A DNA stretch of 64,000 nucleotides from Prorocentrum cordatum (Eukaryota), in NCBI GenBank assembly GCA_963575745.1, contig CAUYUJ010000048.1, positions 62,001-126,000 of the forward strand. The letters run 5' to 3'. The notes under the pieces are model-generated. The model saw only the letters and a list, made by a program, of their open reading frames with translations. It was not told the origin of the DNA and did not search any database. A program made the position numbers and the translations under genes. How positions within the stretch are numbered: the stretch's first letter is position 1; each line of letters begins with the position of its first letter. Shown here piece by piece: positions 1 to 64,000 of this stretch.

Positions 1-2716
1 CCCCGACCTACACTCATCTGTCCTCCGGCCCTACTCTGCTCTTCTTCCTCCGCCTCCCCCTCCCCACTCACACCTCTCTGTCCCGCTCAGTCTTCCCCCC
101 CGACGGCAGGCGAGCGGGAGGAGTGGGAACGGGAGGGGAGGAGGTGGAGGAGGAGGAGGAGGAGGAGGAGGACTTTGTTCCCCCTTGTCGAGGGAGCGCA
201 GCCACGGATCAAGGCGCGTGGGTTCTCAACGGGCCCCGCTCCTGTGCCTAAGCGACGGGCTCCGTCGCCCAGCCAGGCGGTACCGGCGCCATATTCTGGG
301 GGGTAATTGCCTTCCCTGTCCTGGGACCCGCCGCCCGCGGGCCGGATCCACGGATCTCTCACCCATGCTGCAGTCATCCCGCAGAGGAAGGATGAGCAAC
401 TCTCCGAGGCTACCCTGGCATCCTTCCCGTCGGCCATCCTGGGTCGCCTTCGCTGGCCGCGCCCTGCTCGCAGAGTGCTGACATGGCCCTCCAGGGCCGT
501 TGCATCCTCATCGTGCGTCCTTAGTATACGGGTTGTCTGTACGTCGGCGGGGAGCGAGAGGGGGGAAATGACAAAGAGAACGCCGTCTCAGAAGGCGGCG
601 GGACTTCTCAGAAGCCCCGCGGCCTTTTGTGAGAAGGTTCCTGTGTCTTTGGGGGAAGCTGTAAAACAACTTCTCAGACGGCTGTGGGGGACTTCCGAGC
701 CTTCTGAGAAGACCTCCCCCTTCTCACGTTATCCCCTCGCTCGTCGCCGAGTACCGTGTGCCCAACGCCTCTCGTCGTCCTCTTCCTCCTCCTCCTCCTC
801 CTCCTCCTCCTCTTCCTCCTCATCGTCCTCGTCCTCCTCCTCCTCCTTCTTTTCCTCCTCCTCGTCCTCCTCTTCCTCCTCCTCCTGCTCCTGCTCCTCC
901 TCCTCCGCCCCCCCCCCCCCCTCCGCCTCCTCCGCCCCCCATCCCTTCCCCGCCGAGAGGCGCCGCCGGCCGGGAGCGCCCTCCGGGCCGTCGCCTCGAC
1001 GGCGTCGGCCGCGCCCTCGGCCCAATCGGCCCGGCGGAGGAGCCGGCACAGCATCGGTGCCTCGAGCTCGGGGCGCGGACCTCATCGGGGTCCTCCCCCA
1101 TTGCTCCTCCTCCTCCTCCTGCTCCTCCTCGTCCTCCTCCCTCTCCTCCTCCTCCTCCTCCTCCTCCTCCTCCTCCTCCTCCCTCCTCCTCCTCCTCGTC
1201 CTCCTCCTCCTCCTCGTTATCCTCCTCCCCCTCATTCTCCTCCTCCTCCTCCTCCTCCTCCTCGTTATCCTCCTCCCCCTCATTCTCCTCCTCCTCCTTC
1301 TCCTCCTCCTCCATCGGGCCGGCGGAGGGGCCGGCCCCCAGCCAGCGGGTGTCGCGGGAGGGGGATCGTGTTAGTTCGAGCCCACTTCGGCCCCAATTCG
1401 ACTCAGTTCCGACTCATGCATGTTCGACGCAAGCTCGGGTCATGTTCGGCTCGAGTCGGCGGATGTTCGAGGCAGCATCGGCGCATGAATGGAGCGAGTG
1501 GCTCTCGGAAGGTCCCCATACCGAGTCTTCTTCTGCCGAAATCTTGTAGCCGCAACCTGTCGGGTGGGCAAAACGGGCCCCAGTGAAGGGTTCAGACCTC
1601 CAGGGGTTCGCGTTGTGAAAAAATCGCGAGGTCGAGGCTCTGGGCGATAATCTTAACCGAAGTTCGAGGGTCGACGATTTCGGTTGTGCTTTGCCTCTTT
1701 CGGGCGTCTGGGATCGTTCTCGTCGCCGTTTTTGGCGGACCGCGGCAATCCGACGAATAACACAGCTACATGAGCGTAAGCCTTCAGAAGTTCGCGACGG
1801 CTTCTTGGATCTGCGCTGGCGCTGGCTCGCCCTCTCAGGGCGCGCGAAGCTCGGCAGTGCCGGAGTCGGAGGCGCCGCCAGGGCGGTCCAACGCCGAACC
1901 AGGAAATCCATGCAGACCTGAGATTCTGCGTAAAGAGATCACTCTGGCAGTGACGGCGGCAATCCTAACATCAACACGGAGTACCCATACCCCATCGCGC
2001 CGTGATCTTAGTAGGATAAGCCAGTCCCAGGGAAGGGGCCAGAACCTCTGGGAGGCCACGCTGTGGAATAATCTTGGCGTCGGAGGCCAATCTCAACAGC
2101 AAGATGGGGCAACGTCCCAAGCCATACGAGGTGGGACGTGCCAGGCAATCTAGCCAGCCAGCCCCACTCTTGTAAAGGAGAGTGGAGAGGCATGCATCCA
2201 GGACACGGCCAGGTGTTGCCTAAGGTGACCTTGGCCCAAGGTGATCCCTGCTTTTCCAGGGATGCCCAGATCTCCCGGGCTGTCTCCTGAGCACCACTCG
2301 CTAGGCCAAGAAGGCCCCAGTGGGTTGCAAAGGGGCGCGAAAAGCGGGGTGCACCTTGGGCCAGGATCACCTCAGCCTCCGACAGACGGGGTCTGCCTAC
2401 CCTCGCCGGCAGCGCAGAGAGCAGGGGAGCGGGTAGAAAAGCGGCGATCGCGCCGCGCCCCGAATGACTGCCGGTTGGACTCCAGCGGGCAGCGAATACA
2501 GACGGATGTGCTCTAGTAGAAAAGCCCGGCCGCACTCCGCCAGCGAACTTCGAGGTGTTGGCGTCGGTGTTTTGGGTCACCGCGCCGTTGTTGGTCAGAT
2601 CTGCCCAGGGAGGGGACCGAAACCCACGCGCGCTCCCCGCATCCGAGCGCCGCCCTCCGAGCGCCGCTGCCGTCGAACACTGGACTTCCACGCGCAAAGG
2701 CGTCATCCGCCTTGTT

Positions 2717-3016
2717 TTAAGTCGGGCATGTCCCTCAACAGAAGGAATGTCCAATAATAGTTCAAACATAGTCAGGGATTTTTTCTAATTGCAGTCAGCC
2801 CACATGGTAAGGATGGGCAGATATCCCAAGAGTACCCGTGCATCCTTGCCTCTTCGGTTCATCCTTGGCCACTTTCGTTAACCGCGCCCCGCTCGGAAAG
2901 CTTCGAAATGGCCTTCCAAGGCCCTTGCATCCTTCTCGCTCATCCTTCTGATACGGGCCGACTGTATGTTTGAATTCTTTGTATTTGTCGTCTGTAGGAG
3001 GACATGCCCGATCTAA
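2717..3016. mobile_element. hAT-like MITE, family A
   Basis: TIR ttaagtcgggcatgtcc...ggacatgcccgatctaa with exact 8-bp TSD gccttgtt. Confidence 0.85.
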
Positions 3017-3206
3017 GCCTTGTTGGTCTTGGGCACCCGAGGGTTTATCTTCCCCCTGTTCGGCCCTTTCCCGCGTGGCGGCCCGTGTCTGGACTGTTCC
3101 GCCACGCACCGGGGGTGCACAGGAAAAGCCAGCCTGGCACAACCCGGAGGAGGAAACCATGCAGTCAACCCGCATAGTGAGGATCAGCCACTTTCCAAGG
3201 CTACCC

Positions 3207-5032
3207 GTACGTCGGGCGTGTCCCTCTACAGGAGGAAGATTCAAACATAGTAAAAAATAGTCGGGGGACGATGTTTCGATTATGTTTCGACTATTTTGGT
3301 GCATGTTTGGATTGTTTGTTCCTTTACATCGCAAGTGGGGTTCTTGTTTTCTCTGCACCCCCCCGCGCAGGATAACACACCCTCCTCTCTCTCACACACA
3401 CACACACTTATCACCATCAACATCAGGAGCATCATCACCACATCATCATCAACATCAGTAGCATCATCACCATCACTCACTCACTCACTCACTCACTCAC
3501 TCACTCATTCAATCCCACTTACTCCTTCACTCATCATCATCATCATCATCACAATCATCATCGTCACCACTCACACACTCACTGACACTCACATCCACTC
3601 ACACACAGACCATCTTGATCACCTTGACCATCACTCGATCACACACTTACTCACCCACTCAGTTATCACCTACATCATCCTCATCATCATCACTCATTCA
3701 GTCACTCACTCACCCACTCATTCGCTAGCTTGGATATGGGGGAGGTATCAGGCGGGAGGCTCCTCTGTGAGTGAATTGCGATGAAGTCTCAGGCTGGAGC
3801 CCTCTCACTATGGGGCCTGCATTTCACATTTTTAATCCGAGCGGGTCGTCCTCGAACTTGTAAATGTCGTCACTTTTGGGCTCCTGAGGCCTGAATATGG
3901 GTTAAGTATCAGGCGGGAGGCACGTCTGTGAGTGAAGTGCGAGGAAGTCTCAGGCGGGAGCCCTCTCCCTATGGGGCCCGGGCGGTATGTTTTTAATCCG
4001 ATCGGGTCATCCTGGAACCTGTAATTGTCGTCACTTTTGGGCTCCTGAGACCTGAATATCGGGGAAATATCAGGCGGGAGGCTGGTCTGTGAGTGAATTG
4101 CGAGGACTTCTCAGGCGGGAGCCCCCTCCCTATGGGGCCCGCACTTCATTTTTAATCCGAGTGGGTCATCCTCGAACCCGTAACTGTCGTCACTTCGAGG
4201 CTCCCGAGGCCTGCATTTAGAGGAAGTGTCAGGCGGGGGGCTTCGTCTGTGAGTGAGCTGTGAGGAGGGAACCCCCTCTCTATGCGCTCTTCAGAGTGCG
4301 ACTCGCCCGACCCATCCGGTGAGGAGGAAGGGGAGGATCAGGAGGTGAGGGCGACGACGGCGGCCGGGCGCAGGGGGAGACCCCTGCGTCCGGGCCGGGG
4401 GTCGTGACCCATCCTCAGTCAAGGCGGGGACAGGGGGAGAGCCTTGCTGCCGGGCTGGCGGTAGTACATCGTCAGCCGAGAGAAGGCGCTCGAGAAGTTC
4501 GATGAAAAAAGCGGAGAGCTCCAGGGATGAGGCCGAACAGCTCGCCGCAGAGTTTGGCTTCGTGCTGCCTCCCGCCTGAGCGCGGCCGTGACTAGCTCGG
4601 TGCCTACGGGGTTGTCCTAACGGCTTGCTCCCGCGCCCCAGCGGCTCGCGCGGTTGCCCCAACGGCCTAGCTCACTGGGTTGTCCCAGCGGCCGCGCGAC
4701 GCAGCCATTCGAGAATGCGCCCGCGCTGGCCGAGGCGGCGATGGCGTCGAGGAAAATCGGCGTGCGCGCTCTTGCAATAGACAGGAGAGGAGGTGGTGGG
4801 TGACGAAACAAACAACAGGAGGGCAGGGCAAGGGCAACGCGGGTAGCGGGTGAGGGCCGTGCGCCAGGGCGAGAATGATAATGACGCAGAGAAGACATAT
4901 TAAGGGAGCCTCAGTAATCGCGAGGACTACGCTGGCAGTTACTTCCACACTCGCCGAAAGTATTTTTGTGTAGGGTCTTTCCGCCGGAGTAATTTATTTC
5001 CTTGCGGCTGTAGGAGGACATGCCCGATCTAA
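3207..5032. mobile_element. Family A MITE inflated to 1.8 kb by internal insertions
   Basis: Same TIRs with exact 8-bp TSD ggctaccc (3199-3206 and 5033-5040). Confidence 0.8.
3735..4290. repeat. ~161-bp tandem repeat, ~3.5 copies
   Basis: tatcaggcgggaggc...gtgagtgaa recurs near 3746, 3907, 4068 and 4227. Confidence 0.85.
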
Positions 5033-6624
5033 GGCTACCCTTACATCCTGGCCCCTTTCGGTCCATCCTTTGGAATTTTCGCTGGTCCACCTCGTTCGAA
5101 AAAAGTTGGCTCTGCCCTTCAAGGCCTTCTTATCCTTGCCCCGCATTGCATACTTATTGTACGGGTTGATTGGACCGACGCCGAAGCCCATCCCCAGTTG
5201 TCCCCTCTGTCGGCCTCCTGGGAGCCCCCTTCGTCGTCATGGCTGGGTTCGCTCCAGGATCCTGGCCCGAACGCGCCCCGGAAGAGGTCTGGCAGAGTAG
5301 TGGTACCTGTATCTGCGAGTGCCCCTGAATATCGAAAAGGGAAAAAGGGGACATCACGTACAGTCGGACCGAGGTAGAAGGTCGAGATCGGTTCGGGGAG
5401 GGCGCCGTAATGCTCTTCGTGTGTTTGTTGGGTGTTCGTGTGCGTCCTGGGGGGGGGGCCCTCGAGCGTTTTTCGTTCTAGCTGCCGGACGGTCTCATGT
5501 TCTCGAGTGGTGCTTTTCCGGCCCAGGTCCGACGGCAGTGGTATCTGTAACGGATCCCGCTCCTCCGAGGATCGGACCGGGGAGCAGGTGGCCATGACGT
5601 CCAGCCACAGCCCGAGCGACGCAAGCGTCGGAGGTCCGCGCAGAAAGTGCTCGGGGCCGGTGCCCCACCGCCCCCCCCCACCTAACCATCCCTCCCCCGG
5701 CGTGCGGAGCGTACCAGGGGGCGGCGCCGGAGGCGCCGCTTGGGGCGTGTGGGGGCATCTCTGTGGCCACGTGCGATCCCAGACCCCCTCGAGTCAAGGA
5801 AAAATCACGACGGGAGGTTGTATATATTTTCGTCCCCTGGGGGCCCTTACCGGGCTTCGGGGCCGTCAAAAAACGATTCAGGATGAAGAGCCAGTGCCGG
5901 GGAAGGGCTCCAGACCTTTGGGGGTCGCGACGTCGGGAGTTTGGGATCCCTGCCCCCGCCCCCGACGAGTTCTGAGGGGGTGGGGGGGGGTGCACTTCGT
6001 TCGGGAGCTCCGGAGTGGAGCGACCCCCCCCCTTCCCCTCCTCAGGATTCGCGAGGGGTGGAGGCAGGGTTCACGTGTGGCCCCTTGGTAGAAGGGGCCC
6101 ACGGCGCCAGCACAAGAGATCTGCCCGAACCGCCGGGATTTCATGCTTAATTCGAAAGTTTCAGCTGTGTTGGCGGTTCTTTAACACAGAGGCTATGATG
6201 TTTCAAGCTACTTTAGTTTTGAACACCAGAAAGACCTTCGAGTACCAAGATCGTACTGGAATTGGAGGAATTTCACGTGTCGGGACCTGGCAGGCAATAC
6301 TCGTTCGACACTGTTCCGATACTTTTCTGGGTGCTCGAAATTATTTCTGGGATGTGGTGTTGAAGTGCGATGGGAACAACATGATACCAGAGAACACACC
6401 CAATCATAATGTTTGTAGGGCTATAGGGCTATGGGCTGTAGGGCTACAGGGCTATGAGGCTCTGGGGCTATAGGGCTATAAGGCGATAGGGCCATGGGGC
6501 TATAGGCCTACAGGCTTACCTGGCACCTTGGCACCCTGGCGGTGCTGCCGAGGTCGGCGCCCCACCTCACCTGACCATATTAATCCGCTATGGCCCCTAC
6601 AGGGGCAAGCTCTGATTGGGGAAA

Positions 6625-6712
6625 ATAGGTTTAAAAAATAGTCTGGGGACGATTTTTCTACCATTTTTGAAGATTTCTGGAATAGTTTTGTTGGGAGACA
6701 CGCCCGACCTGA
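6625..6712. mobile_element. Family A MITE, truncated (right half)
   Basis: Internal atagtctggggacgat motif and right TIR gacacgcccgacct. Confidence 0.6.
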
Positions 6713-7246
6713 GACAGGGGGGGTAATAACAAAAGACCTTCCTCGGGCCCATCCTGGCGCGGGTTCTGCCCAGCATGCCGCAAAGGGCGGGCCTCAGCGG
6801 GCAAGCTCTGATTGGGGAACTGTGCAGGGGAGATGTCGCGGCGCGCCCCCCTCCTGGCGGGTGGTCCGCATCGTCGGCGCACTGCCTCGGCGATTCGATT
6901 CGGAGCGGGGGGGGGGGCCGCGGCCTCGGTGGTGGGAGCCGCGGTCCGCCGTTGCCAGGCCAGGCCCTCCTCGCCCCCCCCCCCCCCCCCCTCCCTCCCT
7001 CCTTCCCTGACCTCCTCGCCCCTCCTCGCCCCTCCCCTCCTCGCCCTTCCTCCCCTCCCTCCCCTCCCCTCCTCGCCCCTCCTCGCCCCTCCCCTCCTCG
7101 CCCTTCCTCCCTTCCCTCCTCGCCCCTCCTCGCCCCTCCCCTCCTCGCCCCTCCTCCTGCCTGAGTGGGCGCGGAGGGCTCGCAGAGTTTTCCCCCCCGT
7201 CCCGTCGGACAAGAAGGGCGGAAGGCGGGACTTCTCGGGACCACGC

Positions 7247-7407
7247 TTAAGTCGGGCGTGTCCCTCTACAGGGGGAGTCTATTCAAAACTAGTCAAAAAA
7301 TAGTCTGGGGACGACTGTTATATTTTTTTAATATTTGTTCATTATTTGTTTGCCTATGTTTGATTTGTCGTCCAACATCCGCCTGTAGGGGGACACGCCC
7401 GACCTAA
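7247..7407. mobile_element. Family A MITE
   Basis: ttaagtcgggcgtgtccctctacagg...cctgtagggggacacgcccgacctaa, flanked by a 70-bp duplication. Confidence 0.85.
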
Positions 7408-8056
7408 GGCTAGCAGAGTTCTCCTTCCCGTCCCGTCGGACTGGAAGGGCGGAGGGCGGGACTTCTCGGGGCCACGCGCTCAATGTCTGGGGAAACGTCA
7501 GACTCGAGTGAGCCAGAACTTGGGTTAGCCGGCGTTTTTTGACGAGCGCGCCCTGAGTTTTGACGGTCCAGTGTTCGTGGGATGCTTGCAGCGGGAGCCC
7601 GCGTCAAGTGTCGGCTTGGACCTCGTCGTTTTTATGGTTGGCCCCGTCAGGGCAACCCGAGTCCCCCGTACCCGAGTCTGACGTCTCCCCGATCAATGTG
7701 TGTGTGTGTGTGTGTGTGGGACGATGGCGGGCGGCGGCGGCGACGAAGGCGGCGACAACGGCGGACGCCAATTGGGGCGGCGACGACAACGACGGACGAG
7801 GACGACGGCGAGAAACGAGGAGGAGGAGGAGGAGGAGGAGGAGGAGGAGTGAATGCGCGTGTGTTTGCGTTTCGGCTCCGGGGAGCGGCGCCAGACTTCG
7901 GAGCGCGCGGTGCGCTGCTTCTGCCTGCTCCCCCCGACCAGTGGGCGAGGCAGTGTGTCGAGTGCCTGCCTGCGGGGTCGCAGCGGATGGTGCGGGCACG
8001 CTGGCTTCACAGAGTGTTGTACGGTGGGCGAGCGTCGTTCTAGCGAGCCCTCTGCA

Positions 8057-8167
8057 GGAACGCCCTCCCGGCCCGCGAGGGCGCCCGCGACCGGGCCCCA
8101 CAGGGGAAGGAGGGAGCCGACACTGAGCAGAGCTGTCGCGTCGCGGGACCAGCTGCATCCTCGAGAG
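8057..8167 (+). CDS. Possible upstream AKR exon (...EPTLSRAVASRDQLHPRE)
   Basis: Non-repetitive open stretch ending GAG|gc in phase 0, compatible with the exon at 8380. No motif support and the 5' boundary is a guess. Confidence 0.25.
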
Positions 8168-8379
8168 GCTCGCCGGGCGCGTTCTCTCTCTCTTTGTTGT
8201 TTGTTCTCTCTCTCTCTCTCTCTTAATTCATGTAGGTTTTTTTGTTATCTCTCTCTCTCTCTTTTGTTGTTTTTGTTCTCTCTCTCTCTCTCTCTCCCTC
8301 CCCAGCCCCCAACACATGTAAAAGCGTCAGTGTCAAGAGCGTCCAGTGGCCTTGGTGTATCCAAGCATTGCTCGCTGAG

Positions 8380-8476
8380 GCCAGCTCGCTCGCCGACGGG
8401 GTCGCGCTCCCGAGTGGTGCGATCATGCCAGTGGCGGGGTTCGGGACCTACAAGCTGAAAGACGACGAGGTGGCAG
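8380..8476 (+). CDS. Aldo-keto reductase, first recognised exon (ASSLADGVALPSGAIMPVAGFGTYKLKDDEVA)
   Basis: AKR N-terminal LxxGxxMPxxGFGT motif. AG|G acceptor at 8378-8379, GC donor at 8477. Joins in frame (phase 1) to 42654. Start codon and upstream exons not established. Confidence 0.85.
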
Positions 8477-10740
8477 GCCCGCGGGAGGGGCGAGGTGGCG
8501 GCGGCTGAGGAGAGTGATGACGAGGAGCAGGGGGATGACGATGAGGAGGAGGAGGAGGAGGAGGCGGAGGAGGAGCAGGAGGAGGAGGAGGAGGAGGAGG
8601 AGGAGGAGGAGGAGGAGGAGGAGGAGATGGAGGAGGAGGCGGAGGAGGAGATGGAGGAGGAGGAGGAGGAGGAGGAGGAGGAGGCGGAGGCCCTCCTGCA
8701 TGGAGGATGATGACGGCGAGGAGGGGGAGGACGGCGAGGAGGATGATGAGGAGGACTAAGAGGACGACGAGGTGTGAGAGGGGGCTGCCACTCTCTTGTG
8801 AAGTCGCATGCATGTGTGAACACACTGGACATTGGCCTCGAGGGACTTGCGCAGGAGGAGGATGAGGAATTCATGTGTTATTGCTCCCTTTTTCGAGCCT
8901 CCAAGAGGGCCCTCGCTGCTACAGCTGGAGTTCCATCGAATTGTGGTCGGGTCCCGCTCGGGAGGGGCCCTGAGGCCAAGTCTTAGGGCAGCGGGCGACG
9001 CGACGCCTGAGGGTGGATGAGAGGTAGGAGGAGGCGGAGGAGTAAGTGGAGGGGGCCCGTCGTATCAAGGCGTCGTGAATGTCCCCCTTCGGGCCCTGGG
9101 ACCTTGGGACCCTGAAGGGCCGACCTTGTCAAGAAACATCGCGCGCAATGGTCGGGTAGGGAGTTTGTTGACCAGTCTTATTATTCTAGTCGTTGTGCCT
9201 ATTCACGACGTCGGACTTCGGGCGCAATGACGAGCTCATGCACTCCGATTCGTGTCCGTCTTCTTCATCGAGCATCTGGTGTGCTGGAAGACATCGTTCA
9301 AACGTTCCAGGTGCACGCGGGAGGAGGACGCGGGATGAGTAGGAAGGAGGAACTTAGCAGGTGGAGGATAAATCGCATTTTAGGCAGCAGCGGAGGGAGG
9401 AAGAGGAAGAGGAGGAGGACGAATTGCGGAGTGGTAGGATGAGATGGAGGACTTTGCAGAGAGTTATGAGGAGGAGGAGGAAGGGGAGGAGGATGTGGAG
9501 GAGGAGGAGGAGGAGGAGGAGGAGAAGAAGAGGAGGAGGAGGAGGAGGAGGAGGAGGAGGAGGAGGGAGGAGGGGAGGAGTAGGAAGGGGAGGAGGAGGA
9601 GGAGGAGGAGGAGGAGGAGGAGGAGGAGGAGGAGGAGGAGGCGGAGGAGAGATGCCGACTCGGGGGGGAGGGCCGAGCGCGCGTCTTCCTGGGCCGCCCG
9701 TGGGGAGGGCCGCGCTGCGCGCCTCGTGCCCTGGGCCGCAGCGGCGAGGCATCCCCTCCGTCACTGCTGCGGGCCCTGGACGCCCACTGCGAAGCTTCTC
9801 GAGCGGGGCGCGGCCAACGCATTGGGCCACATGAAGATGCTTCGGCCTGGAGACGGTAACGCTGGTAACGCGGCGGGGCTCGCCGCAGGCGGTTGGATAC
9901 AGACCGATAGCCACCTGCGCCGCCAGCGAGATGCGCAAGCCCAGGGGCCCATACCTGCGAGAAGCCAACAACAGTTCGGAGGTTGCAAGTGGTGGCCCTG
10001 GCCCAAGGTGCCGTCACCTTTCCTCGTTCCATTTGGGAGTCACCGGGGCCGTCTGGGGCCTTGTGAAGTGCGATCGGAACCCATATGGACCCCCCTGAAA
10101 ACATGGGGCCGCCTTGGGCCAGGGGCAATGCTGGCAACACCCGAACATTGGGCCACCGGAAAATGCTTCAGTCTGGAGATGGCCTCGGGCTCTGTTCTGG
10201 ATTGGCACCAGCAAGAGCAGGATGAGAAGGACGCGCGATGAGGACGCAAGGGCCTCGGAAGGCCACGTCGGAGCTTTTCGAGCGGCGGCGCGGCCAGCGA
10301 AAGTGGCCGAGGATGGGCCGAGGAGGCAAGGCTGCAAGGGTACCCCTGAGAAGGTTGCCTTACTATGCGGTGTGACCGTGCTGGCACATCGCGCCTGGGA
10401 CGCGGCGCAGGCGCCGGCGGTAGAGGTGAGGATGAGCAGCCGGTTCACCAGCCGCGATGGCCTTCGGGTCCTGGCGTGCCAACACAAACTCGAGACGGCC
10501 GGCCTTGCCTCATTTTCGGCCTCCGCAGGCCCGATGGCGGAACAAATGCGCGTCGGATGTGCGGGGGTGGTGCTGGAGGTGTTGGACAAGACGCATCTGC
10601 TATGCCCATGTGCCGCGCTCACGTGGAGCCCGATCTTCTGCATCCCAGCGTAGCCGCTGCATCGCTGATGGGCTGCGATCCCTCGTCTTCTGCGGCCCCG
10701 TTTGGGCAGCCTTCATGCCCTTTCCTGTGGGAGCTAAGTA

Positions 10741-10921
10741 CTCCGTATTCCATAATAAAGGTGGGGGGGTCACATTTTGGGGGGGGGTCTGATTTGAGCT
10801 GTCTTGGAGGGTTCGGGGGGGTCTGGGCAAAGGGCCGCCCGTTCATGGATAGTCTGGGGGGGTCTAAAACTTCTTGTCTGGGAGGGTTGTGACCCCCTCC
10901 CTTTTATTACGAAATCTGGAG
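10741..10921. mobile_element. Tc1/mariner-type (Stowaway-like) MITE
   Basis: ~33-bp imperfect TIR ctccgtattccataataaaggtgggggggtcac...gtgaccccctcccttttattacgaaatctggag with TA on both sides. Confidence 0.75.
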
Positions 10922-11145
10922 TAGATGGTTGAGGTAGATTGCCTGGAATGTGCCACCTTCTCGGCCACACCACGAGCCCATCCCGCTCATTCTCCACCGC
11001 TCCCTCATCTTGGGGGGCCACCGGCAGCGTGGGGCCGCCCACACATCGTTGGTCTCCTCTGTGTTGAGCCCCCCTCGGGGTGTGCAAGCTGCTGCTGGCG
11101 CACCGTGCCACCATTTCGACATGGACCCCGTCATCAACTAGAAAC

Positions 11146-11307
11146 TCAGGAGGGAACAAAACACACAGACACAATTAATCGGCGATTCCCTAGAACATAT
11201 TGGAAAATATGGGAAGTGGGGGGGAAGACAAAAACCCAGAAAATACGGAAAACATGGGGAATCATTTTGTTTGTGTGTATTTATTTGTGTGTCCTGGGGC
11301 CCCTTCA
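11146..11307. mobile_element. Family B short element, 5-bp TSD
   Basis: tcaggaggg...ccccttca flanked by gaaac/gaaac. Homologous to 41360-41524, ~51800-51970, ~62965-63115 and ~63905 onward. Confidence 0.8.
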
Positions 11308-11652
11308 GAAACAGCCGACCGCATTTTCATCCGATATCTTGATCCCCCGCAGTGCAAAGAAGATGGTCGCGCTTCGCTTCGTGGCGTGGTTTGGAGAGGC
11401 ATCCTTCCCAGGGGGCGGCGCAAGAGTGAGCGAGGATCGTCCAGCCGCCATGCCAGCCCAGCATTCTGGGTGGCGAGTGTGTGAGGGGGCATGGGAGCAG
11501 TCACGCATGACAGCTCGTGTCTTCAGGGTTGGGGGAGCCGTGGTGGGGATGATGAGCATTATGATGATGGGGATGATGGTGATGTTGATGTGATAGTTTT
11601 GTTGCTGATGATGATGGTGATGCTGATGACGACGATGATGACGCTGACGATC

Positions 11653-11852
<200 letters not shown>

Positions 11853-12009
11853 GGTGGTGGTGGTGGTGGTGGCGGTGGTGGTGGTGGTGGTGGTGGTGGT
11901 GTTGGTGGTGATGATGGTGGTGATGATGATGACGAGGCGGAGGAGGAGGCATAGCAGGAGGAGGAGGAGGAAGAGGAGGAGGAGGAGGAGGAGGAGGAGG
12001 AGGGAAGGC

Positions 12010-12680
12010 CGTCACATGTGACACCTGCCGTCTTCACTATTTGAGAAGCTCTCATGGAACTCCTCGTGGGGGTCTTGGGGCCCTCTTACGCCATCTTGGG
12101 GCTATTTGAGACTGTCTTGGGGCCATCTTGGCCGTATGGTGGGTGTCTGGGAGCCGGCGTCGTGGGGCTGTCTTGGCGCCGTCGAAGGGCCTTCTCAGAC
12201 CTTGTTGGGACCCAACGGAGGCTATCTGGGGCCTTCTTAGGGCCATCTTGGAATCCTATTGGGACCCTCTTGGGTCGTCTTGGGACCATCGTGGAGCTTT
12301 TGGGCTGGGCCGTCTTGATCTGACGGATGCCCGGAAAGGTGAGACTGCGAGAATCATGTAAAAACAGAACAGGAATCAATGATGATGGCTTCTTCGGACC
12401 CTGTTGGCGGTCCTCTTGTGGCCCTCAGTGGCCCTCTTGTAGGCATCTTGGGCCGCCTTGAGCCATCCTGGGCCGTCTTCGAGGCATCATGGGCCATCAT
12501 GGTTGCTTGGGTTGCATGCCTGGACCATCTTGGAAGCTCGGGACGAGGACTCATAGCTTTCACGAGGGATCGTGGCCTCGGGAGTGCGGATCCATTGCTT
12601 ATGCACATGGGATCGTGGCCTCGGGAGTAGAGGCGATGCACGCACCTGTCTGCGACTAGGGGAGAGGGGGTCCTTTATCA
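12010..12680 (+). repeat. Dispersed ~700-bp element (second copy ~59326-60095)
   Basis: Both copies start cgtcacatgtg(a/g)cac...gtcttca, have a gggccgtcttgg-rich body and end with two gatcgtggcctcgggag motifs. Confidence 0.7.
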
Positions 12681-12899
12681 TGGCGCCAACATCGCAGAGC
12701 GGACTTCGTTCGAAAAACGATCGGATGGTCCCGGAGTGTCCTGGAGAATTTCGTTCCGGATTTCGATGTGAATTTCGTGCGGATTCTTCTTGGCCTGGAA
12801 TGAAGACTAAAACAAATCCACGCGACATTCACTTCGTTTTCCACTCGCCGTTCCGGGGTTTTGCGTGGACAGAAGTCCATGCACAAATCCGCTGCAGCA

Positions 12900-13225
12900 C
12901 ATCTGCAAGAGTGGCGCGCCGACAAAAACCCTACCAGACAGCACTTGGCATTCTGTCACGGTTGGAGGAACTGGCTGCTATGGAGGCAGCTGAGGGGCAA
13001 CAGCCCCTATCTGCAAGGGGAAACGCGGGACGGGAGGCTAGCCGATGAGGACGACCTGATCCGCTACGTGGCGTTCTTGTACAATGTCGTGGGACCTCGA
13101 GCCACCGCCATCAGGCAGAAACTGTTCGCCATTCGGTATGCGCACACCCTGGACGGGTTTGGTGACGTCACCGCGGACCGTCGGCGGTTATGGACCACGA
13201 TGGAGGGGCTACGGCGCGCCCCGAC
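12900..13225 (+). pseudogene. Tyrosine-recombinase N-terminal (core-binding) domain relic, DIRS/Ngaro-like retroelement or Crypton
   Basis: WRNWLLWRQLRGNSPYL...EDDLIRYVAFL...TAIRQKLFAIRYAHTLDGFGDVT...LWTTMEGLRR fits the W..W..F / L..FV..L / TI...L.AI...H...G..DP / L.G..R pattern recalled for YR elements. No catalytic domain follows. Confidence 0.65.
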
Positions 13226-13367
13226 GCGCCAGGGGCCACAGTGGCAGAGCGCGCTTCGTGTTTCGGGCGGCCACGGCAAGAACGCACCAGAGAAAGAAGC
13301 AGGCCTGCCGTGGGGGGATCGCAGCGGCAGCCTTCTCGCACTCCGATGGGCCCGCAGAGCACTCGGG

Positions 13368-13644
13368 TTAAGTCCGGCCTGTCCCTCTGCAGGAGGATGT
13401 TTTAAACATAGTTAAACAAATTAAATAACAAAACAGTCTGGGGACGATGTTTAAACCATACTTGATTATCTGTTGATTTTCGTTTTAATTTGTTGGGGGT
13501 ATTCTTTCGATTTTTTTTTGTTGAGCGGGGGTTAAAAAAGTCAAGGGACGATTTTTAAAACCATGTTTGATTGTTGTTTGGTTACTTTTGGGGTATTCTC
13601 CATGTTCATCCAGAATCCGCCTGTGGGGGACACGCCCGACCTAA
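13368..13644. mobile_element. Family A MITE
   Basis: Family TIRs and internal gtctggggacgat motif, flanked by a ~95-99-bp duplication. Confidence 0.8.
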
Positions 13645-14237
13645 GGCTACAGTACGAGCACACCAGAAATGAAGCAGGCCTGCCAGGGGGTGCGCCGCGA
13701 CAGCGTCTCGCACTCCGTTGGGACCGCAGAGCACTCGGGCACCCTGCGACTCGGGGAGACAATTGTCAGGTGGTGGGGATGGGGTTCGGAGAAGAGAGGG
13801 TATCCTTACCCGTTGGCGGCTGAAGGTGTCGTTCACTGCATCCGGATGCAGTTGCTCATGCCTTTCATCCTCCCAGCCCCTTCCTCCCAAGACGGTGATT
13901 GTTCGCCTCAGCGACGCCCGGAGTCGACGAAGAGGGTGCGTCCCCCCAGAGCTCTCACAGCAGGCTGCCTTCTCTCTTGTCGCACGCGCCTGCTGTAGAA
14001 GGGCAACGAGGAGCAGGAGGAGGAGAAGGAGGAGGAACAGTGTCCTGGAGCGTCCTGGGCGCCACAGTCCACGTGGCCTAAGAGGAGGAGGAGGAGGAGG
14101 ACCAGGAGGAGGAGGAGGAGGAGGTCAGGAGGAGAGGGAGGATGAGGAGCAGGAGGTGGAGGAGGAGGAGGAGCAGGAGCAGGAGCAGGATCAGGAGCAG
14201 GATGTTGATGGTGATGATGCTGATGATGCTGATGATA

Positions 14238-14293
<56 letters not shown>

Positions 14294-14550
14294 AGTGATG
14301 ATAGTGATGATAGTGATGATAGTGATGCTGATGCTGATGCTGATGCTGATGAGGATGCTGATGATGATGACGATGATGATGATGCTGCTGATGATGATGA
14401 TTATGATGATGGTGGTGATGGTGGTGATGATGGTGATGATGGTGATGATGGTGATGGTGATGGTGATGGTGATGGTGATGATGATGATGCTGATGATGAT
14501 GATGATGATGATGATGATGGTGATGATGATAGTGATGGTGATGGTGATGG

Positions 14551-14586
<36 letters not shown>

Positions 14587-14659
14587 GGAGGAGGAGGAGG
14601 AGGAGGAGGAGGAGGAGGAGGAGGAGGACGACGAGGAAGACGACGACGGGAGCCAGCAG

Positions 14660-14715
14660 GTGGCCGCTCTGGCTCGCAGCGAGGCCTCGCCGGTCCGGTC
14701 CATACTGAAGCTCAG
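14660..14715 (+). other. Possible degenerate tandem DinoSL relics upstream of the nested gene ATG
   Basis: GTGGCCGCTCTGGCTC (14660-14675) matches GTAGCCATTTTGGCTC at 12/16, all differences transitions. CCATACTGAAGCTCAG (14700-14715) loosely resembles CCATTTTGGCTCAAG. Confidence 0.35.
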
Positions 14716-14757
14716 CAGCGCGGCCCGCGCGGCGCGCGCCCCGGGGCGGAGACCAAA

Positions 14758-14883
14758 ATGGCACGGGGCCGGGCCCTGCTCCTGTGCGCACTGCTCGCGC
14801 TCCCGCGCCTGCCGTGCGCCGCGCGGGCCGAGGCGTCGGGCAAGAGCCAGGAGCCCGCAGCAGATCGGAGGGGGGGCCTAGAA
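14758..14883 (+). CDS. Coiled-coil protein exon 1, signal peptide (MARGRALLLCALLALPRLPCAARAEASGKSQEPAADRRGGLE)
   Basis: aaaATGG start, basic N-terminus, hydrophobic core and AxA site. Phase-0 GT donor at 14884 fits the exon at 16081; alternative GA donors exist at 14863 and 14881. Confidence 0.65.
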
Positions 14884-14896
14884 GTTGGCACTCGCA

Positions 14897-15052
14897 CCGA
14901 GTCGGGCCTGTCCCTCTACCGGGGGAGTATGCAAGAACAGGCAGAAAGCAGACATGGGACGATGCTTTGGGTCTTGTTTGGCTCTTGTGTGGAGTTTTTT
15001 GTTTTTTATTTTTCCTCCAGAACCCGCCTGTAGGGGGACATGCCCGACCTAA
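14897..15052. mobile_element. Family A MITE in intron 1 of the nested gene
   Basis: Family TIRs; TSD degenerate. Confidence 0.75.
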
Positions 15053-15632
15053 CAATCACCCCAGTATCCCTGGGAGGCGGCACAAAGGGGGGTGACGACT
15101 AGTGGGGGTGGATACAATGGAAAGGGCCATGATATCTCCCCCGATTTCATGGCGCCTCTTTTCATTTGATTATTACGTCCCTGGCCCCCCCCTGGGCCGC
15201 GCACATGCCGCCGGCTATGATTTGCGCCCCCCCTCTTGGAACCCCCTCTTGGACGCCCCCGATATTCAGGCAGGCCTTGAATCGGGAGAAGCCGCTCCAG
15301 AGCGTTCCGGAGCGCTCTCAGAGCGCCCCAGAGCGCTCTGAGACGGCCGCGGCGCCTTATACATCCTTTAGGCCCGCCGTATCCCAGCGATCCCCGATGT
15401 TATCCCTATCTTGGCTTCGTCTTGAGTCTCGGTAAATTGCTTCCACCGAGGGAAGAGGATCCTGATCTCTGCGATCCGAGAGACGATCACCAGCGCCAGA
15501 ATCGAGGATCGGCTTCCTCCAGTGTATAAGTGAGCCCCTGCACGGGTGGTGGCACTTCGCAGGCCCCTGGTGAGAAGCATCCGTACACCACCATGCCCAA
15601 CCAGGGCCGATCTGGTCTGTAGGATGCTAGGT

Positions 15633-15791
15633 TTAAGTCGGAGATGTCCCTCTACAGGAGGAATATCCCAGAATTGTGAAAATATACTCTGGGGACGATT
15701 GTTCGACAGTTGTTCGACTTCTTCGAATATGCGCTGGACCATTTACTGTTGCTCTTCAAAGTACGCCTGTAGGAGGACATGCCCGACCTAA
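15633..15791. mobile_element. Family A MITE
   Basis: Family TIRs; TSD tgctaggt / tgctaggc. Confidence 0.85.
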
Positions 15792-16080
15792 TGCTAGGCC
15801 CTCCTGGCCTCTGCGGGGGGGCCGTGCCGTCGGGGCCACCCCGCTGCGGCAGCGCACGCCGGCCGCGTCCTGGTCCTCAGGCCGTCCACGCCCCGAGCTC
15901 TTTCGAAATCCTGCGCCGCGGGGTGGGGTGACACGCTAGCCGCTTGCGGGGCACAGCGTATCGCTGGGGCCACCACCGCGGCACGCTGAGCAAAAGCTCC
16001 TGACCGTATGCGCTCCATGCCAGGGCTCAGGACCGCCTTGGCCAGGCATGGAAATGGTGTGTGGATGCCTTCTGCTTAAG

Positions 16081-17175
16081 GAGGACCCTGTAAACAAGAT
16101 TATCCGGCTCCTGACGGATATGAAAGACCAGGTGGAGAAGGAAGCTTCAGCGGACATGGTCGGTTACAACAAGTACATGTGTTGGTGCGACACCAACAGG
16201 AAGGAGAAGACGGAGGCCGTCGAGATCGCAACCAAAAAGATCGCTGAGCTGACCACGTTCTTGGAGGAGGGAGCGGCCAAGAAGGAGAAGTTGAAAACAG
16301 AAATTCAGGGCCTGGCTGCCGACATCGCCGAAGACACCGAGACGCTGGCCACTGCGACGGCGCTGCGCCAGGATCAAAACTCGAAGTTCAAAGGGGCGGA
16401 GGCCGACATGAAGGAGACCCGCCAGCTCCTGACTGAGGCTGTGGAGGTGCTTTCCAAGGTTCAGTTGCTCCAGACGGGCGCCCCTGGAGCAGAGGCCGAG
16501 AAGGCCAAGACAGCCCTTGTGCAGGTCCGCAACATTGTCAGCAGGCGATTCCCGAAGTACGAGAGCATCATGCAGCGCGACTTCTATGACGTTCTGGGAT
16601 CCTTCGACGAGATGACACAGTCCAGCCAGGTGCTCACCGGCGCGTTCACGAGCGACGCCGATCGTGCGAAGGCTGCCTCGTTGGCACAGTCCGCACAAGA
16701 GGGCCGACTGCTGCCCTGGGAGAAGACGGAAGAGCAGCTCGGCCAGGAGAAGAAACCGAACGAGCTCATCGGAGCCGCCGCCGGCGCCAAGTCGTACAAC
16801 GCCCGCAGCGGCCGCATCCTCGGAGTGCTCAGCGAGCTGAAGGACGAGTTCACGAGGGACTTGGCACAGGCAACCTACGAAGAGTACCTGGCACTCGTGT
16901 CGTTCCAGAAGCTGAAGTCTGCGAAGGCCTCCGAGATCTTCATCGCCACCGAGACGAAGAAGCGCAAGGAGTCCGCCCTCGCCGATCTCCTCGACGCCAT
17001 CGCGAAGGCCAAGGCGGACAAGGCCGCGATGGAGGACGCCAAGGCGGCGGACGAGGCGTTCCTCGCCCAGCTCGAGCAGAGCTGCAAGGACGAGGACGCG
17101 GCCTACCACCAGCGCCTCGCGGCCCGCACCGAGGAGATCCGGGCGCTGTCCGAGGCCCTGAAGATCCTCACCGAG
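16081..17175 (+). CDS. Coiled-coil protein exon 2 (EDPVNKIIRLLTDMK...ALSEALKILTE)
   Basis: 1.1-kb stop-free frame with GC3-rich codons and A/E/K/L-rich helical sequence (YMCWCD, SGRILGVL, CxxE...R..EIRAL). AG|G acceptor. Ends at 17175 (GA donor) or 17184 (GC donor). Confidence 0.92.
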
Positions 17176-17182
17176 GACGCCC

Positions 17183-17369
17183 AGGCTTCCCAAATAGGGT
17201 CCGAATAGATGGGGTTGGTGGATCGCGCCACGTCGCTGATGCATTGGCCATGCGGCTCGACGTGGAGCCCAGTGTTCTGGACGCCGATGCATCGCCGATG
17301 CATCGGCGATGCATCGGCGATGCGGCTCGCTCCAACGACCCCATCTGCTTCGACCCAACTTGGCGGCCT
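17183..17369. mobile_element. Family C palindromic MITE forming intron 2 of the nested gene (Introner-like)
   Basis: TIR aggcttcccaaatagggtccgaatagatgggg...ccccatctgcttcgacccaacttggcggcct with a (gccgatgcatc) palindromic core. Ends coincide with the splice sites. Confidence 0.82.
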
Positions 17370-17373
17370 CCAG

Positions 17374-17994
17374 GACGACGCCCGCGCCACGTTCGGCCGC
17401 TCCTTCAGCCTGCTGCAGCAGCGGTCGCAGCGGAGGGCGTCCACCGAGGCGGAGCTCGCGCAGGACCGGCGTTCCGAGAAGGCCATGCAGCGCATCGCGG
17501 CGATCGCCAAGAAGCACAAGAATTGGGCGCTAGTGTCGCTGGCCGTGCGCACCCGCCTGGACTCCTTCAAGGAGGTAATCGCTGCCATGGACACCATGGC
17601 GGCCGAGCTGGCAACTCAGCAGAAGAAGGAATACGAGAAGTGGGAGACCTGCAAGTCCGAGATCGACAAGACCGAGGACACCATCAAGGTGGAGGAGCGC
17701 ACGAAGAAGGAGCTCGGCGAGACGCACACGTCGCTGGTGGACAAGATCGGCACTCTGAACGGCGAGATAGCCGAGCTCCGGAAGCAGGTGGCCGACAACG
17801 AGGTGGCCCTCAAGGACGCCGGCGAGGACCGGAAGGCCGAGAACCAGCTGTACCAGGCCTCCGTCATGGACCAGCGCGCCACGGTGCGCATCCTCGAGAA
17901 GGCCCTCGCGCGCCTGAAGACGTACTACGCCATGCTGCAGACGGAGCAGCCCGTGCCCGGCGCCACCGCGCCTGCGCCGCCGGCCAGGGGCAAG
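17374..17994 (+). CDS. Coiled-coil protein exon 3 (DDARATFGRSFSLLQ...PAPPARGK)
   Basis: Same composition and codon bias as exon 2. cag|G acceptor, AAG|gt donor. Confidence 0.92.
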
Positions 17995-18769
17995 GTTCGG
18001 GGGCCGCCGCGGTGTACACCAGCGCAGGTCCTGGCCAGGCCAACCCTGGGCTCAGGATATCATCGGTGTCACCCCAACCTGCTGACACTACGTGTACGTC
18101 GCCCCCCCCCCCCCCCCCGAGAGATCTGACAGTGTGTGCGTCGTGGCGGGCGCTTCCTGGCCACACCGCTCGGGGAGCGATACGCTACAAGATGGGCGTA
18201 CTACGTGTTCGGGTCGGACGCGCGCCTCCGAGGAGGACGCGCTGCACCAGCATGAATCTCTGTGCGTGCCAACATCTCGCTGCTCCGAGGCGGGCGGCCT
18301 GGTCACCACCGCCCAGGGGGGTGTCGGTCGTGGGGGGCCTCCGCGGGCCGCGGGTAGATGCCGAGCCCAGGGTTCTCTGTTGGAGGTTTGCCCCCGGAAC
18401 CGACGGCTGTGGGGCCGGCGAAAGTATCTGCGATAAATATCGACTACACGTAAGAGTGACCCTTCGCCGGAGTGACCTCTGGTGCGGGCCCATTGGGGTC
18501 CCCGATCGCCGAACGCCGGGCGGCAGTGGCGTCTTGCGCGCTTGTGTTTTGCCCCCCCCCCCCCCCCCCCCCCCCCGCGGCCCCCAAAAGGTCGCGCACC
18601 AAAGGTCACTCTTACCCAGGGTCACTTTTACATGTACCCGAAAATAACGAAATCGCTTGAGGATGTCTCGAGCGAAATGCTGGTTCTACAGAGTTCGGGG
18701 ATGTCTCGAGCGGGGGCCTCGTGAGGGTTCAGAATTCAGAGGGTATCTCAGGCGAAATGCTTGATTTCA

Positions 18770-21300
18770 CGTGCCCAGGTCGGCCAGGGGGGTATCCAAA
18801 ATGGTTGTACGCCGCTGGCGCCCCAGACGACCGCATGTTGGATATCCCCCCTGGGTGGGCTGGAACCGTGAGTTTTTCGGTGTGCAGGCCATCAGGGGGT
18901 ATCTAACATGGTGGTCCCGAGCTGGAATCACGTGTTTTCACGTGTCCAGCCCACCAAGGGGGGTATCTAACATGGTGGTCCCGAGTTGGAACAACGTGTT
19001 GTTACATGTTCAGGCCACCCAGGAGGATTATCTAACATGGTGGTCCTGCGCTGGAACCGTGTGTTTTCAAGTGTCCAGGCCACCCAGGGGGGTATCTAAC
19101 ATGGTGGTCTTGCGGTGGAACTACGTGTTTTTACCTGTTCAGGCCACCGAGGGGGATATCTAACATGATTGTCCCGAGCTGGAACCACGTGTTTTTACGT
19201 GTCCAGGCCGCCCAGGTGGGATATCCAACATGGCGTCAGGCCCAACGCCGAAGTATCAGGAAACGCAGGGGGGCCCGAACAGCGCTACCCAAACACATAT
19301 CCCAAAACAGGAAAGTGATGTTGTTTTTCTCTGGACAGGGGTGGCGCTTTGGGGCCTCCCCAGGGAAGACATTGCGAGGATGTCTCGAGCGGGAGCGCGA
19401 ATCCAGCGTATCCAGGCCACCCAGGGGGGTACCTAACATGGTTGTCCCGAGCAAGGACCATGTGTGTTAACGTGTCCAGGCAACCCAGGGGTGTATCGAA
19501 CATGGTTGCCCACAACTGATCCTACGTTTGTTTACGCGTCCAGGCCACCCATGGGGGATATCTAACATGGTACATGGTGGTCCTGCGGTGGAACTGATTG
19601 GTTTTACCTGTTCAGGCCACCAAGGAGGATATCCAGCATGGTCCTCCCGAGCTGGAACCACCTGTTTGCACGTGTCCAGGCCGCCCAAGGAGGTATCTAA
19701 CATGGTGGTCCAGAGCTGGAATCATGTGTTTTTACATGTTCAGGCCACCCAGGAGTTTTATCTAACATGGTTATCCTGCGCTGGAACTGCGTGTTTTTAC
19801 GTGTCCAGGCCACCCAGGGGGGTGTCTAACACGGTTGTCCCGAGCTGGAACCACATGTTTTTACATGTCCAGGCCACCCAGTGAGGTATCTAACATGATT
19901 GCTCCGAATTTGAACCACGTGCTTCTACGTGTCCAGGCCGCCCAATGTGGATATCCAACATGGCGTCGGGCCCAACGCCGAATTATCAGGAAACGCAGGG
20001 GGGCCCGAACAGCGCTACCCAAACACATATCCCAAAACAGGAAAGTGATATTGTTTTTCTCTGGGCAGGGGGTGGCGCTTTGGGGGCCTCTCTAGGGGAG
20101 ACATTGCAAGGATGTCTCGAGCGGGAGCGCGAATCCAGCGTATCCAGGACACGCAGCGGGGGTATATAGCATTGTTGTCCCGAGCTGGAACAAAGTGCTT
20201 TGACATGTCCAGGCCAACCGGAGGCGGTATCTAACATGATTGTCCCGAGCAAGGATCATGTGCTTTAACGTGTCCAGGCCACTCATTGGTGTACCTAACA
20301 TGGTTATCCCGAGCTGGCACCATGTGTTTTTACATGTCCAGGCCATCCGGGGGGGAACCTTACATGGTTGCCCCGAGCAAGGACCAAGGCCACCCAGGGG
20401 TGTATCTAATATGGCTGCCTAGAGCTGACATGCACGTGTTTGCGGGTCCAGGCCACCCAGGGGGGTGTCTTACATGGCTGTCCGGAGCTGGAACCACATG
20501 TTTTTTACATGTCCAGGCACTTAATGAGATATCTAACATGATTGCTCCGAGTGTGAACCATGTTTGTACGTGTCCAGGCCGCTCAGGGTGGGTATCTAAC
20601 ATGGCGTCGGGCCCAACGCTGAATTATCAGGAAACGCACGGGAGGCCGAACAGCGCTACCCGAACACAAGTCATTTTTTCTTGCTCTGGACAGGAAGTGG
20701 CGCTTTGGGGGCCTCTCCAAGGAAGACACTGCGAGGACGTCTCGAGCGGGAGCGCGAACCCAGCGTATCCAGGCCACGCAGGGGGGTATCGAGCATGGTG
20801 GTCCCGAGCTGGAACCAAGTGTTTTTACGTGTCCAGGCCACCCAGGGGGATATCTAACAGGATTGTCCCGAGCTGGGGCCACGTGTTTGTACGTGTCCAG
20901 GCTGCCCAGGACAGGTACCTAACATGGTTGTCCCGAGCTGGCGCCACGTGCTTTTACGTGTCCAGGTCACCCAGGGGGGTATCTAACATGGTTGTTCCGA
21001 GCTTGAAATATCATGTGTGGTTCACGTGTCCAGGCCACCCAGGGGGGTATCTAACATGGTTGTCCCGAGCAGGGACCATGTGTGTTAACGTGTCCAGGCC
21101 ACCCAGGGGTGTATCGAACATGGTTGCTCACAGCTGGTCCCACGTGTGTTTACGCGTCCAGGCCACCCAGGGGGTATTAACGTGGTTGTGCCGAATGGGT
21201 GCCACGTGGTTTTACGTGTCCAGGCCGTCTTGGGGGTATTGAACATAGCGGTACCAAGTGCTTTCACGTGTCCAAGCCACCTAGAGGATATCTAACATGG
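18770..21300. repeat. ~61-bp minisatellite with three interspersed ~170-bp modules
   Basis: Unit gtgtccaggccacccaggggggtatctaacatggttgtcccgagctggaaccacgtgtttttac. Modules containing tatcaggaaacgca near 19230, 19960 and 20600. Confidence 0.9.
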
Positions 21301-22384
21301 GCCTCAAGGGCCTTCCTGGGGGCCTGGAACGGACGTCTAACATGAAGATTTGTTGAGGATATCTTGAGCGAACCATTTGTCTTCACGTGTCCCATTCGCC
21401 CAGGCGGATGTTTAGCATGAGGTGGCACGTCCATTGGCTCGTTCCGTAGAGCGTCCCCCTTTAGCGCGTCCTGCGGTGCGTCTCCACGGCACGTCCCCTG
21501 GCACGTCGCCTGGCGCATCCCTTGGGACGTTCCGTGGCGCGTCCCCCTGGCCCGTCTCCTTGTCAAGTAGCTTTGGGGCAGCTGCTATGTTCTCAGGCAG
21601 CTCGAGCTTAAGATCCAACTCAGTTCGGTCAGGACTCGGATGCAAAGGAGGACTCGATCCACAACACTATAGAGCACACTCTCGGTATGGCACATCGCCG
21701 TTCAGCACGGCGCAGCACAGCACAGCCCTCGGCACGGTACACCAAGATCGATACACCCAGCATTGCAATTTGGCACGTTCCTTTGCACGTTCCGTGACGC
21801 GTCCCGTCTCGAGTCCCCCTGACACGTCGCGCGGCGCGTCCCCTGGCACGTCCCGTGGCACGTCCATCGGCACGTTCCGTAGCGCGTCCCCTTGGCATGT
21901 CCCGCGGTGCGTCCCCATCGCACGTCCCCTGGCACGTCGCCTGGCGCGTTCTTGGGACGTTCCGCGGCGCGTCCTCCTAGCATGTCCCCCTGTAAATTAG
22001 CTCTGGGGCAGCTACTATGTGCTCAGGTAGCTCGAGCTTAAGATTCAAACCAGTTCGGTCAGGACTCGGATGCAACGGAGGACTCCATCCACAGCGCTAT
22101 AGAGCACAATCGCGGCATGGCGCATCGCAGTTCAGCACGGCGCAGCACAGCACAGCCCTCGGCACGGTGCATCAAGATCGATACACTCAGCATTGCGTTT
22201 GCCCGTCGTCCAATCAGTTGTACGTTGCCATGCCTTACGTTTCTATATTCCTTTCCGGTTTCGTGGGTCGATCATATTGCCCTTTACTTATCATTCAGGC
22301 CGGTGGGGCCGACCATGACCAGAGCCACCACCAGCTGAGGGCTCTGGGCATACGTGCGCATACCGTCCTGACCAAGACAGGAGG

Positions 22385-22729
22385 GCATACACACACCGAC
22401 GCAGACACACCTAGACACAGACATACAGACACAGACATACAGACACACAGACACACAGAGACACACAGACACACACACATACACCCACACACATACACCC
22501 ACACACCCACACCCACACCCACACCCACACGCACACGCACACGCACACACACACACACGCACACACGCACACACAGACACACAGACACAGACAGACACAC
22601 AGACACAGACACACAGACACACAGACACTCAGACACACAGACACACACAGACACACACACACACACGCGCACACGCACACACGCACACACGCACACACGC
22701 ACACACGCACGCACGCACGAACGCACACA

Positions 22730-22760
<31 letters not shown>

Positions 22761-24070
22761 CGGCCCGCCCGCCCGCACGCACGCACGCCCGCCCGCCCGC
22801 CCGCCCGCGCCCGAACACACACACACACACACACTTACACACACTTACACACACTTACACACACTTACACACACTTGCACACACTTGCACACACTTACAC
22901 TTACACACACACACTTACACTTACACACACTTACACACAACACACACAACACACAACACACACACACACAACACACAACACACACAACCACACAACACAC
23001 CACACACAACACACAACACACAACAAACACACAACAAACACACACGCACACGCACACGCACACGCACACGCACACGCACACGCACACGCACACGCACACG
23101 CACACGCACACGCACACGCACACGCACACGCACACGCACACGCACACGCACACGCACACGCACACGCACACGCACACGCACACGCACACGCACACGCACA
23201 CGCACACGCACACGCACACGCACACGCACGCGCACGCGCACGCGCACGCGCACGCGCACGCGCACGCGCACCGCACGCGCGCACGCACACGCACACGCGC
23301 GCGCACACGCGCACGCACGCGCGCACGCACACGCGACGCACACGCACACGCACCCACACCACACACACACACACACGCACACACACACACCACACGCACA
23401 CACACACACACACCCACACACACACGCACACGCACACGCATACGCACACGCATACGCATACGCGCACGCGCACGCGCGCGCACGCGCGCGCGCGCCCGCG
23501 CGCCCGCGCGCGCCCGCGCGCCCGCGCCCCGCGCGCCGCGCACCCGCGCACCCGCGCGCCCGCGCCCGCGCACCCGCGCACCGCGCACCCGCGCACCCGC
23601 GCGCACCCGCGCACCGCGCACCCGCGCGCGCGCGCACCCGCGCACCCGCGCACCCGCGCACCCCCACCCCACACCCCCACACCCCCACACCCCACACCCC
23701 ACACCCCCACACCCCCACACACACATACACACATACACACGCACGCGCACGCGCACACGCACACGCACACGCACACGCACACACACACACACACCACACA
23801 CCACACACCACCACACACACACACACACCACACACCACCACACACACACAATCACACACACAAACGCACGCACGCACGCACGCACGTACATACACAAACA
23901 CACGCACACGCGCACACGCGCACACGCGCACACGCGCACACACGCATACACGCACACACGCACACAATCACACAATCACACACGCACGCAGCACGCACAC
24001 GCACACACAATACACACGCAAGCACGCACTCATGCACACACGCACACAGCACGCACACGCACACACAATA
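22385..24070. repeat. CA/CG-rich compound microsatellite
   Basis: (CA)n, (CACACG)n and (CGCACCCG)n blocks. A similar (CAACACA)n tract lies at ~29230-29910. Confidence 0.95.
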
Positions 24071-24142
24071 CACCGATCCTGGGCCCAGGACGGGGCTGGG
24101 TAGGGCCGATGTAGAGTGTATAACGTCGGCGCCCCCGTGCAG

Positions 24143-24442
24143 GCGTACGAGAAGGGCGCCGGCGCCGCAGGCGTCCTGCAGGTCATCCAGATGGTCATCG
24201 AGGACGCCACGCGCACAGAGCAGGCGCTCGACAAGGACGAGAACGATGCGCAGAAGCGCTATGCGGCCATCGTGAACGACCTCACGGCCAGCATCGAGGC
24301 GGACCGCATCGCGATCGAGGAGAAGGAGCAGCAGGTCGCCGCAACCGAGGTGGAGAAGAGCGAGACAGAGGAGGCCCAGCTGGCCAACGAGGAGGAGCTC
24401 AAGAACCTGGCGGAGCTGTTGCACGCGCACCACCTGGAGTGC
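24143..24442 (+). CDS. Coiled-coil protein exon 4 (AYEKGAGAAGVLQVIQMVIEDA...LLHAHHLEC)
   Basis: cag|G acceptor, in frame with exon 3. Parallels the SYNARSGRILGVL segment of exon 2 (internal duplication). GA donor at 24443. Confidence 0.9.
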
Positions 24443-26026
24443 GATCCACATGGCTGCCGCCACATCCGCCGACCCCCCTCGCGTTTCCGAGGCTGCGGCT
24501 GGCCGCCGCAGGCGTGGATGCCAGGGAACTTGAGCGGGGGGCGGAGACGAGAAGATCGTGGAGGGGGCGCAGAGGACGAGGACAAAGGGGAGGATGAGAC
24601 GGAGGAACATAAGGGGCAAGAGAGAGAGAGGGAGAGAGAGAAAAAAGAAGAAGAAACAAATCCATTCACATCAATTCGAAACGGTGCTTGGCGGGTCGGC
24701 AGGGGCCCCCGTACTTCCTGGCGTTGGAGCGGCCCCAGAGCGGCCCCAGAGGGCGCCAAGAGAGTTGTTCAACGGCACCAGGACGCCTCAAGCTGGCCTT
24801 CGGGGCCCCGAAGATGCCCAAAGAGAGCCCCAGGAAGGCCGAAAAGAGTTCCAAGACGCCCTAAGATAGCCCCAGGACGGCCCAAGAGGCCCCGTAGACG
24901 CCCCAGGAGGTCCCCAGGACGACTTGAAAGAGGGCTTCAAGCACACATCGTCCAAATTCATTAAGTTTTTGCATGATTTGCGCATTGCCGCCCTGTTCGC
25001 CCTCACGACGCCTCCGACGGCCCAAGAGACCGCCAGAATCGGCACGAGACGGCCCAAGAGACCCCCACGAGATTCGAAAGACGGCCCCAGAGGCCACCAA
25101 GCGAGCTCCAACACGGCCCCAGGGGCCCCCAAGAAGGCCACATACTCCCCCTGGACGAGTCCAGGAGGCCCCAAATACGGTCCCAAGATGTGCCCGAGAG
25201 ACGCTATCCGAGCTGATATGTCGTGTTTTCCATCCCACGATGGCCACAAAAGCCCAAAAGAGGTCCCCGAGGGGCCCCCAACAGGCTCCCAGAGGCCCCC
25301 TAAGAGGACCCCCAGAGGCCCCAAGAGGCCCCAAGAGCCCTTGGTAGAGAGGGCCCCAGGTTGAGCCAAGAGCGCCGTAGTTGCCCCGCTCCACTTTCGC
25401 ATCCGCTGCGGCCCCTGGGCGATTCCATATTTTTCCCAGCAGGGGCGTCGGCCCAGGGTTCTCTTTTAGCTCTTTACCCCCGGAATCGACGGCTGTAGGG
25501 CCAGCGAAATGATCTGCGATACGGAACGGGGTCGAGCAGGGCTGGCGAAATGATTGTTGATGTCTCGAGCGAAACGCTTGTTTTGTCTCAGAATGTGTTG
25601 ATGATGTCTCGAGCTAAACGCTTGGTTTGTGTTATAGATGGTTCCCCGCCTGGGGACCAGAATTCAGAGGATGTCTCAGGTGAAATGCTTGATTTCACGT
25701 GCTCAGATCTTGAGGATGTCTCTCTCTGTTTCCCCATATCCTCAGATGGGGTTCTTGTTATTACTTGGACGCCTCCTACTCCTCCTCCTTCTTCCTCCTC
25801 CTCTTTTCTCGTCCCCTCCTGTCGGACATACTCAGACTTGCTCATACACAGACTTACTCATACTCAGACTTACTCATACTCAGACCTACTCATACTCAGA
25901 CTTACTCACACTCAGACATACTCATATACAGACTTACTCATACACAGACTTACTCATACACAGTATTAGTCATACCCAGACGTACACATACACAGACTTA
26001 CTCATACACAGACTTACTCATACTCA

Positions 26027-26480
26027 GCACCCCTAAGGGGAGCCGCCAGGGGTGGTTGCACGGGCTCGTTCGCGGCCATTTTGTGGGGATGTCTCAGGCG
26101 GTTTGCCTGTTTCTGTGCCCAACATCCTTCGCTTTCGGAGCAGATTTGGAGGATGTCTCGAGCGAGGCGCTCATTTCAGCACCCCTAAGGGGAGCCGCCA
26201 GGGGTGGTTGCACGGGCTCGTTCGCGGCCATTTTGTGGGGATGTCTCAGGCGGTTTGCTTGTTTCTGTGCCCAACATCCTTCGCTTTCGGAGCAGATTTG
26301 GAGGATGTCTCGAGCGAGGCGCTCATTTCAGCACCCCTAAGGGGAGCCGCCAGGGGTGGTTGCACGGGCTCGTTCGCGGCCATTTTGTGGGGATGTCTCA
26401 GGCGGTTTGCCTGTTTCTGTGCCCAACATCCTTCGCTTTCGGAGCAGATTTGGAGGATGTCTCGAGCGAGGCGCTCATTT
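26027..26480. repeat. 152-bp tandem repeat, 3 near-identical copies
   Basis: cagcacccctaaggggagccgccagggg recurs at 152-bp spacing; identical ORF starts at 26052, 26204 and 26356. Confidence 0.92.
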
Positions 26481-27654
26481 TCACCCCCCAGGTGGGCCAG
26501 ATTTTGAGGATGTCTCGATCGGTTTGCTAGTTTTGGTGGCCAGGCTCGTGGGCGCAGATTCTTCTCAGGATGCCACAGGAGGCTCCAACAGGCTCCAGGA
26601 GGCTCCAGGAGACCACATGAGGTCCCAGGAGGCATCAGGAGGCCACAGAAAGACTCAAGAGGCCACAGGATGTCCCAAGAGGCTCCAGGAGGCCCCAGGA
26701 AGCTCCAGAAGGCCTCAGGAAACCACAGGAGACCCCAGGAGACAACAGGAAGCGCCAGGAGGCCTCGGAAGGCAACAGGAGGCCCCGAGAGGCCCCAGGA
26801 GCAGGAGGCCTCAGAAGGCAACAGGAGTGGCTCCAATCCCATGTGTTTTACGTATGCTCCTATCGATTGGGCCTCACCTGGAGCACGATTCTTTGATGTT
26901 CTACGTATGTTTCTATAGATGGTCCTTCTCCTGTGTACACAATCCTAAATGTTTTACTCATGTTCCTATGTATTGGGCCTCTCCTGGGGCACGAGTCCTT
27001 GGTGTTTTACGCGTGTTCCTATAGATTGCCCTTCTCCTGTGGCTCTAATCCGCAATGTTTTATGTACGTCTGTTGCTATAGATTGCGCCTCCCCTGGGGC
27101 ACGAAACCTTCCTAGGAGGTCCCAGGAGGTCCCAAGAGGCTCCTGGAGACCCCAGGAAGCCCCAGTAGGTTTCAGGAGGCCCCAGGAGGCCCCAGGCTCA
27201 TGCACAGAGACGCGCTCGTACTACTGAGGCTCATTCACACTCCAATTCATTCGCAGTTAGATTGATGTCCAGACCGTCACAACTGAAGCCCGTTAATATT
27301 CGAAAGTTCTTGCGCCTAGACATTCACGGCGGACAGGTCCATGCGAGTAGATGCACATATGGGGAGCTCCACGCAGTGAATATGTTTTTTGTTCTCTCTC
27401 TCCCTCTCTCTCTCTCTCTTTCTCTCTCTCGAGAGACGCTTCGAGGATGTCTCGAGCGAAATTCTTGTTTTACAGAACTCGAGCGGCCTGGGCGCCCCAG
27501 GATGCCCAGGTGGTTCTGGGAGTCCGAACGCAATGTAATTTCCTAAGGAACGTGGCCCTGGGAGCGCGGACGCAGCGTAATTCACCAGGGAGCGCAGCCT
27601 TGGGAGCGTTGACGCAGCGTAGTTTACAAGGGACCGTGGCCCTGGCAGCACGGT

Positions 27655-28495
27655 GCCCTGGCACGTTTCGTGGCGCGTCCCGTGGCGAGTCCCTTTGGCA
27701 CGTCGCGCGGCGTGTCCCCTGGCACGTCCCGTGGCACGTCCAGTGGCACGTTCCGTAGCGCGTCCGTTTGGCACGTCTTGCGGTGCGTCCCCATTGCACG
27801 TCCTCTGGCACGTCGCCTAGCGCGTCCCTTGGGACGTTCCGAAGCGCGTCCCCTTGGCTTGTCCCTTTGTCAAGTAGCTCAGGGGCAGCCACAATGTGCT
27901 CAGGCAGCTCGAGCTTAAGATCAAGGCCAGTTCGGTCAGGACTCGGATGCAAAGGAGGACTCGGTCTACAACGCTATACAGCAGAATCGTTCCATGGCAC
28001 TTCGCAGTTCAGCACGGCGCCGCGCAGCACAGCCTTTGGCACGGAACACCAAGATCGATACATTCAGCATTGCAACCTGGCACGTTTCGTGGCGCGTCCC
28101 GTGGCGAGTCCCTTTGGCACGTCGCGCGGCGCGTCCCCTGGCACGTCCCGTGGCACGTCCAGTGGCACGTTCCGTAGCGCGTCCGTTTGGCACGTCTTGC
28201 GGTGCGTCCCCATTGCACGTCCTCTGGCACGTCGCCTAGCGCGTCCCTTGGGACGTTCCGTAGGGCGTCCCCCTGGCCTGTCCTCTTGTCAAGTAGCTCA
28301 GGGGCAGCCACTATGTGCTCAGGCAGCTCGAGCTTAAGATCAAGGCCAGTTCGGTCAGGACTCGGATGCAAATGAGGACTCGATCCACAACGCTACAGAG
28401 CACAATCGCGGCATGGCACATCGCAATTCAGTACGGCGCAGCACAGCACAGCTCCTGGCACGGCACATCAAGATCGATACATTCAGCCTTGCAAT
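27655..28495. repeat. ~419-bp tandem duplication of a composite-element 3' module
   Basis: ORFs at 27768 and 28187 begin identically. Homologous to ~21420-22270 and ~31540-32260. Confidence 0.88.
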
Positions 28496-30579
28496 TGCTT
28501 GTCGCCCAATCAGGTGTCTTGAAGACGTCACCATGCCTTACATTTCTGTACTTCTTTCCGGGTTCGTGGTTCGAGCATGTTCGGCCGCTCCGCGCGCCTC
28601 CCGCGCGCCCTCTCCGTGCGCGCAGGACGCAAGGGAGAGGGCGCGATCCAGACGCGGTTGCTCCAGCGCTGAACCCGCCTGCAAGCGTTTGGCGATTTTA
28701 CTTCGGCCCCCGCATGGACGCGGCGGGCGCCCTCGGTGGAGGAGCAGTTGTGAAACGCGCTTCAATCAAGTCGCAGTTGTGAAACGCGCTTCAATCCTTA
28801 GGATAAGCGGCAGTACAGTCAAGATGCTAGAATAAGGAACAGTTTGGGTTCGGAAGGGGCTCGGTGTTCCTTAGTTCGTTCCATGGCTGTTCCTCTAGCC
28901 CTCCTCGTGAACGAAGGCGGTTCTAGGGCTTAAAGGGGCTTCGTTCCTTAGCTAGCGTTCCATATTTCAGCGGCCCGACTGTAGCTAACAGCGTCGCAAA
29001 ACCAGACGCGCGCCGTCTCTCCTCGACCCCCTCGATTCCAGGGATTATCCCATGGGTCCCCGCTCGTTTTTTCCCGGAAGAGCCTGGGGCCCAGGATTCT
29101 CGTTGTCTTGGTTTCCCCCCGGCCTCGACTTGCGCAGGGCCGGCGAAAATATTGTAGTGGCCTTCCGCCAGTGCCGCCGTTCCGGGTCGCTTGAGGTGCC
29201 CCCCAGATTGGGTTGCGACTCTTCGCCAACAGACACGCACGCACACGCTCGCAGACATTACGCGCACACACGCACACACACACACACACGCGCACACACA
29301 CACCCACAGGCACACACAAACACACACACATACACACACAACACACACAACACACACAACACACAACACACAATACACAACACACAACACACACAACACA
29401 CACAACACACACAACACACAACACACACAACACACACAACACACAACATACGCACAACACACAACACACAACACACACAACACACAACATGCAACACACA
29501 CACAACACACAACACACACAACATACAACACACACAACACAACACACACACACAACACACACAACACACAACACACACAACACACACAACACACACAACA
29601 CACACAACACACAACACACACAACACACACAGCCACAGCACACACACAACACACACAGCACACACACAGCACACACAGCACACACAGCACACAGCACACA
29701 CAACACACACAACACACACAACACACACAACACACAACACACAACACACAACACACAACACACAACACACACAGCACACCACACACACACACACACTACA
29801 CTCACACACGCGCGCCACCTTCGCAGGCACATACACACGCACACGCCGGCAACACGCACACATACACACCGCGCACACCGCACAAACACACACACACCAC
29901 ACAACAGACACGCATTTCACCGCCACCTTCGTCTTCCCCCCATTTGTTTCCCGTTTTTTCGCTCTTGTCCCGTTCCACTTCTCTATCCCTCTTTCCTCGA
30001 TTTCTTTCCCGCGTTCACGGACAAACCTTACCCCGCGCACGCGCGCACCCCCCCCTCCCTTCCTCCCCTGCAGAGCCACCCCAGCAACCATTCCAGAGGC
30101 TGAAGCTCAGCCTCGACGCTGTAGGTGAGGCTCCTTCAAACTCACACGCTGCGGAAGCCTCCCCTTCCCATCCCCCACGCCATCAGAACGCACGCCACCG
30201 GAATCCCGCCCTTTTTCTTCCCCCAAAACCCCCTGTCCACAGGCGGGACGGGGGACCGAACCCCCCCCCCCTCTCCACGCCACCGGAACCCACGCCACCG
30301 GACCCCCCCCCTTTCTTTTACCCCGGCAGAGCCACCCCGGCCACCGGACCCCCCACTCTCCCCCCCTCTTCCCCCAATCCCCCTTGTCCACAGGCGGGAC
30401 GGGGGACCGTACCCCCCCCCCACGCCACCGGAACTCACGCCACTGGAATCCCCCCCCTCCCCCCCCTCCCCCTACCCCGGCAGAGCCACCCTGGTCACCC
30501 CGCCCCCCTGAAACCCGCACGCCGGATCGACTGATTTCTTTCATATGTAACGACGTCGCCCATGGCAGGCGCGTGAAGA

Positions 30580-31505
30580 GGTGAGGATGTCCCGAGCGAA
30601 ACGCTGGTTTTTGAAATTCCGATAGACGAAACACGTGGTGAAGTAAACATTATCGTTTGTTGGCGGATATTCCGAGTCTCGAGCGAAACGCTTGGCTTGC
30701 AGAGTGTGTTGAGGATTTCACGAGCGAGGCGCTTGTTTCGTGTTATATACAGTGTTCCTCTTCTGGGGACCAGAATTCAGAGAATGTCTCAGGTGAACTG
30801 CTTGTTTTCATGTGCCCAGGCCTTGGGAGTCACGAGCGAGACGCTTGGTTTCACGCGTCCAGGTTGCCCAGGCAGATGTCTAACATGAGGATGTGTGTTG
30901 CGAGACGCTTGCTTTCACGTGTCCAGGTCGCCCAGGCGGATCTCTAGCATGCGGATGTGTTGAGAACGTCTCCAGCGATACGCTTGTTTTCGCTTGCCCT
31001 GGTCGCCTAGGCGGATGTGCAACATGGAGATGGTTTTAGGATGTGTCGAGCGAGACGCTTGCTTTCACGTATCCAGGTCGCCAAGGCGGATGGCTAGCAT
31101 GAGGGTGTATGTTGAGGATGTGTTGAGCGAGACGCTTGTTTTCACTTGCCCTGGTCGCCTAGTCGGATGTCCAACATGAAGAAGTTGAGGATGTGTTGAA
31201 CGAGACGCTTGCTTTCACGTGTCCAGGTCGCCCAGGCGGGTGTCTAGCATGCGGATGTGTTGAGGATATGTTGATGGAGACGCTTGTTATCGCTTGCCCA
31301 GGCCGCCGAGGCGGATGTCTAACATGAGGATTTGGGCAGGATGTCTCGAGCGAAACGCTTATGTTCACGCGTCCAGGCTGCCCAGGCAGATGTCCAAGGA
31401 TGTGTGGAGAACGTCTCGAGCGAGATGATGGGTTTCAAGTGTCCAGGTCGCCCAGGCGGATGTCTAACATGAGGATGTGTCGAGGATGTCCCGAGCGAGA
31501 CGCTT
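30580..31505. repeat. ~60-70-bp degenerate minisatellite
   Basis: Recurrent gaggatgt..cgagcgagacgcttg...ccaggtcgcccaggcggatgtctaacatg. Confidence 0.8.
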
Positions 31506-32419
31506 GTCGCAGTAGAGCGCATCGCAGTCAACCCCGCCTGTCCGTGGGGCGTCCCCTGGCGCGCTGGCGCGTCCCCTGGCGCGTCCCTTGCGACGTTCTG
31601 GCGTGAGGTGCCTTGGCACGTCCCTTTGCACGCCACTCGGCGTGGCGGCACGTTCCCTGGCTCGTCCTCTGTCGCGTGTCCTGGCTCTTCCCAGGCGTTT
31701 CCCCTGCCCGTTCCGTGGCGCACCCTTTGCAACGTCCCTTGGCATGACGTCCTCTGGCCGCCCCATGGCACGCGCCTTGGCACGTCTCGTGAGAGGTCCC
31801 TGACACGTCCAGGGTGCGTCCCCTTTTACGTTCCCTGACACGCCCCCTGGCGCATCCCCTTGTTGCGCCCCTGGCACATCCTGCGGCGCGTCCGTGAGCC
31901 TGTGCCCCTCGACTTTCCGGAGCTGAGTCGGATTCCGAGGGCGAGTTGATTGAACGTCCCGCACATTTCTGCTTCAACTAGCTCTGGGGCAGCTACGTTG
32001 TGCTCAGTCAGCTCGAGCTTGAGATCCTGATCAGTTCGGTCGGCACTGGGATGCGAGGGAGGACTCGACCCACAATGCTATAGAGCACAATCGTGACATG
32101 GCACATCGCATTTCAGCACTGCACAACACAGTGAAGGCCTTCGGCGCGGTACATCAAGATCGATGCACTCAGCATGTCAATTGCCCGTCGCCCAACCAGG
32201 TGTCTTGAAAACGTTGCCATGCCTCACATTTCGACATTCCCTTCGGGTTCGTAGGTCGATCATGTTTTCATATGCGCGCTAGGTGAGAAGAAGAGAGAGA
32301 GAGAAATAAAGAAAAGGAGAGAGAGAGAGGAATAGAGAGAGAGAGAGAGATAGAGAGAAGGACAGAGAGGGGGTGGGGGGGGGCAACAAACAAAGAAGAA
32401 ACGAACACGAGATACGGGA

Positions 32420-32450
<31 letters not shown>

Positions 32451-34709
32451 TTAAAAACAATAGTTTTATGTGTGTTCTTTTTATATCGGGGGGCGGGGCC
32501 CCTCCTCCCCTGCGGGAAACTGAATGAGCCTGGCGCTTGCTTTGCGTCTGTGCGATACGTAAACACTACTGTTCGTTCGCTCTCCTCTCCCTCCGCCTTG
32601 TCCTCCCCCTCCTCGTCGTTCTCCCCCATCTTACTTCTCCTCCTCCACCTCCTCCTCCTCTTCCCCATCCGCTTCCTCATCGTTCTCGCCCTTCTCTCCA
32701 TCCGCGTCTGCCTTTTCCTCCTCCTTCGCATCCTCGCCCTCCTCTTCCTCCCTCCCCTCTCTATCAATTTTCTGATGCTCGTCGTCGTCCCTCCCTCCCT
32801 CCCTCGTCCCCATGTTCCTCCTACCTCATGAGGCGTCATGTCTCCCTGGTCCGCCGCCGCTCTTTCTCCGGATATCGAACCCGCAGCCGCCATCCACTCA
32901 CAGTGCGGAAACCATTTGATGGGACACATTGTGCACGTGATGCATGCAGCGTTTTTGTTTGTTGTTTACACCATCCATGTCATCTGCATGAATGAATGAA
33001 AGCGAGCGAAGGGCGCAACGACTCAGGAGCCCAGTATGGATGTTTTTTGTTTGGCCGCGACGTGAAGGAGTTATGGAAACGACACGTAGCACGCTGCGCA
33101 AAAAATTACAGGCGGCGAACGCGAACGTCGCGACGAGCGGGGCATTCAAACATTGATGCCCTTTGTAATGTGCGGGGGCAGCGTGCAGCATTGAAAACGC
33201 ATAAAACATTGGAATATTGACAGGAGTTTGCAAGAACAAGTATTTCAACTAGCACAACCAATAGAGACACGTTACCGATGTGTAAGGCAAGGTTTTTTGC
33301 AGTATACATCATAATTTGAGAGCCAAGACGAAACGCGCGAAAGGCGCAGCAAAGGGCGAACAAAAGAAACGCGCTCATACTTGTCCATCGCTCGACATGA
33401 GCGTGCTCGACAAACGGAGACTGCAATTACACGCGTTGCGCCCGCGCGACGCGGCCCGTGTTGCAAGCGCGCGCAGGAATCGACGAAGGCGGCCATGGGT
33501 GCATCCAAAATTGCATGCCCCATCTGACCCGTTGAAACGCGCTCAAACCGATAGCCAGCAGCACACGTTAAGCGAAAGCGAGAGGTACGCGAAGGACGGG
33601 TGAGGGGTGCATTCAAAAGTAAATGTCCCTCAAATATGCGAGGCCCCCGCATGGAGTGAACGCCAATGGGTTTCAAAGCGTCACCATCTGTTCGCGCGCG
33701 CTCGCCATGTTGCGCGGAAAAAATTGACGACTTCATGCCAGATCGTTCAATGTTCGCAACATTGCCGCTTCTTTCTTGAATTTTTTAGAGCAAATGTTGG
33801 GCGACCGCCCGCATTCAGAATTTATCGAGAATGTGTTGAATTTACCTTTCGCCGCATTCCACGAAACCAGAAGGGCATGTGGGTCGTGGACGAATCTCCG
33901 CGAAAAACAAATCTCTGATTGGGGTGGTTCAGGACTCCCTCAACGCGCCCGCATGGGTGGATTACTTCCCGTGACAGCTGGAAGCTGCGGCGCTTCCAAT
34001 ATTCGAAGCGTACATCTTTCATGGCAGACATCCCGCGCCCAAAATCAACGAACAATGCACCTGACTTCTTCATTTGGGCGGCATTCGTGGGATCCTTTCA
34101 CTGGGGTGCGTCCGACATGGATGAAATCCCTCGAGCAAGTGAGACCGATGGCTCCCTGTTTCGCCCGTCGCGATCCTAATGAATGGCAGGCATCCCGCTC
34201 CCAACAAAAACGAACCACGCGAGTAGTTCTTCCCTCTTGACGACAGTAACAGATGACAGGCAGGGACGGGCAAAGCACATGGCCCCAAGATGCATTAGGG
34301 CGGCGCTGGGAACGCCTTTCGTTCGCTGGCAAGTGACCCCTCGATTCCCCCAGAGGTTCCCCACGTTTTGCCACCGCATCGGACGTGCCGGCCCAGATTG
34401 CGCGAAGACTTCACAACGGGTCCTTCGAGGAATCCCTAGGCTCTTCCACGAGGCTCAAGCTGATCGATGCGTTGGACATTGCTTGTTCGGAAGTCGCGGT
34501 CTCGCGACCGTGGAGCGTTCGGCATGGTTTGCGGGCTGCCCGAGGCAGCACTCTGGCGTGGCCTGCTGCAGCCCTCGCGCGAGCCCAGCACAGCCCCACG
34601 ACGGCCTACGACTGCATGCGATCGGGATCTTTTGCACAGCGTGTCGCTCTGCCGGTCCTGGCCCTTCGCGCTTCGGTGCGACACTCTATCCCTCTCGCGG
34701 TCCCCCAGC

Positions 34710-34889
34710 TCGAAGACCGATTTCTGACCACATCCACCTCTGGATCCTCGATTCTATGATAGGCCCTCGGGGGTGGAAGTGGGTAGTTTTTCCTTCCCCT
34801 GGAGCGGGGAAACTGCCCACCTCCACCTCTGGAAACCGTTTTTCGCAAGGCACCTCGGGAAGTGGGTGTGGTCAGAAATCGGTCTCCTA
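34710..34889. mobile_element. TIR MITE with 5-bp TSD
   Basis: agaccgatttctgaccaca...tgtggtcagaaatcggtct inverted repeat, flanked by ccagc/ccagc. Confidence 0.78.
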
Positions 34890-35714
34890 CCAGCGTCAAC
34901 GTCCCGGGCCGTTCCGAGCCTCCCGCCCCGCGGAGCGGGGCGACACGCTGCTCGGTTGCAGCGCGGAGCTTGGCGCCGGGGCCGCCGCGACACGCTAAGC
35001 AAAAGTTCCCAGCCGTAGCCCGAGAAAGTCCAAGCCCAGTCCAAGATAGCCCGAACGCCCTCACCACCACGAGGCCAGAATCGCAAGTCCTGTCTGGACG
35101 ACCTCGCCCCAACGGCCCGCAGACTACTCTGGACAGCCCCGGAGCCATGTCTGTCCCGCCCTCGACGACCAGAGAGCGGGCCCTCCGCCGGCCCCGAAGG
35201 ACTGCCCAGGGAGCTCCAAAGTGTTCCCGAGGATTCTCAGAGAGATCGCCACCCGCTCCACACTCCCCCCAGCCTCTCAGCCACGCGCAGAGGGAGGTGG
35301 GGGGAGGGGGGAGGGCTTCTTAGAAGCACCCCTGCTTCTTAGAAGGCGCGGGCCTTATCTATAGGTGCAAGGCCGGCGCCTTCTAAGATGCAGCCTCCTT
35401 CTAAGAAGCCCTCCCCCCTCCCTCCACCCCCTTGTGCTCGCCGCCAAGCCTCATCACAATGGAGCGGAGGTCGGTGTCTCTCCTCCGGTTTCCCCCGCCT
35501 CCTTGATCCCTCCTTCCCGTCGCTCCTACCACTTCGTATCCCTGCGGCCCTTCTTAAGCGCGCGACGCGCGCGCGCGTGGGTTGGGAACTTCGGCTTAGG
35601 GGCGTCGCGCGGCGCACCGGGTCCGGGGGCCCGGGGCGGGGACCTCGACCGCAAATGTGCACCCCGGGGGGCCCGGAGGCTCGTCGGGGCTTGCCGGAGG
35701 CCTCCCCAGTCAGG

Positions 35715-36980
35715 CAAGACGGCCCAAGAAGCGCCCAAGACGGCCCAAGAAACTTCCAAGAGGCCTCCAAGAGGGCTCCGAGATGCTGAAGATGGCCTCC
35801 AGACGTCCAAGGACGCCCCCAAGAGGCCCCAAGAAGCCTCCAACATGCGTCCCAAGAGGGCCCCTAGACGCAAAAATTGGCCCATTCCCTTCGTAAAACG
35901 TACATTTTCAACAAAGTTGTCTTTTGGGCTTTCCGACGTTACAGGACGGCCCAAGAGGCGCCCAAGACCGCCCCAAGACGGCCCAAGAAGCTTCCAGAGG
36001 GCCCCAGGACAGCCCAAGAGGGCCCCAAGACGGCCCAAGAGGCGCCCAAGATGGCCCAAGAGGGCCCCAAGACGGGCCCAAGAGGGGGCCCAGAGGGGGA
36101 CCACGAACCGCAAGCTCGAGCCTTCCGCCCCAAGAGGCCGCCAGGAGGCCCCCAGGAGGCCCCTCAAGAGGCCCCAGGAGACCCCAGACGTCCAAGGACG
36201 CCCCCAAGAGGCCCCAAGAAGCCTCCAACATGCGTCCCAAGAGGGCCCCTAGACGCAAGAATTGGCCCATTCCCTTTGTAAAACGTACATTTTTAACAAA
36301 GTCGCCTTTTGGGCTTTCCGACGTTACAGGACGGCCCAAGAGGCGCCCAAGACCGCCCCAAGACGGCCCAAGAAGCTTCCAAGAGGGCCCCAGGACAGCC
36401 CAAGAGGGCCCCAAGACGGCCCAAGAGGCGCCCAAGATGGCCCAAGAGGGCCCCAAGACGGGCCCAAGAGGGGGCCCAGAGGGGGACCACGAACCGCAAG
36501 CTCGAGCCTTCCGCCCCAAGAGGCCGCCAGGAGGCCCCCAGGAGGCCCCTCAAGAGGCCCCAGGAGACCCCAGACGTCCAAGGACGCCCCCAAGAGGCCC
36601 CAAGAAGCCTCCAACATGCGTCCCAAGAGGGCCCCTAGACGCAAAAATTGGCCCATTCCCTTCGTAAAACGTACAGTTTTAACAAAGTCGCCTTTTGGGC
36701 TTTCCGACGTTACAGGACGGCCCAAGAGGCGCCCAAGACCGCCCCAAGACGGCCCAAGAAGCTTCCAAGAGGGCCCCAGGACAGCCCAAGAGGGCCCCAA
36801 GACGGCCCAAGAGGCGCCCAAGATGGCCCAAGAGGGCCCCAAGACGGGCCCAAGAGGGGGCCCAGAGGGGGACCACGAACCGCAAGCTCGAGCCTTCCGC
36901 CCCAAGAGGCCGCCAGGAGGCCCCAAGGAGGCCCCTCAAGAGGCCCCAGGAGACCCCAGTCGTCCAAGGACGCCCCCAAG
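35715..36980. repeat. ~386-bp tandem repeat, ~3.3 copies, built from ccaaga/ggcccc subrepeats
   Basis: Near-identical ORF starts at 35877, 36262 and 36648. Confidence 0.92.
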
Positions 36981-39900
36981 ACGCTTCGCGTCACCAATTT
37001 CTTCTCGCAACGATTCCTGGGTCTGTGACTCGACAGAACCTAAGCGCGCGCGAAGCGCGCGCGTGGTTCTATATGTATATATATATATATTATATATATG
37101 TGCGCTTTTCATGTGCAGCGATGCACATACATACGTGTGTACATATATATGTACATATATTTGTATGCACATTCACACATAGTTACATGTGTATATATAT
37201 ATATATGTGTGTGTATTAATGCACCTATGTATGATAAAGATATATAGATGGAGGATGCGGAGAGACAGATTTAGCGTCGGCTCTGTTGGTCCGTCTCGGG
37301 GCCCTTGCTGGGACCTTCCAGGGATGCCTGGGCGCTCTCTTGGGGCCTGTCGGGAGCATTCGTGGGCAAACTGAGGCCGCCTTGGGGTCCTCGGCGGGCC
37401 GTCTTGGTTCCGACGAGCTCCCTGTGGGGATCGTCGGGGGCTGTCCTGGCGGCCTCTTGGACCGTCTTGGGCGATGGTACGCCGAAAGGCATGCTGCTAG
37501 CACTCAAGGGAGGAAAAAACACCTGGACCGGACAATTGGCGTTTACTAAGCGGCCCTGGGCGTTTACTAAACAGCCTTGCCCTGCTTTATTATTTCCTTG
37601 TGTGCGTTTACTAAACGGCTTCGCGAGTCGGGGAGGTTAGTATCGGGGAGGATATTCTTGCCCTCTAGACACTGCGCGCAAGAACCAAATATTGAGCCCA
37701 CAGAGCGGGATACAGGGTTGGCCCCCTCATAGGGGGAAGTCTGCACGCAGAGTTTGAACTCATTGGGTGTGGGGGGTACTGCGCCGAGTCCTCCTCCTCC
37801 TCCTCCTCCTCGACCCCCTTCCTCCCTCCCTCCCTGCCTCCCTCCTTCGTCCTCCAGGATCGAGGCGTTGGGCACGCGTCTGACACTCCTCGAGCCTCCA
37901 GAGTGGGCCGACAGGTGCGGTACCAATCGTTGCAACGTTTCTTGGGGTCGTGTTGGCGTCCTTTGGGAGGGGGTTGTAAGGCCTCGGGGGCCAGTGGAGA
38001 GCCTGTCGTGGTTCATGGGGCACGGAGTGCGCAATGGGTGTGCCGAGTGGAGGCTCCGAGGAGCCGCTTCGGGGGCCAGGTGAGCGCCCCACATGCGCGA
38101 AGTGCGTGAGGGGTGTGCCGCGGTTTCGTGTTTCCAGGCTGTATGTTTACGTATCCCATGGGCCCTGAGGCCCAAACCATTTGTATGTTTACGTGTCACA
38201 GGGGCCTGAGAGCGCAGCTTACTCGTCATTTCACGTGCCCCACGAGAGTATGGAGCAGGAACTGCGTGTTCGGTGAACTGGGTTGAGGCTTCCGTGGCCT
38301 TGAGGGCAGGCCATTCGTATTTTTACGTGTCCCAGTAGCTGTGATGCAGTCCTGGTTTGCGTTGGCCGACGGAATGGGCGAGGCAGCGTTTGGCATGCCT
38401 CCTGCGTGCCAGCTCACTCTCTTCCACCCTCCTTTTGGTCTTCGTGTACATTCGGAGCCCGCAACACGGCCAGGGCCTGCAGGAGGCCCGCCGGATGCAA
38501 TCGCTTCGCTCACTCCGCAGGCCCGTACCGTGTACAATGTTCAGTGGCATTCGGCCCGGCTGGGGCGTTGCCCAGAAGCCTTGTCGGGAGGCTCGTTGGG
38601 GTCTCCCGGGGGCCTCGATCGGAGGCCTCGTCGCTGTGGGGGGACCGCTCGTGGCATCTCGGGGTTGCCCTGGGGCCTCCAGGGGGCCCTTTTGGAGGCC
38701 TCTTCGGGGGCCTTGCTGGCAGTCTCGGCGGCTATCTTCGGGGAGAAATGGCTCCTAATGGCAGTTCGGGTTCCCCTCTTTGGGCCCCCCTTGGGTGCCT
38801 CTGGAGCCCCCTTGGGGGGCCCTCTCGGGCTATCCTGGAGTCCTCCTGGAAACCTCTTGGGTTGTCTTGGGGTGATGTGGGGCCCCCCTAGTCGGAAACT
38901 GGAGCATATACATTACCAGCGGCGTGTTGTTTTTCAATCCTTGGACTTTTTGAGGGTCAGGTACGACGTCGGGGTGGTGTGGTGTATAGTTGTTTCCCCG
39001 TTTTCCTGGGGAGATGACGAACATGTATACACCAGCATCCCGTATACACCAGGATCCGCTTTCCTGTGCGAATTTCAGTGCAGGGCTCGAAAACGCGTCG
39101 GTGTCGTCTTGGTGTCGGAAGCACGAAAAGGCGATGACGCGAACGTCGCTGACAAGACTTAAAGACAATCACATATGTTTGCCCCTCGGGGCCTCCGTGG
39201 GGTTATCTTGGGGCTCTCTTCACGCGTTTCGGAGGCGTTTCGGAGGCGTCTCGTGCTAACCAGAGATTAATTACCTTGGGCGTGTTTGAGCGCTCTTGGG
39301 CCGTCTCGGGCCATCTTGAACTCTCTTGGTGGCTCCATGGGGCGCCATTGGGAGCCTTGGAGGCCGCGCTCAGGACGATTACCATCTTTGAATCGAGTCT
39401 GCCGGGAGTCTGCCGGGGCACTTTACGTCCGGGGACTCTCAGGGGCCGTCCCGCGCGCCCCTTGGGAGTCCTGTGCGCCTGCTACTGGAGATCTTACCAC
39501 GCCTCTGGCCAGTTGGGCCGGCGAATTTGACGTTGCTGGGGGGATGGTTTTGATCGCCTGGGACTCTCCTCGGCCCTCTTGGGACGCCTCTGGATGCTTC
39601 TTGCGTGCTGTGTGGGTCTCATGGGCCCTTTCCCATTCCATTCCGTTCCACTGCGAGTCTGGGAGGTGTCTTTGGTTGTCTTGGCGGCCTCTGGGGACTC
39701 TCTTGAGCCACTCTGCAGCAGCATTGTTGAAACAGCCTCTCGGACTCCTACTTGGCACGTCTCCTCCATGTCTCATGTCTGCAATTATTGACGCTTTGCG
39801 TATCACCAGCAGCTACGCCTTTGTAGTTCAATTCACCTTCGGCAGCTTGCAGCCCCTGGCAGTCAGCAGCCCCTGGCAGTCAGCAGCGCGCCTGCAGCTC

Positions 39901-40951
39901 GATGCACGTTTGCAGCCCTTGGCAGTTTTGCAGCCCTGCCCCCTCCCCCTCGGCTACCTCCTGGTCCCGGCCTGAGTTGCGGCGGTAGGCCTGCTTGCGC
40001 TACGTAACTTAGGACTTCGCGCGGCCCGCTCGGACCTTGACACGCCGTCGGCGCGCTCACCTGCGGCTGGTACCAAAAAAGTATCTCCAGCAGCCCATCC
40101 GTGAACGATTCCCAGGCGAGATGTCGTGTCAGGGGCGGCGGGTGGAGCACTGGCGCAACAATGAAAGGGTGCACCAGTTCAACCAAAGCTGCCGAAGCTG
40201 CGGTCAACCTGAACATCGGCCATACATTTTTCACTTGGCGACCTTTGAGAGCCCCTTGCAGGCTGCTTCGGGCTATTTGAAGGCTCTGTTGGGGTCCTTT
40301 GGGGTATCTTGGGGGCCATCTCGGCGCTCCCTCGGGGCCCTTTGTGGGACCTTGGCGGGCCCGTGGGGTTGTCTTTCAGGCAATCGACCGCAATCCTGCT
40401 TGGCTTTCGGCCCTCGTGATTATTGGAGCCTTCTCGGGGTGCTCTTGTGGGGCCTTGGGGCCCTCTCGGGGTCCTCTTAGAATACTCTGAGCCTCTCTGG
40501 GGCCCATCCGAAGCAAATAGACGAGACAGCAAACAACAAATTTAGTGATAACGCGCTACAAAAGCTGCGTGATTTGGGCATGTTCGGGGCGTCCTTGGGA
40601 GGCTGTGTTGGGGTTTTTCGGGTGCATGTTCGAGGCCATCTTGAGCAAAATCAGAGGATTTTGCTTGATCGTTGGGGAAATTTTGGCCGGTTGGGACCGC
40701 CCTGGCCCTTTTCTGTTGTGCCAGCACGGACCTTGCGACACCTCGCGCCCCCCCGTCCACACACACACACACCGGGGACAAGGTACGATGGTAGACTCCC
40801 CCCCAGAGGGGAAAACGGAGTCGTTCTGCAAGGGCTGATGCCCTTGACCGCCCGTGTCCAGAGGGCTGTGAATTGTGAGCCCCGCTGTGGAGAGACCGAC
40901 GGAGCTGGAGGAAACGTCTCACACGGCGGGTGATCCCGAGAAGGGTCGGCG

Positions 40952-40996
40952 GACTTCCTCCTCAAGTACTTCGACATCCGTCAGAAGGCGCGCCAG
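40952..40996 (+). CDS. Coiled-coil protein exon 5 (DFLLKYFDIRQKARQ)
   Basis: Completes the C-D-F-L-L-K-Y-F-D-x-R-Q-x-A-R motif begun in exon 4. CAG|gt donor. Acceptor is non-canonical (cg|G). Confidence 0.82.
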
Positions 40997-41000
40997 GTTC

Positions 41001-41171
41001 GGGCGACGAAATCTATACGTGTCCACTGCTCCCTGGCCAGGCCCATCCTGAACCCAGGAGCCTGTGTATACGCCTTCCTGGCCAAGCCAGGAGGGCGTGG
41101 CGTGTACACCGCTGCTGGCTTCAGGATGGGCCTGGCCAGGGAGCAGTGGATATGCATAGATCCCGTCGCCC
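41001..41171. mobile_element. Hairpin MITE forming intron 5 of the nested gene
   Basis: 41001-41061 versus the reverse complement of 41111-41171: 54/61 identical, ungapped. CAGG at both junctions. Confidence 0.85.
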
Positions 41172-41176
41172 TACAG

Positions 41177-41239
41177 GAGGAGATGGACGCCATCGGCGAC
41201 GCCAAGGCGATCCTCTCGGGCGCCGACTTCGGCAAGTAG
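41177..41239 (+). CDS. Coiled-coil protein exon 6, terminal (EEMDAIGDAKAILSGADFGK*)
   Basis: cag|G acceptor, in frame, TAG at 41237-41239. Spliced CDS totals 2250 nt (749 aa plus stop). Confidence 0.88.
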   Translation, partial: EEMDAIGDAKAILSGADFGK

Positions 41240-41359
41240 CACATCGTGAGCGGATGCGCCCGGCCGGCGGCCCGCGCTCGTTGAGGGACACTGGACGCCC
41301 GCGCGACCCCGAACGACGGGGAGGGAGGACTTGTGTGATGGCCACGGGCAAGGGGGGTC

Positions 41360-41524
41360 TCACGAGGGGAAAAGACACACAGACACAATTAATCGTCGAT
41401 TCCTCAGAAAATATGGGAAAATATGGGCAGTGGGGGGGGGAAGACAGAAACCCAGGAAATATAGGAAAATATGGGGAATTGTTTTATTCGTGTGGATTTA
41501 TTTGTGTGTCCCAGGGCCCCTTCA
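41360..41524. mobile_element. Family B short element, 5-bp TSD, ~120 nt after the nested gene stop codon
   Basis: tcacgagggg...ccccttca flanked by gggtc/gggtc. Confidence 0.8.
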
Positions 41525-42055
41525 GGGTCGGGGGGGAGGGGGGGGAGGCTTCTTAGAGGCACCCGTGCTTTTCAGAGGGCGCGGGCCTCGTCTGTGGATG
41601 TGGGGCCGGCGCCTTCTGAGAGGCCGCCTCCTTCCAAGAGGCCTTCCCCCCTCCCCCATTACCCCCTCGTGCGTGCCGCCGACTTGTGTGGATGGATTCG
41701 AGGACCTCTCGCCAAGATACGTTCACGTTCAGGAGACAGCGCGGCGTGAGAGGAAGGTTGGACTAAAGGCGAAGAGCCATGTCCCGGGCCGTTTTCATCG
41801 AAGGTGTTTTGGTAAGAGGGTTCTGGTCACCCCGAGTCACCGGCCGTGGCCAGCAGCACGACCATGATCTCTGACTCGCCACGAGGCTCCCCTGGGGCAC
41901 TACCACGGAGCGATCTGGCTCGATTGTCCCCCGTGTGAGAATGGCGTCTCGAAGCCTCTGGTCATGATTCTTCGCGGCGTCTCGGTTCTTCTACGGCATC
42001 GGATCCCGCGACCGACCTTCTGAACTGCACTCTTTTGCCCCGAGTCGGAGGATCT

Positions 42056-42564
42056 AGGCGTCCTAAATGGGGTCGGAGTAGATGGGGTCGGAGGATCGCG
42101 CCGCATCGCCGATGCATCGCCGAATGCGGCTCGAAGTGGGGCCCGATTTGCTTCGCGTCGACGTCGCCGATGCATCGCCGACATCGACGATGCATCGCCT
42201 GTGCATCACCGATGCATCGCCCATGTATCGAAGAAGATAAAAAAATACAAACATCAAAACATAAACTTTTGGCGCTCTGCGGTGATTTCTCGGATCCGTG
42301 CTGGGAGCCCCCTGGCGGCGCCTTTGGCGCCGCCCCTGGCGCGCTCCGCGCGCCAGGGAGGGGGGCACCGCGCGGAGCCAAAAAATCCGCGCGGAGTGCC
42401 AAAATTTAATGTTTATGGTGTGTGTGTGTGTGTTGTGTGTGTGTGTTGTGTGTGTGTTGTGTGTGTGTGTTGTGTGTGTGTGTGTGTTCCATTTTTCTTC
42501 GAATGTATCGGCGATGCGCCGCGAGCCTCCGACCCTATCTACGCCGACCCCATCGAGGAAGCCT
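42056..42564. mobile_element. Family C MITE carrying a nested insertion
   Basis: aggcgtcctaaatggggtcggagtagatgggg...ccctatctacgccgaccccatcgaggaagcct, with the same core repeats as the other family C copies. Confidence 0.8.
42228..42502. mobile_element. Nested TIR element with 5-bp TSD
   Basis: tcgaagaa...ttcttcga flanked by atgta/atgta. Removing it restores the palindromic core of the host MITE. Confidence 0.8.
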
Positions 42565-42653
42565 CCTTCGAGGAGTTGTAGGCGAAGGGGGGGCTGTGCT
42601 TCCAGCTGCCCACCTCTCCCCTCCCCGCCCCGCCCCCGGCTGCCGCACCGGAG

Positions 42654-42724
42654 GCCCCGTGCTCGAGGCGCTCGGGCGGGGCTACCGCCTGATCGACACC
42701 GCGCAGGTCTACAACAACGAGAAG
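42654..42724 (+). CDS. Aldo-keto reductase exon (GPVLEALGRGYRLIDTAQVYNNEK)
   Basis: GYRxIDTAxxYxNE motif with catalytic Asp and Tyr. AG|G acceptor, GC donor. Confidence 0.92.
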
Positions 42725-43299
42725 GCTTCGGCTGGGCCGTCGGCGGCGTCTGCGTCGTAGTCGACGGCGCCCGCATCGCCGACGGAGAAGAGGAGGATGA
42801 GGGAGAGGGCGTAACGAAAGATCTGGTAGCGCCACGGGGTGTCTTCGGGAAGGGGTTGATGAAGCAGAAGGCGGCAGAGGAGGAGGAGGAGGAGGATGCG
42901 AAAGAGGAGGAGGAGGAGAAGGAGGAGAAGGAGGGGGATGAGGAGGAGGAGGAGGATGCGGAGGATGATGATGATGAGGAGGAGGCGGAGGATGATGATG
43001 ATGAGGAGGAGGCGGAGGAGGAGGAGGAGGAGGAGGAGGAAGAAAAGGAGGAGGAAAAGGAGGAGGTGGAAAGGAGGTCAGGCGGCTTTGGGCGAGCGAC
43101 GCGGGAGTGAAGACAGGCGAGCAGAGGGGGCAGGCAGACGAGGGAACAGAAAGGAAGCGGAGGAGGATGAAGATCAGGAGGAGGATGAGGAGGAGGAGGA
43201 GGAGGGGGTCATGCCTGGGCAGCGATCGCCAACGGAGGGGGAGGAAAAGCCTTGAGGATCGAGAGGTTGGAGGATCGATGTGTATGCACGTTTTCGTTG

Positions 43300-44600
43300 T
43301 GGAAAGCACAGCGAAGGGATTATTGGAACGCCTCACAACAGGAATCCTTTGGAAAGCGCCACAAAGGGCTTCCATTGGAAAGCCTCACAATCGGAATCCT
43401 TTGAAAAGCACAACGAAGGGATTCGATTGGAAAGCCTCACAACAGGAACCCCGCGGAAAGCGCTACAAAGGGATCCGATTGGAAAGCCTCGCAGCAGGAA
43501 TCCTTTGGAAATCACCACACAGGGATTCTATAGGAACGCCTCACACCAGGAATCCTGTGGAAGGTACAGCGAGGGGATTGTATGGGAAGACCTCACAACA
43601 GGAATCCTTTGGAAAGCGCCACACAGGAATTATATTGGAAAGCCTCACAGCAGGAATTCTCTGGATAGCAACACGCAGGGATTGCATTAGAAATCCTCAC
43701 AACAGGAATCCTTTTGAAAGCGCAACAAAAAGGGATTCTATGGGAAAGCCTCACAACAGGAAATCCTTTGGGAAGCACCACGCAGGGATTTTATGGGAAA
43801 GCCTCACAACAGGAACCCCGTGGAAAGCGCCACAAAGGGATTCGATGGGAAAGCCTCACAATCGGAATCCTTTGGAAAGCACCATGAAGGGATTCCACTG
43901 GAAAGCATCAACATCGGAATCCGCTGGAAAGCACCACGCAGGGATTCTACTGGAAAGCCTCACATCAGGAGTCTTTTGGAAAGCGCCACAAAGAGATTCG
44001 ATTGGAAAACCTCACAGCAGGAATCATTTGAAAAGCGCCACAAAGGGATTCTACTGGAAAGCCTCACCATCGGAATCCTTCCAAAAGCACGACGAAGGGA
44101 GTCTTTTGGAAAGCCTCACAACAGGAACCCCGCGGAAAGTGCCACAAATATTCTATTGGAAAACGTCACAATCGGAATCCTTTGGAAAGCACCACGGAAG
44201 GGATTCCATTGGAAAGCATCAACATCGGAATCCGCTGGAAAGGGCTACAAAGGGATCCGATTGGAAAACCTCACAGCAGAAGTCCGGTGGAAAGCACAAA
44301 GAGGGGATTGTATTGGACAGCCTCACAACAGGAATCCTTCGGAAAACACCACACAGGGATTCTATGGGAAAGCCTCACAGCAGGGATCCTCTGGATAGCA
44401 CCACGCAGGGATTCTATTGGAAAGCCTCACAACAGGAATCCCTGGGAAAGTGCCACAATTGGATTCGACCGGAAAGCCCCACAGCAGGAATCCTCTGGAA
44501 AGCCCCACAAAGGGATTGAATTGGAAAGCCTCACAACAGGAATCTTTTGGAAAACGCCACAAGGGATTTCATCGGAAAGCCTCACAATCGGAATCCTGTT
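43300..44600. repeat. ~52-bp minisatellite with internal inverted motifs
   Basis: ggaaagcctcacaacaggaatcctttggaaagcgccacaaagggattctatt repeated, with alternating gaatcc / ggattc. Confidence 0.88.
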
Positions 44601-45494
44601 TGAAAAAAACACGAAGCGAGGCCACCATTACGTGCTTGTTAAGAATGGCCAAACAGCCCAGGCCTGCATTGGGTGTGCTTCTGGAGGAGGAGGAGGAGTA
44701 GGAGGAGGAGGAGGAGGAAGAGGTCAACAGGAAGGAGCAGAGGGAGGAGAGGATTAGGAGGACGAGGAGGGGTATGATGCTGATGTTGATGTTGTCGCTG
44801 CTGATGATGATGCTGATGATGATGCTGCTGATGATGCTGATGATGCTGCTGCTGATGATGATGATGATGCTGATGGTGGTGGTGGTGATGATGATGATGA
44901 GGAGGAGGAGGAGGTGGAGGAGTACGAGGAGATGGAGCAGGATATGGAGCAGGAGATGAGGAGAGGGTGGAGAGGATGAGGAGTTGGAGGAGGAGGATGA
45001 GGAGGAGGGAGGAGGAGGAGGAGGAGGAGGAGGAGGAGAAGGACGATAGGAGGAGTAGGAAAATGATGAGAAGGGGAGGGAGGAGGGCACCCAATGTGCC
45101 TGGAGCCCCCGTCGGAGGGCACCCAATGTTATGCTTGTCATGTCTCTGGGCGCCCCCGTCGGTGGCCCCCAGAGGAGTGTGGAGGGCTTTGGATGCTTTC
45201 GGCAGGTCCACGGGGGTCGCCAGGGCAGGGGATGCAGCGGCGCCGGGGCGGGGGACGGGAGGTTGGTGGGCGAGGCCCTCCGCCCTGTGCAGCTCGTCGT
45301 GTCACGTCGGTGCTCTGTGCCGTGCTCTCCGGCCGTCGGGACCCTTTGTCGGTCGGGGGGGGGGGGAGCGCACGTGGCATCCCCACTTGGCCCCCGTCCC
45401 CCCTGCTGGGGCTGGGCCCCGGAGCCTCGAGACCCGACAGGTATACCTCTTCCTCCCCCCTCCTCCTCCTCCTCCTCCTCCTCCTCCTCCTCCT

Positions 45495-47165
<1,671 letters not shown>

Positions 47166-47712
47166 TTTCTTCTCCTCCTCCTCCCCCCCTTCTCCTCCTT
47201 CTCCTCCTCCTCCTCCTTCTCCGCTTCCTCCTCCTTCTCCTCCTCCTCCTCCTCCTCGTTCTCCCCTCCTCCTCCTCCTCCTCCTTTTCCACCTCCTCCT
47301 CCTCCTCCTCCATCAACCCTGCAGGGAGCGGGGCCACCGTGGGCGACGGGGGGGCTCTCTTGCTGCCCTGCCCCGGCCTGAGAGAGAGGCGAGCATCACC
47401 TGAAAGCTCCTCCCCCGTGGCGGGGAACTGGCCGAAAGCGCCAAAGGGGGGGGGGGCCAGACAGGCGAGGGCCGCGGCGCCCGGGCACCTCCGGCGCGCG
47501 GGCTCAGGGCGCCAGAGACCGGGGCACAGCAGCCGGGGGCCAGGGGGAACGCTGACTTTCACGTTTGGCCATGCCCCCGTTCAGGGGACCCTGGGCGCCG
47601 CAGACGAGGGCACAGGACACGGGGGCGTATGGGACAGCCTGAGCCCCCGTTTGGCCAAATCCCCGTTTGCGAAGCCCCGACGGGCGCCCGCAGAAGCGAA
47701 GTGCTTCCCCAG

Positions 47713-47775
47713 GGCGTCGGGGCGGCGCTGCGCAAGAGTGGCCTGCCCCGGGAGAGCGTCTTCATCGAGACGAAG
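47713..47775 (+). CDS. Aldo-keto reductase exon (GVGAALRKSGLPRESVFIETK)
   Basis: VGxAxxxSGxxRExxFIxTK motif with catalytic Lys. AG|G acceptor, GC donor. Confidence 0.92.
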
Positions 47776-48142
47776 GCCAGGCTGCGCCTCAAGCATGCTG
47801 CTTGTCATATGTTGCAATGCTGCTGAGCGCTGGCATTCAGGTTCCCATTGCCACTGAGCGTGCACACCTCCACATCACGCTGCATGCGTTGGGGCGTGAG
47901 GGATACGACTTCGCTCACCCACTCTGGCTGCTGTCGTGCTCGAGCCGATCCCACACGCTTGCTGGTGGCGTTGATTGAAGCCTGTGTCTCTCGCAGCCGA
48001 GTCAAGACTTGCTGGCGTGACTCCGTTCTGTGCTCTCACCGCTTTGTGTGTCCTCGCCCCCGCCCTCCTCCTACTACTCCTCGTCCTCGTTCTTCCCCTC
48101 ATCCTCTCTCTCTCTCTCTCTTGCATGGATCGGCCGTTGAAG

Positions 48143-48234
48143 GTGTGGCGTTCCAGCCATGGCTACGACCGGACCATGAAGGCGTGCAAGCAGTCTTTGA
48201 AGAAGTTGGGCGTGGATTACATCGATTTATATGT
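48143..48234 (+). CDS. Aldo-keto reductase exon (VWRSSHGYDRTMKACKQSLKKLGVDYIDLYV)
   Basis: SLxxLGxDYIDLY motif. AG|G acceptor. Donor taken as gatagc at 48235, the same hexamer as the donor at 52500. Confidence 0.9.
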
Positions 48235-48299
48235 GATAGCACCGGCTTTGCCATCGCTCTCTGCCCGGTTTCCGGGAAGCTCCTGCGAGTGGACAAGAG

Positions 48300-48446
48300 T
48301 TAAGTCGGGCATTTTCCTCTACAGGAGAAACATTCTAAAATCGTCAAACATTTGTCTGGGGACTATTTTGAACAATTGTTGAACATGTTTTTGCTAGTTC
48401 TATGTTTCTTCCAAAATCCGCATGTAGGAGGACATGCCCGACACAA
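48300..48446. mobile_element. Family A MITE
   Basis: Family TIRs; TSD gacaagag / ggcaaggg (6/8). Confidence 0.8.
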
Positions 48447-48674
48447 GGCAAGGGGTGTTCTTTCCGAACTCGTATTGCTCGAAGGCGAACCCCCGCATAA
48501 TGCGCCAGCATCGCCGAGCTATTCGAACGGGCAGCCGGCTGTACCCCAGCGCGAGGTCGGAACCGGAGGACGGGCCACGACGCACACGACAAGCACGGCG
48601 CCGGCGACGCTGGCGCTGCTAACAGCCCCAGACCTTCGAAGCCGTGATTTGTGCACGATGTGGGCCCCTTCTCG

Positions 48675-48845
48675 AGGCCTCCCAGATGGGGTCGGAGCAG
48701 ATGGGGCCGCAGAATGGCGCCGCATCGCCGACGCACCGTCGATGTCGCTTATGAATCACCGATGCATCGCCGATGCATCGGCGATGCATCTGCGATGAGG
48801 TGCAATGCTCCGACCACGTCCACCCGGACCCTATTTGGGAGGCTT
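48675..48845. mobile_element. Family C MITE
   Basis: aggcctcccagatggggtcggagcagatgggg...cggaccctatttgggaggctt with a gccgatgcatcggcgatgcat core. Confidence 0.8.
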
Positions 48846-49079
48846 TCAGACGGGGCTAGGACGAGGATAAATCCGTTCAAGAGCGTTCCGGCACGCCTTC
48901 CGAGCATTCCGGGACGCTCTGAGAAGACATTCTCCAGTCGGAGATTGCTGGAAGAGCCTGTGGCCCAAGGTGCCCCCAGGATGTCCAAGGAGCCCCCCAC
49001 GGCCTCCAGAGCACCCCCCACGAGGCCCACAGGGCCCCAGAGGCTCCAAAATTGAGCGAATAGCTGGGGGCACCTTGGG

Positions 49080-49233
49080 TTATGTCGGGCACGTCCCTCT
49101 ACAGGAGGAATATCAAAAATAGTAACAACATGGTATGGGGACGATTTCTCTTATCATTTTGATAATGTTTGAGCATGTTGTGGCTATTTTCAATTTCCCT
49201 GAATCCGCCTGTAGGGGGACATGCCCGACCTAA
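49080..49233. mobile_element. Family A MITE
   Basis: Family TIRs; exact TSD accttggg. Confidence 0.88.
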
Positions 49234-51738
49234 ACCTTGGGCCGGGGCACAATTGCCAACCCCCGATCCCCGCCGGGTCTCAGAGATTTTCGATGTTCAT
49301 CCTCACCCGATGTTGGCCTCGTCCTGGCTTCGTCTTGGGCCTCTGCAGCTGGAGCTCTGGGCCCCCCCACCCTCGGCTCTGGCGCGTGCCGCCGTGTGGG
49401 CGGTAGCCTGCCGTGTGCGCCCCTAGTGCTGGGGCCCCGGGAGGAGAGCACGGCCGCTGGCGGCCGAGCCAAGCCCGCGAGCACGGTCCACTGCGTATAT
49501 CTCCTTTTCCCCTCCCCCGCTCGCTCACCCGTGCCACAAGGCCGTGCAGATCATTGGGGCTGACCCGAGAAGAACCGGCGAAGAACACCACCGGGATTGA
49601 TGCCAGGGGTGAGCTGCCACACCCAGGGTCCCTTGGTTGGCCCAGGCCGCGACGGGCCGCCAGCTTGGAGCCTTTCTCACTCCGTGCGACCAGCGCAGGG
49701 ACGAATAGGATCTGCGCTTTGGAGAGGACTCTGGGAACGGGTCAAGGGAGCTTGCGAGGGCCGCCTGTGTATTCTTCAGAGGGCGCCCTTTGCGGTCTCC
49801 GGGCCGACTACAAAAGGGCACCGTGACCAGCCTGTAACCTCCAAGTGCGGCCGCGCAGACTGGCCACACCACATCAGCTGCCAATGCGTGATTCGTCTTA
49901 GCTTCCGTCGCCTCCTCATGTGCCCCCACCTCCGTCATGATTTCACCGCACCTCCGCAATCTCGGCGGAACCGCATCGGCGTGAACAACGCTGGCGGCTC
50001 ACACGGCCGAGCCACCCAGCAAGAACATCACCGCTGATGATTCGTGTCGCCTGTCTTTTCGTCGCCCCTCTCATTCTCATTCCCACATGGTTCTGCCAAC
50101 ATCATACACACCTTCGCCGGCCATTCTCCTCGGGGACCGGAGCCCCGAGACCGAGCGCGCCAGTTTTGCCGCGACCTCGGCTGCCCGTCTCCCAGTGCAG
50201 ACACCGCGAGTGATGTCTATATATATATATATAAATATGCAACAGCTCAAACATCACCGCTGCCCACTCCCCCCGCGCCCCTGCCTCCCTCCGCCCCTGC
50301 TCGGCGGAGGGCGGCGCGACGGGCCTCAGGGTCTCGAGCGTCGCGCGGCGTCGCGGCGGGCCGAGGGGTCACGGGTGTCGCCGCCGCCAGCCACCGGAAC
50401 CGCAGCCCACGCACGCCGCAGGCTGCGTCGCGTCGTGCTGTTCTTCGCAGCGCACTCCGGCTTTCTGCAAACATCTCGGGGGCAACGGCCCCATGCGGGG
50501 GGGGGAGGAGGCCGCATCCAAAACGGACTCTCGCGCCCTCTGCAATCAGCAAGCAGGCGGAAGAGGAGGAAGAGCAGGAGGTGGAGGAGGAGGATGAGGA
50601 GGAGCAGAAGAGGAGGAGGGGGGGGAGCAGAAGAGGAGGTGGAGGATGAGGAGGAGCAGAAGAGGAGGAGGAGGAGGAGGAGGAGGAGGAGGAGGAGGAA
50701 GGGGAGGGGAACTACGGCGACGACGACCACGATGACGTCGACCTCCGTTCCTCTGCCGTTCCCGCCGATCGCCGCCAAACGAGAGTGCTGACGTCGACGA
50801 CGACGCTCGCACTCTCCCGCTCGTGCTGAGGTCACCGGTGCGTCGGCAGCGCCGTGCGGTGCTCGGGCCCCGGCCTCTCGGTGAGGGCGCTGCGGTGGTT
50901 CGCCCTCTCCCGGGCCACCTGGGCGGTGCTGTCGTCGTCGTCGTGACTCGTTCGGGTCGGAGCGCGACTGAGTCGTTGGTTTACTATTTGTTGTCGTCGA
51001 GCCTGCGACAGACCACGCAGAAAACGCAGTAGGTCTGCGAACGTTCGATGTTTTTGGAGAAGTTTGCAGTAATTGCAATTTTGGGGCACATCGATTATGC
51101 AGTCGACCTGCTGCTCGAACAGTTCACGAACGACGACGGCCTCGCCCAGGTTCCTCGGAAACTGGCGAGCAACTGCAAAATACCCACCTTGAGGCGGGGG
51201 GAGGAGAAGGAGGAGGAGGAGGAGGAGGAGGAGGAGGAGGAGGAGCAGCAGGAGGAGGAGGAGGCGACAGGCTACCCAGAACACTGCGACACACTACACG
51301 GAAAACCCAGCAGATCCCTCTCCTCGGACCTCCCTCGGGTGGCTCTGGGAAGCGGGCCCCCAGAGGCCCCGACGGAGGCCGTGCCGGCCGCCACGACTGC
51401 TCTTGCGCGGGCGCCAGGCGATGCAGGGGGCTCGCCAGGGGCCGCGCGGGGCCCTCCGCGCCGCTCCAGCGGGGCCGGCTGGAGGGCGGCCCAGTCCTGG
51501 GACCGCAGGGGCTCTGGCCATGTTGGTTCTTCGCGGCAGCGGCCCCAAACCAAGACAGGGCCAGTCGTGTGCGGCTTCGGACAGTGGTGGCTTTCACGGC
51601 ACCGTGGCGAAAGCAGGCCACGTTCCCACAGGTTCCAGAGCTTGCTTGGTTGCCTGCAGTTCCGTGAAATATGATGTGCAGTAGTGATCGTAGACTTGTC
51701 CTTGCAATATGTAGAGTCAGCTGCCCTGGCCCTGCGAG

Positions 51739-51769
<31 letters not shown>

Positions 51770-52032
51770 AGAGAGAGAGAGTGAGAAAATCAACAAAAGA
51801 AACACGAACACACGGGGGCACAGACACGAATGAACGTCTATTTCCAGGCAAGTACGAGTACCTGGGTGAAGTGGAGGGGAGGGCGAACACCCAGCAGATA
51901 CTGGAACATGGGGGGAATCCTGGCACTAGTGTCTGTTTAGTTATTTGTGTGCCCCGCCTGAGCCCCTTCAATCTGTCTTGGTCCCGGTTGGGCAGCTACC
52001 AGGGGAGGCCCCACCGTGAAGAGGGGCGCGCG

Positions 52033-52105
52033 GCTTCACTGGCCCGGCTGCAAGACGGGCTGGCCGCTCCCCAGGGGCACCTCGGCGCCACCCGACTGGA
52101 CGCCG
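52033..52105 (+). CDS. Aldo-keto reductase exon (LHWPGCKTGWPLPRGTSAPPDWTP)
   Basis: HWP motif with catalytic His, colinear and in frame with the flanking exons. 5' boundary ambiguous: CG|G at 52033, or in-frame AG|G at 52024. GA donor at 52106. Confidence 0.8.
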
Positions 52106-52463
52106 GACATAGGAGGAGGAACAAACACGGGGCCATGACCAAGATTTCGCGGGATCTTGTCGATGCCGTTCTTGGTCATGGTCTATGTCGGCCGTCGCCG
52201 AGCCGCGAGGGTGGTCCTCGAAATGACGCTGACCAAGATGGACGGTGACCAAGCTCGGCACGACGTTTCCGCGTTCAGTCTTGGTCCTGGTCCCCGTTTC
52301 TTCCGCTCCAGGACATGCCGCTATCTTTCCCTCGTTTTCCCTTTTTAGGGCCTCCTGCAGAGGCCTTCGTCGCCGCCGCTGGGTTCGCCTCGAGATCAGG
52401 GTCAGAGCGCACCCCAGGAGAGGTCCGGGGAGTAGCGGTATCGGTACATTTTGGTTTCCTCAG

Positions 52464-52499
52464 GACATGCGCAACACGGGCACTTGGCGGGCCATGGAG
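52464..52499 (+). CDS. Aldo-keto reductase exon (DMRNTGTWRAME)
   Basis: TWxAME motif. Pyrimidine-rich cag|G acceptor, GA donor. Confidence 0.88.
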
Positions 52500-53461
52500 G
52501 ATAGCCATCCGTCCTCGCCGTGGTCGGTCGTCGGTCGTCGATGGTTGATGGTGGGTGGTCGGTGGTCGGTCGTCCGTCGTCGTCCGTCCGTCAGTCCGTC
52601 CGTCCGTCCATGTGTCCGTCCGTCCGTCATTCGCCGTCGTCGCCGTCGTCGTCATCGTCGTCATCGTCGTCGTCGACGTCGTCGTCATCGTCGTCGTCGT
52701 CCAGTCTTGAGGGCCGATATTGTTTGGCGGGGGGGGGGGCTTTGGTGAGCATCTCCTCGCCACGAATGGATTCTCCTGGAAATCTTCACCAGAGCGCACG
52801 CCAGGAGCCCCCGGAGAGGCCCAGAGGTACATCTCCCAGGGGAGGACTCCGACCTCCAGCGTCTTTTCCCCGTCGGCGTCTGTCGCCACCCAGCAAACCG
52901 CCCCGACCCAACCCGTAGGCCCCCATTTGCCCTCGATTCCCGGGGCGGCGTCGGGGCACAGTGAACAAAACACGTGTGGAACCCGTACAGTCGGCCCGGA
53001 TCAGTGGGTCGACCCTGCCAAATCAAGGGTACTTTTGTGTACTGTGCCTCGCGACCCATGCCTCCTCCATTTCTGTGGCAGTGTGGCCTTCGGAAGGGTC
53101 TTGTGCCCTCTCGCGCGTCCTGTCCAATGAAGTCCGACTGTGCCGCCCCCGACCCGGTTCCTGGGTAGTCGGGTCGGGCTGGGGTGGTCCGGCAGGGGCC
53201 CAGACCTCCGGCCCAGACCTCCAGACCCCCCCCCCTCCCCCAACCCTGAGGCCACATGTGGAAACCCAGGATCTAAGAACAAACGCCTACTTTTGGGCCC
53301 CGTATGGAGAAACTACAAATCTGACGTAGTTGAAGACAGCCCCAACCGCACGCACTGTAAGCTTGAAGACGATCGACGTGCAGCCAGCCGTTCCCGCAGA
53401 GCGGCGAGTCTGGGCTGGCATTGTCTTCTTTTATCCACGCTCCGGCGCATGGCACTTCGTT

Positions 53462-53630
53462 CCAAGTCGGGCCTGTCCCACTACACGAGGAATATTCAAG
53501 AATAGTCTAAGCATGGTATGGGGACGATTTTTCGATTATTTTTGAATATTATCAAAAATAAATTTGGGGCATTTGATCTTTGATCATTTTCCATCCAAAA
53601 TCCGCCTGTAGGGGGACATGCCCGACCTAA
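53462..53630. mobile_element. Family A MITE
   Basis: Family TIRs; exact TSD acttcgtt. Confidence 0.88.
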
Positions 53631-54332
53631 ACTTCGTTCGTTCGTCCGTACAGGCGTCTGAGACCGGATTCCGACCAGTTCGCCTCCACACGCGGCGCAG
53701 CGGCGACGACGCCAGCGCGGCCGCCCGGGGCGGAACACCCCAAATATGTCGCCGCTTCTGACGCCGGGGCCGGCAGAACGCAGCCCACGGCGCGAAATCC
53801 AGGCGGGCGCCGGCCGAATTGTCGGTCGATCTCGTCCAGACTGGGATGCTGCCGTCGGCGTGTCGCGAGATCGCGCCGATGTTTCGGCCAGATCTGGACC
53901 CTGGAGGGGCCCCAAGCCCTCGCATTCATCGTTCCTGTCCCTGCCAACAGCGCCGACATCGACAATCTTTGCCCGCGGTCATACATATGTACATCTACAC
54001 ACAAATATAGATATATCGGAAGTTGGGGGGTGAGATCGCAGCGGAACGGAGAGCCCCCCACCAGGAAATAGGTTTCGGTTTCGTGTTCGTGTCGTGCGTG
54101 CGTGAGAGACCAAGCTGCGTGGGCGCGCGAGAGGAATGACCCCCCAGCGGGTATGCGGTGGCCTGGGGTGTCCCGCCGTGGTGCCCCTGTGGTGTCCCGT
54201 TGGTGTCCCATTGGTGTCCGGTCGGTGTTCCGTCGGCGGTGGGCGGGCGGTGGCCGGTTGGTGTCGATAGTGAAGTCTATCGTGAAGTCTATCGTGAGAT
54301 GGATAGTAAAAACAAAAATTATCCCAGTGCGA

Positions 54333-54927
54333 CCCTACCTAGGAGTTGAAACCCCTAGGAAAGCAGCATTAGTAGTAACAGTAACGCTAAGCTAAAGCTA
54401 AGCTAAAGCTGAGCTAAAGCTAAGCTAAAGCTAAGCTAAAGCTAAGCTAAAGCTAAGCTAAAGCTAAGCTAAAGCTAAGCTACAGCTAAGCTAAACGCTA
54501 AGCGAAAAGCTAAGCGAAACGCTAAGCTAAAGCTAAGCTACAGCTAAGCTAAAGCTAAGCTAAAGCTAAGCTAAAGCTAAGCTAAAGCTAAGCTACAACT
54601 AAGCTAAAGCTAAGCTACAGCTAAGCTCAAGCTAAGCTAAAGCTAAGCTAAGGCTAAGCTAAACGCTAAGCGAAAGCTAAGCGAAACGCTAAGCTAAAGC
54701 TAAGCTACAGCTAAGCTAAAGCTAAGCTAAAGCTAAGCTAAAGCTAAGCTAAAGCTAAGCTAAAGCTAAGCTAAAGCTAAGCTGAAGCTAAAGCTAAAGC
54801 TAAAGCTCCCAGGGGACTGGGGGGAACCGCGGGGCGGGGACTGGGGGAACCGCCCGGGGCGCTTTGCACTGCCCGGCCCCTTTAAGCTAAGAGAGTAAGA
54901 ACCCTTCTAGGCAGAGCCTAGGTAGGG
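54333..54927. mobile_element. TIR element carrying a (GCTAAGCTAAA)n satellite
   Basis: ccctacctagg...cctaggtaggg perfect 11-bp inverted termini; 11-mer array at ~54385-54806. Confidence 0.65.
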
Positions 54928-55468
54928 AATGAGATCGACAGTGAGGTTGATTGTAACGTTGGTTGTGAGATAGACAGCGGGGACGATAGTGACATTCCAT
55001 CGCAGCGCAACATCGTGATCACACGTCGTCGCTATCTCGAGGGCGCGTCACCAGCATCGTCATCATCACACCCACCGCATTTGCCAGCAGTTTGTTCGTT
55101 ACCCCCTTCCCCAACCTCCTTACCACCAGAAGGGTGGTCGTATAGGTATAGGTATGGGTATAGGTCTACAAATAGGTACAGGTGTGTGTGTGTATTTATA
55201 TATATATATATACGTATATGTATATGTATACGTGTGTGTATACAAATACGCGTGTTCCTGCCAGGTTTGGGGGTACACGGCCCAGGAGAGGGTAAGTCTC
55301 GTCAAAGGTGTGACTGAGAACTTTCTCGGGCGCACTGCTCATCCCAACAGAGGAGATGGCAAGGGAGCAGCGTCTTGCGAGCAGCACCTGGCCCTGCAGC
55401 ACCGCAGGCACGGCAGCCGACGCAGGCGAGAGGGGGAGCAGGGAGCAAGCAGCGGGAGACGGGCAGCA

Positions 55469-55489
55469 TCCGTAGCCTCTTAGCTCAAG
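55469..55489 (+). other. Dinoflagellate spliced-leader (DinoSL) relic
   Basis: TCCGTAGCC-TCTTAGCTCAAG versus DCCGTAGCCATTTTGGCTCAAG: one deletion and two transitions. Not followed by GT, so not an SL-RNA gene. Confidence 0.7.
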
Positions 55490-55719
55490 CCAGCCGGTCA
55501 TATGAATCTCTGCCGTCACCACCACCAAGGAGACTCATATGTATGCACACATATATATATATATATAGACACGTATATGCACATAGATATACATGTGGAT
55601 TGCACGTCGGGGTCTTCCTTTCTGGTCCAGAAGACTGGGCCTGTGTGCCAGTCTGGCGGCGTCCCGTCGCCGCCTCGTCGCCGCCTCGTCGCCGCTGCTT
55701 CACAGCCGCCGTCGCGTTG

Positions 55720-57250
55720 CGCTGCATTGTCTTGCGTTGCTCTTCGTTGCTATGCATTGCTTGCCGCTGCAAAGCACTGCATTGCCTGGCCGTGCTTTGC
55801 ATTGCTGGGCCTTGCTCTGCGTTGCGTTGCTCTGCGTTGCTCTGCGTTGCTTTGCGTTGCTTCGCATTGCTACGCCGTGCCATTGCATTGGTTTGCACTG
55901 GTCCTCGCTGCTTTGCATTTCTTAGCATTGTTTTGAATTGCAAAGCTAAGCATTGCAATGCTTGGCCTCGTTTTGCATTGCCTTGCGGTGCATTGCCTGG
56001 CTTCGCATTTCTACGCTGCGCACCGGATTGCTCTGTGTTGCTCTATTTTGCTTTGCCGTGCTGAGCATTGCTTTGCCTTGCATTGTTCCCCAATTAGTGC
56101 TTGCACTCAGAATTTCTTACTTGTCCTCTAAGGAGCTGGGCTGGTTGGGCTGTCTGGCAGCTACGTGGTCCCCGTCGCCGCCTCGTCGCTGCCTCGTTGC
56201 CGCCAGTCGTCTGGGCCGGTTGGGCGGTCTGGCGGCCACGTGGTCGCCGTTGCCGCCTCGTCGCCTTCTCTTCGGCGCCCGCCGCTGCCGTTGGATCGCA
56301 CCACATATGCTGCAAGAAAAAGAGTGGCGCCTGCGGCGCGCTTTTCGATCGCACATGGCATAGACTGCGCCACAGCTCTTGCACAACATTGATGGTTCCA
56401 CTTAGATTACGCAACCTATATTGCGTCACTACATGTAGCGCACATTGTTGCACTATGACGATAGCACAACATAAATTGCAATACATACCTTGCCCAGCAA
56501 TGATTGACCACACAGAGTGCACCACGTATCTTGCACAACATAGATTGCACCGCATACTTTGCACCACAAAGGTTGCCTCACATAGATTGCATAACGCAGA
56601 TTGCACGTTTTTGTTGTCGCGCCTGCAGCGCGCTGTTTGTCGCTCGCAACATAGACTCCATTACGTATTGTGCACGCCCTAGAGCACACCACAGGTATTG
56701 CATAGCATCTGCTGCACACTACAGATTACCCCGCATAGATTGCACCACATGGACTGCACAACATAGATTGAACCACATACAGCTCACAACATATGTGGCA
56801 CCACATAGATTGCAGAGCATAGAAAGCACCACATGGAGTCCACAACACATACTGCACCACATAAAGTGTTCAACACATATTTTGCACCGCCTTTATTGCA
56901 CCGCATCGATTGCACCACCACCGCACAGACTGCGCCACATATCTTGCGCAAAACCATATAATTTGTATCACATGGAATGCGCAACATAGATTGCACCACG
57001 TAGAGTGCACAACATTCATTGCACCACATGCTGCACCACGTAGATTTCACCACATAGGTCGCCGAACATAGATTGCAACACGTAGGCTGCACCGCATAGT
57101 TTTCACAGCACTTACTGAACCGCATATATTGCAACACATGGGTTGCACAACCCATACCAGACCACATAGAGTGCACACCGCACATTGCACCACCTATTTT
57201 GCACCATATACATTGCACAACCGAGATTGTACAATCCAGACTGTCTACAT
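55720..57250. repeat. Degenerate (GCATT/GCGTT)n tract followed by a cacatagattgcac tract
   Basis: Short-period repeats at ~55720-56090 and ~56350-57250. Confidence 0.75.
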
Positions 57251-57975
57251 ATATTACACGATTTATTCATATACTGCATATATGTAGACACAGTGTGGGG
57301 TCGACCGACTCTGGGGGGCCGATGGTGGAGATCGCTAGAGGCTAAGCTTGCCATGCGTGGAACTTGCGGCGGAGCACCGAGGAGGGGAGAGATGTACTCC
57401 CCCCTTGCCCACAAGGGAACTGTGTCTGTCGGGATCTTGCAGGTGCGTCCTCTTCCTCCTCCGTTTCCTCCTTCACGGGGAGGGGATGATGAGGACAAGG
57501 ATGAGGAGGATGATGGTGATGAGAAAGACGATGGTGATGATGATGATGGCGATCACGATGGCAATGACAACGACGACGACGATGACGACGATGATGGCGA
57601 TGATCACGATGCTGATGCTGATGTTAGCGATGATGGCGATGCTGATGATGACGATGATGAGGATGATGATGATTATGGTGAGGATGATGCTTGATGAGAT
57701 TGATGCTGATGCTGATGCTGACAATGCTAATGATGATGCTGCTGATGATGCTTGTGATGACAAAGATGAGTTGCTGCTGCCGATGATGCGTGTGATGCTG
57801 CTGATGATGCTGATGCTGATGAGGATAAGGATGTGGTGATGCTGCTGATGATGAGGATGATGTAATGCCGCTGATGATGCTTGTGATGCTGCTGCTGACA
57901 ATGCTGGTGATGATGTTGGTGATGATGGTGCTGGCGAGGATGAGGATGATGACGATGAAGATGATACTGGGATGC

Positions 57976-58007
<32 letters not shown>

Positions 58008-58032
58008 TTGATGATGATGATGATGTTGATGC

Positions 58033-58079
<47 letters not shown>

Positions 58080-58449
58080 GTGACAATGCTGATGGTGAGG
58101 ATGCTTATGATGATGGTGATGGTGATGATGATGTTGGTGATGATGGTGTTGATGATGTGATGTGCTGCTTCTGATGCTGGTGTAGATGCTGATGATGAGG
58201 ATGAGGATGAGGATGATGTTGATGGTGATGTTGATGTTGGTTACGATGAGGAGGATAATGAGGATTGCGATGATGATGAGGACAAGGTGGAAGAGGAAGA
58301 AGAAGAAGAAGAAGAAGAAGCGGAAGAGGAGGAGGGGGAGGAGGTGGGGGGAGGGAAATAGGAGCTTTGGGTAGCTTTGAGGCACTGCTTTGGGCATTCA
58401 AGGGGTTCTGGGGTTGCTTCGCTTTTATGCTCTGGCGTGTGCCGCTCAG

Positions 58450-58557
58450 GATTTGTACGAACAGGGCAAGGTGAAGGCCATCGGAGTCACCAACTATTCC
58501 ATCCGGCATTTGCAGCAGCTGCTGGAGACATGCCGCGTCAAGCCCATGGTGAACCAG
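58450..58557 (+). CDS. Aldo-keto reductase exon (DLYEQGKVKAIGVTNYSIRHLQQLLETCRVKPMVNQ)
   Basis: GKVKAIGVxN...PxVNQ motif. AG|G acceptor, GC donor. The next exon (xExHP...) was not found, so the gene probably continues beyond the window. Confidence 0.93.
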
Positions 58558-61140
58558 GCGGGGACGTGGAAGGTTGGGGAAGTGGGGGGAGGAACGGGAG
58601 GAGGAGGGTAATGAGGATGAGACGGGGCTGGAGGAGGGAGTGGACGGGGAGGAGGAAGGATGAGTCAAGGAGAAAGGGGAAGTGTGGTGAGGAGGTTGGC
58701 AAGAATGGGGATCATGGGGATGATGCGTACTCCGGAGGAGGGGGAGGATGAGCACGCTGGATGATGATGAGGAGTACGCAGGGTGTGGGGGATGATGACA
58801 AGAGTGACGAAAGTGACAAGTAGAGAAGGATGACGAGGACGCGGTAGGAAACCTAAATTGGAGGAGGACAGGGGGATGGTACAGGGGAAGTCGGACGCTC
58901 ATATGCGCCCTCGTTGTGCAACTCCTACCAGGTGTTGTACAAGCGAGGGCGGAGATGGAGATGGGGCGGAGGGTAGAGATGGAGGAGAAGGAGGGACGGA
59001 GAGCAGACGACAATGAAGCGGCAGTATAATAACATTGTGGCCAGAAGGTCGGCGTGGGCTCGGGAGAACCAGCGCAGACCATGGAGCAAAGGTGTGGGAA
59101 ATTGTCAAGCCGCCTGCGGTAAGTCTCGCGTTCGTGCCAGCCCAGCATTTCGGGTGGCGTCCCTTCGAGGTGGGTACGGGAGGCCGTCACGTGTGGCATC
59201 TCGTGTCTCCAGGCTTAGGGGAGCCGTTATGAAGATGAACAAGGAGTATGAGGATGATGGGAGTGATGGTTACGAAGAGGATGATGAGGAGGAGGAGCAG
59301 CAGGACAGAAAGGAAGAGGAAGGACGTCACATGTGGCACATTTCGTCTTCATTATTTCAGGAGCTCTCATGGCGATCGTGTGGGCCGTCTTGGGGCTGTC
59401 TTGGCCTCCTGTGAGGCAGTCTTGTGGGTCCCTTGAGCCCTCTTAGGCCGTCTTGGGGCCCTCTTGCGCCGTCTTAGGGCTCTCTTGGGCCGTGTTGGGG
59501 CCCCTTGGCCGTAGGGTGGGTATCTGATGGCTGCCGTGGTGCTATCTTGGCACCGTCTTGGGCCGTCGAAGGGCCTTCCAAGGAGGCCGTCTTGGGTCCC
59601 ACGGGAGGCCCCCTTGGGCCGTCTTGGGGCCGTCTTCAAGCTTCTTGGGTCATCGCGGGGTCCTCTTGGGTGATCCTGGGCCCCTTTTGGAGGCCTCTTG
59701 AGCCGGCTTGGGGTCATCGTGGTGACTTCTTGGGCCGTCTTGAGCTGACGGAAGCTCGAAAAGGCAAGAATGCGAAACTCATTCAAAAACTTACGGGCGC
59801 GTCTTTGGGCCCTGTTGGAGGTCATTTTGTGGCGTTTTTAGGCCCTCTTCGGCGCATCTTGGGCTGTCTTCAAGCCATATTCGGCCGCCTTGGGGCCATC
59901 TTGGGCCGCCTTCGAGGCGTATTGGGCCTTCTTGGTGCCTGTGGTGGCATGGAAGCTCGGCTCGGGGCGCGATCCAGTTTTTTAAGCAAAGGATCGTGGC
60001 CTCGGGAGCACGGGTCCATTTTTAATGGGAGATCGTGGCCTCGGGAGGTGGGGGGGTGCACGCGGTGCTCACCTGGGACGGGGGGGGCCCTTATAACAAT
60101 ACAGAAACCCTACATAGCAGCACTTTGCTTTCTGGCACGGCGGTGGATGACGGAAAGCGCCTCCTGCGAGGGCAGTTTTTCTGAAGTATTTGTTCGTTGA
60201 TTAATGAGTGCCGGTTCTATCCCAGATTTCGCTGCCGGATGGTGGGAAGCGACTTCCAGGAAGTCGAAGGAGTGAGACCGTTCATATTGTTGATATTATC
60301 TGTCTACTATATCGAAGAGCCGCGTCCACGTAGCCAGAGCACCGGTGCGAGGTTGCACGAGGCATCCATCTCGTCGTCCTCATTATTGTGCTTGTCTTCC
60401 TTATTCCTGTCCTCCTGCTCCCCTCGCTGCCCTCCCGTCGAACATTCTGTCATCCTCGTCATCCGTCGCGTTCTGTTCTTCTTTTCCGAGCTACAAGCCC
60501 AATTTACAGCATCGGCGCTTCCCGTTGATGTCCGAACAGGTTCAAACACCGTGCCTGGCGCCGCTTCTCGCGGCCAGACGCCCACGTAGCCAGCATCTTG
60601 GCGAAAACCATTCGCACCCCCAGGCAAGAAACATGGGCCACCGAGGTGCCCATGGCGCATGCGCTCCCCCGAGACAGGGCAAGGGCGCTCAGCCAGACGG
60701 AGAACCTGGCGAAACGTTTACACAATTCTAGCCATCGTAGCAGATGGTTCATGCCTCCGACCGACGGGGTTGACCCTGGGTGGGGTGGTGAACAAGTGAG
60801 GCAGGGACTGCCCCCTCCTCCTTGGTTTGGCAACTGGTTCCATGCTCCTTATCCTCCCCCTCCTTCTGCTCTTCCAAGAGGAGGAGGGGGAGGAGGAGGG
60901 GGAGGAGGAGGAGGAGGTAGGTAGGTAGGGCAGCCCCGAGGGGAAGAGTCCCGCAGGACTACGACGGGCGGCGCCGACGGGGTGGCGCTCGGACCTCACG
61001 AGGATCCGCCACTTCCGCCACCCTCGGCGCCGCTTTTTAGGGCTCCTGGGGGGTGGCGCTTGGGACCACACGAGGATCCGCCACTTACGCCGCCCCCAGG
61101 ATGCCCCGAGCTCGGCCACGAACGCACGACCGCAGGGCGG

Positions 61141-61377
61141 CCAGCCGCGAGCAGGCGGCTCGCGCGCGACGGGCCGAGCGACGGCCTCATGACGGAGACG
61201 CGACCCTGGTCGATCATCTTGTCGATGGCCTCCTGGACCTCCGTCTCGCACTCCATGAGGTGTGTCTCGGACTGGATGCTGTCCTCGATCTGCTCGAGTT
61301 GCCACGCGATGAGGTCGCCCTCGTAGACCACGGCGCCAGCTTCCTGCTGCTGAACCAGGAACTGCAGGAGCGCGATC
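61141..61377 (-). pseudogene. MCM6 C-terminal winged-helix-like fragment
   Basis: IALLQFLVQQQEAGAVVYEGDLIAWQLEQIEDSIQSETHLMECETEVQEAIDKMIDQGRVSVMRPS resembles the MCM6_C pattern (L..WYL..IE..I.SE..L......+..+I..+). Recognised from memory, not searched. No MCM ATPase exons seen nearby. Confidence 0.55.
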
Positions 61378-64000
61378 GGAATGACAGCACCATCAGCATC
61401 ACCACAACCATGTCCGAGGGCCACACCATCTTCAACACCATGTCCTCCACGCTCATCAGCAGGCTCGCCCTCGGAGAAGAGGGCAACGCAATCACTATCA
61501 TGAGGACCTCCGCCAGGGTCGTCAGCAGGCTCACCGTCGGAGAGCAGAACGCCAAGGTCACCACCACCTTGGACACCATTGCTGTGCTCATCACCTCCAG
61601 GAGAGGCCACGCTGCTGACTTCGCTGGAGGCCTGCACGTCGGGATCTTCCCGAACCTCCTCCAGCGGCAGCAGGAGGAGGAGGAGGAGGGGCAGCAGGAG
61701 GAGGAGGAGGAGGATACGAAGCTTTGAATGTGTTGACACTTTCTGCGCCATGGAGGCCCCGATAGTCCCCCGCGAAAGTATCACGTTTTTCTTCCTGGGA
61801 CTTCCATGGCAAGATTGGAGGAGAGTTCCAGGGAATTGGAGACCTCTTTGCCTCATCTTGCTCCTCCTGCTCCTCCTCCGCCTCCTCCTCTTCCCCACTC
61901 CTCATACCCATGAGTCCCACCTCGTTTCCCACGGTTCTCGTGGCTCCTGGCTGGCGCTTGTTGCCCCTTGTTGTCCGCCAGGAGTCTGGGCGCATTTGGG
62001 CTGCATTCTGATGTTCTAGTTATATGCGATCAACCAAGGTTGACCTTCCTCACCGGGTGCCCTGAGGGCACCTACGTGGTCAATCTGGTCCGCTCCCGTT
62101 CCTGCGGGCACCGTTGCGGCAGCCGTTTGGGGACCCCCTTACTTCCTTCCATCCGCCAATAGGGAGGGGTCCTGAGAGAAAGGGATCTCAAGTTTTTTGC
62201 TGCTTTCGGCCTCCCTGGGGCCCTGTATGGATCGCCGGGGCAGTCAGGAGACGACTCGGGACGAAGAGCCCACCTTGGGGAAGACCCTGGGGTCAGGAGC
62301 AGGCACGCCCACGAAGAAGGAGACCCGCGGAAGAAACATAAGCGCTCCAGAGCCTTCCCGAACGAGCGTTCCGGAACGCTCTCGGATGGCCCTGGAGCGC
62401 TCTGGAGGAGCCGCGGCGCCCGAGGTGCACGCTCTGGACCCGCTGGTGCCTCAGAGCCTCCCGACCTGCCCCGCCCTGCAGTGCTGTGCCCCTTCTTGCC
62501 TCCGTGCCGTGCTGCCGGGCCCGGTGCCCCCGAGTGCCCCCTCGCCCTCGAGGGCCCCTCCCCAGGTCTGCCTGTCTCCGCCGGCCTCTCCGCGCGGCTG
62601 CCCGCGCGCTGCGTCCCGCGGGCTGTGCCCGAGAGACGCCACGCCCGTGCGGGCCCGCCCGTCGCACGCGGCGTCGCGTGCGCGCCGCCCGCGGAAGCAT
62701 GTCGGTGGGCTGTTCGCTCGCCTCGGCCGCCCCCCAGGCTGCCCCCGCCGCGCCCCGCCCTGCTGCCCCTCGCCCCCCCTTCCCCTCGCCAGGAGCCGAG
62801 AGCTCGAGCAGGGGATCGGCGGCAGAATGGAGGCTCACCCCAGAAAATGGAACCTCTCTCCGAACCCACCGAACAAAAATGTGCAGAGCATGGCCGCCGA
62901 GTCCGAGAAAAGAGGACGCCTGCGTTGCAGACTCGATGAACACTCTAATTGGGGGTTGCATCCATCGGGAGGGAAAAAAATACACAGGCACGATGAATCG
63001 TCGATTCCCCAGAAAACATGCGGAAAATATGGGATTTGGGGGGGAAGACGAAAATCCCCCAAATATTGAATCTTATGAGGGATTCTGACAGTTGTGTGTG
63101 TATTGGAGAGGCCTGACGGCCGGTGCCGCCGACCCTGATCGAAAGGGCTAGGAGCGGGGGGAGGAAGCGGAGGAGGAGCAGTGAGGAGGAGGAGGAGGAG
63201 GAGGAGGGAGGAGGAGGAGAAGGAGGAGGGGGAGGAGGACGGAGGAGGAGGAGGAGAGAGGAGGAGGAGGAGGAGGAGGAGGAGGAGGAGGAGGAGGAGG
63301 AGGAGGAGGAGGAGGAGGAAGAGGAGGAGGAGGAGGAGGAGGAGGAGAGGAGGAGGAGAAGAGGAGGAGGAGGAGGAGGAGGAGGAGGGGAGAAGGAGGA
63401 GGGGGAGGGGGAGGGGGAGGGGAGGGGGAGGAGGAGGAGGAGGAGGGGGAGGAGGAGGAGGAGGAGGAGGAGGAGGAGGAGGAGGAGGGAGGAGGAGGAG
63501 GAGGAGGAGGAGGAGGAGGGGAGGAGGAGGAAGAGGAGGAGGAGGAGGAGGGAGGAGGAGGAGGAGGAGGAGAGGAGGAGGAGGAGGAGGAGGAGGAGGG
63601 GGAGGAGGACGGAGGAGGAGGAGGGGGAGGAGGATGGAGGAGGAGGAGGAGGAGGAGGACGGAGGAGGACGGAGGAGGCGGAGGAGGAGGAGGAGGAGGA
63701 GGAGGAGGAGGAGGAGGGGGAGGAGGAGGACAGTCGACGTCCTGCCCGCGGAGCGGCAGGCTGCGCGCCGCGCACGGCGCGGCGGTGGCCCCCCTGCGCG
63801 GGCGATCGCGGCCTGGAGCACGGCCGGCGTGGCCAGGCTCGGCCAGCCTCGGACGGCCTCGTCGTCCTCGCGCGGAGGGGCACCGATTCAGCGTCGATTC
63901 AGCTTAGGAGGGGCAAAAACACACAGACATAATCAATCGTCGATCCCCAGGAAAATGTCGCCGTTTCTGTCGCCGTGTTTGCCGCCGGTTCCGGCCAGTT

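What the first reader, a model, noticed from the sequence alone, without database searches (positions are those of the whole stretch)
14660..41239. Nested gene looks like a retrocopy that was re-intronised by transposons
Seen: SL-like relics 40-100 nt upstream of the ATG (weak), long exons (1095, 621 and 300 nt versus 36-108 nt in the host gene), and four of five introns bounded by inverted repeats. Established: dinoflagellates recycle SL-capped mRNAs into the genome, and Introner elements are reported in this group. Inference: mRNA retroposition into the AKR intron, then Introner gain, then intron inflation.
Basis: partly seen in the sequence, partly recalled or inferred. Interest (0 to 1): 0.7.

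Follow-up and report, generated by a model that had tools for sequence, protein, structure and literature searches.

The report
Re-intronised retrogene nested in reductase intron
An active dinoflagellate gene for a trichocyst-matrix-type protein sits inside a 34-kb intron of an active reductase gene; it looks like an old copy of a messenger RNA that later regained introns from transposons, which is known biology, but one 16.5-kb intron is removed exactly although it lacks the normal end signal.

Summary
The nesting is real. A 738-aa trichocyst-matrix-family gene (six exons, 14758-41239) lies same-strand in a 34,177-nt intron of an aldo-keto reductase (AKR) gene. Transcript-derived proteins match both genes across their junctions (737/738; 163/163). 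Three of five introns have clear terminal inverted repeats, one has a short offset repeat, one has none. One spliced-leader relic (14660-14676) is modestly supported: about 5% by chance unanchored, 0.5% at the position where a relative's mRNA carries the leader tip. The second relic is background. A 92%-identical paralogue elsewhere apparently shares intron 4 and probably intron 3, so the last copying step was DNA-level and came after intron gain. A retro origin of the lineage is likely; retroposition into this particular intron is unproven. Nested genes, leader-tagged retrogenes and Introners are all described in dinoflagellates. The unusual part was not in the finding: intron 4 (16,509 nt) and host intron 48238-52035 have no AG acceptor in any register, yet transcript-derived proteins read straight across. 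The scan has already noted such introns on other DNA of this genome.

The parts
8389..8476 (+). Host AKR exon upstream of the nested gene (5' boundary not defined, at least 88 nt)
   Evidence: P0171 matches its last 15 codons and runs on into 42654
8477..42653 (+). Host intron H1, 34,177 nt, GC..AG, 6-nt junction repeat; holds the nested gene
14010..14648 (.). (GAG)n/(GAT)n microsatellite ending about 12 nt before relic 1 (limits approximate)
   Evidence: read from the sequence
14660..14676 (+). Relic spliced leader 1: 12 of 16 bases, four A>G or T>C changes, 2-nt loss at the 3' end; mostly inside the transcribed 5' UTR; preceded by an AG|G site at 14659/14660
   Evidence: RNA contigs start at 14663 and 14664
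14758..14850 (+). Nested exon 1 (93 nt; hydrophobic, signal-peptide-like N-terminus, judged by eye)
14851..16080 (+). Intron 1, 1230 nt, GA..AG, 5-nt junction repeat, no terminal inverted repeat
   Evidence: joint in 4 of 4 runs
16081..17175 (+). Nested exon 2 (1095 nt)
17176..17373 (+). Intron 2, 198 nt, GA..AG; hairpin Introner with 6-nt junction repeat; relatives at 42056-42564 and 48671-48843
   Evidence: joint in 4 of 4 runs
17374..17994 (+). Nested exon 3 (621 nt)
17995..24142 (+). Intron 3, 6148 nt, GT..AG; decayed terminal inverted repeat of about 60 bp, inflated by a 64-nt satellite, dispersed repeats and CA microsatellite
   Evidence: loose ends carry exon-4 letters in 4 of 4 runs
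24143..24442 (+). Nested exon 4 (300 nt)
24443..40951 (+). Intron 4, 16,509 nt; possible ends GA..CG, AT..GG, TC..GA or CC..AC, none with AG; 11-bp perfect inverted repeat at 24465-24475 / 40943-40953
40952..40996 (+). Nested exon 5 (45 nt)
40997..41176 (+). Intron 5, 180 nt, GT..AG; near-perfect hairpin Introner, 4-nt junction repeat
41177..41239 (+). Nested exon 6, coding part to the stop; 3' UTR similarity to related mRNAs reaches 41280
42654..42724 (+). Host AKR exon (71 nt)
47713..47775 (+). Host AKR exon (63 nt)
48143..48237 (+). Host AKR exon (95 nt)
48238..52035 (+). Host intron H4, 3798 nt; possible ends TA..GC, AG..CT or GC..TT, none with AG acceptor; no detectable inverted repeat
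52036..52105 (+). Host AKR exon (70 nt)
52464..52499 (+). Host AKR exon (36 nt)
58450..58557 (+). Host AKR exon (108 nt); the gene's remaining exons were not found in the window

Best explanation
The nested gene is an expressed member of the trichocyst-matrix-protein family. Its ancestor was copied back into the genome from a leader-capped mRNA (inferred), leaving one leader relic and an intron-free reading frame. It then gained introns from small hairpin DNA transposons (structure shown for introns 2, 3 and 5; likely for 4; open for 1). Introns 3 and 4 were inflated by satellites and other repeats (shown as content; order inferred). After intron 4, and probably 3, existed, the gene was duplicated as DNA (inferred from the paralogue's gene model). 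One copy now lies in the AKR intron. Whether it was retroposed there and later copied out, or arrived there as an intron-bearing DNA copy, is about even. Both genes are transcribed on the same strand and spliced independently (shown at transcript-contig and protein level); trans-splicing near the relic is the likely way the nested gene gets its own 5' end (inferred). Intron 4 is removed exactly without an AG acceptor (shown at protein level).
For: Splicing of this copy: joints for introns 1 and 2 and exon-4 loose ends in 4 of 4 runs from 4 studies; P0121 equals the six-exon model at 737 of 738 residues. Nesting: P0171 equals the host model at 163 of 163 residues, across the 34-kb intron. Relic: mRNA contig L001 (about 89% identical) starts with the last 4 leader bases followed by sequence homologous to window 14677 onward; the leader aligned to end at 14676 is matched by 631 of 127,952 positions. 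All four mismatches are A>G or T>C. Intron density is 5 per 2217 nt against 6 per 531 nt in the host (Poisson 1e-6). Introner structure and family copies. Shared intron 4: the genome models P0122/P0123 read LE-YSA-DF where transcripts read LE-C-DF; the nearest AG in the window would give LE-WSA-DF. Tree: window copy and P0122 are sisters, 98/94.
Against: Relic 1 alone is weak (65 of 1278 tiles). Its longest exact match is 6 nt, below the 9-mer used by Song et al., and it has lost the TTTT/TTTG core. The anchor rests on a 4-base match in one contig. No leader letters were seen on this copy's contigs (141 loose ends not shown). No poly(A) run or target-site duplication. Intron 1 has no inverted repeat and could be ancestral. 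Low intron density is also typical of highly expressed dinoflagellate genes. The paralogue's DNA was not seen; shared positions are inferred from protein models. Junctions 4 and 5 were not seen as RNA letters.
Confidence: 0.6

Rival explanations
1. First reader's strict version (a sub-case of the best reading): the mRNA was retroposed directly into this AKR intron, all introns were gained here, and the paralogue is a later DNA copy made from this locus.
For: The relic starts about 12 nt from a microsatellite edge, as earlier scan notes report for leader-headed inserts (unchecked). Same-strand nesting. Compatible with shared introns if the copying went outward.
Against: No poly(A) or target-site duplication. 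Nothing orders the two loci. The only genome-annotated AKR paralogue found lies on a record of different length (321,987 nt) from the nested gene's paralogue (486,332 nt), which gives no sign of the pair having been copied together.
Confidence: 0.3
2. The gene arrived in the AKR intron as an already re-intronised DNA copy (segmental or transposon-carried duplication); retroposition happened earlier, elsewhere (the other sub-case).
For: Intron 4 and probably intron 3 shared with a 92% paralogue; sister relation; no retro scars at the 3' end.
Against: No boundaries of a DNA duplication were identified; the paralogue's flanks were not available.
Confidence: 0.3
3. No retroposition: the leader likeness is chance, the gene is intron-poor because its family is highly expressed or lost introns in place, and it moved by DNA duplication.
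For: Unanchored probability 2.6-5%; two better leader matches elsewhere in the window, one of them antisense over the ATG and hard to interpret; highly expressed genes are intron-poor in Amphidinium.
Against: The match ends at the homologous leader tip of L001 (anchored 0.5%); all four mismatches are AT>GC transitions; at least three introns look transposon-made, as expected after complete loss.
Confidence: 0.25
4. Intron 4 is a gene-breaking insertion or an assembly artefact; the matching transcripts come from an unseen identical copy without it.
Against: The paralogue's model shows the same failure at the same site while paralogue-type transcript proteins read LECDF, so two hidden copies would be needed. 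The frame is intact in all six exons, and dN 0.054 against dS 0.33 to L001. X1 contig 7 has no mismatch in exon 3 and runs 401 nt further, room for exons 4, 5 and most of 6, although those letters beyond 30 nt were not shown.
Confidence: 0.1
5. Intron 4 is spliced by the ordinary route after RNA editing turns the CG at 40950-40951 into AG, or in two steps through an internal site.
For: The GA..CG register has a usual dinoflagellate GA donor and differs from AG|G by one base; intronic RNA edits are mentioned for P. cordatum (passage).
Against: Host intron H4 is not one base from a canonical pair in any register. No micro-exon of 4 or more codons lies in either intron.
Confidence: 0.12

Closest known systems
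DinoSL-relic retrogenes (Song et al. 2017, PMC5585692, passages; Stephens et al. 2020, PMC7245778, passages; P. cordatum supplement of PMC10666404, passages; Slamovits and Keeling 2008 seen only as cited)
   Same: Degenerate leader 50-100 nt before the ATG; expressed; over 20% of genes in two Symbiodinium genomes are reported to carry relics, with about as many introns as other genes.
   Different: The relic here is below the published 9-mer threshold and lacks the TTTT/TTTG core; the parent gene is not identified.
Introner-like elements of Symbiodinium and Polarella glacialis (Roy et al., bioRxiv 10.1101/2020.10.14.339549, parts 1-2 of 4 read plus a term search) and introner elements of P. 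cordatum (2.4% of introns, PMC10666404 supplement 1)
   Same: Introns 2 and 5: short hairpins with terminal inverted repeats and splice sites taken from a 4-6-nt junction repeat, GA or GT donor, AG|G acceptor; family copies elsewhere in the window.
   Different: Introns 3 and 4 are inflated to 6 and 16.5 kb; intron 4 has no AG acceptor. No family was assigned to a published class.
Non-canonical introns and introner elements of Amoebophrya A25/A120 (Farhat et al. 2021, PMC7789003, passages)
   Same: Exact removal without GT-AG; 8-20-nt inverted repeat near the ends, splice sites variable relative to the hairpin.
   Different: Here in a free-living core dinoflagellate; 16.5 and 3.8 kb against means of 120-240 nt; junction repeat only 2 nt and 1 nt (3-5 nt in that definition); host intron H4 has no detectable inverted repeat.
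Nested genes of Amphidinium carterae (25.2% of genes, PMC12584245, passages) and Polarella glacialis (6.5-8.4%, PMC7245778, passages)
   Same: A multi-exon gene inside a long intron of a short-exon host; both expressed.
   Different: The passages read do not explain how the nested genes arrived.
Trichocyst matrix protein T1-F family (PF27870)
   Same: All 120 listed homologues carry PF27870; Atlas top hits 0.95-0.97 name it.
   Different: The local Pfam copy gave no significant hit; localisation to trichocysts was not tested.

Membership tests
DinoSL-tagged retrogene | Leader relic upstream of the ORF above background | tested here: inconclusive
   65 of 1278 tiles, 128 of 5000 shuffles; anchored 631 of 127,952
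DinoSL-tagged retrogene | At least a 9-nt exact leader match (Song et al. threshold) | tested here: not met
   longest exact run 6 nt (threshold)
DinoSL-tagged retrogene | Relic ends where the parent-type mRNA begins | tested here: met
   L001 leader tip (4 nt) abuts the homologue of 14677; one contig only
DinoSL-tagged retrogene | True leader followed by relic in the mRNA | tested here: inconclusive
   contigs include the relic from 14663/14664 but show no leader letters
DinoSL-tagged retrogene | Poly(A) remnant or target-site duplication | tested here: not met
   no A6 run in 41240-41700; best 8-nt repeat matched by 238 of 1000 controls; expected to decay in old copies
DinoSL-tagged retrogene | Parental introns absent | not testable with these tools
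   no genomic DNA of paralogues was obtained: no genome held, and the nine loci are transcript-like
Introner / ILE (introns 2, 3, 5) | Terminal inverted repeats at the splice sites | tested here: met
   0, 1, 0 of 3000 random pairs
Introner / ILE (introns 2, 3, 5) | Short direct repeat across the junction | tested here: met
   6, 3 and 4 nt; not diagnostic, as most host introns have 3-6 nt too (general in dinoflagellates)
Introner / ILE (introns 2, 3, 5) | Repeated family with other copies | tested here: met
   intron 2: 78% and 68% to two other copies; introns 3 and 5 resemble each other only weakly (82% over 28 nt, E 0.02)
Introner / ILE (introns 2, 3, 5) | Spliced out of the mRNA | tested here: met
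   introns 2, 3; intron 5, protein level
Introner / ILE (introns 2, 3, 5) | Absent from orthologues' DNA (recent gain) | not testable with these tools
   no orthologous genomic DNA obtained
Introner / ILE (intron 1) | Terminal inverted repeats | tested here: not met
   714 of 3000, 1200 of 4000
Amoebophrya-type non-canonical introner (intron 4) | No canonical ends in any register, yet removed exactly | tested here: met
   (protein level)
Amoebophrya-type non-canonical introner (intron 4) | 8-20-nt inverted repeat near both ends | tested here: met
   11 bp, 22 nt inside the 5' end and flush with the 3' end; 4 of 4000
Amoebophrya-type non-canonical introner (intron 4) | 3-5-nt direct repeat at the junction | tested here: not met
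   2 nt only
Amoebophrya-type non-canonical introner (intron 4) | Repeated family | tested here: inconclusive
   no other copy of either end in the window; none of the 3' end among scan windows; whole genome not available
Nested gene | Host mRNA spliced across the intron that holds the gene; nested gene expressed | tested here: met
   P0171 163/163; P0121 737/738
Trichocyst matrix protein (PF27870) | Profile match | tested here: met
   precomputed domain on 120 of 120 listed homologues; Atlas; no hit in the local Pfam copy
Trichocyst matrix protein (PF27870) | Protein located in trichocysts | not testable with these tools
   needs proteomics or immunolocalisation

The most novel reading that the evidence does not exclude
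This core dinoflagellate removes multi-kilobase introns exactly without an AG acceptor and without needing a terminal hairpin. Intron 4 (16.5 kb, only an 11-bp offset inverted repeat) survived in two expressed paralogues 8% apart, and host intron H4 (3.8 kb) has no detectable inverted repeat at all. That would point to a splice-site definition other than AG or a simple end-to-end hairpin, would make genes recycled from mRNA unusually tolerant of transposon insertion, and would mean that many published gene models are wrong at such sites.
Probability: 0.45. Interest if true: 0.7.

Novelty: new variant of a known kind. Interest (0 to 1): 0.4.

Why it matters
As a locus it is a worked example of the dinoflagellate cycle: mRNA recycling strips introns, hairpin transposons put new ones back, repeats inflate them, and DNA duplication spreads the result. 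Each step is published; the nested position is common (6-25% of genes in two species). The practical lesson is that leader relics date a gene lineage, not the insertion at a given locus. The part that could surprise a specialist is exact removal of 16.5-kb and 3.8-kb introns without AG, with a paralogue's annotation failing at the same site. It gives concrete junctions for lariat mapping and long-read tests, and may bear on the low share of AG|G acceptors (79.7% against at least 93% in other non-parasitic species) discussed in the P. cordatum review file.

Tried and rejected
No whole genome was held, so intron positions could not be compared on DNA. The second leader relic was rejected as background. 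A candidate 8-nt target-site duplication (14643 / 41313) was rejected (238 of 1000 controls). The GC donor at 17185 for intron 2 was rejected in favour of the GA donor at 17176, because contigs skip 198 nt and proteins read LTEDDA. The in-frame AG at 40942-40943 as acceptor of intron 4 was rejected for the main product: it predicts LEWSADF, while P0121 reads LECDF. Micro-exons inside intron 4 or host intron H4 were rejected (no match of 4 or more codons). Terminal inverted repeats in host introns: H1 and H2 score moderately (11 and 53 of 3000) but 54 and 69 of 1000 composition shuffles do as well, so they are not claimed; H3-H6 have none. P0001, P0002, P0004 and P0124 are mosaics of two paralogues, most simply assembly chimeras; they were left out of the tree. 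Single-exon searches for the host AKR found nothing useful; an alignment query found it. Scan look-ups near this place, by sequence and by words returned nothing. Host GC3 used a last exon off by one base and is not used. Host intron rows H3, H4a and H5 used provisional coordinates and are replaced.
Full report
Setting. The window is GC-rich, repeat-laden eukaryotic DNA. The closest named genome records of both genes' paralogues are Prorocentrum cordatum gene models, and earlier scan notes name the same species for this genome (unchecked). No whole genome was available.

The nested gene. Six exons (14758-14850, 16081-17175, 17374-17994, 24143-24442, 40952-40996, 41177-41239) give a 738-aa ORF. 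A search with exon 2 found 315 proteins among 7999 scored candidates; all 120 listed carry PF27870, named trichocyst matrix protein T1-F by the Atlas. The local Pfam copy gave no significant hit. P0121, from a 2448-nt JGI contig, equals the model at 737 of 738 residues; the one change (Q107K) matches a variant at 16306 in run X12. Of 24 listed runs, 18 hold at least half of the words of 15900-18050, with shares of 0.67-0.77, close to the exon share of about 0.80 (my arithmetic). I laid 4 of the 24 runs (4 studies; one labelled RNA, one guessed RNA, two unlabelled) on 14645-18080 only. All 4 show the joints for intron 1 (1230 nt) and intron 2 (198 nt), and loose ends at 17995 that carry exon-4 letters. 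Junctions 4 and 5 were therefore seen at protein level, not as RNA letters. Against L001 (about 89% identical mRNA contig), dN is 0.054 and dS 0.33 over exons 2-6, so the gene is under purifying selection.

The host. Seven AKR exons lie in order on the same strand from 8389 to 58557. P0171, from a 990-nt JGI contig, equals the model at 163 of 163 residues, including the junction across the 34,177-nt intron. The nesting is thus real, barring an unseen identical AKR copy. Nested genes are common in dinoflagellates: 25.2% of genes in Amphidinium carterae (PMC12584245, passages) and 6.5-8.4% in Polarella glacialis (PMC7245778, passages).

Introns. Introns 2, 3 and 5 have terminal inverted repeats reached by 0, 1 and 0 of 3000 random pairs. 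Introns 2 and 5 fold into long hairpins. Intron 2 has relatives at 42056-42564 and 48671-48843 (78% and 68%), both inside host introns; introns 3 and 5 resemble each other weakly. This is the pattern described for Introner-like elements (Roy et al., bioRxiv 10.1101/2020.10.14.339549, parts 1-2 of 4 read); such elements are reported in 2.4% of P. cordatum introns (PMC10666404 supplement 1, passages). Intron 1 has no inverted repeat. Intron 4 has an 11-bp perfect repeat, flush with the 3' junction but 22 nt inside the 5' end (4 of 4000); by gapped score it is weak (170 and 53 of 3000). Junction direct repeats are not diagnostic, since most host introns have them (general feature, PMC5032977, passages). 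Inflation is visible as content: 87% of intron 3 and 41% of intron 4 are tandem or window-dispersed repeats, including an element of about 850 bp that is 84% identical between them. Density is 5 introns in 2217 coding nt against 6 in 531 nt of host (Poisson 1e-6, on a small host sample). Highly expressed genes are intron-poor in A. carterae, which the authors already linked to reverse transcription (PMC2488372, passages), so density alone does not prove retroposition.

Leader relics. Relic 1 (14660-14676) matches 12 of 16 leader bases. Unanchored it is marginal: 65 of 1278 tiles and 128 of 5000 shuffles. Relic 2 is background. What lifts relic 1 is position. L001 begins with the last four leader bases, directly followed by sequence homologous to window 14677 onward; another contig of that set begins with seven leader bases, so truncated leaders do occur there, while a 3-base match in L007, an internal fragment, shows the chance level. 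Aligned to end at 14676, the leader scores as well at 631 of 127,952 positions. The four mismatches are all A>G or T>C. RNA contigs of this copy start at 14664 and 14663 in two runs, so most of the relic is in the 5' UTR; no leader letters were displayed. The relic fails the 9-mer threshold of Song et al. and has lost the TTTT/TTTG core (PMC5585692, passages). No poly(A) run or target-site duplication was found. I put a retro origin of the lineage at about 0.7.

Shared introns change the story. The P. cordatum models CAK0827224.1 and CAK0827223.1 (P0122, P0123) are a paralogue with 680 of 738 residues identical, sister to the window copy (98/94 in a 20-row tree that left out four mosaic proteins and the other hits). 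It is not in this window; whether it is on the same scaffold is unknown. At junction 4 these models read LE-YSA-DF, while paralogue-type transcript proteins read LE-C-DF. Forcing the nearest AG in the window gives LE-WSA-DF. The simplest reading is that the paralogue carries an insertion at the same site with a similar non-AG end. P0001 and P0124, with paralogue-type 3' halves, lack the four residues after junction 3, as an alternative acceptor 12 nt downstream would give; this suggests intron 3 is shared too, though mis-assembly is possible. So an intron-bearing copy was duplicated as DNA after intron gain. Either locus may be the original. For a distant paralogue (P0008 group, 439 of 738 identical), the partial model CAK0793704.1 goes out of frame within what is exon 4 here (a 50-residue tail compatible with another frame): a weak hint of an unshared intron, or an indel error.

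Non-AG introns. The only cuts that restore P0121 give GA..CG, AT..GG, TC..GA or CC..AC for the 16,509-nt intron 4. The only cuts that restore P0171 give TA..GC, AG..CT or GC..TT for the 3798-nt host intron H4. No micro-exon of four or more junction codons lies in either. An AKR paralogue (about 81%) is split into two adjacent models, CAK0856170.1 and CAK0856171.1, within two codons of H4. Such introns are described for Amoebophrya (PMC7789003, passages; reviews PMC11453091 and PMC11282704, passages). Two searches and a term search of the Roy preprint showed no description for a free-living core dinoflagellate. The journal version of Roy et al. was not read, bioRxiv supplements were not seen, and only 2 supplementary files of PMC10666404 were held as text; its review file notes 79.7% AG|G acceptors. 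The scan has reported this class at least six times in other pieces of this genome (unchecked notes). New here are the length, the apparent sharing between paralogues, and a case with no inverted repeat. One search for nested genes together with retroposition in dinoflagellates returned a single general review, seen as a listing only. PMC12130899 and PMC12014239 (passages) added background only; some searches were listings.

Verdict. Shown: nesting, expression and splicing of both genes, Introner structure of three introns, repeat inflation, and non-AG ends with exact protein-level read-through. Inferred: retro origin (about 0.7), DNA duplication after intron gain (about 0.8), trans-splicing at the relic. 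Open: how the gene reached this intron. The finding as given is a combination of known processes; the non-AG giant intron is a variant worth testing but already flagged by the scan. Interest 0.4.

Noticed in passing
window 48238-52035: Host AKR intron with no AG acceptor in any register and no detectable inverted repeat, read through exactly by P0171; an AKR paralogue's annotation breaks within two codons of the same place.
   Followed up: partly
window 55468-55488 (+): Best spliced-leader match of the window (score 31), inside the last host intron; no recognisable coding sequence follows in 300 nt. Possibly a dead or non-coding leader-headed insert.
   Followed up: partly
window 14747-14767 (-): Second-best leader match (score 28) lies antisense across the nested gene's ATG. 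The homologous region of L001 does not show it, so it may be chance helped by start-codon context.
   Followed up: partly
window 14663-14664: RNA contigs of two studies start at the position matching the leader's internal AG|CC site, here mutated to GG|CC; may be a branch point from leader addition or simply falling coverage.
   Followed up: no
P0002: Mosaic protein that switches from the window copy to a distant paralogue at the end of a shared 12-residue stretch coinciding with junction 2; assembly chimera is simplest, trans-splicing between paralogues not excluded.
   Followed up: no
P0001, P0124 (junction 3): Four residues missing after junction 3, consistent with an alternative acceptor 12 nt into exon 4.
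   Followed up: partly
window 42056-42564 and 48671-48843: Two further copies of the intron-2 hairpin family sitting inside host introns, not acting as introns themselves; the first is inflated by a TG repeat.
   Followed up: partly
window 14886-15052, 15633-15797 and copies at about 2720, 3210, 7250, 13370, 48300, 49080, 53450: A frequent 150-180-nt inverted-repeat element family, 68-93% alike in its matches, two copies of which fill intron 1; its ends are hit by many unrelated RNA contigs.
   Followed up: no
window 12804-13415 (+): Open frame fragment that by eye recalls the N-terminal part of a tyrosine-recombinase retroelement protein (recalled resemblance, not tested).
   Followed up: no
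window 60996-61901 (-): A GC3-rich coding-like stretch on the opposite strand, probably within a later AKR intron; not identified.
   Followed up: no
L002 3' end (about 985-1022): The 3' UTR of a related mRNA runs into a (GAG)n-like repeat, and the window copy is preceded by (GAT)n/(GAG)n; fits earlier notes on leader-headed inserts at microsatellites, but such repeats are everywhere in this window.
   Followed up: no
window 35799-36981, 26024-26480, 27657-28494: Recent tandem duplications (386 bp x3, 152 bp x3, 419 bp x2) inside intron 4.
   Followed up: no

What the first reader, a model, noticed from the sequence alone, without database searches (positions are those of the whole stretch)
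17176..17373. An intron that is a MITE, with two sibling copies in the same window
Seen: the 189-198-nt intron contains an in-frame stop and is almost exactly one family C element, with TIRs running to the splice sites and CCAGG/AGGACG repeated at the junctions. Related copies at 42056-42564 and 48675-48845 sit inside other introns and are not introns themselves. Inference: an intron-generating (Introner) family whose AGGC terminus can supply an AG|GC donor.
Basis: partly seen in the sequence, partly recalled or inferred. Interest (0 to 1): 0.75.

Follow-up and report, generated by a model that had tools for sequence, protein, structure and literature searches.

The report
Transposon-made intron in a dinoflagellate gene
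A 190-base hairpin-shaped mobile element sits in the coding sequence of a dinoflagellate coiled-coil protein gene and is cut out of the messenger RNA exactly as a 198-base intron, a clean example of an already described way of making new introns.

Summary
Window 17176-17373 interrupts one long open reading frame, carries a single in-frame TAG, folds into a long hairpin (z -8.2) and belongs to a repeat family. That family has two more clear copies (about 42053-42564 and 48671-48849) and one decayed copy (about 10518-10716) in the window.

Assembled RNA contigs from 4 of 4 runs laid (4 studies, two of them polyA RNA libraries) skip exactly 198 bases, bounded by the 6-base repeat AGGACG. The only reading with an AG acceptor is GA...AG, 17176-17373. 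All 10 aligned homologous proteins lack exactly the 66 inserted residues.

The family-homologous DNA fills the intron to within 4-7 bases at the 5' end and 0-4 at the 3' end. The insertion therefore made the intron; it did not land in an older one. The borders (GACG|CC...AG|GACG) fit the introner signature published for Symbiodinium and Polarella. Introner elements are also reported for Prorocentrum cordatum, the only named relative found.

The "AG|GC donor from the AGGC terminus" idea is not supported. The scan has already reported this kind of intron on other pieces of this genome. No genome was available, so family-wide counts and intron-less alleles remain untested.

The parts
17176..17373 (+). 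Spliced intron, 198 nt, GA...AG, phase 0 (between codons GAG and GAC). It holds the in-frame TAG at 17206-17208.
   Evidence: Joint 17173>17372 'skips 198, both=6' in contigs of 4 of 4 runs. Of the 7 possible cut positions only this one has an AG acceptor. The mRNA-like contig L001 joins at the same place. A 66-residue gap appears in 10 of 10 homologues.
17174..17179 (+). Upstream copy of the direct repeat AGGACG. It is the putative target-site duplication, of which 4 nt (GACG) to 6 nt are real duplication. It contains the donor AG|GA.
   Evidence: It equals the 6 letters that 'fit on either side' of the RNA joint.
17372..17377 (+). Downstream copy of the direct repeat AGGACG. It contains the acceptor AG|GACG.
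17180..17373 (+). Family C element under the 4-nt TSD reading (CC...AG termini). The core that aligns to the siblings runs AGGC 17183 ... GCCT 17369.
   Evidence: blastn to siblings from 17183 to 17373. nhmmer hits 17181-17252 and 17369-17300. Alignments of the termini.
17190..17253 (+). Left arm of the terminal inverted repeat.
   Evidence: the repeat finder pair I1, 64 nt, 75% complementary. Hairpin in the fold.
17300..17363 (+). Right arm of the terminal inverted repeat.
17282..17323 (+). Internal palindromic 11-nt repeats (CGATGCATCGC-type) shared by all clear family copies.
   Evidence: Families D1 and I2-I4. 95% matches to 48755-48800.
16079..17175 (+). Upstream exon of the secreted coiled-coil protein gene.
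   Evidence: RNA contigs start matching at 16079, with other-exon sequence before it (tables 7 and 8). tblastn of P0003.
17374..17995 (+). Downstream exon. Its end is slidable by one G at the AAG|GT donor.
   Evidence: Contigs run 17372-17995 and then continue into the exon at about 24143.
42053..42564 (+). Sibling copy of family C. It is a composite: the termini are conserved, and the interior holds a (GT)n tract and a nested unrelated repeat. No recognisable target-site duplication.
48671..48849 (+). Sibling copy of family C, about 179 nt, with CT...AG termini. No recognisable target-site duplication.
10518..10716 (-). Decayed probable fourth copy. One arm was detected by the profile; the outer limits were set by eye.
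   Evidence: nhmmer 10714-10651, E 0.0017. Sequence.

Best explanation
A non-autonomous TIR transposon (MITE, about 187-194 nt) inserted into the coding exon of a secreted coiled-coil protein gene of a GC-rich dinoflagellate. It landed at ...ACCGAG|GACG... and duplicated a short target (GACG, possibly AGGACG).

The insertion is tolerated because the spliceosome removes one repeat copy plus the whole element as a 198-nt GA-AG, phase-0 intron (17176-17373). That restores the original reading frame without a scar.
- The donor (AG|GA) comes from the upstream repeat copy.
- The acceptor AG is the last two bases of the element (its CT...AG terminus), or equivalently the start of the downstream 6-nt repeat.
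- The long hairpin formed by the inverted repeats brings donor and acceptor to within about 11 nt of each other, which probably helps a weak GA donor.

Shown: splicing to the base, family membership, hairpin, flanking repeat, and absence of the insert from homologous proteins.
Inferred: that the insertion created the intron, the length of the duplication, and any role of the hairpin.
For: (1) Splicing.
- One joint, 17173>17372, skipping 198 nt with 6 ambiguous letters, appears in contigs of 4 of 4 runs laid. The runs come from 4 studies: X12 and X17 are polyA RNA libraries, X1 and X6 are of unrecorded kind.
- The carrying contigs have 0 mismatches in X1 and X6.
- They also join the neighbouring exons across introns of 1.2 kb and 6.1 kb, so they are mRNA (exon map).

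(2) Independent metatranscriptome contig L001 (90% nt identity) reads ...CTCACCGAGGACGACGC... across the same point.

(3) All 10 of 10 aligned homologues, including the 98%-identical P0003, lack exactly the 66 residues. The junction is ILTE|DDAR.

(4) Of the 7 cut positions compatible with the joint, only 17176-17373 gives G at +1 and an AG acceptor followed by G.

(5) Family-homologous sequence runs from 17181/17183 to 17369/17373, leaving no room for an older intron.

(6) The hairpin has z -8.19.

(7) The borders GACG|CC...AG|GACG match the published signature: a repeated tetramer, CT or CC at +5/+6, and an inverted repeat ending at the 3' splice site. GA donors are reported as enriched in recently gained introns (Roy et al., bioRxiv 10.1101/2020.10.14.339549, parts 1-2 of 4 read).

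(8) Five of 7 family termini carry CT 0 to 2 bases before AGGC/AAGC: four have two bases between and one has none. The 7 termini are 6 in the window plus one loose-ended RNA contig. This supports an element-borne CT...AG end.
Against: - The shorter side of the joint is only 26 nt in every run, below the tool's 31-nt rule of thumb. The adjoining contig overlaps it by about 30 nt, as expected at a contig break of the assembly, but this is my reading.
- All runs are contigs, so retention or minor isoforms cannot be excluded.
- AG|G at both borders is expected from the dinoflagellate splice consensus alone. Only 3 of the 6 repeated bases (ACG, chance about 1/64) argue for a target-site duplication.
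- Neither sibling copy shows a recognisable duplication of 4 or 6 nt.
- This copy's own left terminus is CCCAGGC, not the CTGGAGGC of the right one.
- The arms are only 75% complementary and the copies are 68-78% alike, so the insertion is not recent.
- No intron-less genomic allele, paralogue or orthologue was seen, because no genomic DNA of relatives was obtainable.
- Only 1 of 3-4 copies in the window is shown to be an intron.
Confidence: 0.8

Rival explanations
1. Same introner, different anatomy. The element made a 6-nt target-site duplication (AGGACG), and both splice sites are recruited from the duplicated exon sequence, as in the AGGH classes 13/14 of Polarella. The element itself contributes no splice site.
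For: The exact repeat is 6 nt and is bounded by mismatches on both sides. AG|GA occurs in both copies. Roy et al. describe classes that take both sites from an AGGH duplication.
Against: With a 6-nt duplication the element would start CCCAGGC and end GCCTCC. Its outermost 2-3 bases would then not be inverted repeats. The family termini instead extend to CT..(AG) in 5 of 7 termini. The parts of Roy et al. that I read name duplications of 3, 4, 5 and 8 nt, not 6.
Confidence: 0.3
2. An older intron existed at this position and the MITE later inserted into it. The element is a passenger, not the maker of the intron.
For: The copies are old (arms 75% complementary; siblings 68-78% identical). No intron-less genomic relative was found. 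The other copies in the window appear to lie in non-coding DNA.
Against: Family-homologous sequence covers 17181/17183-17369/17373 of the 17176-17373 intron. At most 5-7 nt at the 5' end and 0-4 nt at the 3' end are not element, and these are accounted for by the flanking repeat. An intron of about 10 nt cannot have existed.
Confidence: 0.05
3. Excision is guided by the hairpin and the direct repeats, as proposed for the non-canonical introner elements of Amoebophrya, and not by GA/AG recognition. The true cut could then lie at any of the 7 positions within the repeat.
For: The joint is ambiguous over 6 nt. The strong hairpin brings the borders together. Farhat et al. 2021 (PMC7789003, passages read) describe introners with IR plus DR and no canonical sites. 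Earlier notes of this scan claim AG-less hairpin introns in this genome (e1-7693999 and e1-7625077; not checked by me).
Against: An ordinary dinoflagellate reading is available: AG|GA donor, AG|G acceptor, phase 0. It matches the consensus described by Roy et al.. Nothing here requires a non-spliceosomal mechanism.
Confidence: 0.1
4. The RNA contigs come from an identical second gene copy that lacks the element at the DNA level, while this locus is an interrupted pseudogene.
For: The gene belongs to a multi-copy family. Variant contigs with 8-12 differences per roughly 130-150 nt occur in all runs. No DNA run was available for comparison.
Against: The joint-bearing contigs in X1 and X6 have 0 differences from the window over 624 and 133 nt. 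Paralogues are readily told apart by many differences. The rest of the locus is intact, with correct exon joins. The insert has proper GA-AG borders in phase 0.
Confidence: 0.04

Closest known systems
Symbiodinium-type introner-like elements, and Polarella glacialis classes 4/5 (Roy et al., bioRxiv 10.1101/2020.10.14.339549; later Curr Biol 2023, which I did not see)
   Same: - The inverted repeat ends at the 3' splice site.
- It is flanked by a repeated tetramer of the form GHNN (here GACG), whose upstream copy is the 5' splice site.
- CC stands at intron positions +5/+6.
- The donor is GA.
- The exon is restored without a scar.

   Different: - The host genome is far more GC-rich (58.9% in this window).
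- No sequence comparison with the published families was possible, because the bioRxiv supplement is closed.
- The repeat here is exact over 6 nt, not 4.
- This copy's left terminus deviates from CT.
Polarella glacialis introner classes 13/14 (4-nt AGGH duplication, both splice sites from the duplication)
   Same: AGGA is present at both borders. Both splice sites can be read inside the duplicated exon sequence. The intron is in phase 0, as those classes prefer.
   Different: The repeat is 6 nt, not 4. Family termini suggest that the AG belongs to the element.
'Introner elements' (IE+ introns) of Prorocentrum cordatum and other free-living dinoflagellates (Dougan et al., Genome Biol 2023, PMC10666404; criteria from Farhat et al. 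2021, PMC7789003)
   Same: [quoted passage not shown]
- GC content fits (59.7% reported).
- The only named relative of the host protein is from P. cordatum (P0117, 60% identity).
- IEs are reported in 2.4% of that species' introns.
   Different: That work defined IEs by pattern only: IR of 8-20 nt and DR of 3-5 nt within 30 nt of the intron ends. It did not use sequence families or per-intron RNA junctions. I have not shown that the window is from that species.
Aureococcus anophagefferens / Micromonas pusilla Introners (Huff, Zilberman and Roy 2016; recalled, and cited in the papers read)
   Same: A DNA-transposon insertion creates an intron by co-opting one splice site from the target-site duplication.
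   Different: Different lineages and element families. Those use GT donors and fixed duplication lengths, a detail I recall and did not read here.

Membership tests
Introner / introner-like element (TE-generated spliceosomal intron) | The sequence is removed from mature mRNA as an intron. | tested here: met
   A 198-nt skip in contigs of 4 of 4 runs from 4 studies. mRNA-like contig L001. 10 of 10 homologues lack the insert.
Introner / introner-like element (TE-generated spliceosomal intron) | The intron is (nearly) coextensive with one copy of a repeated element that also occurs elsewhere in the genome. | tested here: met
   Family homology spans 17181/17183-17369/17373 of intron 17176-17373. 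There are two clear and one decayed further copies in the 64-kb window. The genome-wide copy number could not be tested.
Introner / introner-like element (TE-generated spliceosomal intron) | Transposon hallmarks: terminal inverted repeats and a target-site duplication. | tested here: met
   TIR of 64 nt at 75%, hairpin z -8.19, flanking AGGACG x2. Caveats: 3 of the 6 bases are expected from the splice consensus, and the duplication is not recognisable at the two siblings.
Introner / introner-like element (TE-generated spliceosomal intron) | Many members of the same family are themselves introns in unrelated genes (intron generation at scale). | not testable with these tools
   No genome is held. 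Pattern scans gave 0 matches in metagenome contigs, viral contigs and genome contigs. In the window 1 of 3 clear copies is a shown intron.
Introner / introner-like element (TE-generated spliceosomal intron) | The intron is absent at the orthologous or paralogous genomic site in relatives (a gain, not an ancestral intron). | not testable with these tools
   Only spliced mRNA-like contigs of relatives were found: 22 of 22 loci. No DNA run was recognised among the 24 runs. There is no paralogue in the window.
Symbiodinium-type ILE signature (Roy et al. 2020) | Intron positions +1..+4 are repeated as the first 4 exon bases after the 3' splice site, with the form GHNN. | tested here: met
   GACG at 17176-17179 and at 17374-17377.
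Symbiodinium-type ILE signature (Roy et al. 2020) | CT (or CC) at intron +5/+6, and an inverted repeat that ends at the 3' splice site. | tested here: met
   CC at 17180-17181. The right terminus is ...GGCCTCCAG|, the reverse complement of the CTGGAGGCC terminus seen in other copies.
Amoebophrya-type non-canonical introner elements | No canonical splice dinucleotides, so that excision is defined only by IR and DR. | tested here: not met
   A GA...AG reading followed by G exists within the ambiguous joint. This intron therefore does not need that category.

The most novel reading that the evidence does not exclude
Family C would be a sequence-defined member of the same transposon superfamily (4-nt GHNN duplication, CT...AG termini) that built introns in Symbiodiniaceae and Polarella. 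Here it would be working in a distant, GC-rich, Prorocentrum-like dinoflagellate.

That would mean one intron-generating transposon type has been active across dinoflagellate orders, or has moved between them. Its AGGC-bearing termini might also allow more than one splicing frame: the unseen 189-nt GC-AG variant would add three residues.
Probability: 0.3. Interest if true: 0.4.

Novelty: new member of a known kind. Interest (0 to 1): 0.25.

Why it matters
This is a base-exact, RNA-supported example of a mobile element turning coding sequence into an intron. Donor, acceptor and hairpin can each be traced to parts of the element and its insertion scar.

It adds a sequence-defined family to a lineage where such introns were, in what I read, catalogued only by a repeat pattern. 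It does not change what is known. Transposon-driven intron gain is well described in dinoflagellates, and this scan has already reported several such introns on other pieces of the same genome.

Tried and rejected
- Whole genome for a family census: none is held.
- More family copies by an IUPAC pattern of the terminus plus inner motif. The pattern fits 4 of the 6 termini in the window by my own reading. It gave 0 matches in metagenome contigs, viral contigs and genome contigs.
- Earlier scan notes by sequence, by place near and by words: nothing.
- Genomic paralogues or orthologues via the search for related loci: all 22 of 22 loci are uninterrupted mRNA-like contigs and none carries family C. 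The intron-position test therefore failed for lack of DNA.
- Paralogue within the window: none.
- The 189-nt GC-AG splice: no such joint was listed. Contigs cannot exclude a rare isoform.
- Intron retention: the low depth inside the intron (table 2) comes from contigs with mismatches and loose ends, which are other family copies. It says nothing either way.
- Target-site duplications at the siblings: none of 4 or 6 nt. A possible 3-nt TTC at 48.6 kb and a gapped 8-nt repeat at 42.0 kb were seen by eye only and rejected as unconvincing.
- Pfam on the host protein: 0 families for P0003 and P0004, although the protein database lists a precomputed PF27870.
- Supplementary tables of Roy et al. and Dougan et al. 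that list introner families: bioRxiv supplements are closed, and the 2 held files of PMC10666404 do not contain the tables. Whether this family is already catalogued is therefore unknown.

Full report
**What is at the coordinates**

The window is GC-rich eukaryotic DNA (58.9% GC). Between 15940 and 18129 a single reading frame is open apart from one TAG at 17206-17208. The stretch 17176-17373 carries:
- a 64-nt imperfect inverted repeat (17190-17253 with 17300-17363, 75% complementary);
- internal palindromic 11-nt repeats;

As RNA the 198 nt fold into one long hairpin of -116.3 kcal/mol. Two hundred dinucleotide shuffles average -77.8 +/- 4.7 (z -8.19), and none folds as well. The outermost pairs lie 7 nt inside the 5' border and 4 nt inside the 3' border.

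**The repeat family**

- 17183-17323 against 42056-42193, 78% over 142 nt, E 5e-26;
- 17185-17373 against 48843-48671, 68% over 190 nt, E 2e-12.

Both siblings have inverted arms of their own. Aligning the six termini gives a shared end of the form (CTNN)AGGC[C/T]TCC..A.GGGTC.....AGATGGGGTC..., followed by CATCGCCGATGCATCG.

A profile of these termini also detects a decayed arm at 10651-10714 (E 0.0017). I read this, by eye, as part of a fourth, degenerate copy at about 10518-10716. The hits to the six input termini are circular and prove nothing by themselves.

The 42-kb copy is a composite. Its interior holds a (GT)n tract and a GC-rich palindromic repeat with relatives at 1839-1916, 5690-5745 and 31541-31583.

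**Is it spliced?**

No genome is held for this window. One run search was allowed. It listed 24 runs, of which 18 hold half or more of the sampled words of 16050-17990, each with a share of 0.75-0.86. That share is what a transcript lacking about 200 of the 1941 bases would give.

I laid four runs from four studies. X12 and X17 are on record as polyA RNA libraries. X1 and X6 are of unrecorded kind.
- In all 4 of 4 runs a contig joins 17173 to 17372, skipping 198 nt, with 6 letters that fit on either side. This is the only joint listed.
- The same contigs, or ones overlapping them, run from 16079 to 17995. Their loose ends continue into other exons of the gene. For example, the letters behind 17995 match the exon beginning near 24143.
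- They are therefore spliced mRNA, not DNA.
- In X1 and X6 the joint-bearing contigs have no mismatch to the window. In X17 the contig is a variant with 9 differences, a paralogue or allele, joined at the same place.

Caveats:
- The shorter side of the joint is 26 nt in every run, below the tool's 31-nt rule. The neighbouring contig (16708-17175/17177) overlaps it by about 30 nt, which I take to be an assembly break at a variant.
- Contigs cannot show retention or rare isoforms.

**Where the cut lies**

The joint can slide over the repeat AGGACG, giving seven candidate introns. Only 17176-17373 has G at +1 and an AG acceptor: AG|GACGCC...CCTCCAG|GACG. This is a GA-AG intron in phase 0, followed by G.

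Roy et al. describe these properties as usual for dinoflagellates. They report GA donors as enriched among recently gained introns, and GH conserved after the 3' site (bioRxiv 10.1101/2020.10.14.339549, parts 1 and 2 of 4 read).

**Independent support**

A read-through translation (TAG as X; P0002) found 266 relatives at E <= 1e-5, of which the best 120 were listed. I aligned 10 of them: the 7 best hits, P0012, P0015 and P0117. Their identity to the query runs from 98% down to 54%. All 10 lack exactly the 66 residues encoded by 17176-17373, and the junction reads ILTE|DDAR.

P0003, at 98% identity, is evidently the product of this gene or a near-identical one.

A scan of JGI contigs with P0003 returned 22 loci, all uninterrupted mRNA-like contigs. 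L001 is 90% identical in DNA and aligns as follows:
- window 16081-17179 to L001 169-1267;
- window 17372-17994 to L001 1262-1884.

It therefore lacks the same 198 nt, with the same 6-nt overlap.

**Did the element make the intron?**

Family-homologous sequence begins at 17181-17183 and ends at 17369-17373. The non-element remainder of the intron is 5-7 nt at the 5' end and 0-4 nt at the 3' end. All of it lies within or next to the flanking repeat.

What I could not obtain is the positive proof: an orthologous or paralogous genomic site without the element. Only RNA-derived sequences of relatives were found, and there is no paralogue in the window.

**Anatomy of the insertion**

Two readings fit.

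(a) A 4-nt duplication, GACG, and an element running CC...AG (17180-17373).
- The element's last two bases are the acceptor.
- The upstream GACG gives the donor.
- This is the signature Roy et al. give for Symbiodinium and for Polarella classes 4/5: a repeated tetramer GHNN, CT or CC at +5/+6, and an inverted repeat ending at the 3' splice site.
- In its favour, 5 of 7 family termini carry CT 0 to 2 bases before AGGC/AAGC. The 7 are six in the window plus one loose-ended RNA contig whose sequence runs ...CTGGAGGCCTCC into the element. Four of the five have two bases between the CT and AGGC/AAGC: 17373 end, both 48-kb ends, and the RNA contig. The 42-kb left end has none. The two that fail are this copy's left end (CCCAGGC) and the 42-kb right end.

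(b) A 6-nt duplication, AGGACG, with both splice sites taken from it, as in Polarella classes 13/14 (AGGH).

The RNA outcome is identical under both. I favour (a), at roughly 5:3.

The evidence for a duplication is weaker than six matching bases suggest. AG|G at both borders is expected from the splice consensus, so only ACG (about 1 in 64) is extra. Neither sibling shows a recognisable duplication of 4 or 6 nt. That may reflect their age, since their arms are 70-87% complementary.

"Intron-generating family" is supported for this copy and untested for the family.

"AGGC terminus can supply an AG|GC donor" is not what happens here. The donor lies 7 nt upstream of AGGC, in the flanking repeat.

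"Siblings sit inside other introns" is plausible:
- The host gene's last coding exon ends at 41239, and its mRNA has under 200 nt of UTR in total. P0003 comes from a 2399-nt contig and has a 2205-nt coding sequence.
- Fragments resembling aldo/keto-reductase exons lie at about 42.6, 47.8 and 48.1-48.25 kb. The Pfam PF00248 hit has E 8.5e-5 and is below its cut-off.
- No RNA was laid there.

**The host gene and organism**

The gene encodes a roughly 734-residue secreted coiled-coil protein of a large dinoflagellate family. It has a signal peptide in exon 1 and no Pfam family in my copy.

tblastn with P0003 and the contig ends together place the exons at:
- 14758-14856;
- 16079-17175;
- 17374-17995;
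- about 24143-24445;
- 40952-40996;
- 41177-41236.

The introns are thus about 1.2 kb, 198 nt, 6.1 kb, 16.5 kb and 180 nt.

The only named relative is a partial Prorocentrum cordatum protein (P0117, 60% identity). The window's GC content matches the 59.7% reported for that genome (passages). I did not establish the species.

**Comparison with what is known**

Transposon-made introns are described in:
- Symbiodinium and Polarella (Roy et al.);
- Amoebophrya (Farhat et al. 2021, PMC7789003, passages);
- diverse eukaryotes (Gozashti et al. 2022 and 2025: search listing, and passages of PMC12130899).

Dougan et al. report pattern-defined introner elements in 2.4% of P. cordatum introns (PMC10666404, supplementary file 1, passage).

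This scan itself has eight listed notes of the same kind on other pieces of this genome. None of them is on this sequence family.

The present case is therefore a well-supported new member of a known kind. Its value is as a clean, RNA-verified example.

Noticed in passing
window 40997-41176: The last intron of the same gene (180 nt, CAG|GT...CAG|GA, with CAGG repeated at both borders) is itself a near-perfect foldback. Its arms are 80% complementary over about 171-177 nt, and the MFE is -148.5 kcal/mol for 40998-41176. It is a different sequence family, with no other copy detected in the window at E 1e-4. It is probably a second transposon-made intron in this gene. The junction RQ|EEM agrees with P0003.
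   Followed up: partly
window 17996-18060: By eye, the 5' end of the 6.1-kb intron (GTTCGGGG...GTGTACAC...CTGGCCAGGCC) resembles the left arm of the foldback intron at 40997 (GTTCGGGCG...CTGGCCAGGCC). blastn at E 1e-4 did not report it, so this is unverified.
   Followed up: no
window 42240-42490: The family C copy at 42 kb is split by a nested insert. The insert holds a GC-rich palindromic repeat with relatives at 1839-1916, 5690-5745 and 31541-31583, plus a (GT)n tract like the long arrays at 22.4-24.1 kb and 29.2-29.9 kb.
   Followed up: no
window 17996-24142 and 24446-40951: The gene has two very long introns (about 6.1 and 16.5 kb). They are full of microsatellites and tandem repeats, for example a periodic ORF-like repeat around 18765-19884.
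   Followed up: no
window about 42600-48300: Scattered exon-like fragments resemble an aldo/keto reductase: GYRLIDTAQVYNNE near 42.7 kb and LGVDYIDLYVI near 48.2 kb. The Pfam PF00248 hit has E 8.5e-5, below its cut-off. They are separated by kilobases of low-complexity DNA.
   Followed up: partly
window 16078-17960 (RNA contigs): All four runs hold variant contigs with 8-12 differences per roughly 130-150 nt beside the exact ones. The protein search finds relatives at 85-92% identity (P0004-P0007). The gene therefore belongs to an expressed multi-copy family.
   Followed up: partly
window 17197 and 17229 (loose ends): The polyA RNA library X12, and X1 (kind unrecorded), contain contigs that match only part of the element and continue into unrelated sequence. 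Other family C copies are thus present in that RNA, in UTRs or as retained or unspliced copies.
   Followed up: no

What the first reader, a model, noticed from the sequence alone, without database searches (positions are those of the whole stretch)
24443..40951. Apparent GA...CG intron (16.5 kb) whose 3' splice site lies in a 17-bp stem
Seen: LEC|DFLLKYFD needs TGC|gatcc...ggcg|GAC (equivalently AT...GG), with no AG at the junction. The nearest AG (40942-40943) would give LEWSADF and lose the Cys. tccgccgacccccctcg (24465-24481) matches the reverse complement of 40937-40953 at 15/17, covering both that AG and the junction. Inference: structure-guided, non-AG 3' splice-site choice. The same boundary type recurs in the AKR gene.
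Basis: partly seen in the sequence, partly recalled or inferred. Interest (0 to 1): 0.8.

Follow-up and report, generated by a model that had tools for sequence, protein, structure and literature searches.

The report
Dinoflagellate intron with non-AG end
A 16.5-kb intron in a gene of the red-tide alga Prorocentrum cordatum appears to be spliced at a CG instead of the near-universal AG, a second such intron lies in the neighbouring gene, and the deposited gene models get both wrong.

Summary
The window is Prorocentrum cordatum: deposited model CAK0788394.1 (P0090) is encoded in it. 24443-40951 is intron 4 of 5 in a 738-codon gene nested in a 34-kb intron of an aldo-keto reductase (AKR) gene. 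Every register giving LEC|DF is non-canonical (GA..CG, AT..GG, TC..GA, CC..AC).

Splicing at GA..CG gives an open frame 737/738 identical to a metatranscriptome protein (P0089) reading LECDF. All 52 of 52 homologues keep C-D-[FWY]. A paralogous locus, annotated LE-YSA-DF, must also have C at -2, while its near-identical transcripts read LECDF. That argues against a base-call error or a recent mutation.

AKR intron 48239-52036 also has no AG register, and a protein identical on all seven exons mapped reads LYVI|HWPG. So 2 of 11 mapped introns have a normal GA or GC start and a non-AG end.

The 15/17 stem is real (11-bp perfect run, about 0.3% of random pairs). It is the inverted-repeat type already described for dinoflagellate introner elements. 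The AKR intron lacks one and AG introns here have stronger ones, so structure-guided choice is unsupported.

The parts
14758..14850 (+). Gene 1 exon 1 (start codon; signal-peptide-like N-terminus)
   Evidence: tblastn of P0002; CDS model 737/738 identical to P0089
16081..17175 (+). Gene 1 exon 2; intron 1 (14851-16080) has a GA..AG register
17374..17994 (+). Gene 1 exon 3; intron 2 (17176-17373, 198 nt) is GA..AG with strongly pairing ends
24143..24442 (+). Gene 1 exon 4, ending ...HHLEC; intron 3 (17995-24142) is GT..AG, introner-derived, swollen by satellites
24443..40951 (+). Intron 4, 16,509 nt: GA start, CG end. Filled with tandem repeats; no Pfam-recognisable ORF among those scanned
24441..24442 (+). 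Alternative GC donor that, with the AG at 40942-40943, would give in-frame LEWSADF. Not seen in any transcript-derived protein
24465..24481 (+). 5' arm of the inverted repeat, starting 23 nt into the intron
40937..40953 (+). 3' arm of the inverted repeat; covers the unused AG and the used junction
40942..40943 (+). Consensus-looking AG|G that is not the junction in transcript-derived proteins. The deposited model P0090 uses it (...LQR|SADF)
40952..40996 (+). Gene 1 exon 5 (DFLLKYFDIRQKARQ)
40997..41176 (+). Intron 5, 180 nt, GT..AG, near-perfect palindrome (61-nt arms, 89%). Same introner family as the ends of intron 3
41177..41239 (+). Gene 1 exon 6 with stop codon
8477..42653 (+). 34,177-nt GC..AG intron of the AKR gene that contains the whole of gene 1 on the same strand
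48143..48238 (+). AKR exon B, ending ...DLYVI
48239..52036 (+). Second non-AG intron (3,798 nt): only GC..TT, AG..CT or TA..GC fit LYVI|HWPG. No end-pairing
52037..52105 (+). AKR exon C, starting HWPG (catalytic-His region). Skipped by the deposited model

Best explanation
24443-40951 is a genuine intron of a Prorocentrum cordatum nuclear gene. It is removed exactly between ...GAGTGC and GACTTC..., so it starts with a normal dinoflagellate GA donor and ends with CG|G instead of AG|G. The organism's splicing machinery therefore accepts some 3' ends without AG, and passes over a consensus-looking AG|G 8 nt upstream. I think the most likely agent is the ordinary U2-type spliceosome with a relaxed rule for the 3' dinucleotide; this step is inferred, not shown. 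The same holds for a second intron, in the host AKR gene. The stem is an inverted repeat of the introner-element kind near the intron ends. It may help bring together the ends of a very long intron, but it is not what specifies a non-AG site. Annotation tools that demand AG mis-model both introns. Shown: the sequence facts, the intact frame, near-identical transcript-derived proteins with the exact join, a non-AG state in a paralogous locus, and the mis-modelling. Inferred: that these transcripts come from this locus, and the mechanism.
For: 1. The window CDS spliced GA..CG is 2217 nt with no internal stop, and is 737/738 identical to the metatranscriptome protein P0089, which reads LECDF.
2. 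All 52 of 52 homologues (44, 8) keep C-D-[FWY] with no insertion. Two related cDNA contigs at about 90% nt identity join at the same place, with the 2-nt GA overlap.
3. The paralogous P. cordatum locus (P0086/P0087, CAK0827224.1/CAK0827223.1, another contig) is annotated LE-YSA-DF, so its genome reads GCN immediately before GAC, that is C at -2. The near-identical transcript proteins P0002 and P0088 read LECDF.
4. The AKR intron 48239-52036 has no AG register. P0053 is identical on all seven exons mapped, 163 of 163 residues, and reads LYVI|HWPG. Turning its CTT| into CAG| would need two base changes.
5. Expression: 18 of 24 listed runs hold at least half of the sampled words of exons 2-3, the top value being 0.88. 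By my own arithmetic, exon-only 31-mers are 1656 of 1887, or 0.878, so the best runs hold essentially every exon word and none of intron 2.
6. The deposited model P0090 is encoded in this window (913 of 994 residues in exact colinear 6-mer chains). It fails at exactly these two introns.
7. P. cordatum is reported with 23.8% GA donors and an unexplained low share of AGG acceptors, 79.7% against 93% or more in other free-living species (PMC10666404, Table 2 passage and reviewer exchange).
Against: P0089 differs from the window at one residue (Q107K) and comes from an environmental sample. The family has several paralogues at 94-99% identity, so the LECDF transcripts could come from another, unassembled copy with a normal AG. 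The GC..AG alternative is in frame and looks canonical. The paralogue's DNA was not seen; its C at -2 is deduced from a predicted protein. Only 11 introns were mapped, so the 2 of 11 rate is anecdotal. No mechanism for choosing a non-AG site is known in core dinoflagellates.
Confidence: 0.65

Rival explanations
1. At this locus the intron is spliced canonically, GC (24441) to AG (40943). The product reads LEWSADF and lacks the invariant Cys, and the LECDF transcripts come from another near-identical copy.
For: The alternative is in frame and both sites look like dinoflagellate consensus (GC donor, AG|G acceptor). The deposited models use that AG here (P0090) and its counterpart in the paralogue (P0086/P0087, YSA). 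Several paralogues exist.
Against: None of the 52 homologues, and neither of the transcript-derived cluster members P0088 and P0089, shows a 2-residue insertion; only genome-predicted models do. The annotation tools were restricted to AG acceptors (PMC10666404 methods passage), so their models are not independent evidence. The Cys-Asp is invariant. The AKR case has no comparable explanation: its in-frame AG option adds RGARL next to the catalytic-His motif and is absent from P0053.
Confidence: 0.15
2. The locus is a dead or unproductive duplicate: both nested genes lost a working acceptor, and the matching transcripts come from intact copies elsewhere.
For: Dinoflagellate genomes hold many recent duplicates, and the assembly is incomplete (PMC10666404 passages). 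Two defects in one block could share one history.
Against: Both genes keep intact frames: 738 codons with no stop, 737/738 identical to a transcript protein, and 163 of 163 for the AKR. The best runs hold essentially all exon 2-3 words. The non-AG state is shared with a paralogue about 6% diverged in protein, so it is old, yet the frames have not decayed.
Confidence: 0.12
3. A base-call or assembly error: the genome really reads AG at 40950-40951.
For: A single A-to-C change would restore GGAG|GAC, and no genomic reads could be checked.
Against: The paralogous locus must also have C at -2 (GCN before GAC). The AKR case would need two substitutions. The window has no N.
Confidence: 0.03
4. One reading: the stem 24465-24481 x 40937-40953 positions the 3' cleavage site and masks the AG, so structure rather than sequence selects the site. 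This is compatible with the best explanation as an added claim.
For: The 11-bp perfect run is rare by chance (0.33%) and stable (-30.9 kcal/mol), and it covers the unused AG. Hairpin-forming inverted repeats that join exon boundaries are described for Amoebophrya non-canonical introns (PMC7789003 passages).
Against: The other non-AG intron has no stem. Introns 2, 3 and 5 have stronger end-pairing and use AG. The helix encloses the used junction as much as the unused AG. The 5' arm lies 22 nt from the 5' splice site. Whole-end duplex energy is not significant (z = -0.71). In the paralogue the two bases matching 40944-40945 differ (AY instead of GG, deduced from YSA), and no compensating change could be checked.
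Confidence: 0.15

Closest known systems
Core-dinoflagellate spliceosomal introns, G[T/C/A]..AG|G with an identically repeated intron boundary (Mendez et al. 2015, PMC5032977, passages; Dougan et al. 2023, PMC10666404, Table 2 passage)
   Same: GA donor. G as the first exon base after the intron. A short repeat shared by both boundaries (here only GA). Long, repeat-filled intron. 9 of the 11 introns mapped in the window fit this type fully.
   Different: The 3' dinucleotide is CG, not AG, and the upstream exon does not end in AG. The 2024 review lists 'other boundaries' only for Amoebophrya (PMC11453091 passage). Mendez et al. say the 3' repeat 'often', so not always, holds AGG. That may be an earlier hint of the same thing.
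Non-canonical introns and introner elements of Amoebophrya A25/A120 (Farhat et al. 2021, PMC7789003, passages)
   Same: RNA-supported introns without a fixed terminal dinucleotide. A subset carries 8-20-nt inverted repeats near both ends, able to form a hairpin that joins the exons. They coexist with canonical introns in the same genes.
   Different: Those introns are short (120-240 nt on average), occur in a parasitic basal lineage reported to lack U1, and have 3-5-nt direct repeats overlapping the boundaries. Here the intron is 16.5 kb, the host is a free-living core dinoflagellate, the donor is normal, only the 3' end deviates, and the boundary repeat is 2 nt.
Introner(-like) elements of Symbiodinium and Polarella (Roy et al., bioRxiv 10.1101/2020.10.14.339549, passages) and of P. 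cordatum (PMC10666404 supplementary note passage: 2.4% of introns)
   Same: An inverted repeat reaching the 3' splice site. Introns 3 and 5 of the same gene are clear members of one such family: they share GTTCGGG at the start and a 28-nt block at the same offset.
   Different: In that model the element supplies an AG at its end and a GHNN target-site duplication supplies the donor. Intron 4 has no AG, its 5' arm sits 22 nt inside, and no family relatives of its ends were found in the window.
Euglenid nonconventional introns (recalled, not checked in a paper here)
   Same: Variable borders and base-pairing between intron ends.
   Different: A different lineage. The window is P. cordatum, and the donors here follow the dinoflagellate rule.

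Membership tests
Dinoflagellate G[T/C/A]..AG|G spliceosomal intron | 5' dinucleotide GT, GC or GA | tested here: met
   The GA register 24443-40951 exists.
Dinoflagellate G[T/C/A]..AG|G spliceosomal intron | 3' dinucleotide AG | tested here: not met
   The four registers compatible with the protein end in CG, GG, GA or AC.
Dinoflagellate G[T/C/A]..AG|G spliceosomal intron | G as the first base of the downstream exon | tested here: met
   Exon 5 starts GAC.
Dinoflagellate G[T/C/A]..AG|G spliceosomal intron | Identically repeated intron boundary of 2-9 bp containing GG or AGG (Mendez 2015) | tested here: inconclusive
   Only the 2-nt GA is shared by both boundaries. G|G is present at the 3' side, and no AGG at either side.
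Introner element as defined by Farhat 2021 and Dougan 2023 | Inverted repeat of 8-20 nt within 30 bases of each intron end | tested here: met
   An 11-nt perfect run, 15/17 overall. The 5' arm starts at intron base 23; the 3' arm ends 2 nt into the exon.
Introner element as defined by Farhat 2021 and Dougan 2023 | [quoted passage not shown] | tested here: inconclusive
   GATCC occurs at 24443-24447 and 40931-40935, but a 5-mer shared by two 30-nt stretches is expected by chance about as often as not (my estimate).
Introner element as a repeated mobile family | Sequence-similar copies in other introns | not tested
   No whole genome was held. The general repeat scan of 14000-42000 was not a test of intron 4's ends and did not pair them with another intron. 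Introns 3 and 5 do share a family.
Amoebophrya-type non-canonical intron | Junction supported by RNA, with termini other than GT..AG | tested here: inconclusive
   Supported only through transcript-derived proteins (P0089 737/738).
Amoebophrya-type non-canonical intron | Direct repeat of 3-5 nt overlapping the exon/intron boundaries | tested here: not met
   The boundary overlap is 2 nt. For the AKR intron it is 0-1 nt.
U12-type (AT..AC) intron | 5' consensus RTATCCTY (as quoted in PMC5032977) | tested here: not met
   The AT register starts ATCCACAT and ends GG. The minor spliceosome is reported absent in alveolates (PMC7789003 passage).

The most novel reading that the evidence does not exclude
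Prorocentrum cordatum, and perhaps other large-genome core dinoflagellates, has a sizeable class of introns, perhaps one in five, with normal G[A/C] starts whose 3' ends are chosen without an AG. The choice would rest on a rule still unknown, such as distance from a branch site lying in the shared CCGWGAAG octamer 8-15 nt upstream, or some other determinant. Every published gene set built with AG-only tools would then be wrong at these introns. That would account for the species' odd 79.7% AGG statistic, for chimeric models like the one at this locus, and for part of its low BUSCO recovery.
Probability: 0.35. Interest if true: 0.8.

Novelty: new variant of a known kind. Interest (0 to 1): 0.6.

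Why it matters
AG at the 3' splice site is among the most constant signals in eukaryotic genes, and all dinoflagellate annotation pipelines I read about assume it (methods passage of PMC10666404). Here two introns of intact genes lack it; for one gene, runs hold all its exon 2-3 words. The deposited model of this locus is a 994-residue chimera of two genes with invented exons. If the class is common, it changes gene counts and protein sequences for bloom-forming dinoflagellates. It would also extend the Amoebophrya non-canonical intron phenomenon to core dinoflagellates. Finally, it gives a concrete and testable case, an unused AG|G 8 nt from a used CG|G, for asking how the 3' site is chosen.

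Tried and rejected
- No whole genome is held for the window.
- The metagenome-contig scan gave only 2 relatives, both about 90% identical cDNAs, and no genomic orthologue.
- A search for short protein fragments close to exon 4 found nothing above 58% identity.
- Pfam scans of ORFs in and around the intron found no gene inside intron 4. The held Pfam copy also gave no hit for the gene's own product, although the precomputed label PF27870 appears.
- A decayed copy of AKR exon a0 just upstream of exon A was suggested by a weak tblastn alignment, but has no nucleotide support. Dropped.
- Considered from the sequence and rejected:
  - A twintron or recursive splicing: whatever is removed upstream, the last two bases before the exon stay CG.
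  - A second excision of the 8 nt GGTCGGCG: too short for a spliceosome.
  - A U12-type intron: no RTATCCTY.
  - A euglenid nonconventional intron: wrong lineage.
  - RNA editing of C to A at the acceptor: no evidence, and the AKR case would need two edits.
- Earlier notes of this scan held nothing on this genome or on such introns.
- Three full-text searches found no paper describing non-AG acceptors in Prorocentrum or other core dinoflagellates.


Full report
**What the window is.** The window is about 59% G+C eukaryotic DNA with no N. An exact look-up of protein clusters names it. P0090 (994 aa, NCBI CAK0788394.1, 'unnamed protein product [Prorocentrum cordatum]', contig of 671,331 bases) is encoded colinearly in the window. 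Of its 994 residues, 913 lie in exact 6-mer chains running from 16120 to 58562. The published description of that genome fits: 59.7% G+C, mean intron 4,709 bp, donors GT 24.7%, GC 51.4% and GA 23.8% (PMC10666404, passages).

**The gene.** tblastn of a 95%-identical homologue, and then an exact register scan with P0089, give six exons on the + strand:
- 14758-14850
- 16081-17175
- 17374-17994
- 24143-24442
- 40952-40996
- 41177-41239

Joined, they make 2217 nt with no internal stop. The product is 737/738 identical to P0089, a 738-aa protein from a JGI metatranscriptome; the only difference is Q107K. The protein belongs to a conserved, apparently secreted coiled-coil family. It carries the precomputed label PF27870, but the Pfam copy at hand gave no hit.

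**The observation.** Introns 1, 2, 3 and 5 each have a register of the dinoflagellate type: GA..AG, GA..AG, GT..AG and GT..AG. Intron 4 has none. Its registers are GA..CG, AT..GG and TC..GA (same mRNA), plus CC..AC (synonymous). The AG at 40942-40943 combined with a GC donor at 24441 would stay in frame and give LEWSADF. The inverted repeat is as described: 15 of 17, with an 11-nt perfect run 24465-24475 x 40943-40953 and a local duplex of -30.9 kcal/mol.

**Is the LEC|DF join used?**
- All 52 of 52 homologues retrieved (44, 8) keep C-D-[FWY] with no insertion.
- Two related cDNA contigs at about 90% nt identity align to exon 4 up to 24444 and to exon 5 from 40952. The 2-nt overlap is the GA ambiguity.
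- P0089, all but identical to this locus, reads LECDF.
- 18 of 24 listed runs hold at least half of the sampled 31-mers of 16078-17994. The best values are 0.88 and 0.87, and several of these runs are declared poly-A RNA-Seq. By my own arithmetic only 1656 of 1887 words (0.878) are free of intron sequence. So the best runs hold essentially all exon words and none of intron 2. A sequence identical to these exons is therefore transcribed and spliced.
- I could not see reads across the junction.

**Not an error or a fresh mutation.** The cluster of P0002 holds two genome-predicted P. cordatum proteins from another contig (P0086 and P0087, CAK0827224.1 and CAK0827223.1). They read LE-YSA-DF. Apart from eleven substitutions, ten of them in the first 60 residues, that is their only difference from the transcript proteins P0002 and P0088, which read LECDF. 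An Ala codon (GCN) directly before GAC means that locus also has C two bases before the exon. The non-AG end is thus shared by two loci about 6% apart in protein. The deposited models use the upstream AG because the pipeline was adapted for GC and GA donors only (methods passage).

**A second case.** P0053 (284 aa, metatranscriptome) matches seven exons in the window exactly, 163 of 163 residues. The first lies at 8431-8476 and the next at 42654-42724, so gene 1 sits inside a 34,177-nt GC..AG intron of this AKR gene. Five of the six AKR introns mapped have a GC..AG or GA..AG register. The intron between ...DLYVI (48238) and HWPG... (52037) allows only GC..TT, AG..CT or TA..GC. Upstream AGs would add RGARL, or break the frame. 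P0053 and the other four AKR homologues whose sequences were printed read LYVIHWPG. The deposited model skips this exon and invents another at 50830-50925. In all, 2 of 11 mapped introns have a normal donor and a non-AG end.

**The stem.** Whole-end duplex energies against 200 mononucleotide shuffles give the following:

| Intron | 3' end | z |
|---|---|---|
| Gene 1 intron 5 | AG | -10.8 |
| Gene 1 intron 2 | AG | -5.4 |
| Gene 1 intron 3 | AG | -5.3 |
| Gene 1 intron 4 | CG | -0.71 |
| AKR 48239-52036 | non-AG | +0.37 |

By longest perfect run, intron 4's 11 nt is rare: 0.33% of 3000 random pairs of 70-nt windows and 1.8% of 600 pairs of 165-nt windows. The AKR intron has no run of 8 or more.

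Introns 3 and 5 share their first seven bases and a 28-nt block at the same offset. Intron 5 is a 180-nt palindrome. These are introner elements as defined for this genome: inverted repeats of 8-20 nt and direct repeats of 3-5 nt within 30 bases of the ends (supplementary note passage). Intron 4's stem meets that definition. Since the other non-AG intron has no stem, and strongly paired introns use AG, the stem does not explain the non-AG choice.

**One shared feature.** Both non-AG ends have the octamer CCGWGAAG upstream, 8 and 15 nt before the exon (read). With two cases this is only a lead.

**Comparison with what is known.**
- Core dinoflagellate introns are described as G[T/C/A]..AG with G after the AG, and with a repeated boundary (PMC5032977 passages; PMC11453091 passage).
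- 'Other boundaries' are reported for Amoebophrya, where more than 60% of RNA-supported introns lack GT..AG and a subset has hairpin-forming inverted repeats (PMC7789003 passages).
- A reviewer of the P. cordatum paper asked why only 79.7% of acceptors are AGG, and the authors had no explanation.
- My three literature searches found no description of non-AG acceptors in core dinoflagellates. Mendez et al. note only that the 3' repeat 'often' contains AGG.

**Verdict.** The non-AG 3' end is probably real and used (0.65). Structure-guided choice is not supported. The finding is a new variant of a known kind, and it bears on annotation. The missing piece is direct junction reads.

Noticed in passing
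window 8431-58557 (+): Gene 1 (14758-41239) lies entirely inside a 34,177-nt GC..AG intron (8477-42653) of an aldo-keto reductase gene on the same strand. The AKR's later exons lie beyond the window end.
   Followed up: yes
window 16120-58562: The deposited P. cordatum model CAK0788394.1 (P0090, 994 aa) is a chimera of the two genes. It reads from exon 4 into intron 4, adds three spurious exons (24491-24541, 28627-28728, 35199-35219), drops gene 1's stop codon, skips AKR exon C and reads AKR exon E in a wrong frame.
   Followed up: yes
window 40997-41176 and 17995-24142: Intron 5 is a 180-nt near-perfect palindrome (61-nt arms, 89%; 31-nt perfect run). The ends of the 6.1-kb intron 3 belong to the same family: the same first 7 nt and a 28-nt block at the same offset. 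An introner-born intron appears to have grown about 30-fold by satellite insertions.
   Followed up: partly
window 24143-24154: Transcript proteins P0003 and P0088 lack four residues (KAYE or AYEK, the register is ambiguous). This fits an alternative AG|G acceptor 12 nt downstream of intron 3's acceptor (GAGAAG|GGC).
   Followed up: partly
window 17176-17178: The deposited model has one extra Asp (TEDDDA against TEDDA in P0089). It chose a GC donor at 17179 where transcript proteins fit the GA donor at 17176.
   Followed up: partly
window 40936-40943 and 52014-52021: Both non-AG introns carry CCGWGAAG shortly before the exon (8 and 15 nt). It might be a branch-site-like signal or a coincidence.
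   Followed up: no
window 22000-24100; 35611-37067; 30829-31480; 29227-29800: Introns 3 and 4 are packed with arrays: about 2 kb of AC-rich microsatellite, four copies of a 386-nt unit (two of them 99% alike), 75-nt and 9/16-nt satellites, and a 430-nt repeat shared between introns 3 and 4 (21339-22221, 27646-28517).
   Followed up: no

What the first reader, a model, noticed from the sequence alone, without database searches (positions are those of the whole stretch)
48235..52032. Second apparent GA...CG intron, next to the AKR catalytic His
Seen: DLYV-LHWP needs TAT GT|gatagc...gcgcg|G CTT CAC TGG. The in-frame AG 9 nt upstream would insert Gly-Ala-Arg (DLYVGARLHWP). Established: DLYxxHWP spacing is strongly conserved in AKRs. 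Two GA(T)...(G)CG|G junctions in two genes, each with an AG 8-9 nt upstream, suggest a real minor intron class rather than noise (inference).
Basis: partly seen in the sequence, partly recalled or inferred. Interest (0 to 1): 0.75.

Follow-up and report, generated by a model that had tools for sequence, protein, structure and literature searches.

The report
Intron without an AG acceptor
A real intron in a dinoflagellate aldo-keto reductase gene has no normal AG end that keeps the enzyme's catalytic motif intact, and a second intron nearby shows the same oddity, so an unusual splice acceptor may be in use, though no RNA reads could be obtained to prove it.

Summary
It is a multi-exon AKR on the + strand; seven exons match the transcript-derived protein P0001 at 163 of 163 residues.

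I mapped ten introns in the window. Eight are standard dinoflagellate G[T/C/A]..AG|G introns. Two are not: AKR D/E, which is this finding, and 24443-40951 in a gene nested in the 34-kb AKR intron.

For both odd introns, no AG acceptor preserves the conserved protein spacing. Both allow GA..CG|G. Both start with GAT, end with GCG|G, have AGA(R)GGG 9-13 nt upstream, and have purine-rich 3' ends.

- P0001 and 61 of 61 readable homologs have Ile, not Leu, before HWPG.
- The window gives Ile only with a junction one codon downstream (TA..GC, AG..CT or GC..TT).

Good-looking AG|G sites lie 8-9 nt upstream and would add in-frame insertions (+GAR, +PHGSAD).

No RNA run and no whole genome were available.

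Verdict: an AG-less junction is probably real (about 0.6 over both placements). The GA..CG reading is the single best but unproven (0.45). An alternative template copy, an assembly difference or cryptic AG use remain open.

The parts
8431..8476 (+). AKR exon A (3' part; its 5' limit was not mapped)
   Evidence: 100% match to P0001 residues 1-16. Followed by a GC..AG|G intron of 34177 nt.
42654..42724 (+). AKR exon B (holds the catalytic Asp and Tyr region LIDTAQVYNNEK)
47713..47775 (+). AKR exon C (ends in the catalytic Lys, FIETK)
   Evidence: GC..AG|G introns lie on both sides.
48143..48234 (+). AKR exon D (VWRSS...DLYV). It may extend to 48236-48238 if the Ile codon is read from here.
   Evidence: Pfam PF00248 positions 76-109; P0001 100%.
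48235..52032 (+). Equivalent placement: 48236-52033 (AT..GG). Placements giving Val-Ile-His: 48237-52034, 48238-52035, 48239-52036.
   Evidence: It contains MITE-like and palindromic repeat copies and GGA microsatellites.
52020..52024 (+). Two overlapping AG dinucleotides (AG at 52020-21, then AG|G at 52022-24), 9-13 nt upstream of the homology-consistent exon start. They are either candidate cryptic or canonical acceptors, or part of the shared AGA(R)GGG element.
52033..52105 (+). AKR exon E ((L)HWPGCKTGWPLPRGTSAPPDWTP, with the catalytic His). It starts at 52035-52037 in the Ile placements.
52464..52499 (+). AKR exon F
   Evidence: GA..AG|G introns lie on both sides.
58450..58557 (+). AKR exon G. 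The rest of the gene lies beyond the window.
   Evidence: Pfam PF00248 E 3.7e-6.
24143..24442 (+). Exon 3 of the nested coiled-coil gene, ending ...HLEC(D)
   Evidence: tblastn with representatives P0066-P0087.
24443..40951 (+). The second AG-less intron (GA..CG|G, 16509 nt). Equivalent placements: AT..GG, TC..GA, CC..AC.
   Evidence: 17 of 17 representatives carrying the motif have the ECD+aromatic spacing.
40952..40996 (+). Micro-exon 4 of the nested gene (DFLLKYFDIRQKARQ)
   Evidence: Followed by a GT..AG|G intron, 40997-41176.

Best explanation
The 3.8-kb stretch is a genuine spliceosomal intron of a multi-exon aldo-keto reductase gene in a Prorocentrum-like dinoflagellate. I think its 3' junction is made at a site that is not an AG. 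By sequence this is indistinguishable from G|AT...GG|C.

The same termini fit the only other AG-less intron of the window, 24443-40951 in a gene nested in the AKR's 34-kb intron. Under this reading the first and last intron bases stay G, position -2 is C instead of A, and the AGs 8-13 nt upstream are skipped.

Shown: the gene and its exons; the absence of any AG solution that keeps the conserved spacing; the features shared by the two odd introns.

Inferred: that the spliceosome really joins at these points. The idea that the upstream AGs are skipped because they sit in or too near the branch region is speculation. This reading also requires the window's copy to encode Leu where the sequenced transcript-derived protein has Ile.
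For: Gene and exons:
- Exons A-G reproduce P0001.
- Eight of the ten mapped introns place as G[T/C/A]..AG|G with G at exon position -1.

No AG solution:
- Of 20 in-frame, stop-free canonical pairings at D/E, none gives the two-residue spacing before HWP. That spacing is seen in 61 of 62 homologs.
- Of 12 canonical pairings at the nested gene's intron, none gives ECD+aromatic, seen in 17 of 17 representatives that carry the motif.

Shared features:
- Both odd introns allow GA..CG|G, start with GAT and end with GCG|G.
- They match at 7 of 11 positions from -13 to -3; only 1.4-2.3% of 1107 other CGG sites match as well.
- Pyrimidine fraction at -20..-3 is 0.28 and 0.33, against 0.44-0.72 in the eight canonical introns.

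Other points:
- No insert-bearing isoform was found among the 62 proteins fetched with exon D and exon E words.
- The exons carry no frameshift or stop, which argues against a decayed copy.
- Context, if the organism lead is right: P. cordatum gene models have an unusually low share of AGG acceptors (79.7% against 93% or more in the other non-parasitic dinoflagellates compared). A reviewer queried this (PMC10666404: Table 2 passage; review-history passages).
Against: - P0001 is identical to the window at 163 of 163 residues only if Ile is read.
- All 61 readable homologs have Ile.
- The AG|G sites at 52022-24 and 40942-44 resemble the window's ordinary acceptors, and nothing shown here explains why they would be skipped.
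- Both odd donors lack the G at exon -1 that all eight canonical donors have.
- AG acceptors are described as nearly universal in core dinoflagellates (PMC12584245 passage).
- The motif similarity was found post hoc and is modest. There are only two cases.
- No RNA reads, no transcript nucleotides and no copy-number information were available.
Confidence: 0.45

Rival explanations
1. The window is the true template of P0001. The junction then lies one codon downstream of the reader's. Exon D runs through GTGA, GTGAT or GTGATA, and exon E starts at TTCAC, TCAC or CAC. The intron termini are TA..GC, AG..CT or GC..TT. This would be a signature-less non-canonical intron of the kind described in Amoebophrya.
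For: This is the only reading that needs no difference between the window and P0001 (163 of 163). It keeps the invariant Ile. The GC..TT version has an ordinary GC donor, the commonest donor type in P. cordatum models (51.4%; PMC10666404 Table 2 passage). Signature-less non-canonical introns exist in a basal dinoflagellate (PMC7789003 passages). In another species' transcript, P0029, one nucleotide is missing exactly at the Val/Ile codon border, which hints at an imprecise junction here.
Against: No dinucleotide pair is shared with any placement of the nested gene's odd intron. The in-register GA..CG|G and the shared upstream motif would then be coincidence. The acceptor is followed by C or T, not G. 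There is no excess complementarity between the intron ends (z 0.97 and -0.37), whereas Amoebophrya introners have inverted repeats. Reading Val-Ile through a GAT-type donor in this phase is expected 3 times in 4 and so carries little weight. Related mRNAs use ATC (13) or ATT (3) for this Ile, never ATA (16 contigs).
Confidence: 0.15
2. Splicing is canonical. The GA donor at 48235 pairs with AG|G at 52022-24, so this copy encodes DLYV-GAR-LHWPG. The nested gene uses GC at 24453 with AG|G at 40942-44 and encodes ECD-PHGSAD-FLLKYF. P0001 then comes from another allele or paralog without the insert.
For: Both pairings are in frame and stop-free. The upstream AG|G sites look like the window's other acceptors. 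The nested-gene pairing has G at -1 and +1, like all eight canonical introns. AG acceptors are nearly universal in dinoflagellates. Close variants of this AKR exist: P0054 and P0055 are in the same 90% cluster, and P0054 matches the window at 155 of 161 residues.
Against: It puts three residues, one an Arg, into the strand directly before the catalytic His, and six residues into a motif with fixed spacing in 17 of 17 representatives. No insert-bearing protein was found among the 62 fetched, although the insert-less P0001 was. The AKR donor has T at -1. A second Asp codon directly before FLLKYF would be coincidence. The AKR pairings with G at -1 and +1 need larger insertions, up to about 20 residues.
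Confidence: 0.15
3. The bases in the window are not those of the expressed template. If 52031 and 52034 (and 40950 in the nested gene) were A instead of C, both introns would be ordinary GA..AG|G introns. They would have boundary repeats (GAT and GA) like intron F/G, and the AKR codon would be Ile. The cause would be an assembly or consensus error, or an allele or paralog difference.
For: It explains the Ile of P0001 and the conservation. It restores the boundary-repeat rule seen in the other introns (3-7 nt) and described by Mendez et al. (PMC5032977 passages). The F/G donor carries the same GATAGC hexamer. All three differences would be of the same kind (A read as C). If the organism lead is right, the published assembly is a hybrid short-read and long-read consensus of a highly duplicated genome (PMC10666404 methods passage).
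Against: It needs three specific changes, two of them exactly at position -2 of acceptors in two genes, while about 490 exonic bases show no difference from P0001 at the protein level. The same CGGAGG context is intact at the A/B acceptor, which argues against a context-specific artefact. Independent real mutations at this density are very unlikely in a copy that is otherwise undiverged.
Confidence: 0.15

Closest known systems
Standard core-dinoflagellate spliceosomal introns: GT, GC or GA donor, AG|G acceptor, identical repeated intron boundary (IRIB). Sources: Mendez et al. 2015, PMC5032977 (passages); P. cordatum Table 2, PMC10666404 (passages); A. carterae, PMC12584245 (passages).
   Same: A GA (or GC) start is available. 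The intron sits in a gene whose other five introns are of this kind. Intron F/G has the same GATAGC donor hexamer.
   Different: There is no AG at the 3' end. The boundary repeat is reduced to 1 nt, against 3-7 nt in the other AKR introns. There is no G at exon position -1. The last 20 nt are purine-rich instead of pyrimidine-rich.
Non-canonical introns and introner elements of Amoebophrya (Farhat et al. 2021, PMC7789003, passages)
   Same: These are introns in a dinoflagellate lineage whose ends depart from GT-AG and are still removed precisely.
   Different: In Amoebophrya they are the majority of introns and have no dinucleotide signature. A subset has 8-20 nt inverted repeats plus 3-5 nt direct repeats at the ends. 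Here 8 of 10 introns are canonical. No end-to-end complementarity was found. The two odd introns share one possible signature.
U12-type AT-AC introns (consensus as quoted in the introduction of PMC5032977; otherwise recalled)
   Same: The junction can also be written with an AT start (G|AT...).
   Different: The donor does not match RTATCCTY. The 3' end would be GG, not AC.
Cryptic 3' splice-site use after loss of an AG (general splicing knowledge, recalled)
   Same: An AG|G lies 9 nt upstream in frame and would give a small insertion.
   Different: The only transcript-derived protein found for this gene has no insertion.
Aldo-keto reductases close to prostaglandin F synthase, YvgN and 2,5-diketo-D-gluconate reductase. 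This concerns the gene, not the intron.
   Same: P0001 matches 4fzi_A and 3d3f_A at about 3e-67 and 1a80_A at 6.6e-58. The Asp, Tyr, Lys and His motifs are present in exons B, C and E.

Membership tests
Dinoflagellate canonical spliceosomal intron (G[T/C/A]..AG|G with IRIB) | 5' end is GT, GC or GA | tested here: met
Dinoflagellate canonical spliceosomal intron (G[T/C/A]..AG|G with IRIB) | 3' end is AG at a position that gives the known protein | tested here: not met
   Three placements reproduce P0001, all non-AG. Of 20 canonical in-frame pairings, none has the conserved spacing.
Dinoflagellate canonical spliceosomal intron (G[T/C/A]..AG|G with IRIB) | G as the first base of the downstream exon | tested here: inconclusive
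   Met in the GA..CG|G placement (G at 52033). Not met in the Ile placements, where the base is T or C.
Dinoflagellate canonical spliceosomal intron (G[T/C/A]..AG|G with IRIB) | Boundary repeat of 2 nt or more containing GG | tested here: not met
   At most 1 nt is shared (G or T), against 3-7 nt in the other five AKR introns. Rule taken from PMC5032977 passages.
Amoebophrya-type introner element | Inverted repeats of 8-20 nt near both intron ends | tested here: not met
   Duplex energy of the ends is not better than shuffles (z 0.97 for 40 nt, -0.37 for 80 nt). None of the 25 longest of 201 inverted pairs joins the two ends.
Amoebophrya-type introner element | Short direct repeats at the boundaries | tested here: inconclusive
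   CGGCTT occurs at 48243-48248 and 52031-52036. A 6-mer shared between two 30-nt ends is not rare by chance, and it does not flank the junction.
U12-type (AT-AC) intron | Donor RTATCCTY and 3' AC | tested here: not met
   The donor reads ATAGCACC and the 3' end would be GG.
Proposed GA..CG|G minor class | Recurrence of the same termini and context in independent introns | tested here: inconclusive
   2 of 10 introns in the window share GAT, GCG|G and AGA(R)GGG. No genome-wide data.
Proposed GA..CG|G minor class | Transcripts joined exactly at these points | not testable with these tools
   No sequencing run was listed. P0001's own contig was not recovered. The protein evidence conflicts by one residue.
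Aldo-keto reductase superfamily (the host gene) | PF00248 fold with the Asp-Tyr-Lys-His tetrad | tested here: met
   Pfam hits on exons D and G. P0001 against PDB AKRs down to 2.7e-67. The motifs are visible in exons B, C and E.

The most novel reading that the evidence does not exclude
Prorocentrum-like dinoflagellates have a distinct, fairly common class of spliceosomal introns with GA at the 5' end and CG at the 3' end. The terminal G's are kept, and +2 A goes with -2 C. The class is marked by a purine-rich AGA(R)GGG element about 10 nt upstream, whose own AGs are not used. Gene-prediction pipelines allow only AG acceptors, so such introns would be forced onto nearby AGs. That could explain the unexplained low share of AGG acceptors (79.7%) in P. 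cordatum gene models, and many small spurious insertions in its predicted proteins.
Probability: 0.25. Interest if true: 0.8.

Novelty: new variant of a known kind. Interest (0 to 1): 0.55.

Why it matters
The AG at the 3' splice site is one of the most constant signals in eukaryotic gene expression, and it is reported as nearly universal even in dinoflagellates with their relaxed donors.

If a CG (or otherwise AG-less) acceptor is used reproducibly, three things follow:
- It shows how far second-step 3' site recognition can be relaxed.
- It gives a concrete, testable reason for the low AGG-acceptor figure in the P. cordatum annotation.
- Current dinoflagellate gene models, which hard-code AG, would systematically mis-join a fraction of exons.

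If instead the locus differs from the expressed copy, the case is a useful warning. Near-identical duplicates or consensus errors in these assemblies can imitate new intron classes.

Tried and rejected
- **RNA evidence:** The look-up of sequencing runs on 47700-52520 (kind any) listed no run and no RNA holder. Read laying therefore could not be used.
- **Whole genome:** none is held, so copy number and a genome-wide tally could not be done.
- **Transcript nucleotides:** The search for related loci with P0001 in metagenome contigs returned 80 loci. Only L001-L016 are dinoflagellate-like mRNAs, at 72-83% identity, and P0001's own 990-nt contig was not among them. The Ile codon of the transcript stays unknown.
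- **Cluster look-up of P0001:** three members, none with an insert.
- **Micro-exon idea:** no second IHWPG-coding piece exists in the window.
- **Hairpin or introner idea for the D/E intron:** no excess complementarity between the ends.
- **P0029 as intron retention:** I first read it this way and rejected it. Its tail is the +1 frame of the normal mRNA.
- **Val-Ile read-through of exon D:** I first weighted it heavily, then discounted it. A GAT donor in this phase gives Ile 3 times in 4.
- **Pfam scans of 300 further ORFs**: only the AKR exon G and an MCM6_C-like piece on the - strand turned up. That piece led to P0064, labelled Prorocentrum cordatum (87% identity). This is an organism lead, not proof, and it was no use for junction counts.
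- **Motif scan for AGARGGG upstream of CGG:** 8 + strand sites, but no further convincing exon.
- **MAFFT alignment of the two odd intron ends:** no long shared element.
- **The search of earlier findings,** three look-ups: nothing.
- **Ile codon counts printed:** they used a mis-framed E/F join, so I do not rely on them.
Full report
**What is there.** The window is 60% G+C nuclear DNA with long introns, microsatellites and MITE-like repeats. No whole genome is held for it. One lead to the organism: a - strand ORF at 61131-61510 is 87% identical to a protein labelled Prorocentrum cordatum. I use the P. cordatum literature only as context.

**The gene.** The stop-to-stop ORF around 48140-48238 hits Pfam Aldo_ket_red (E 8.5e-5). 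A word search with that piece returned 53 proteins among 54 candidates, nearly all from transcript-length contigs. P0001 is 284 aa and lies on a 990-nt contig, so it is an intron-less template. It maps to seven window exons at 100% identity: 8431-8476, 42654-42724, 47713-47775, 48143-48238, 52037-52105, 52464-52499 and 58450-58557. The other two members of its 90% cluster differ from the window; P0054 matches at 155 of 161 residues. So P0001 is this gene, or something much closer to it than the known variants. P0001 matches solved AKRs: prostaglandin F synthase and YvgN at about 3e-67, and 2,5-diketo-D-gluconate reductase at 6.6e-58.

**Checking the observation.** The bases are as described. 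I listed every exon-end and exon-start pair that reproduces P0001 across each junction, without assuming any splice motif. Five of the six AKR introns have a G[C/A]..AG|G placement (GC, GC, GC, GA, GA), with a 3-7 nt boundary repeat, as described for dinoflagellates (PMC5032977 passages). The D/E junction has only three placements: TA..GC, AG..CT and GC..TT. The Ile placements give 163 of 163.

Of 62 fetched homologs, 59 match the regex for two residues before HWPG, and all of them have Ile second. P0053 and P0056 have the same with a variant DLY. P0029 is frameshifted exactly at the Val/Ile border; its tail is the +1 frame of the normal message. A full list of in-frame, stop-free G[T/C/A]..AG pairings holds 20 entries, and none has the conserved spacing. 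The smallest changes are +GAR (48234|52024) and +RGAR replacing Val-Ile (48232|52022). The observation therefore stands: no AG acceptor gives the expected protein.

**The second junction.** A 422-aa ORF at 15940-17205 belongs to a large coiled-coil protein family (3614 hits at E up to 0.001). Mapping nine full-length representatives and a motif search gave a five-exon gene on the + strand, nested in the 34-kb AKR intron:
- exon 1, about 16087-17175;
- exon 2, 17374-17994;
- exon 3, 24143-24442;
- exon 4, a 45-nt micro-exon, 40952-40996;
- exon 5, 41177-41239.

Introns 1, 2 and 4 are GA..AG|G, GT..AG|G and GT..AG|G. Intron 3 is different. The conserved ECD+aromatic spacing holds in all 17 of the 150 representatives in which my regex found the motif. 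It is kept only by GA..CG|G, AT..GG, TC..GA or CC..AC.

**What the two odd introns share.**
- Both can be written GA..CG|G.
- Both start with GAT and end with GCG|G.
- Both donors lack the exon -1 G that all eight canonical donors have.
- Both have AGA(R)GGG at -13 to -7, with an AG|G 8 or 9 nt before the junction.
- Positions -13 to -3 agree at 7 of 11. Only 1.4% and 2.3% of 1107 other CGG sites in the window match either sequence as well.
- Their last 20 nt are purine-rich: pyrimidine fraction 0.28 and 0.33, against 0.44-0.72 in the canonical introns.

These comparisons were made after seeing the data, so they are suggestive only.

**Weighing the readings.**

It needs the window to encode Leu where P0001 has Ile. 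It also needs good-looking upstream AG|G sites to be skipped.

(b) *Junction one codon downstream.* It needs no difference from P0001. It gives termini with no parallel in the other intron and turns the shared features into coincidence. The Val-Ile read-through of exon D is weak support, because a GAT donor in this phase yields Ile 3 times in 4.

(c) *Canonical AG|G use.* It gives +GAR directly before the catalytic His, and +PHGSAD in the nested gene. The latter pairing (24452|40944) has G at -1 and +1 and looks fully ordinary. No insert-bearing protein was among the 62 fetched with exon D and exon E words, which is weak evidence.

(d) *The window differs from the expressed template.* A at 52031, 52034 and 40950 would make both introns ordinary GA..AG|G with boundary repeats, and would restore Ile. 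This needs three like changes, two exactly at -2 of acceptors, in a region whose exons show no other difference. The same CGGAGG context is intact at the A/B acceptor.

I put (a) at 0.45, (b), (c) and (d) at 0.15 each, and the rest on things not considered, such as RNA-level change. Taken together, an AG-less junction is truly used with probability about 0.6.

[quoted passage not shown] P. cordatum models show GT 24.7%, GC 51.4% and GA 23.8%, and only 79.7% AGG acceptors; the pipelines used there admit only those motifs (PMC10666404 passages). A reviewer asked whether the low acceptor figure reflected a recognition problem, and the authors thought not (review-history passages). Amoebophrya has a majority of signature-less non-canonical introns, some with inverted and direct repeats (PMC7789003 passages). 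The D/E intron shows no such end pairing. Two literature searches surfaced no report of CG acceptors in dinoflagellates. That is not proof that none is in print.

**Limits.** No RNA run was listed. No transcript nucleotide sequence for this gene was recovered. There is no copy-number information. Supplementary tables of the P. cordatum paper beyond the two text files searched were not seen. The organism assignment rests on one 87% protein match.

Noticed in passing
15940-41239 (+), inside the AKR intron 8477-42653: A complete-looking five-exon gene for a coiled-coil protein of a large protist family lies nested, on the same strand, in the 34-kb AKR intron. It includes a 45-nt micro-exon at 40952-40996. 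The family gave 3614 hits at E up to 0.001.
   Followed up: yes
17176-17373; 48680-48850; 42060-42270 (-): Intron 1 of the nested gene (198 nt) consists almost wholly of a palindromic element with a GATGCATCGGCGATGCATC core. Copies lie inside two AKR introns. It looks like an introner-type mobile element that forms a whole intron.
   Followed up: partly
2721, 3211, 7251/7403, 14901/15048, 15637/15787, 48304, 49084/49229, 53626: A family of MITE-like elements about 150 bp long with terminal inverted repeats beginning GTCGGGC..CCCTCTACAGG. There are 12 termini in the window, against 0 expected from shuffles.
   Followed up: partly
Protein P0029 (another dinoflagellate's transcript): Its reading frame shifts by one nucleotide exactly at the Val/Ile codon border, the same place as the window's D/E junction. 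This is either a splice-junction wobble at a conserved intron position or an assembly slip.
   Followed up: partly
61131-61510 (-): An ORF with an MCM6_C-like winged-helix hit (E 1.7e-5) is 87% identical to part of an 831-aa 'unnamed protein product' of Prorocentrum cordatum. That gene model switches frame just upstream, possibly a forced splice.
   Followed up: partly
17995 and 40997: Two GT donors of the nested gene share the same extended sequence (G|GTTCGGG).
   Followed up: no
43000-47300: More than 4 kb of low-complexity repeats lies inside AKR intron B/C, giving long artificial ORFs in all frames (poly-Leu/Tyr/Thr, and a roughly 17-residue protein-like repeat at 43000-44750).
   Followed up: no
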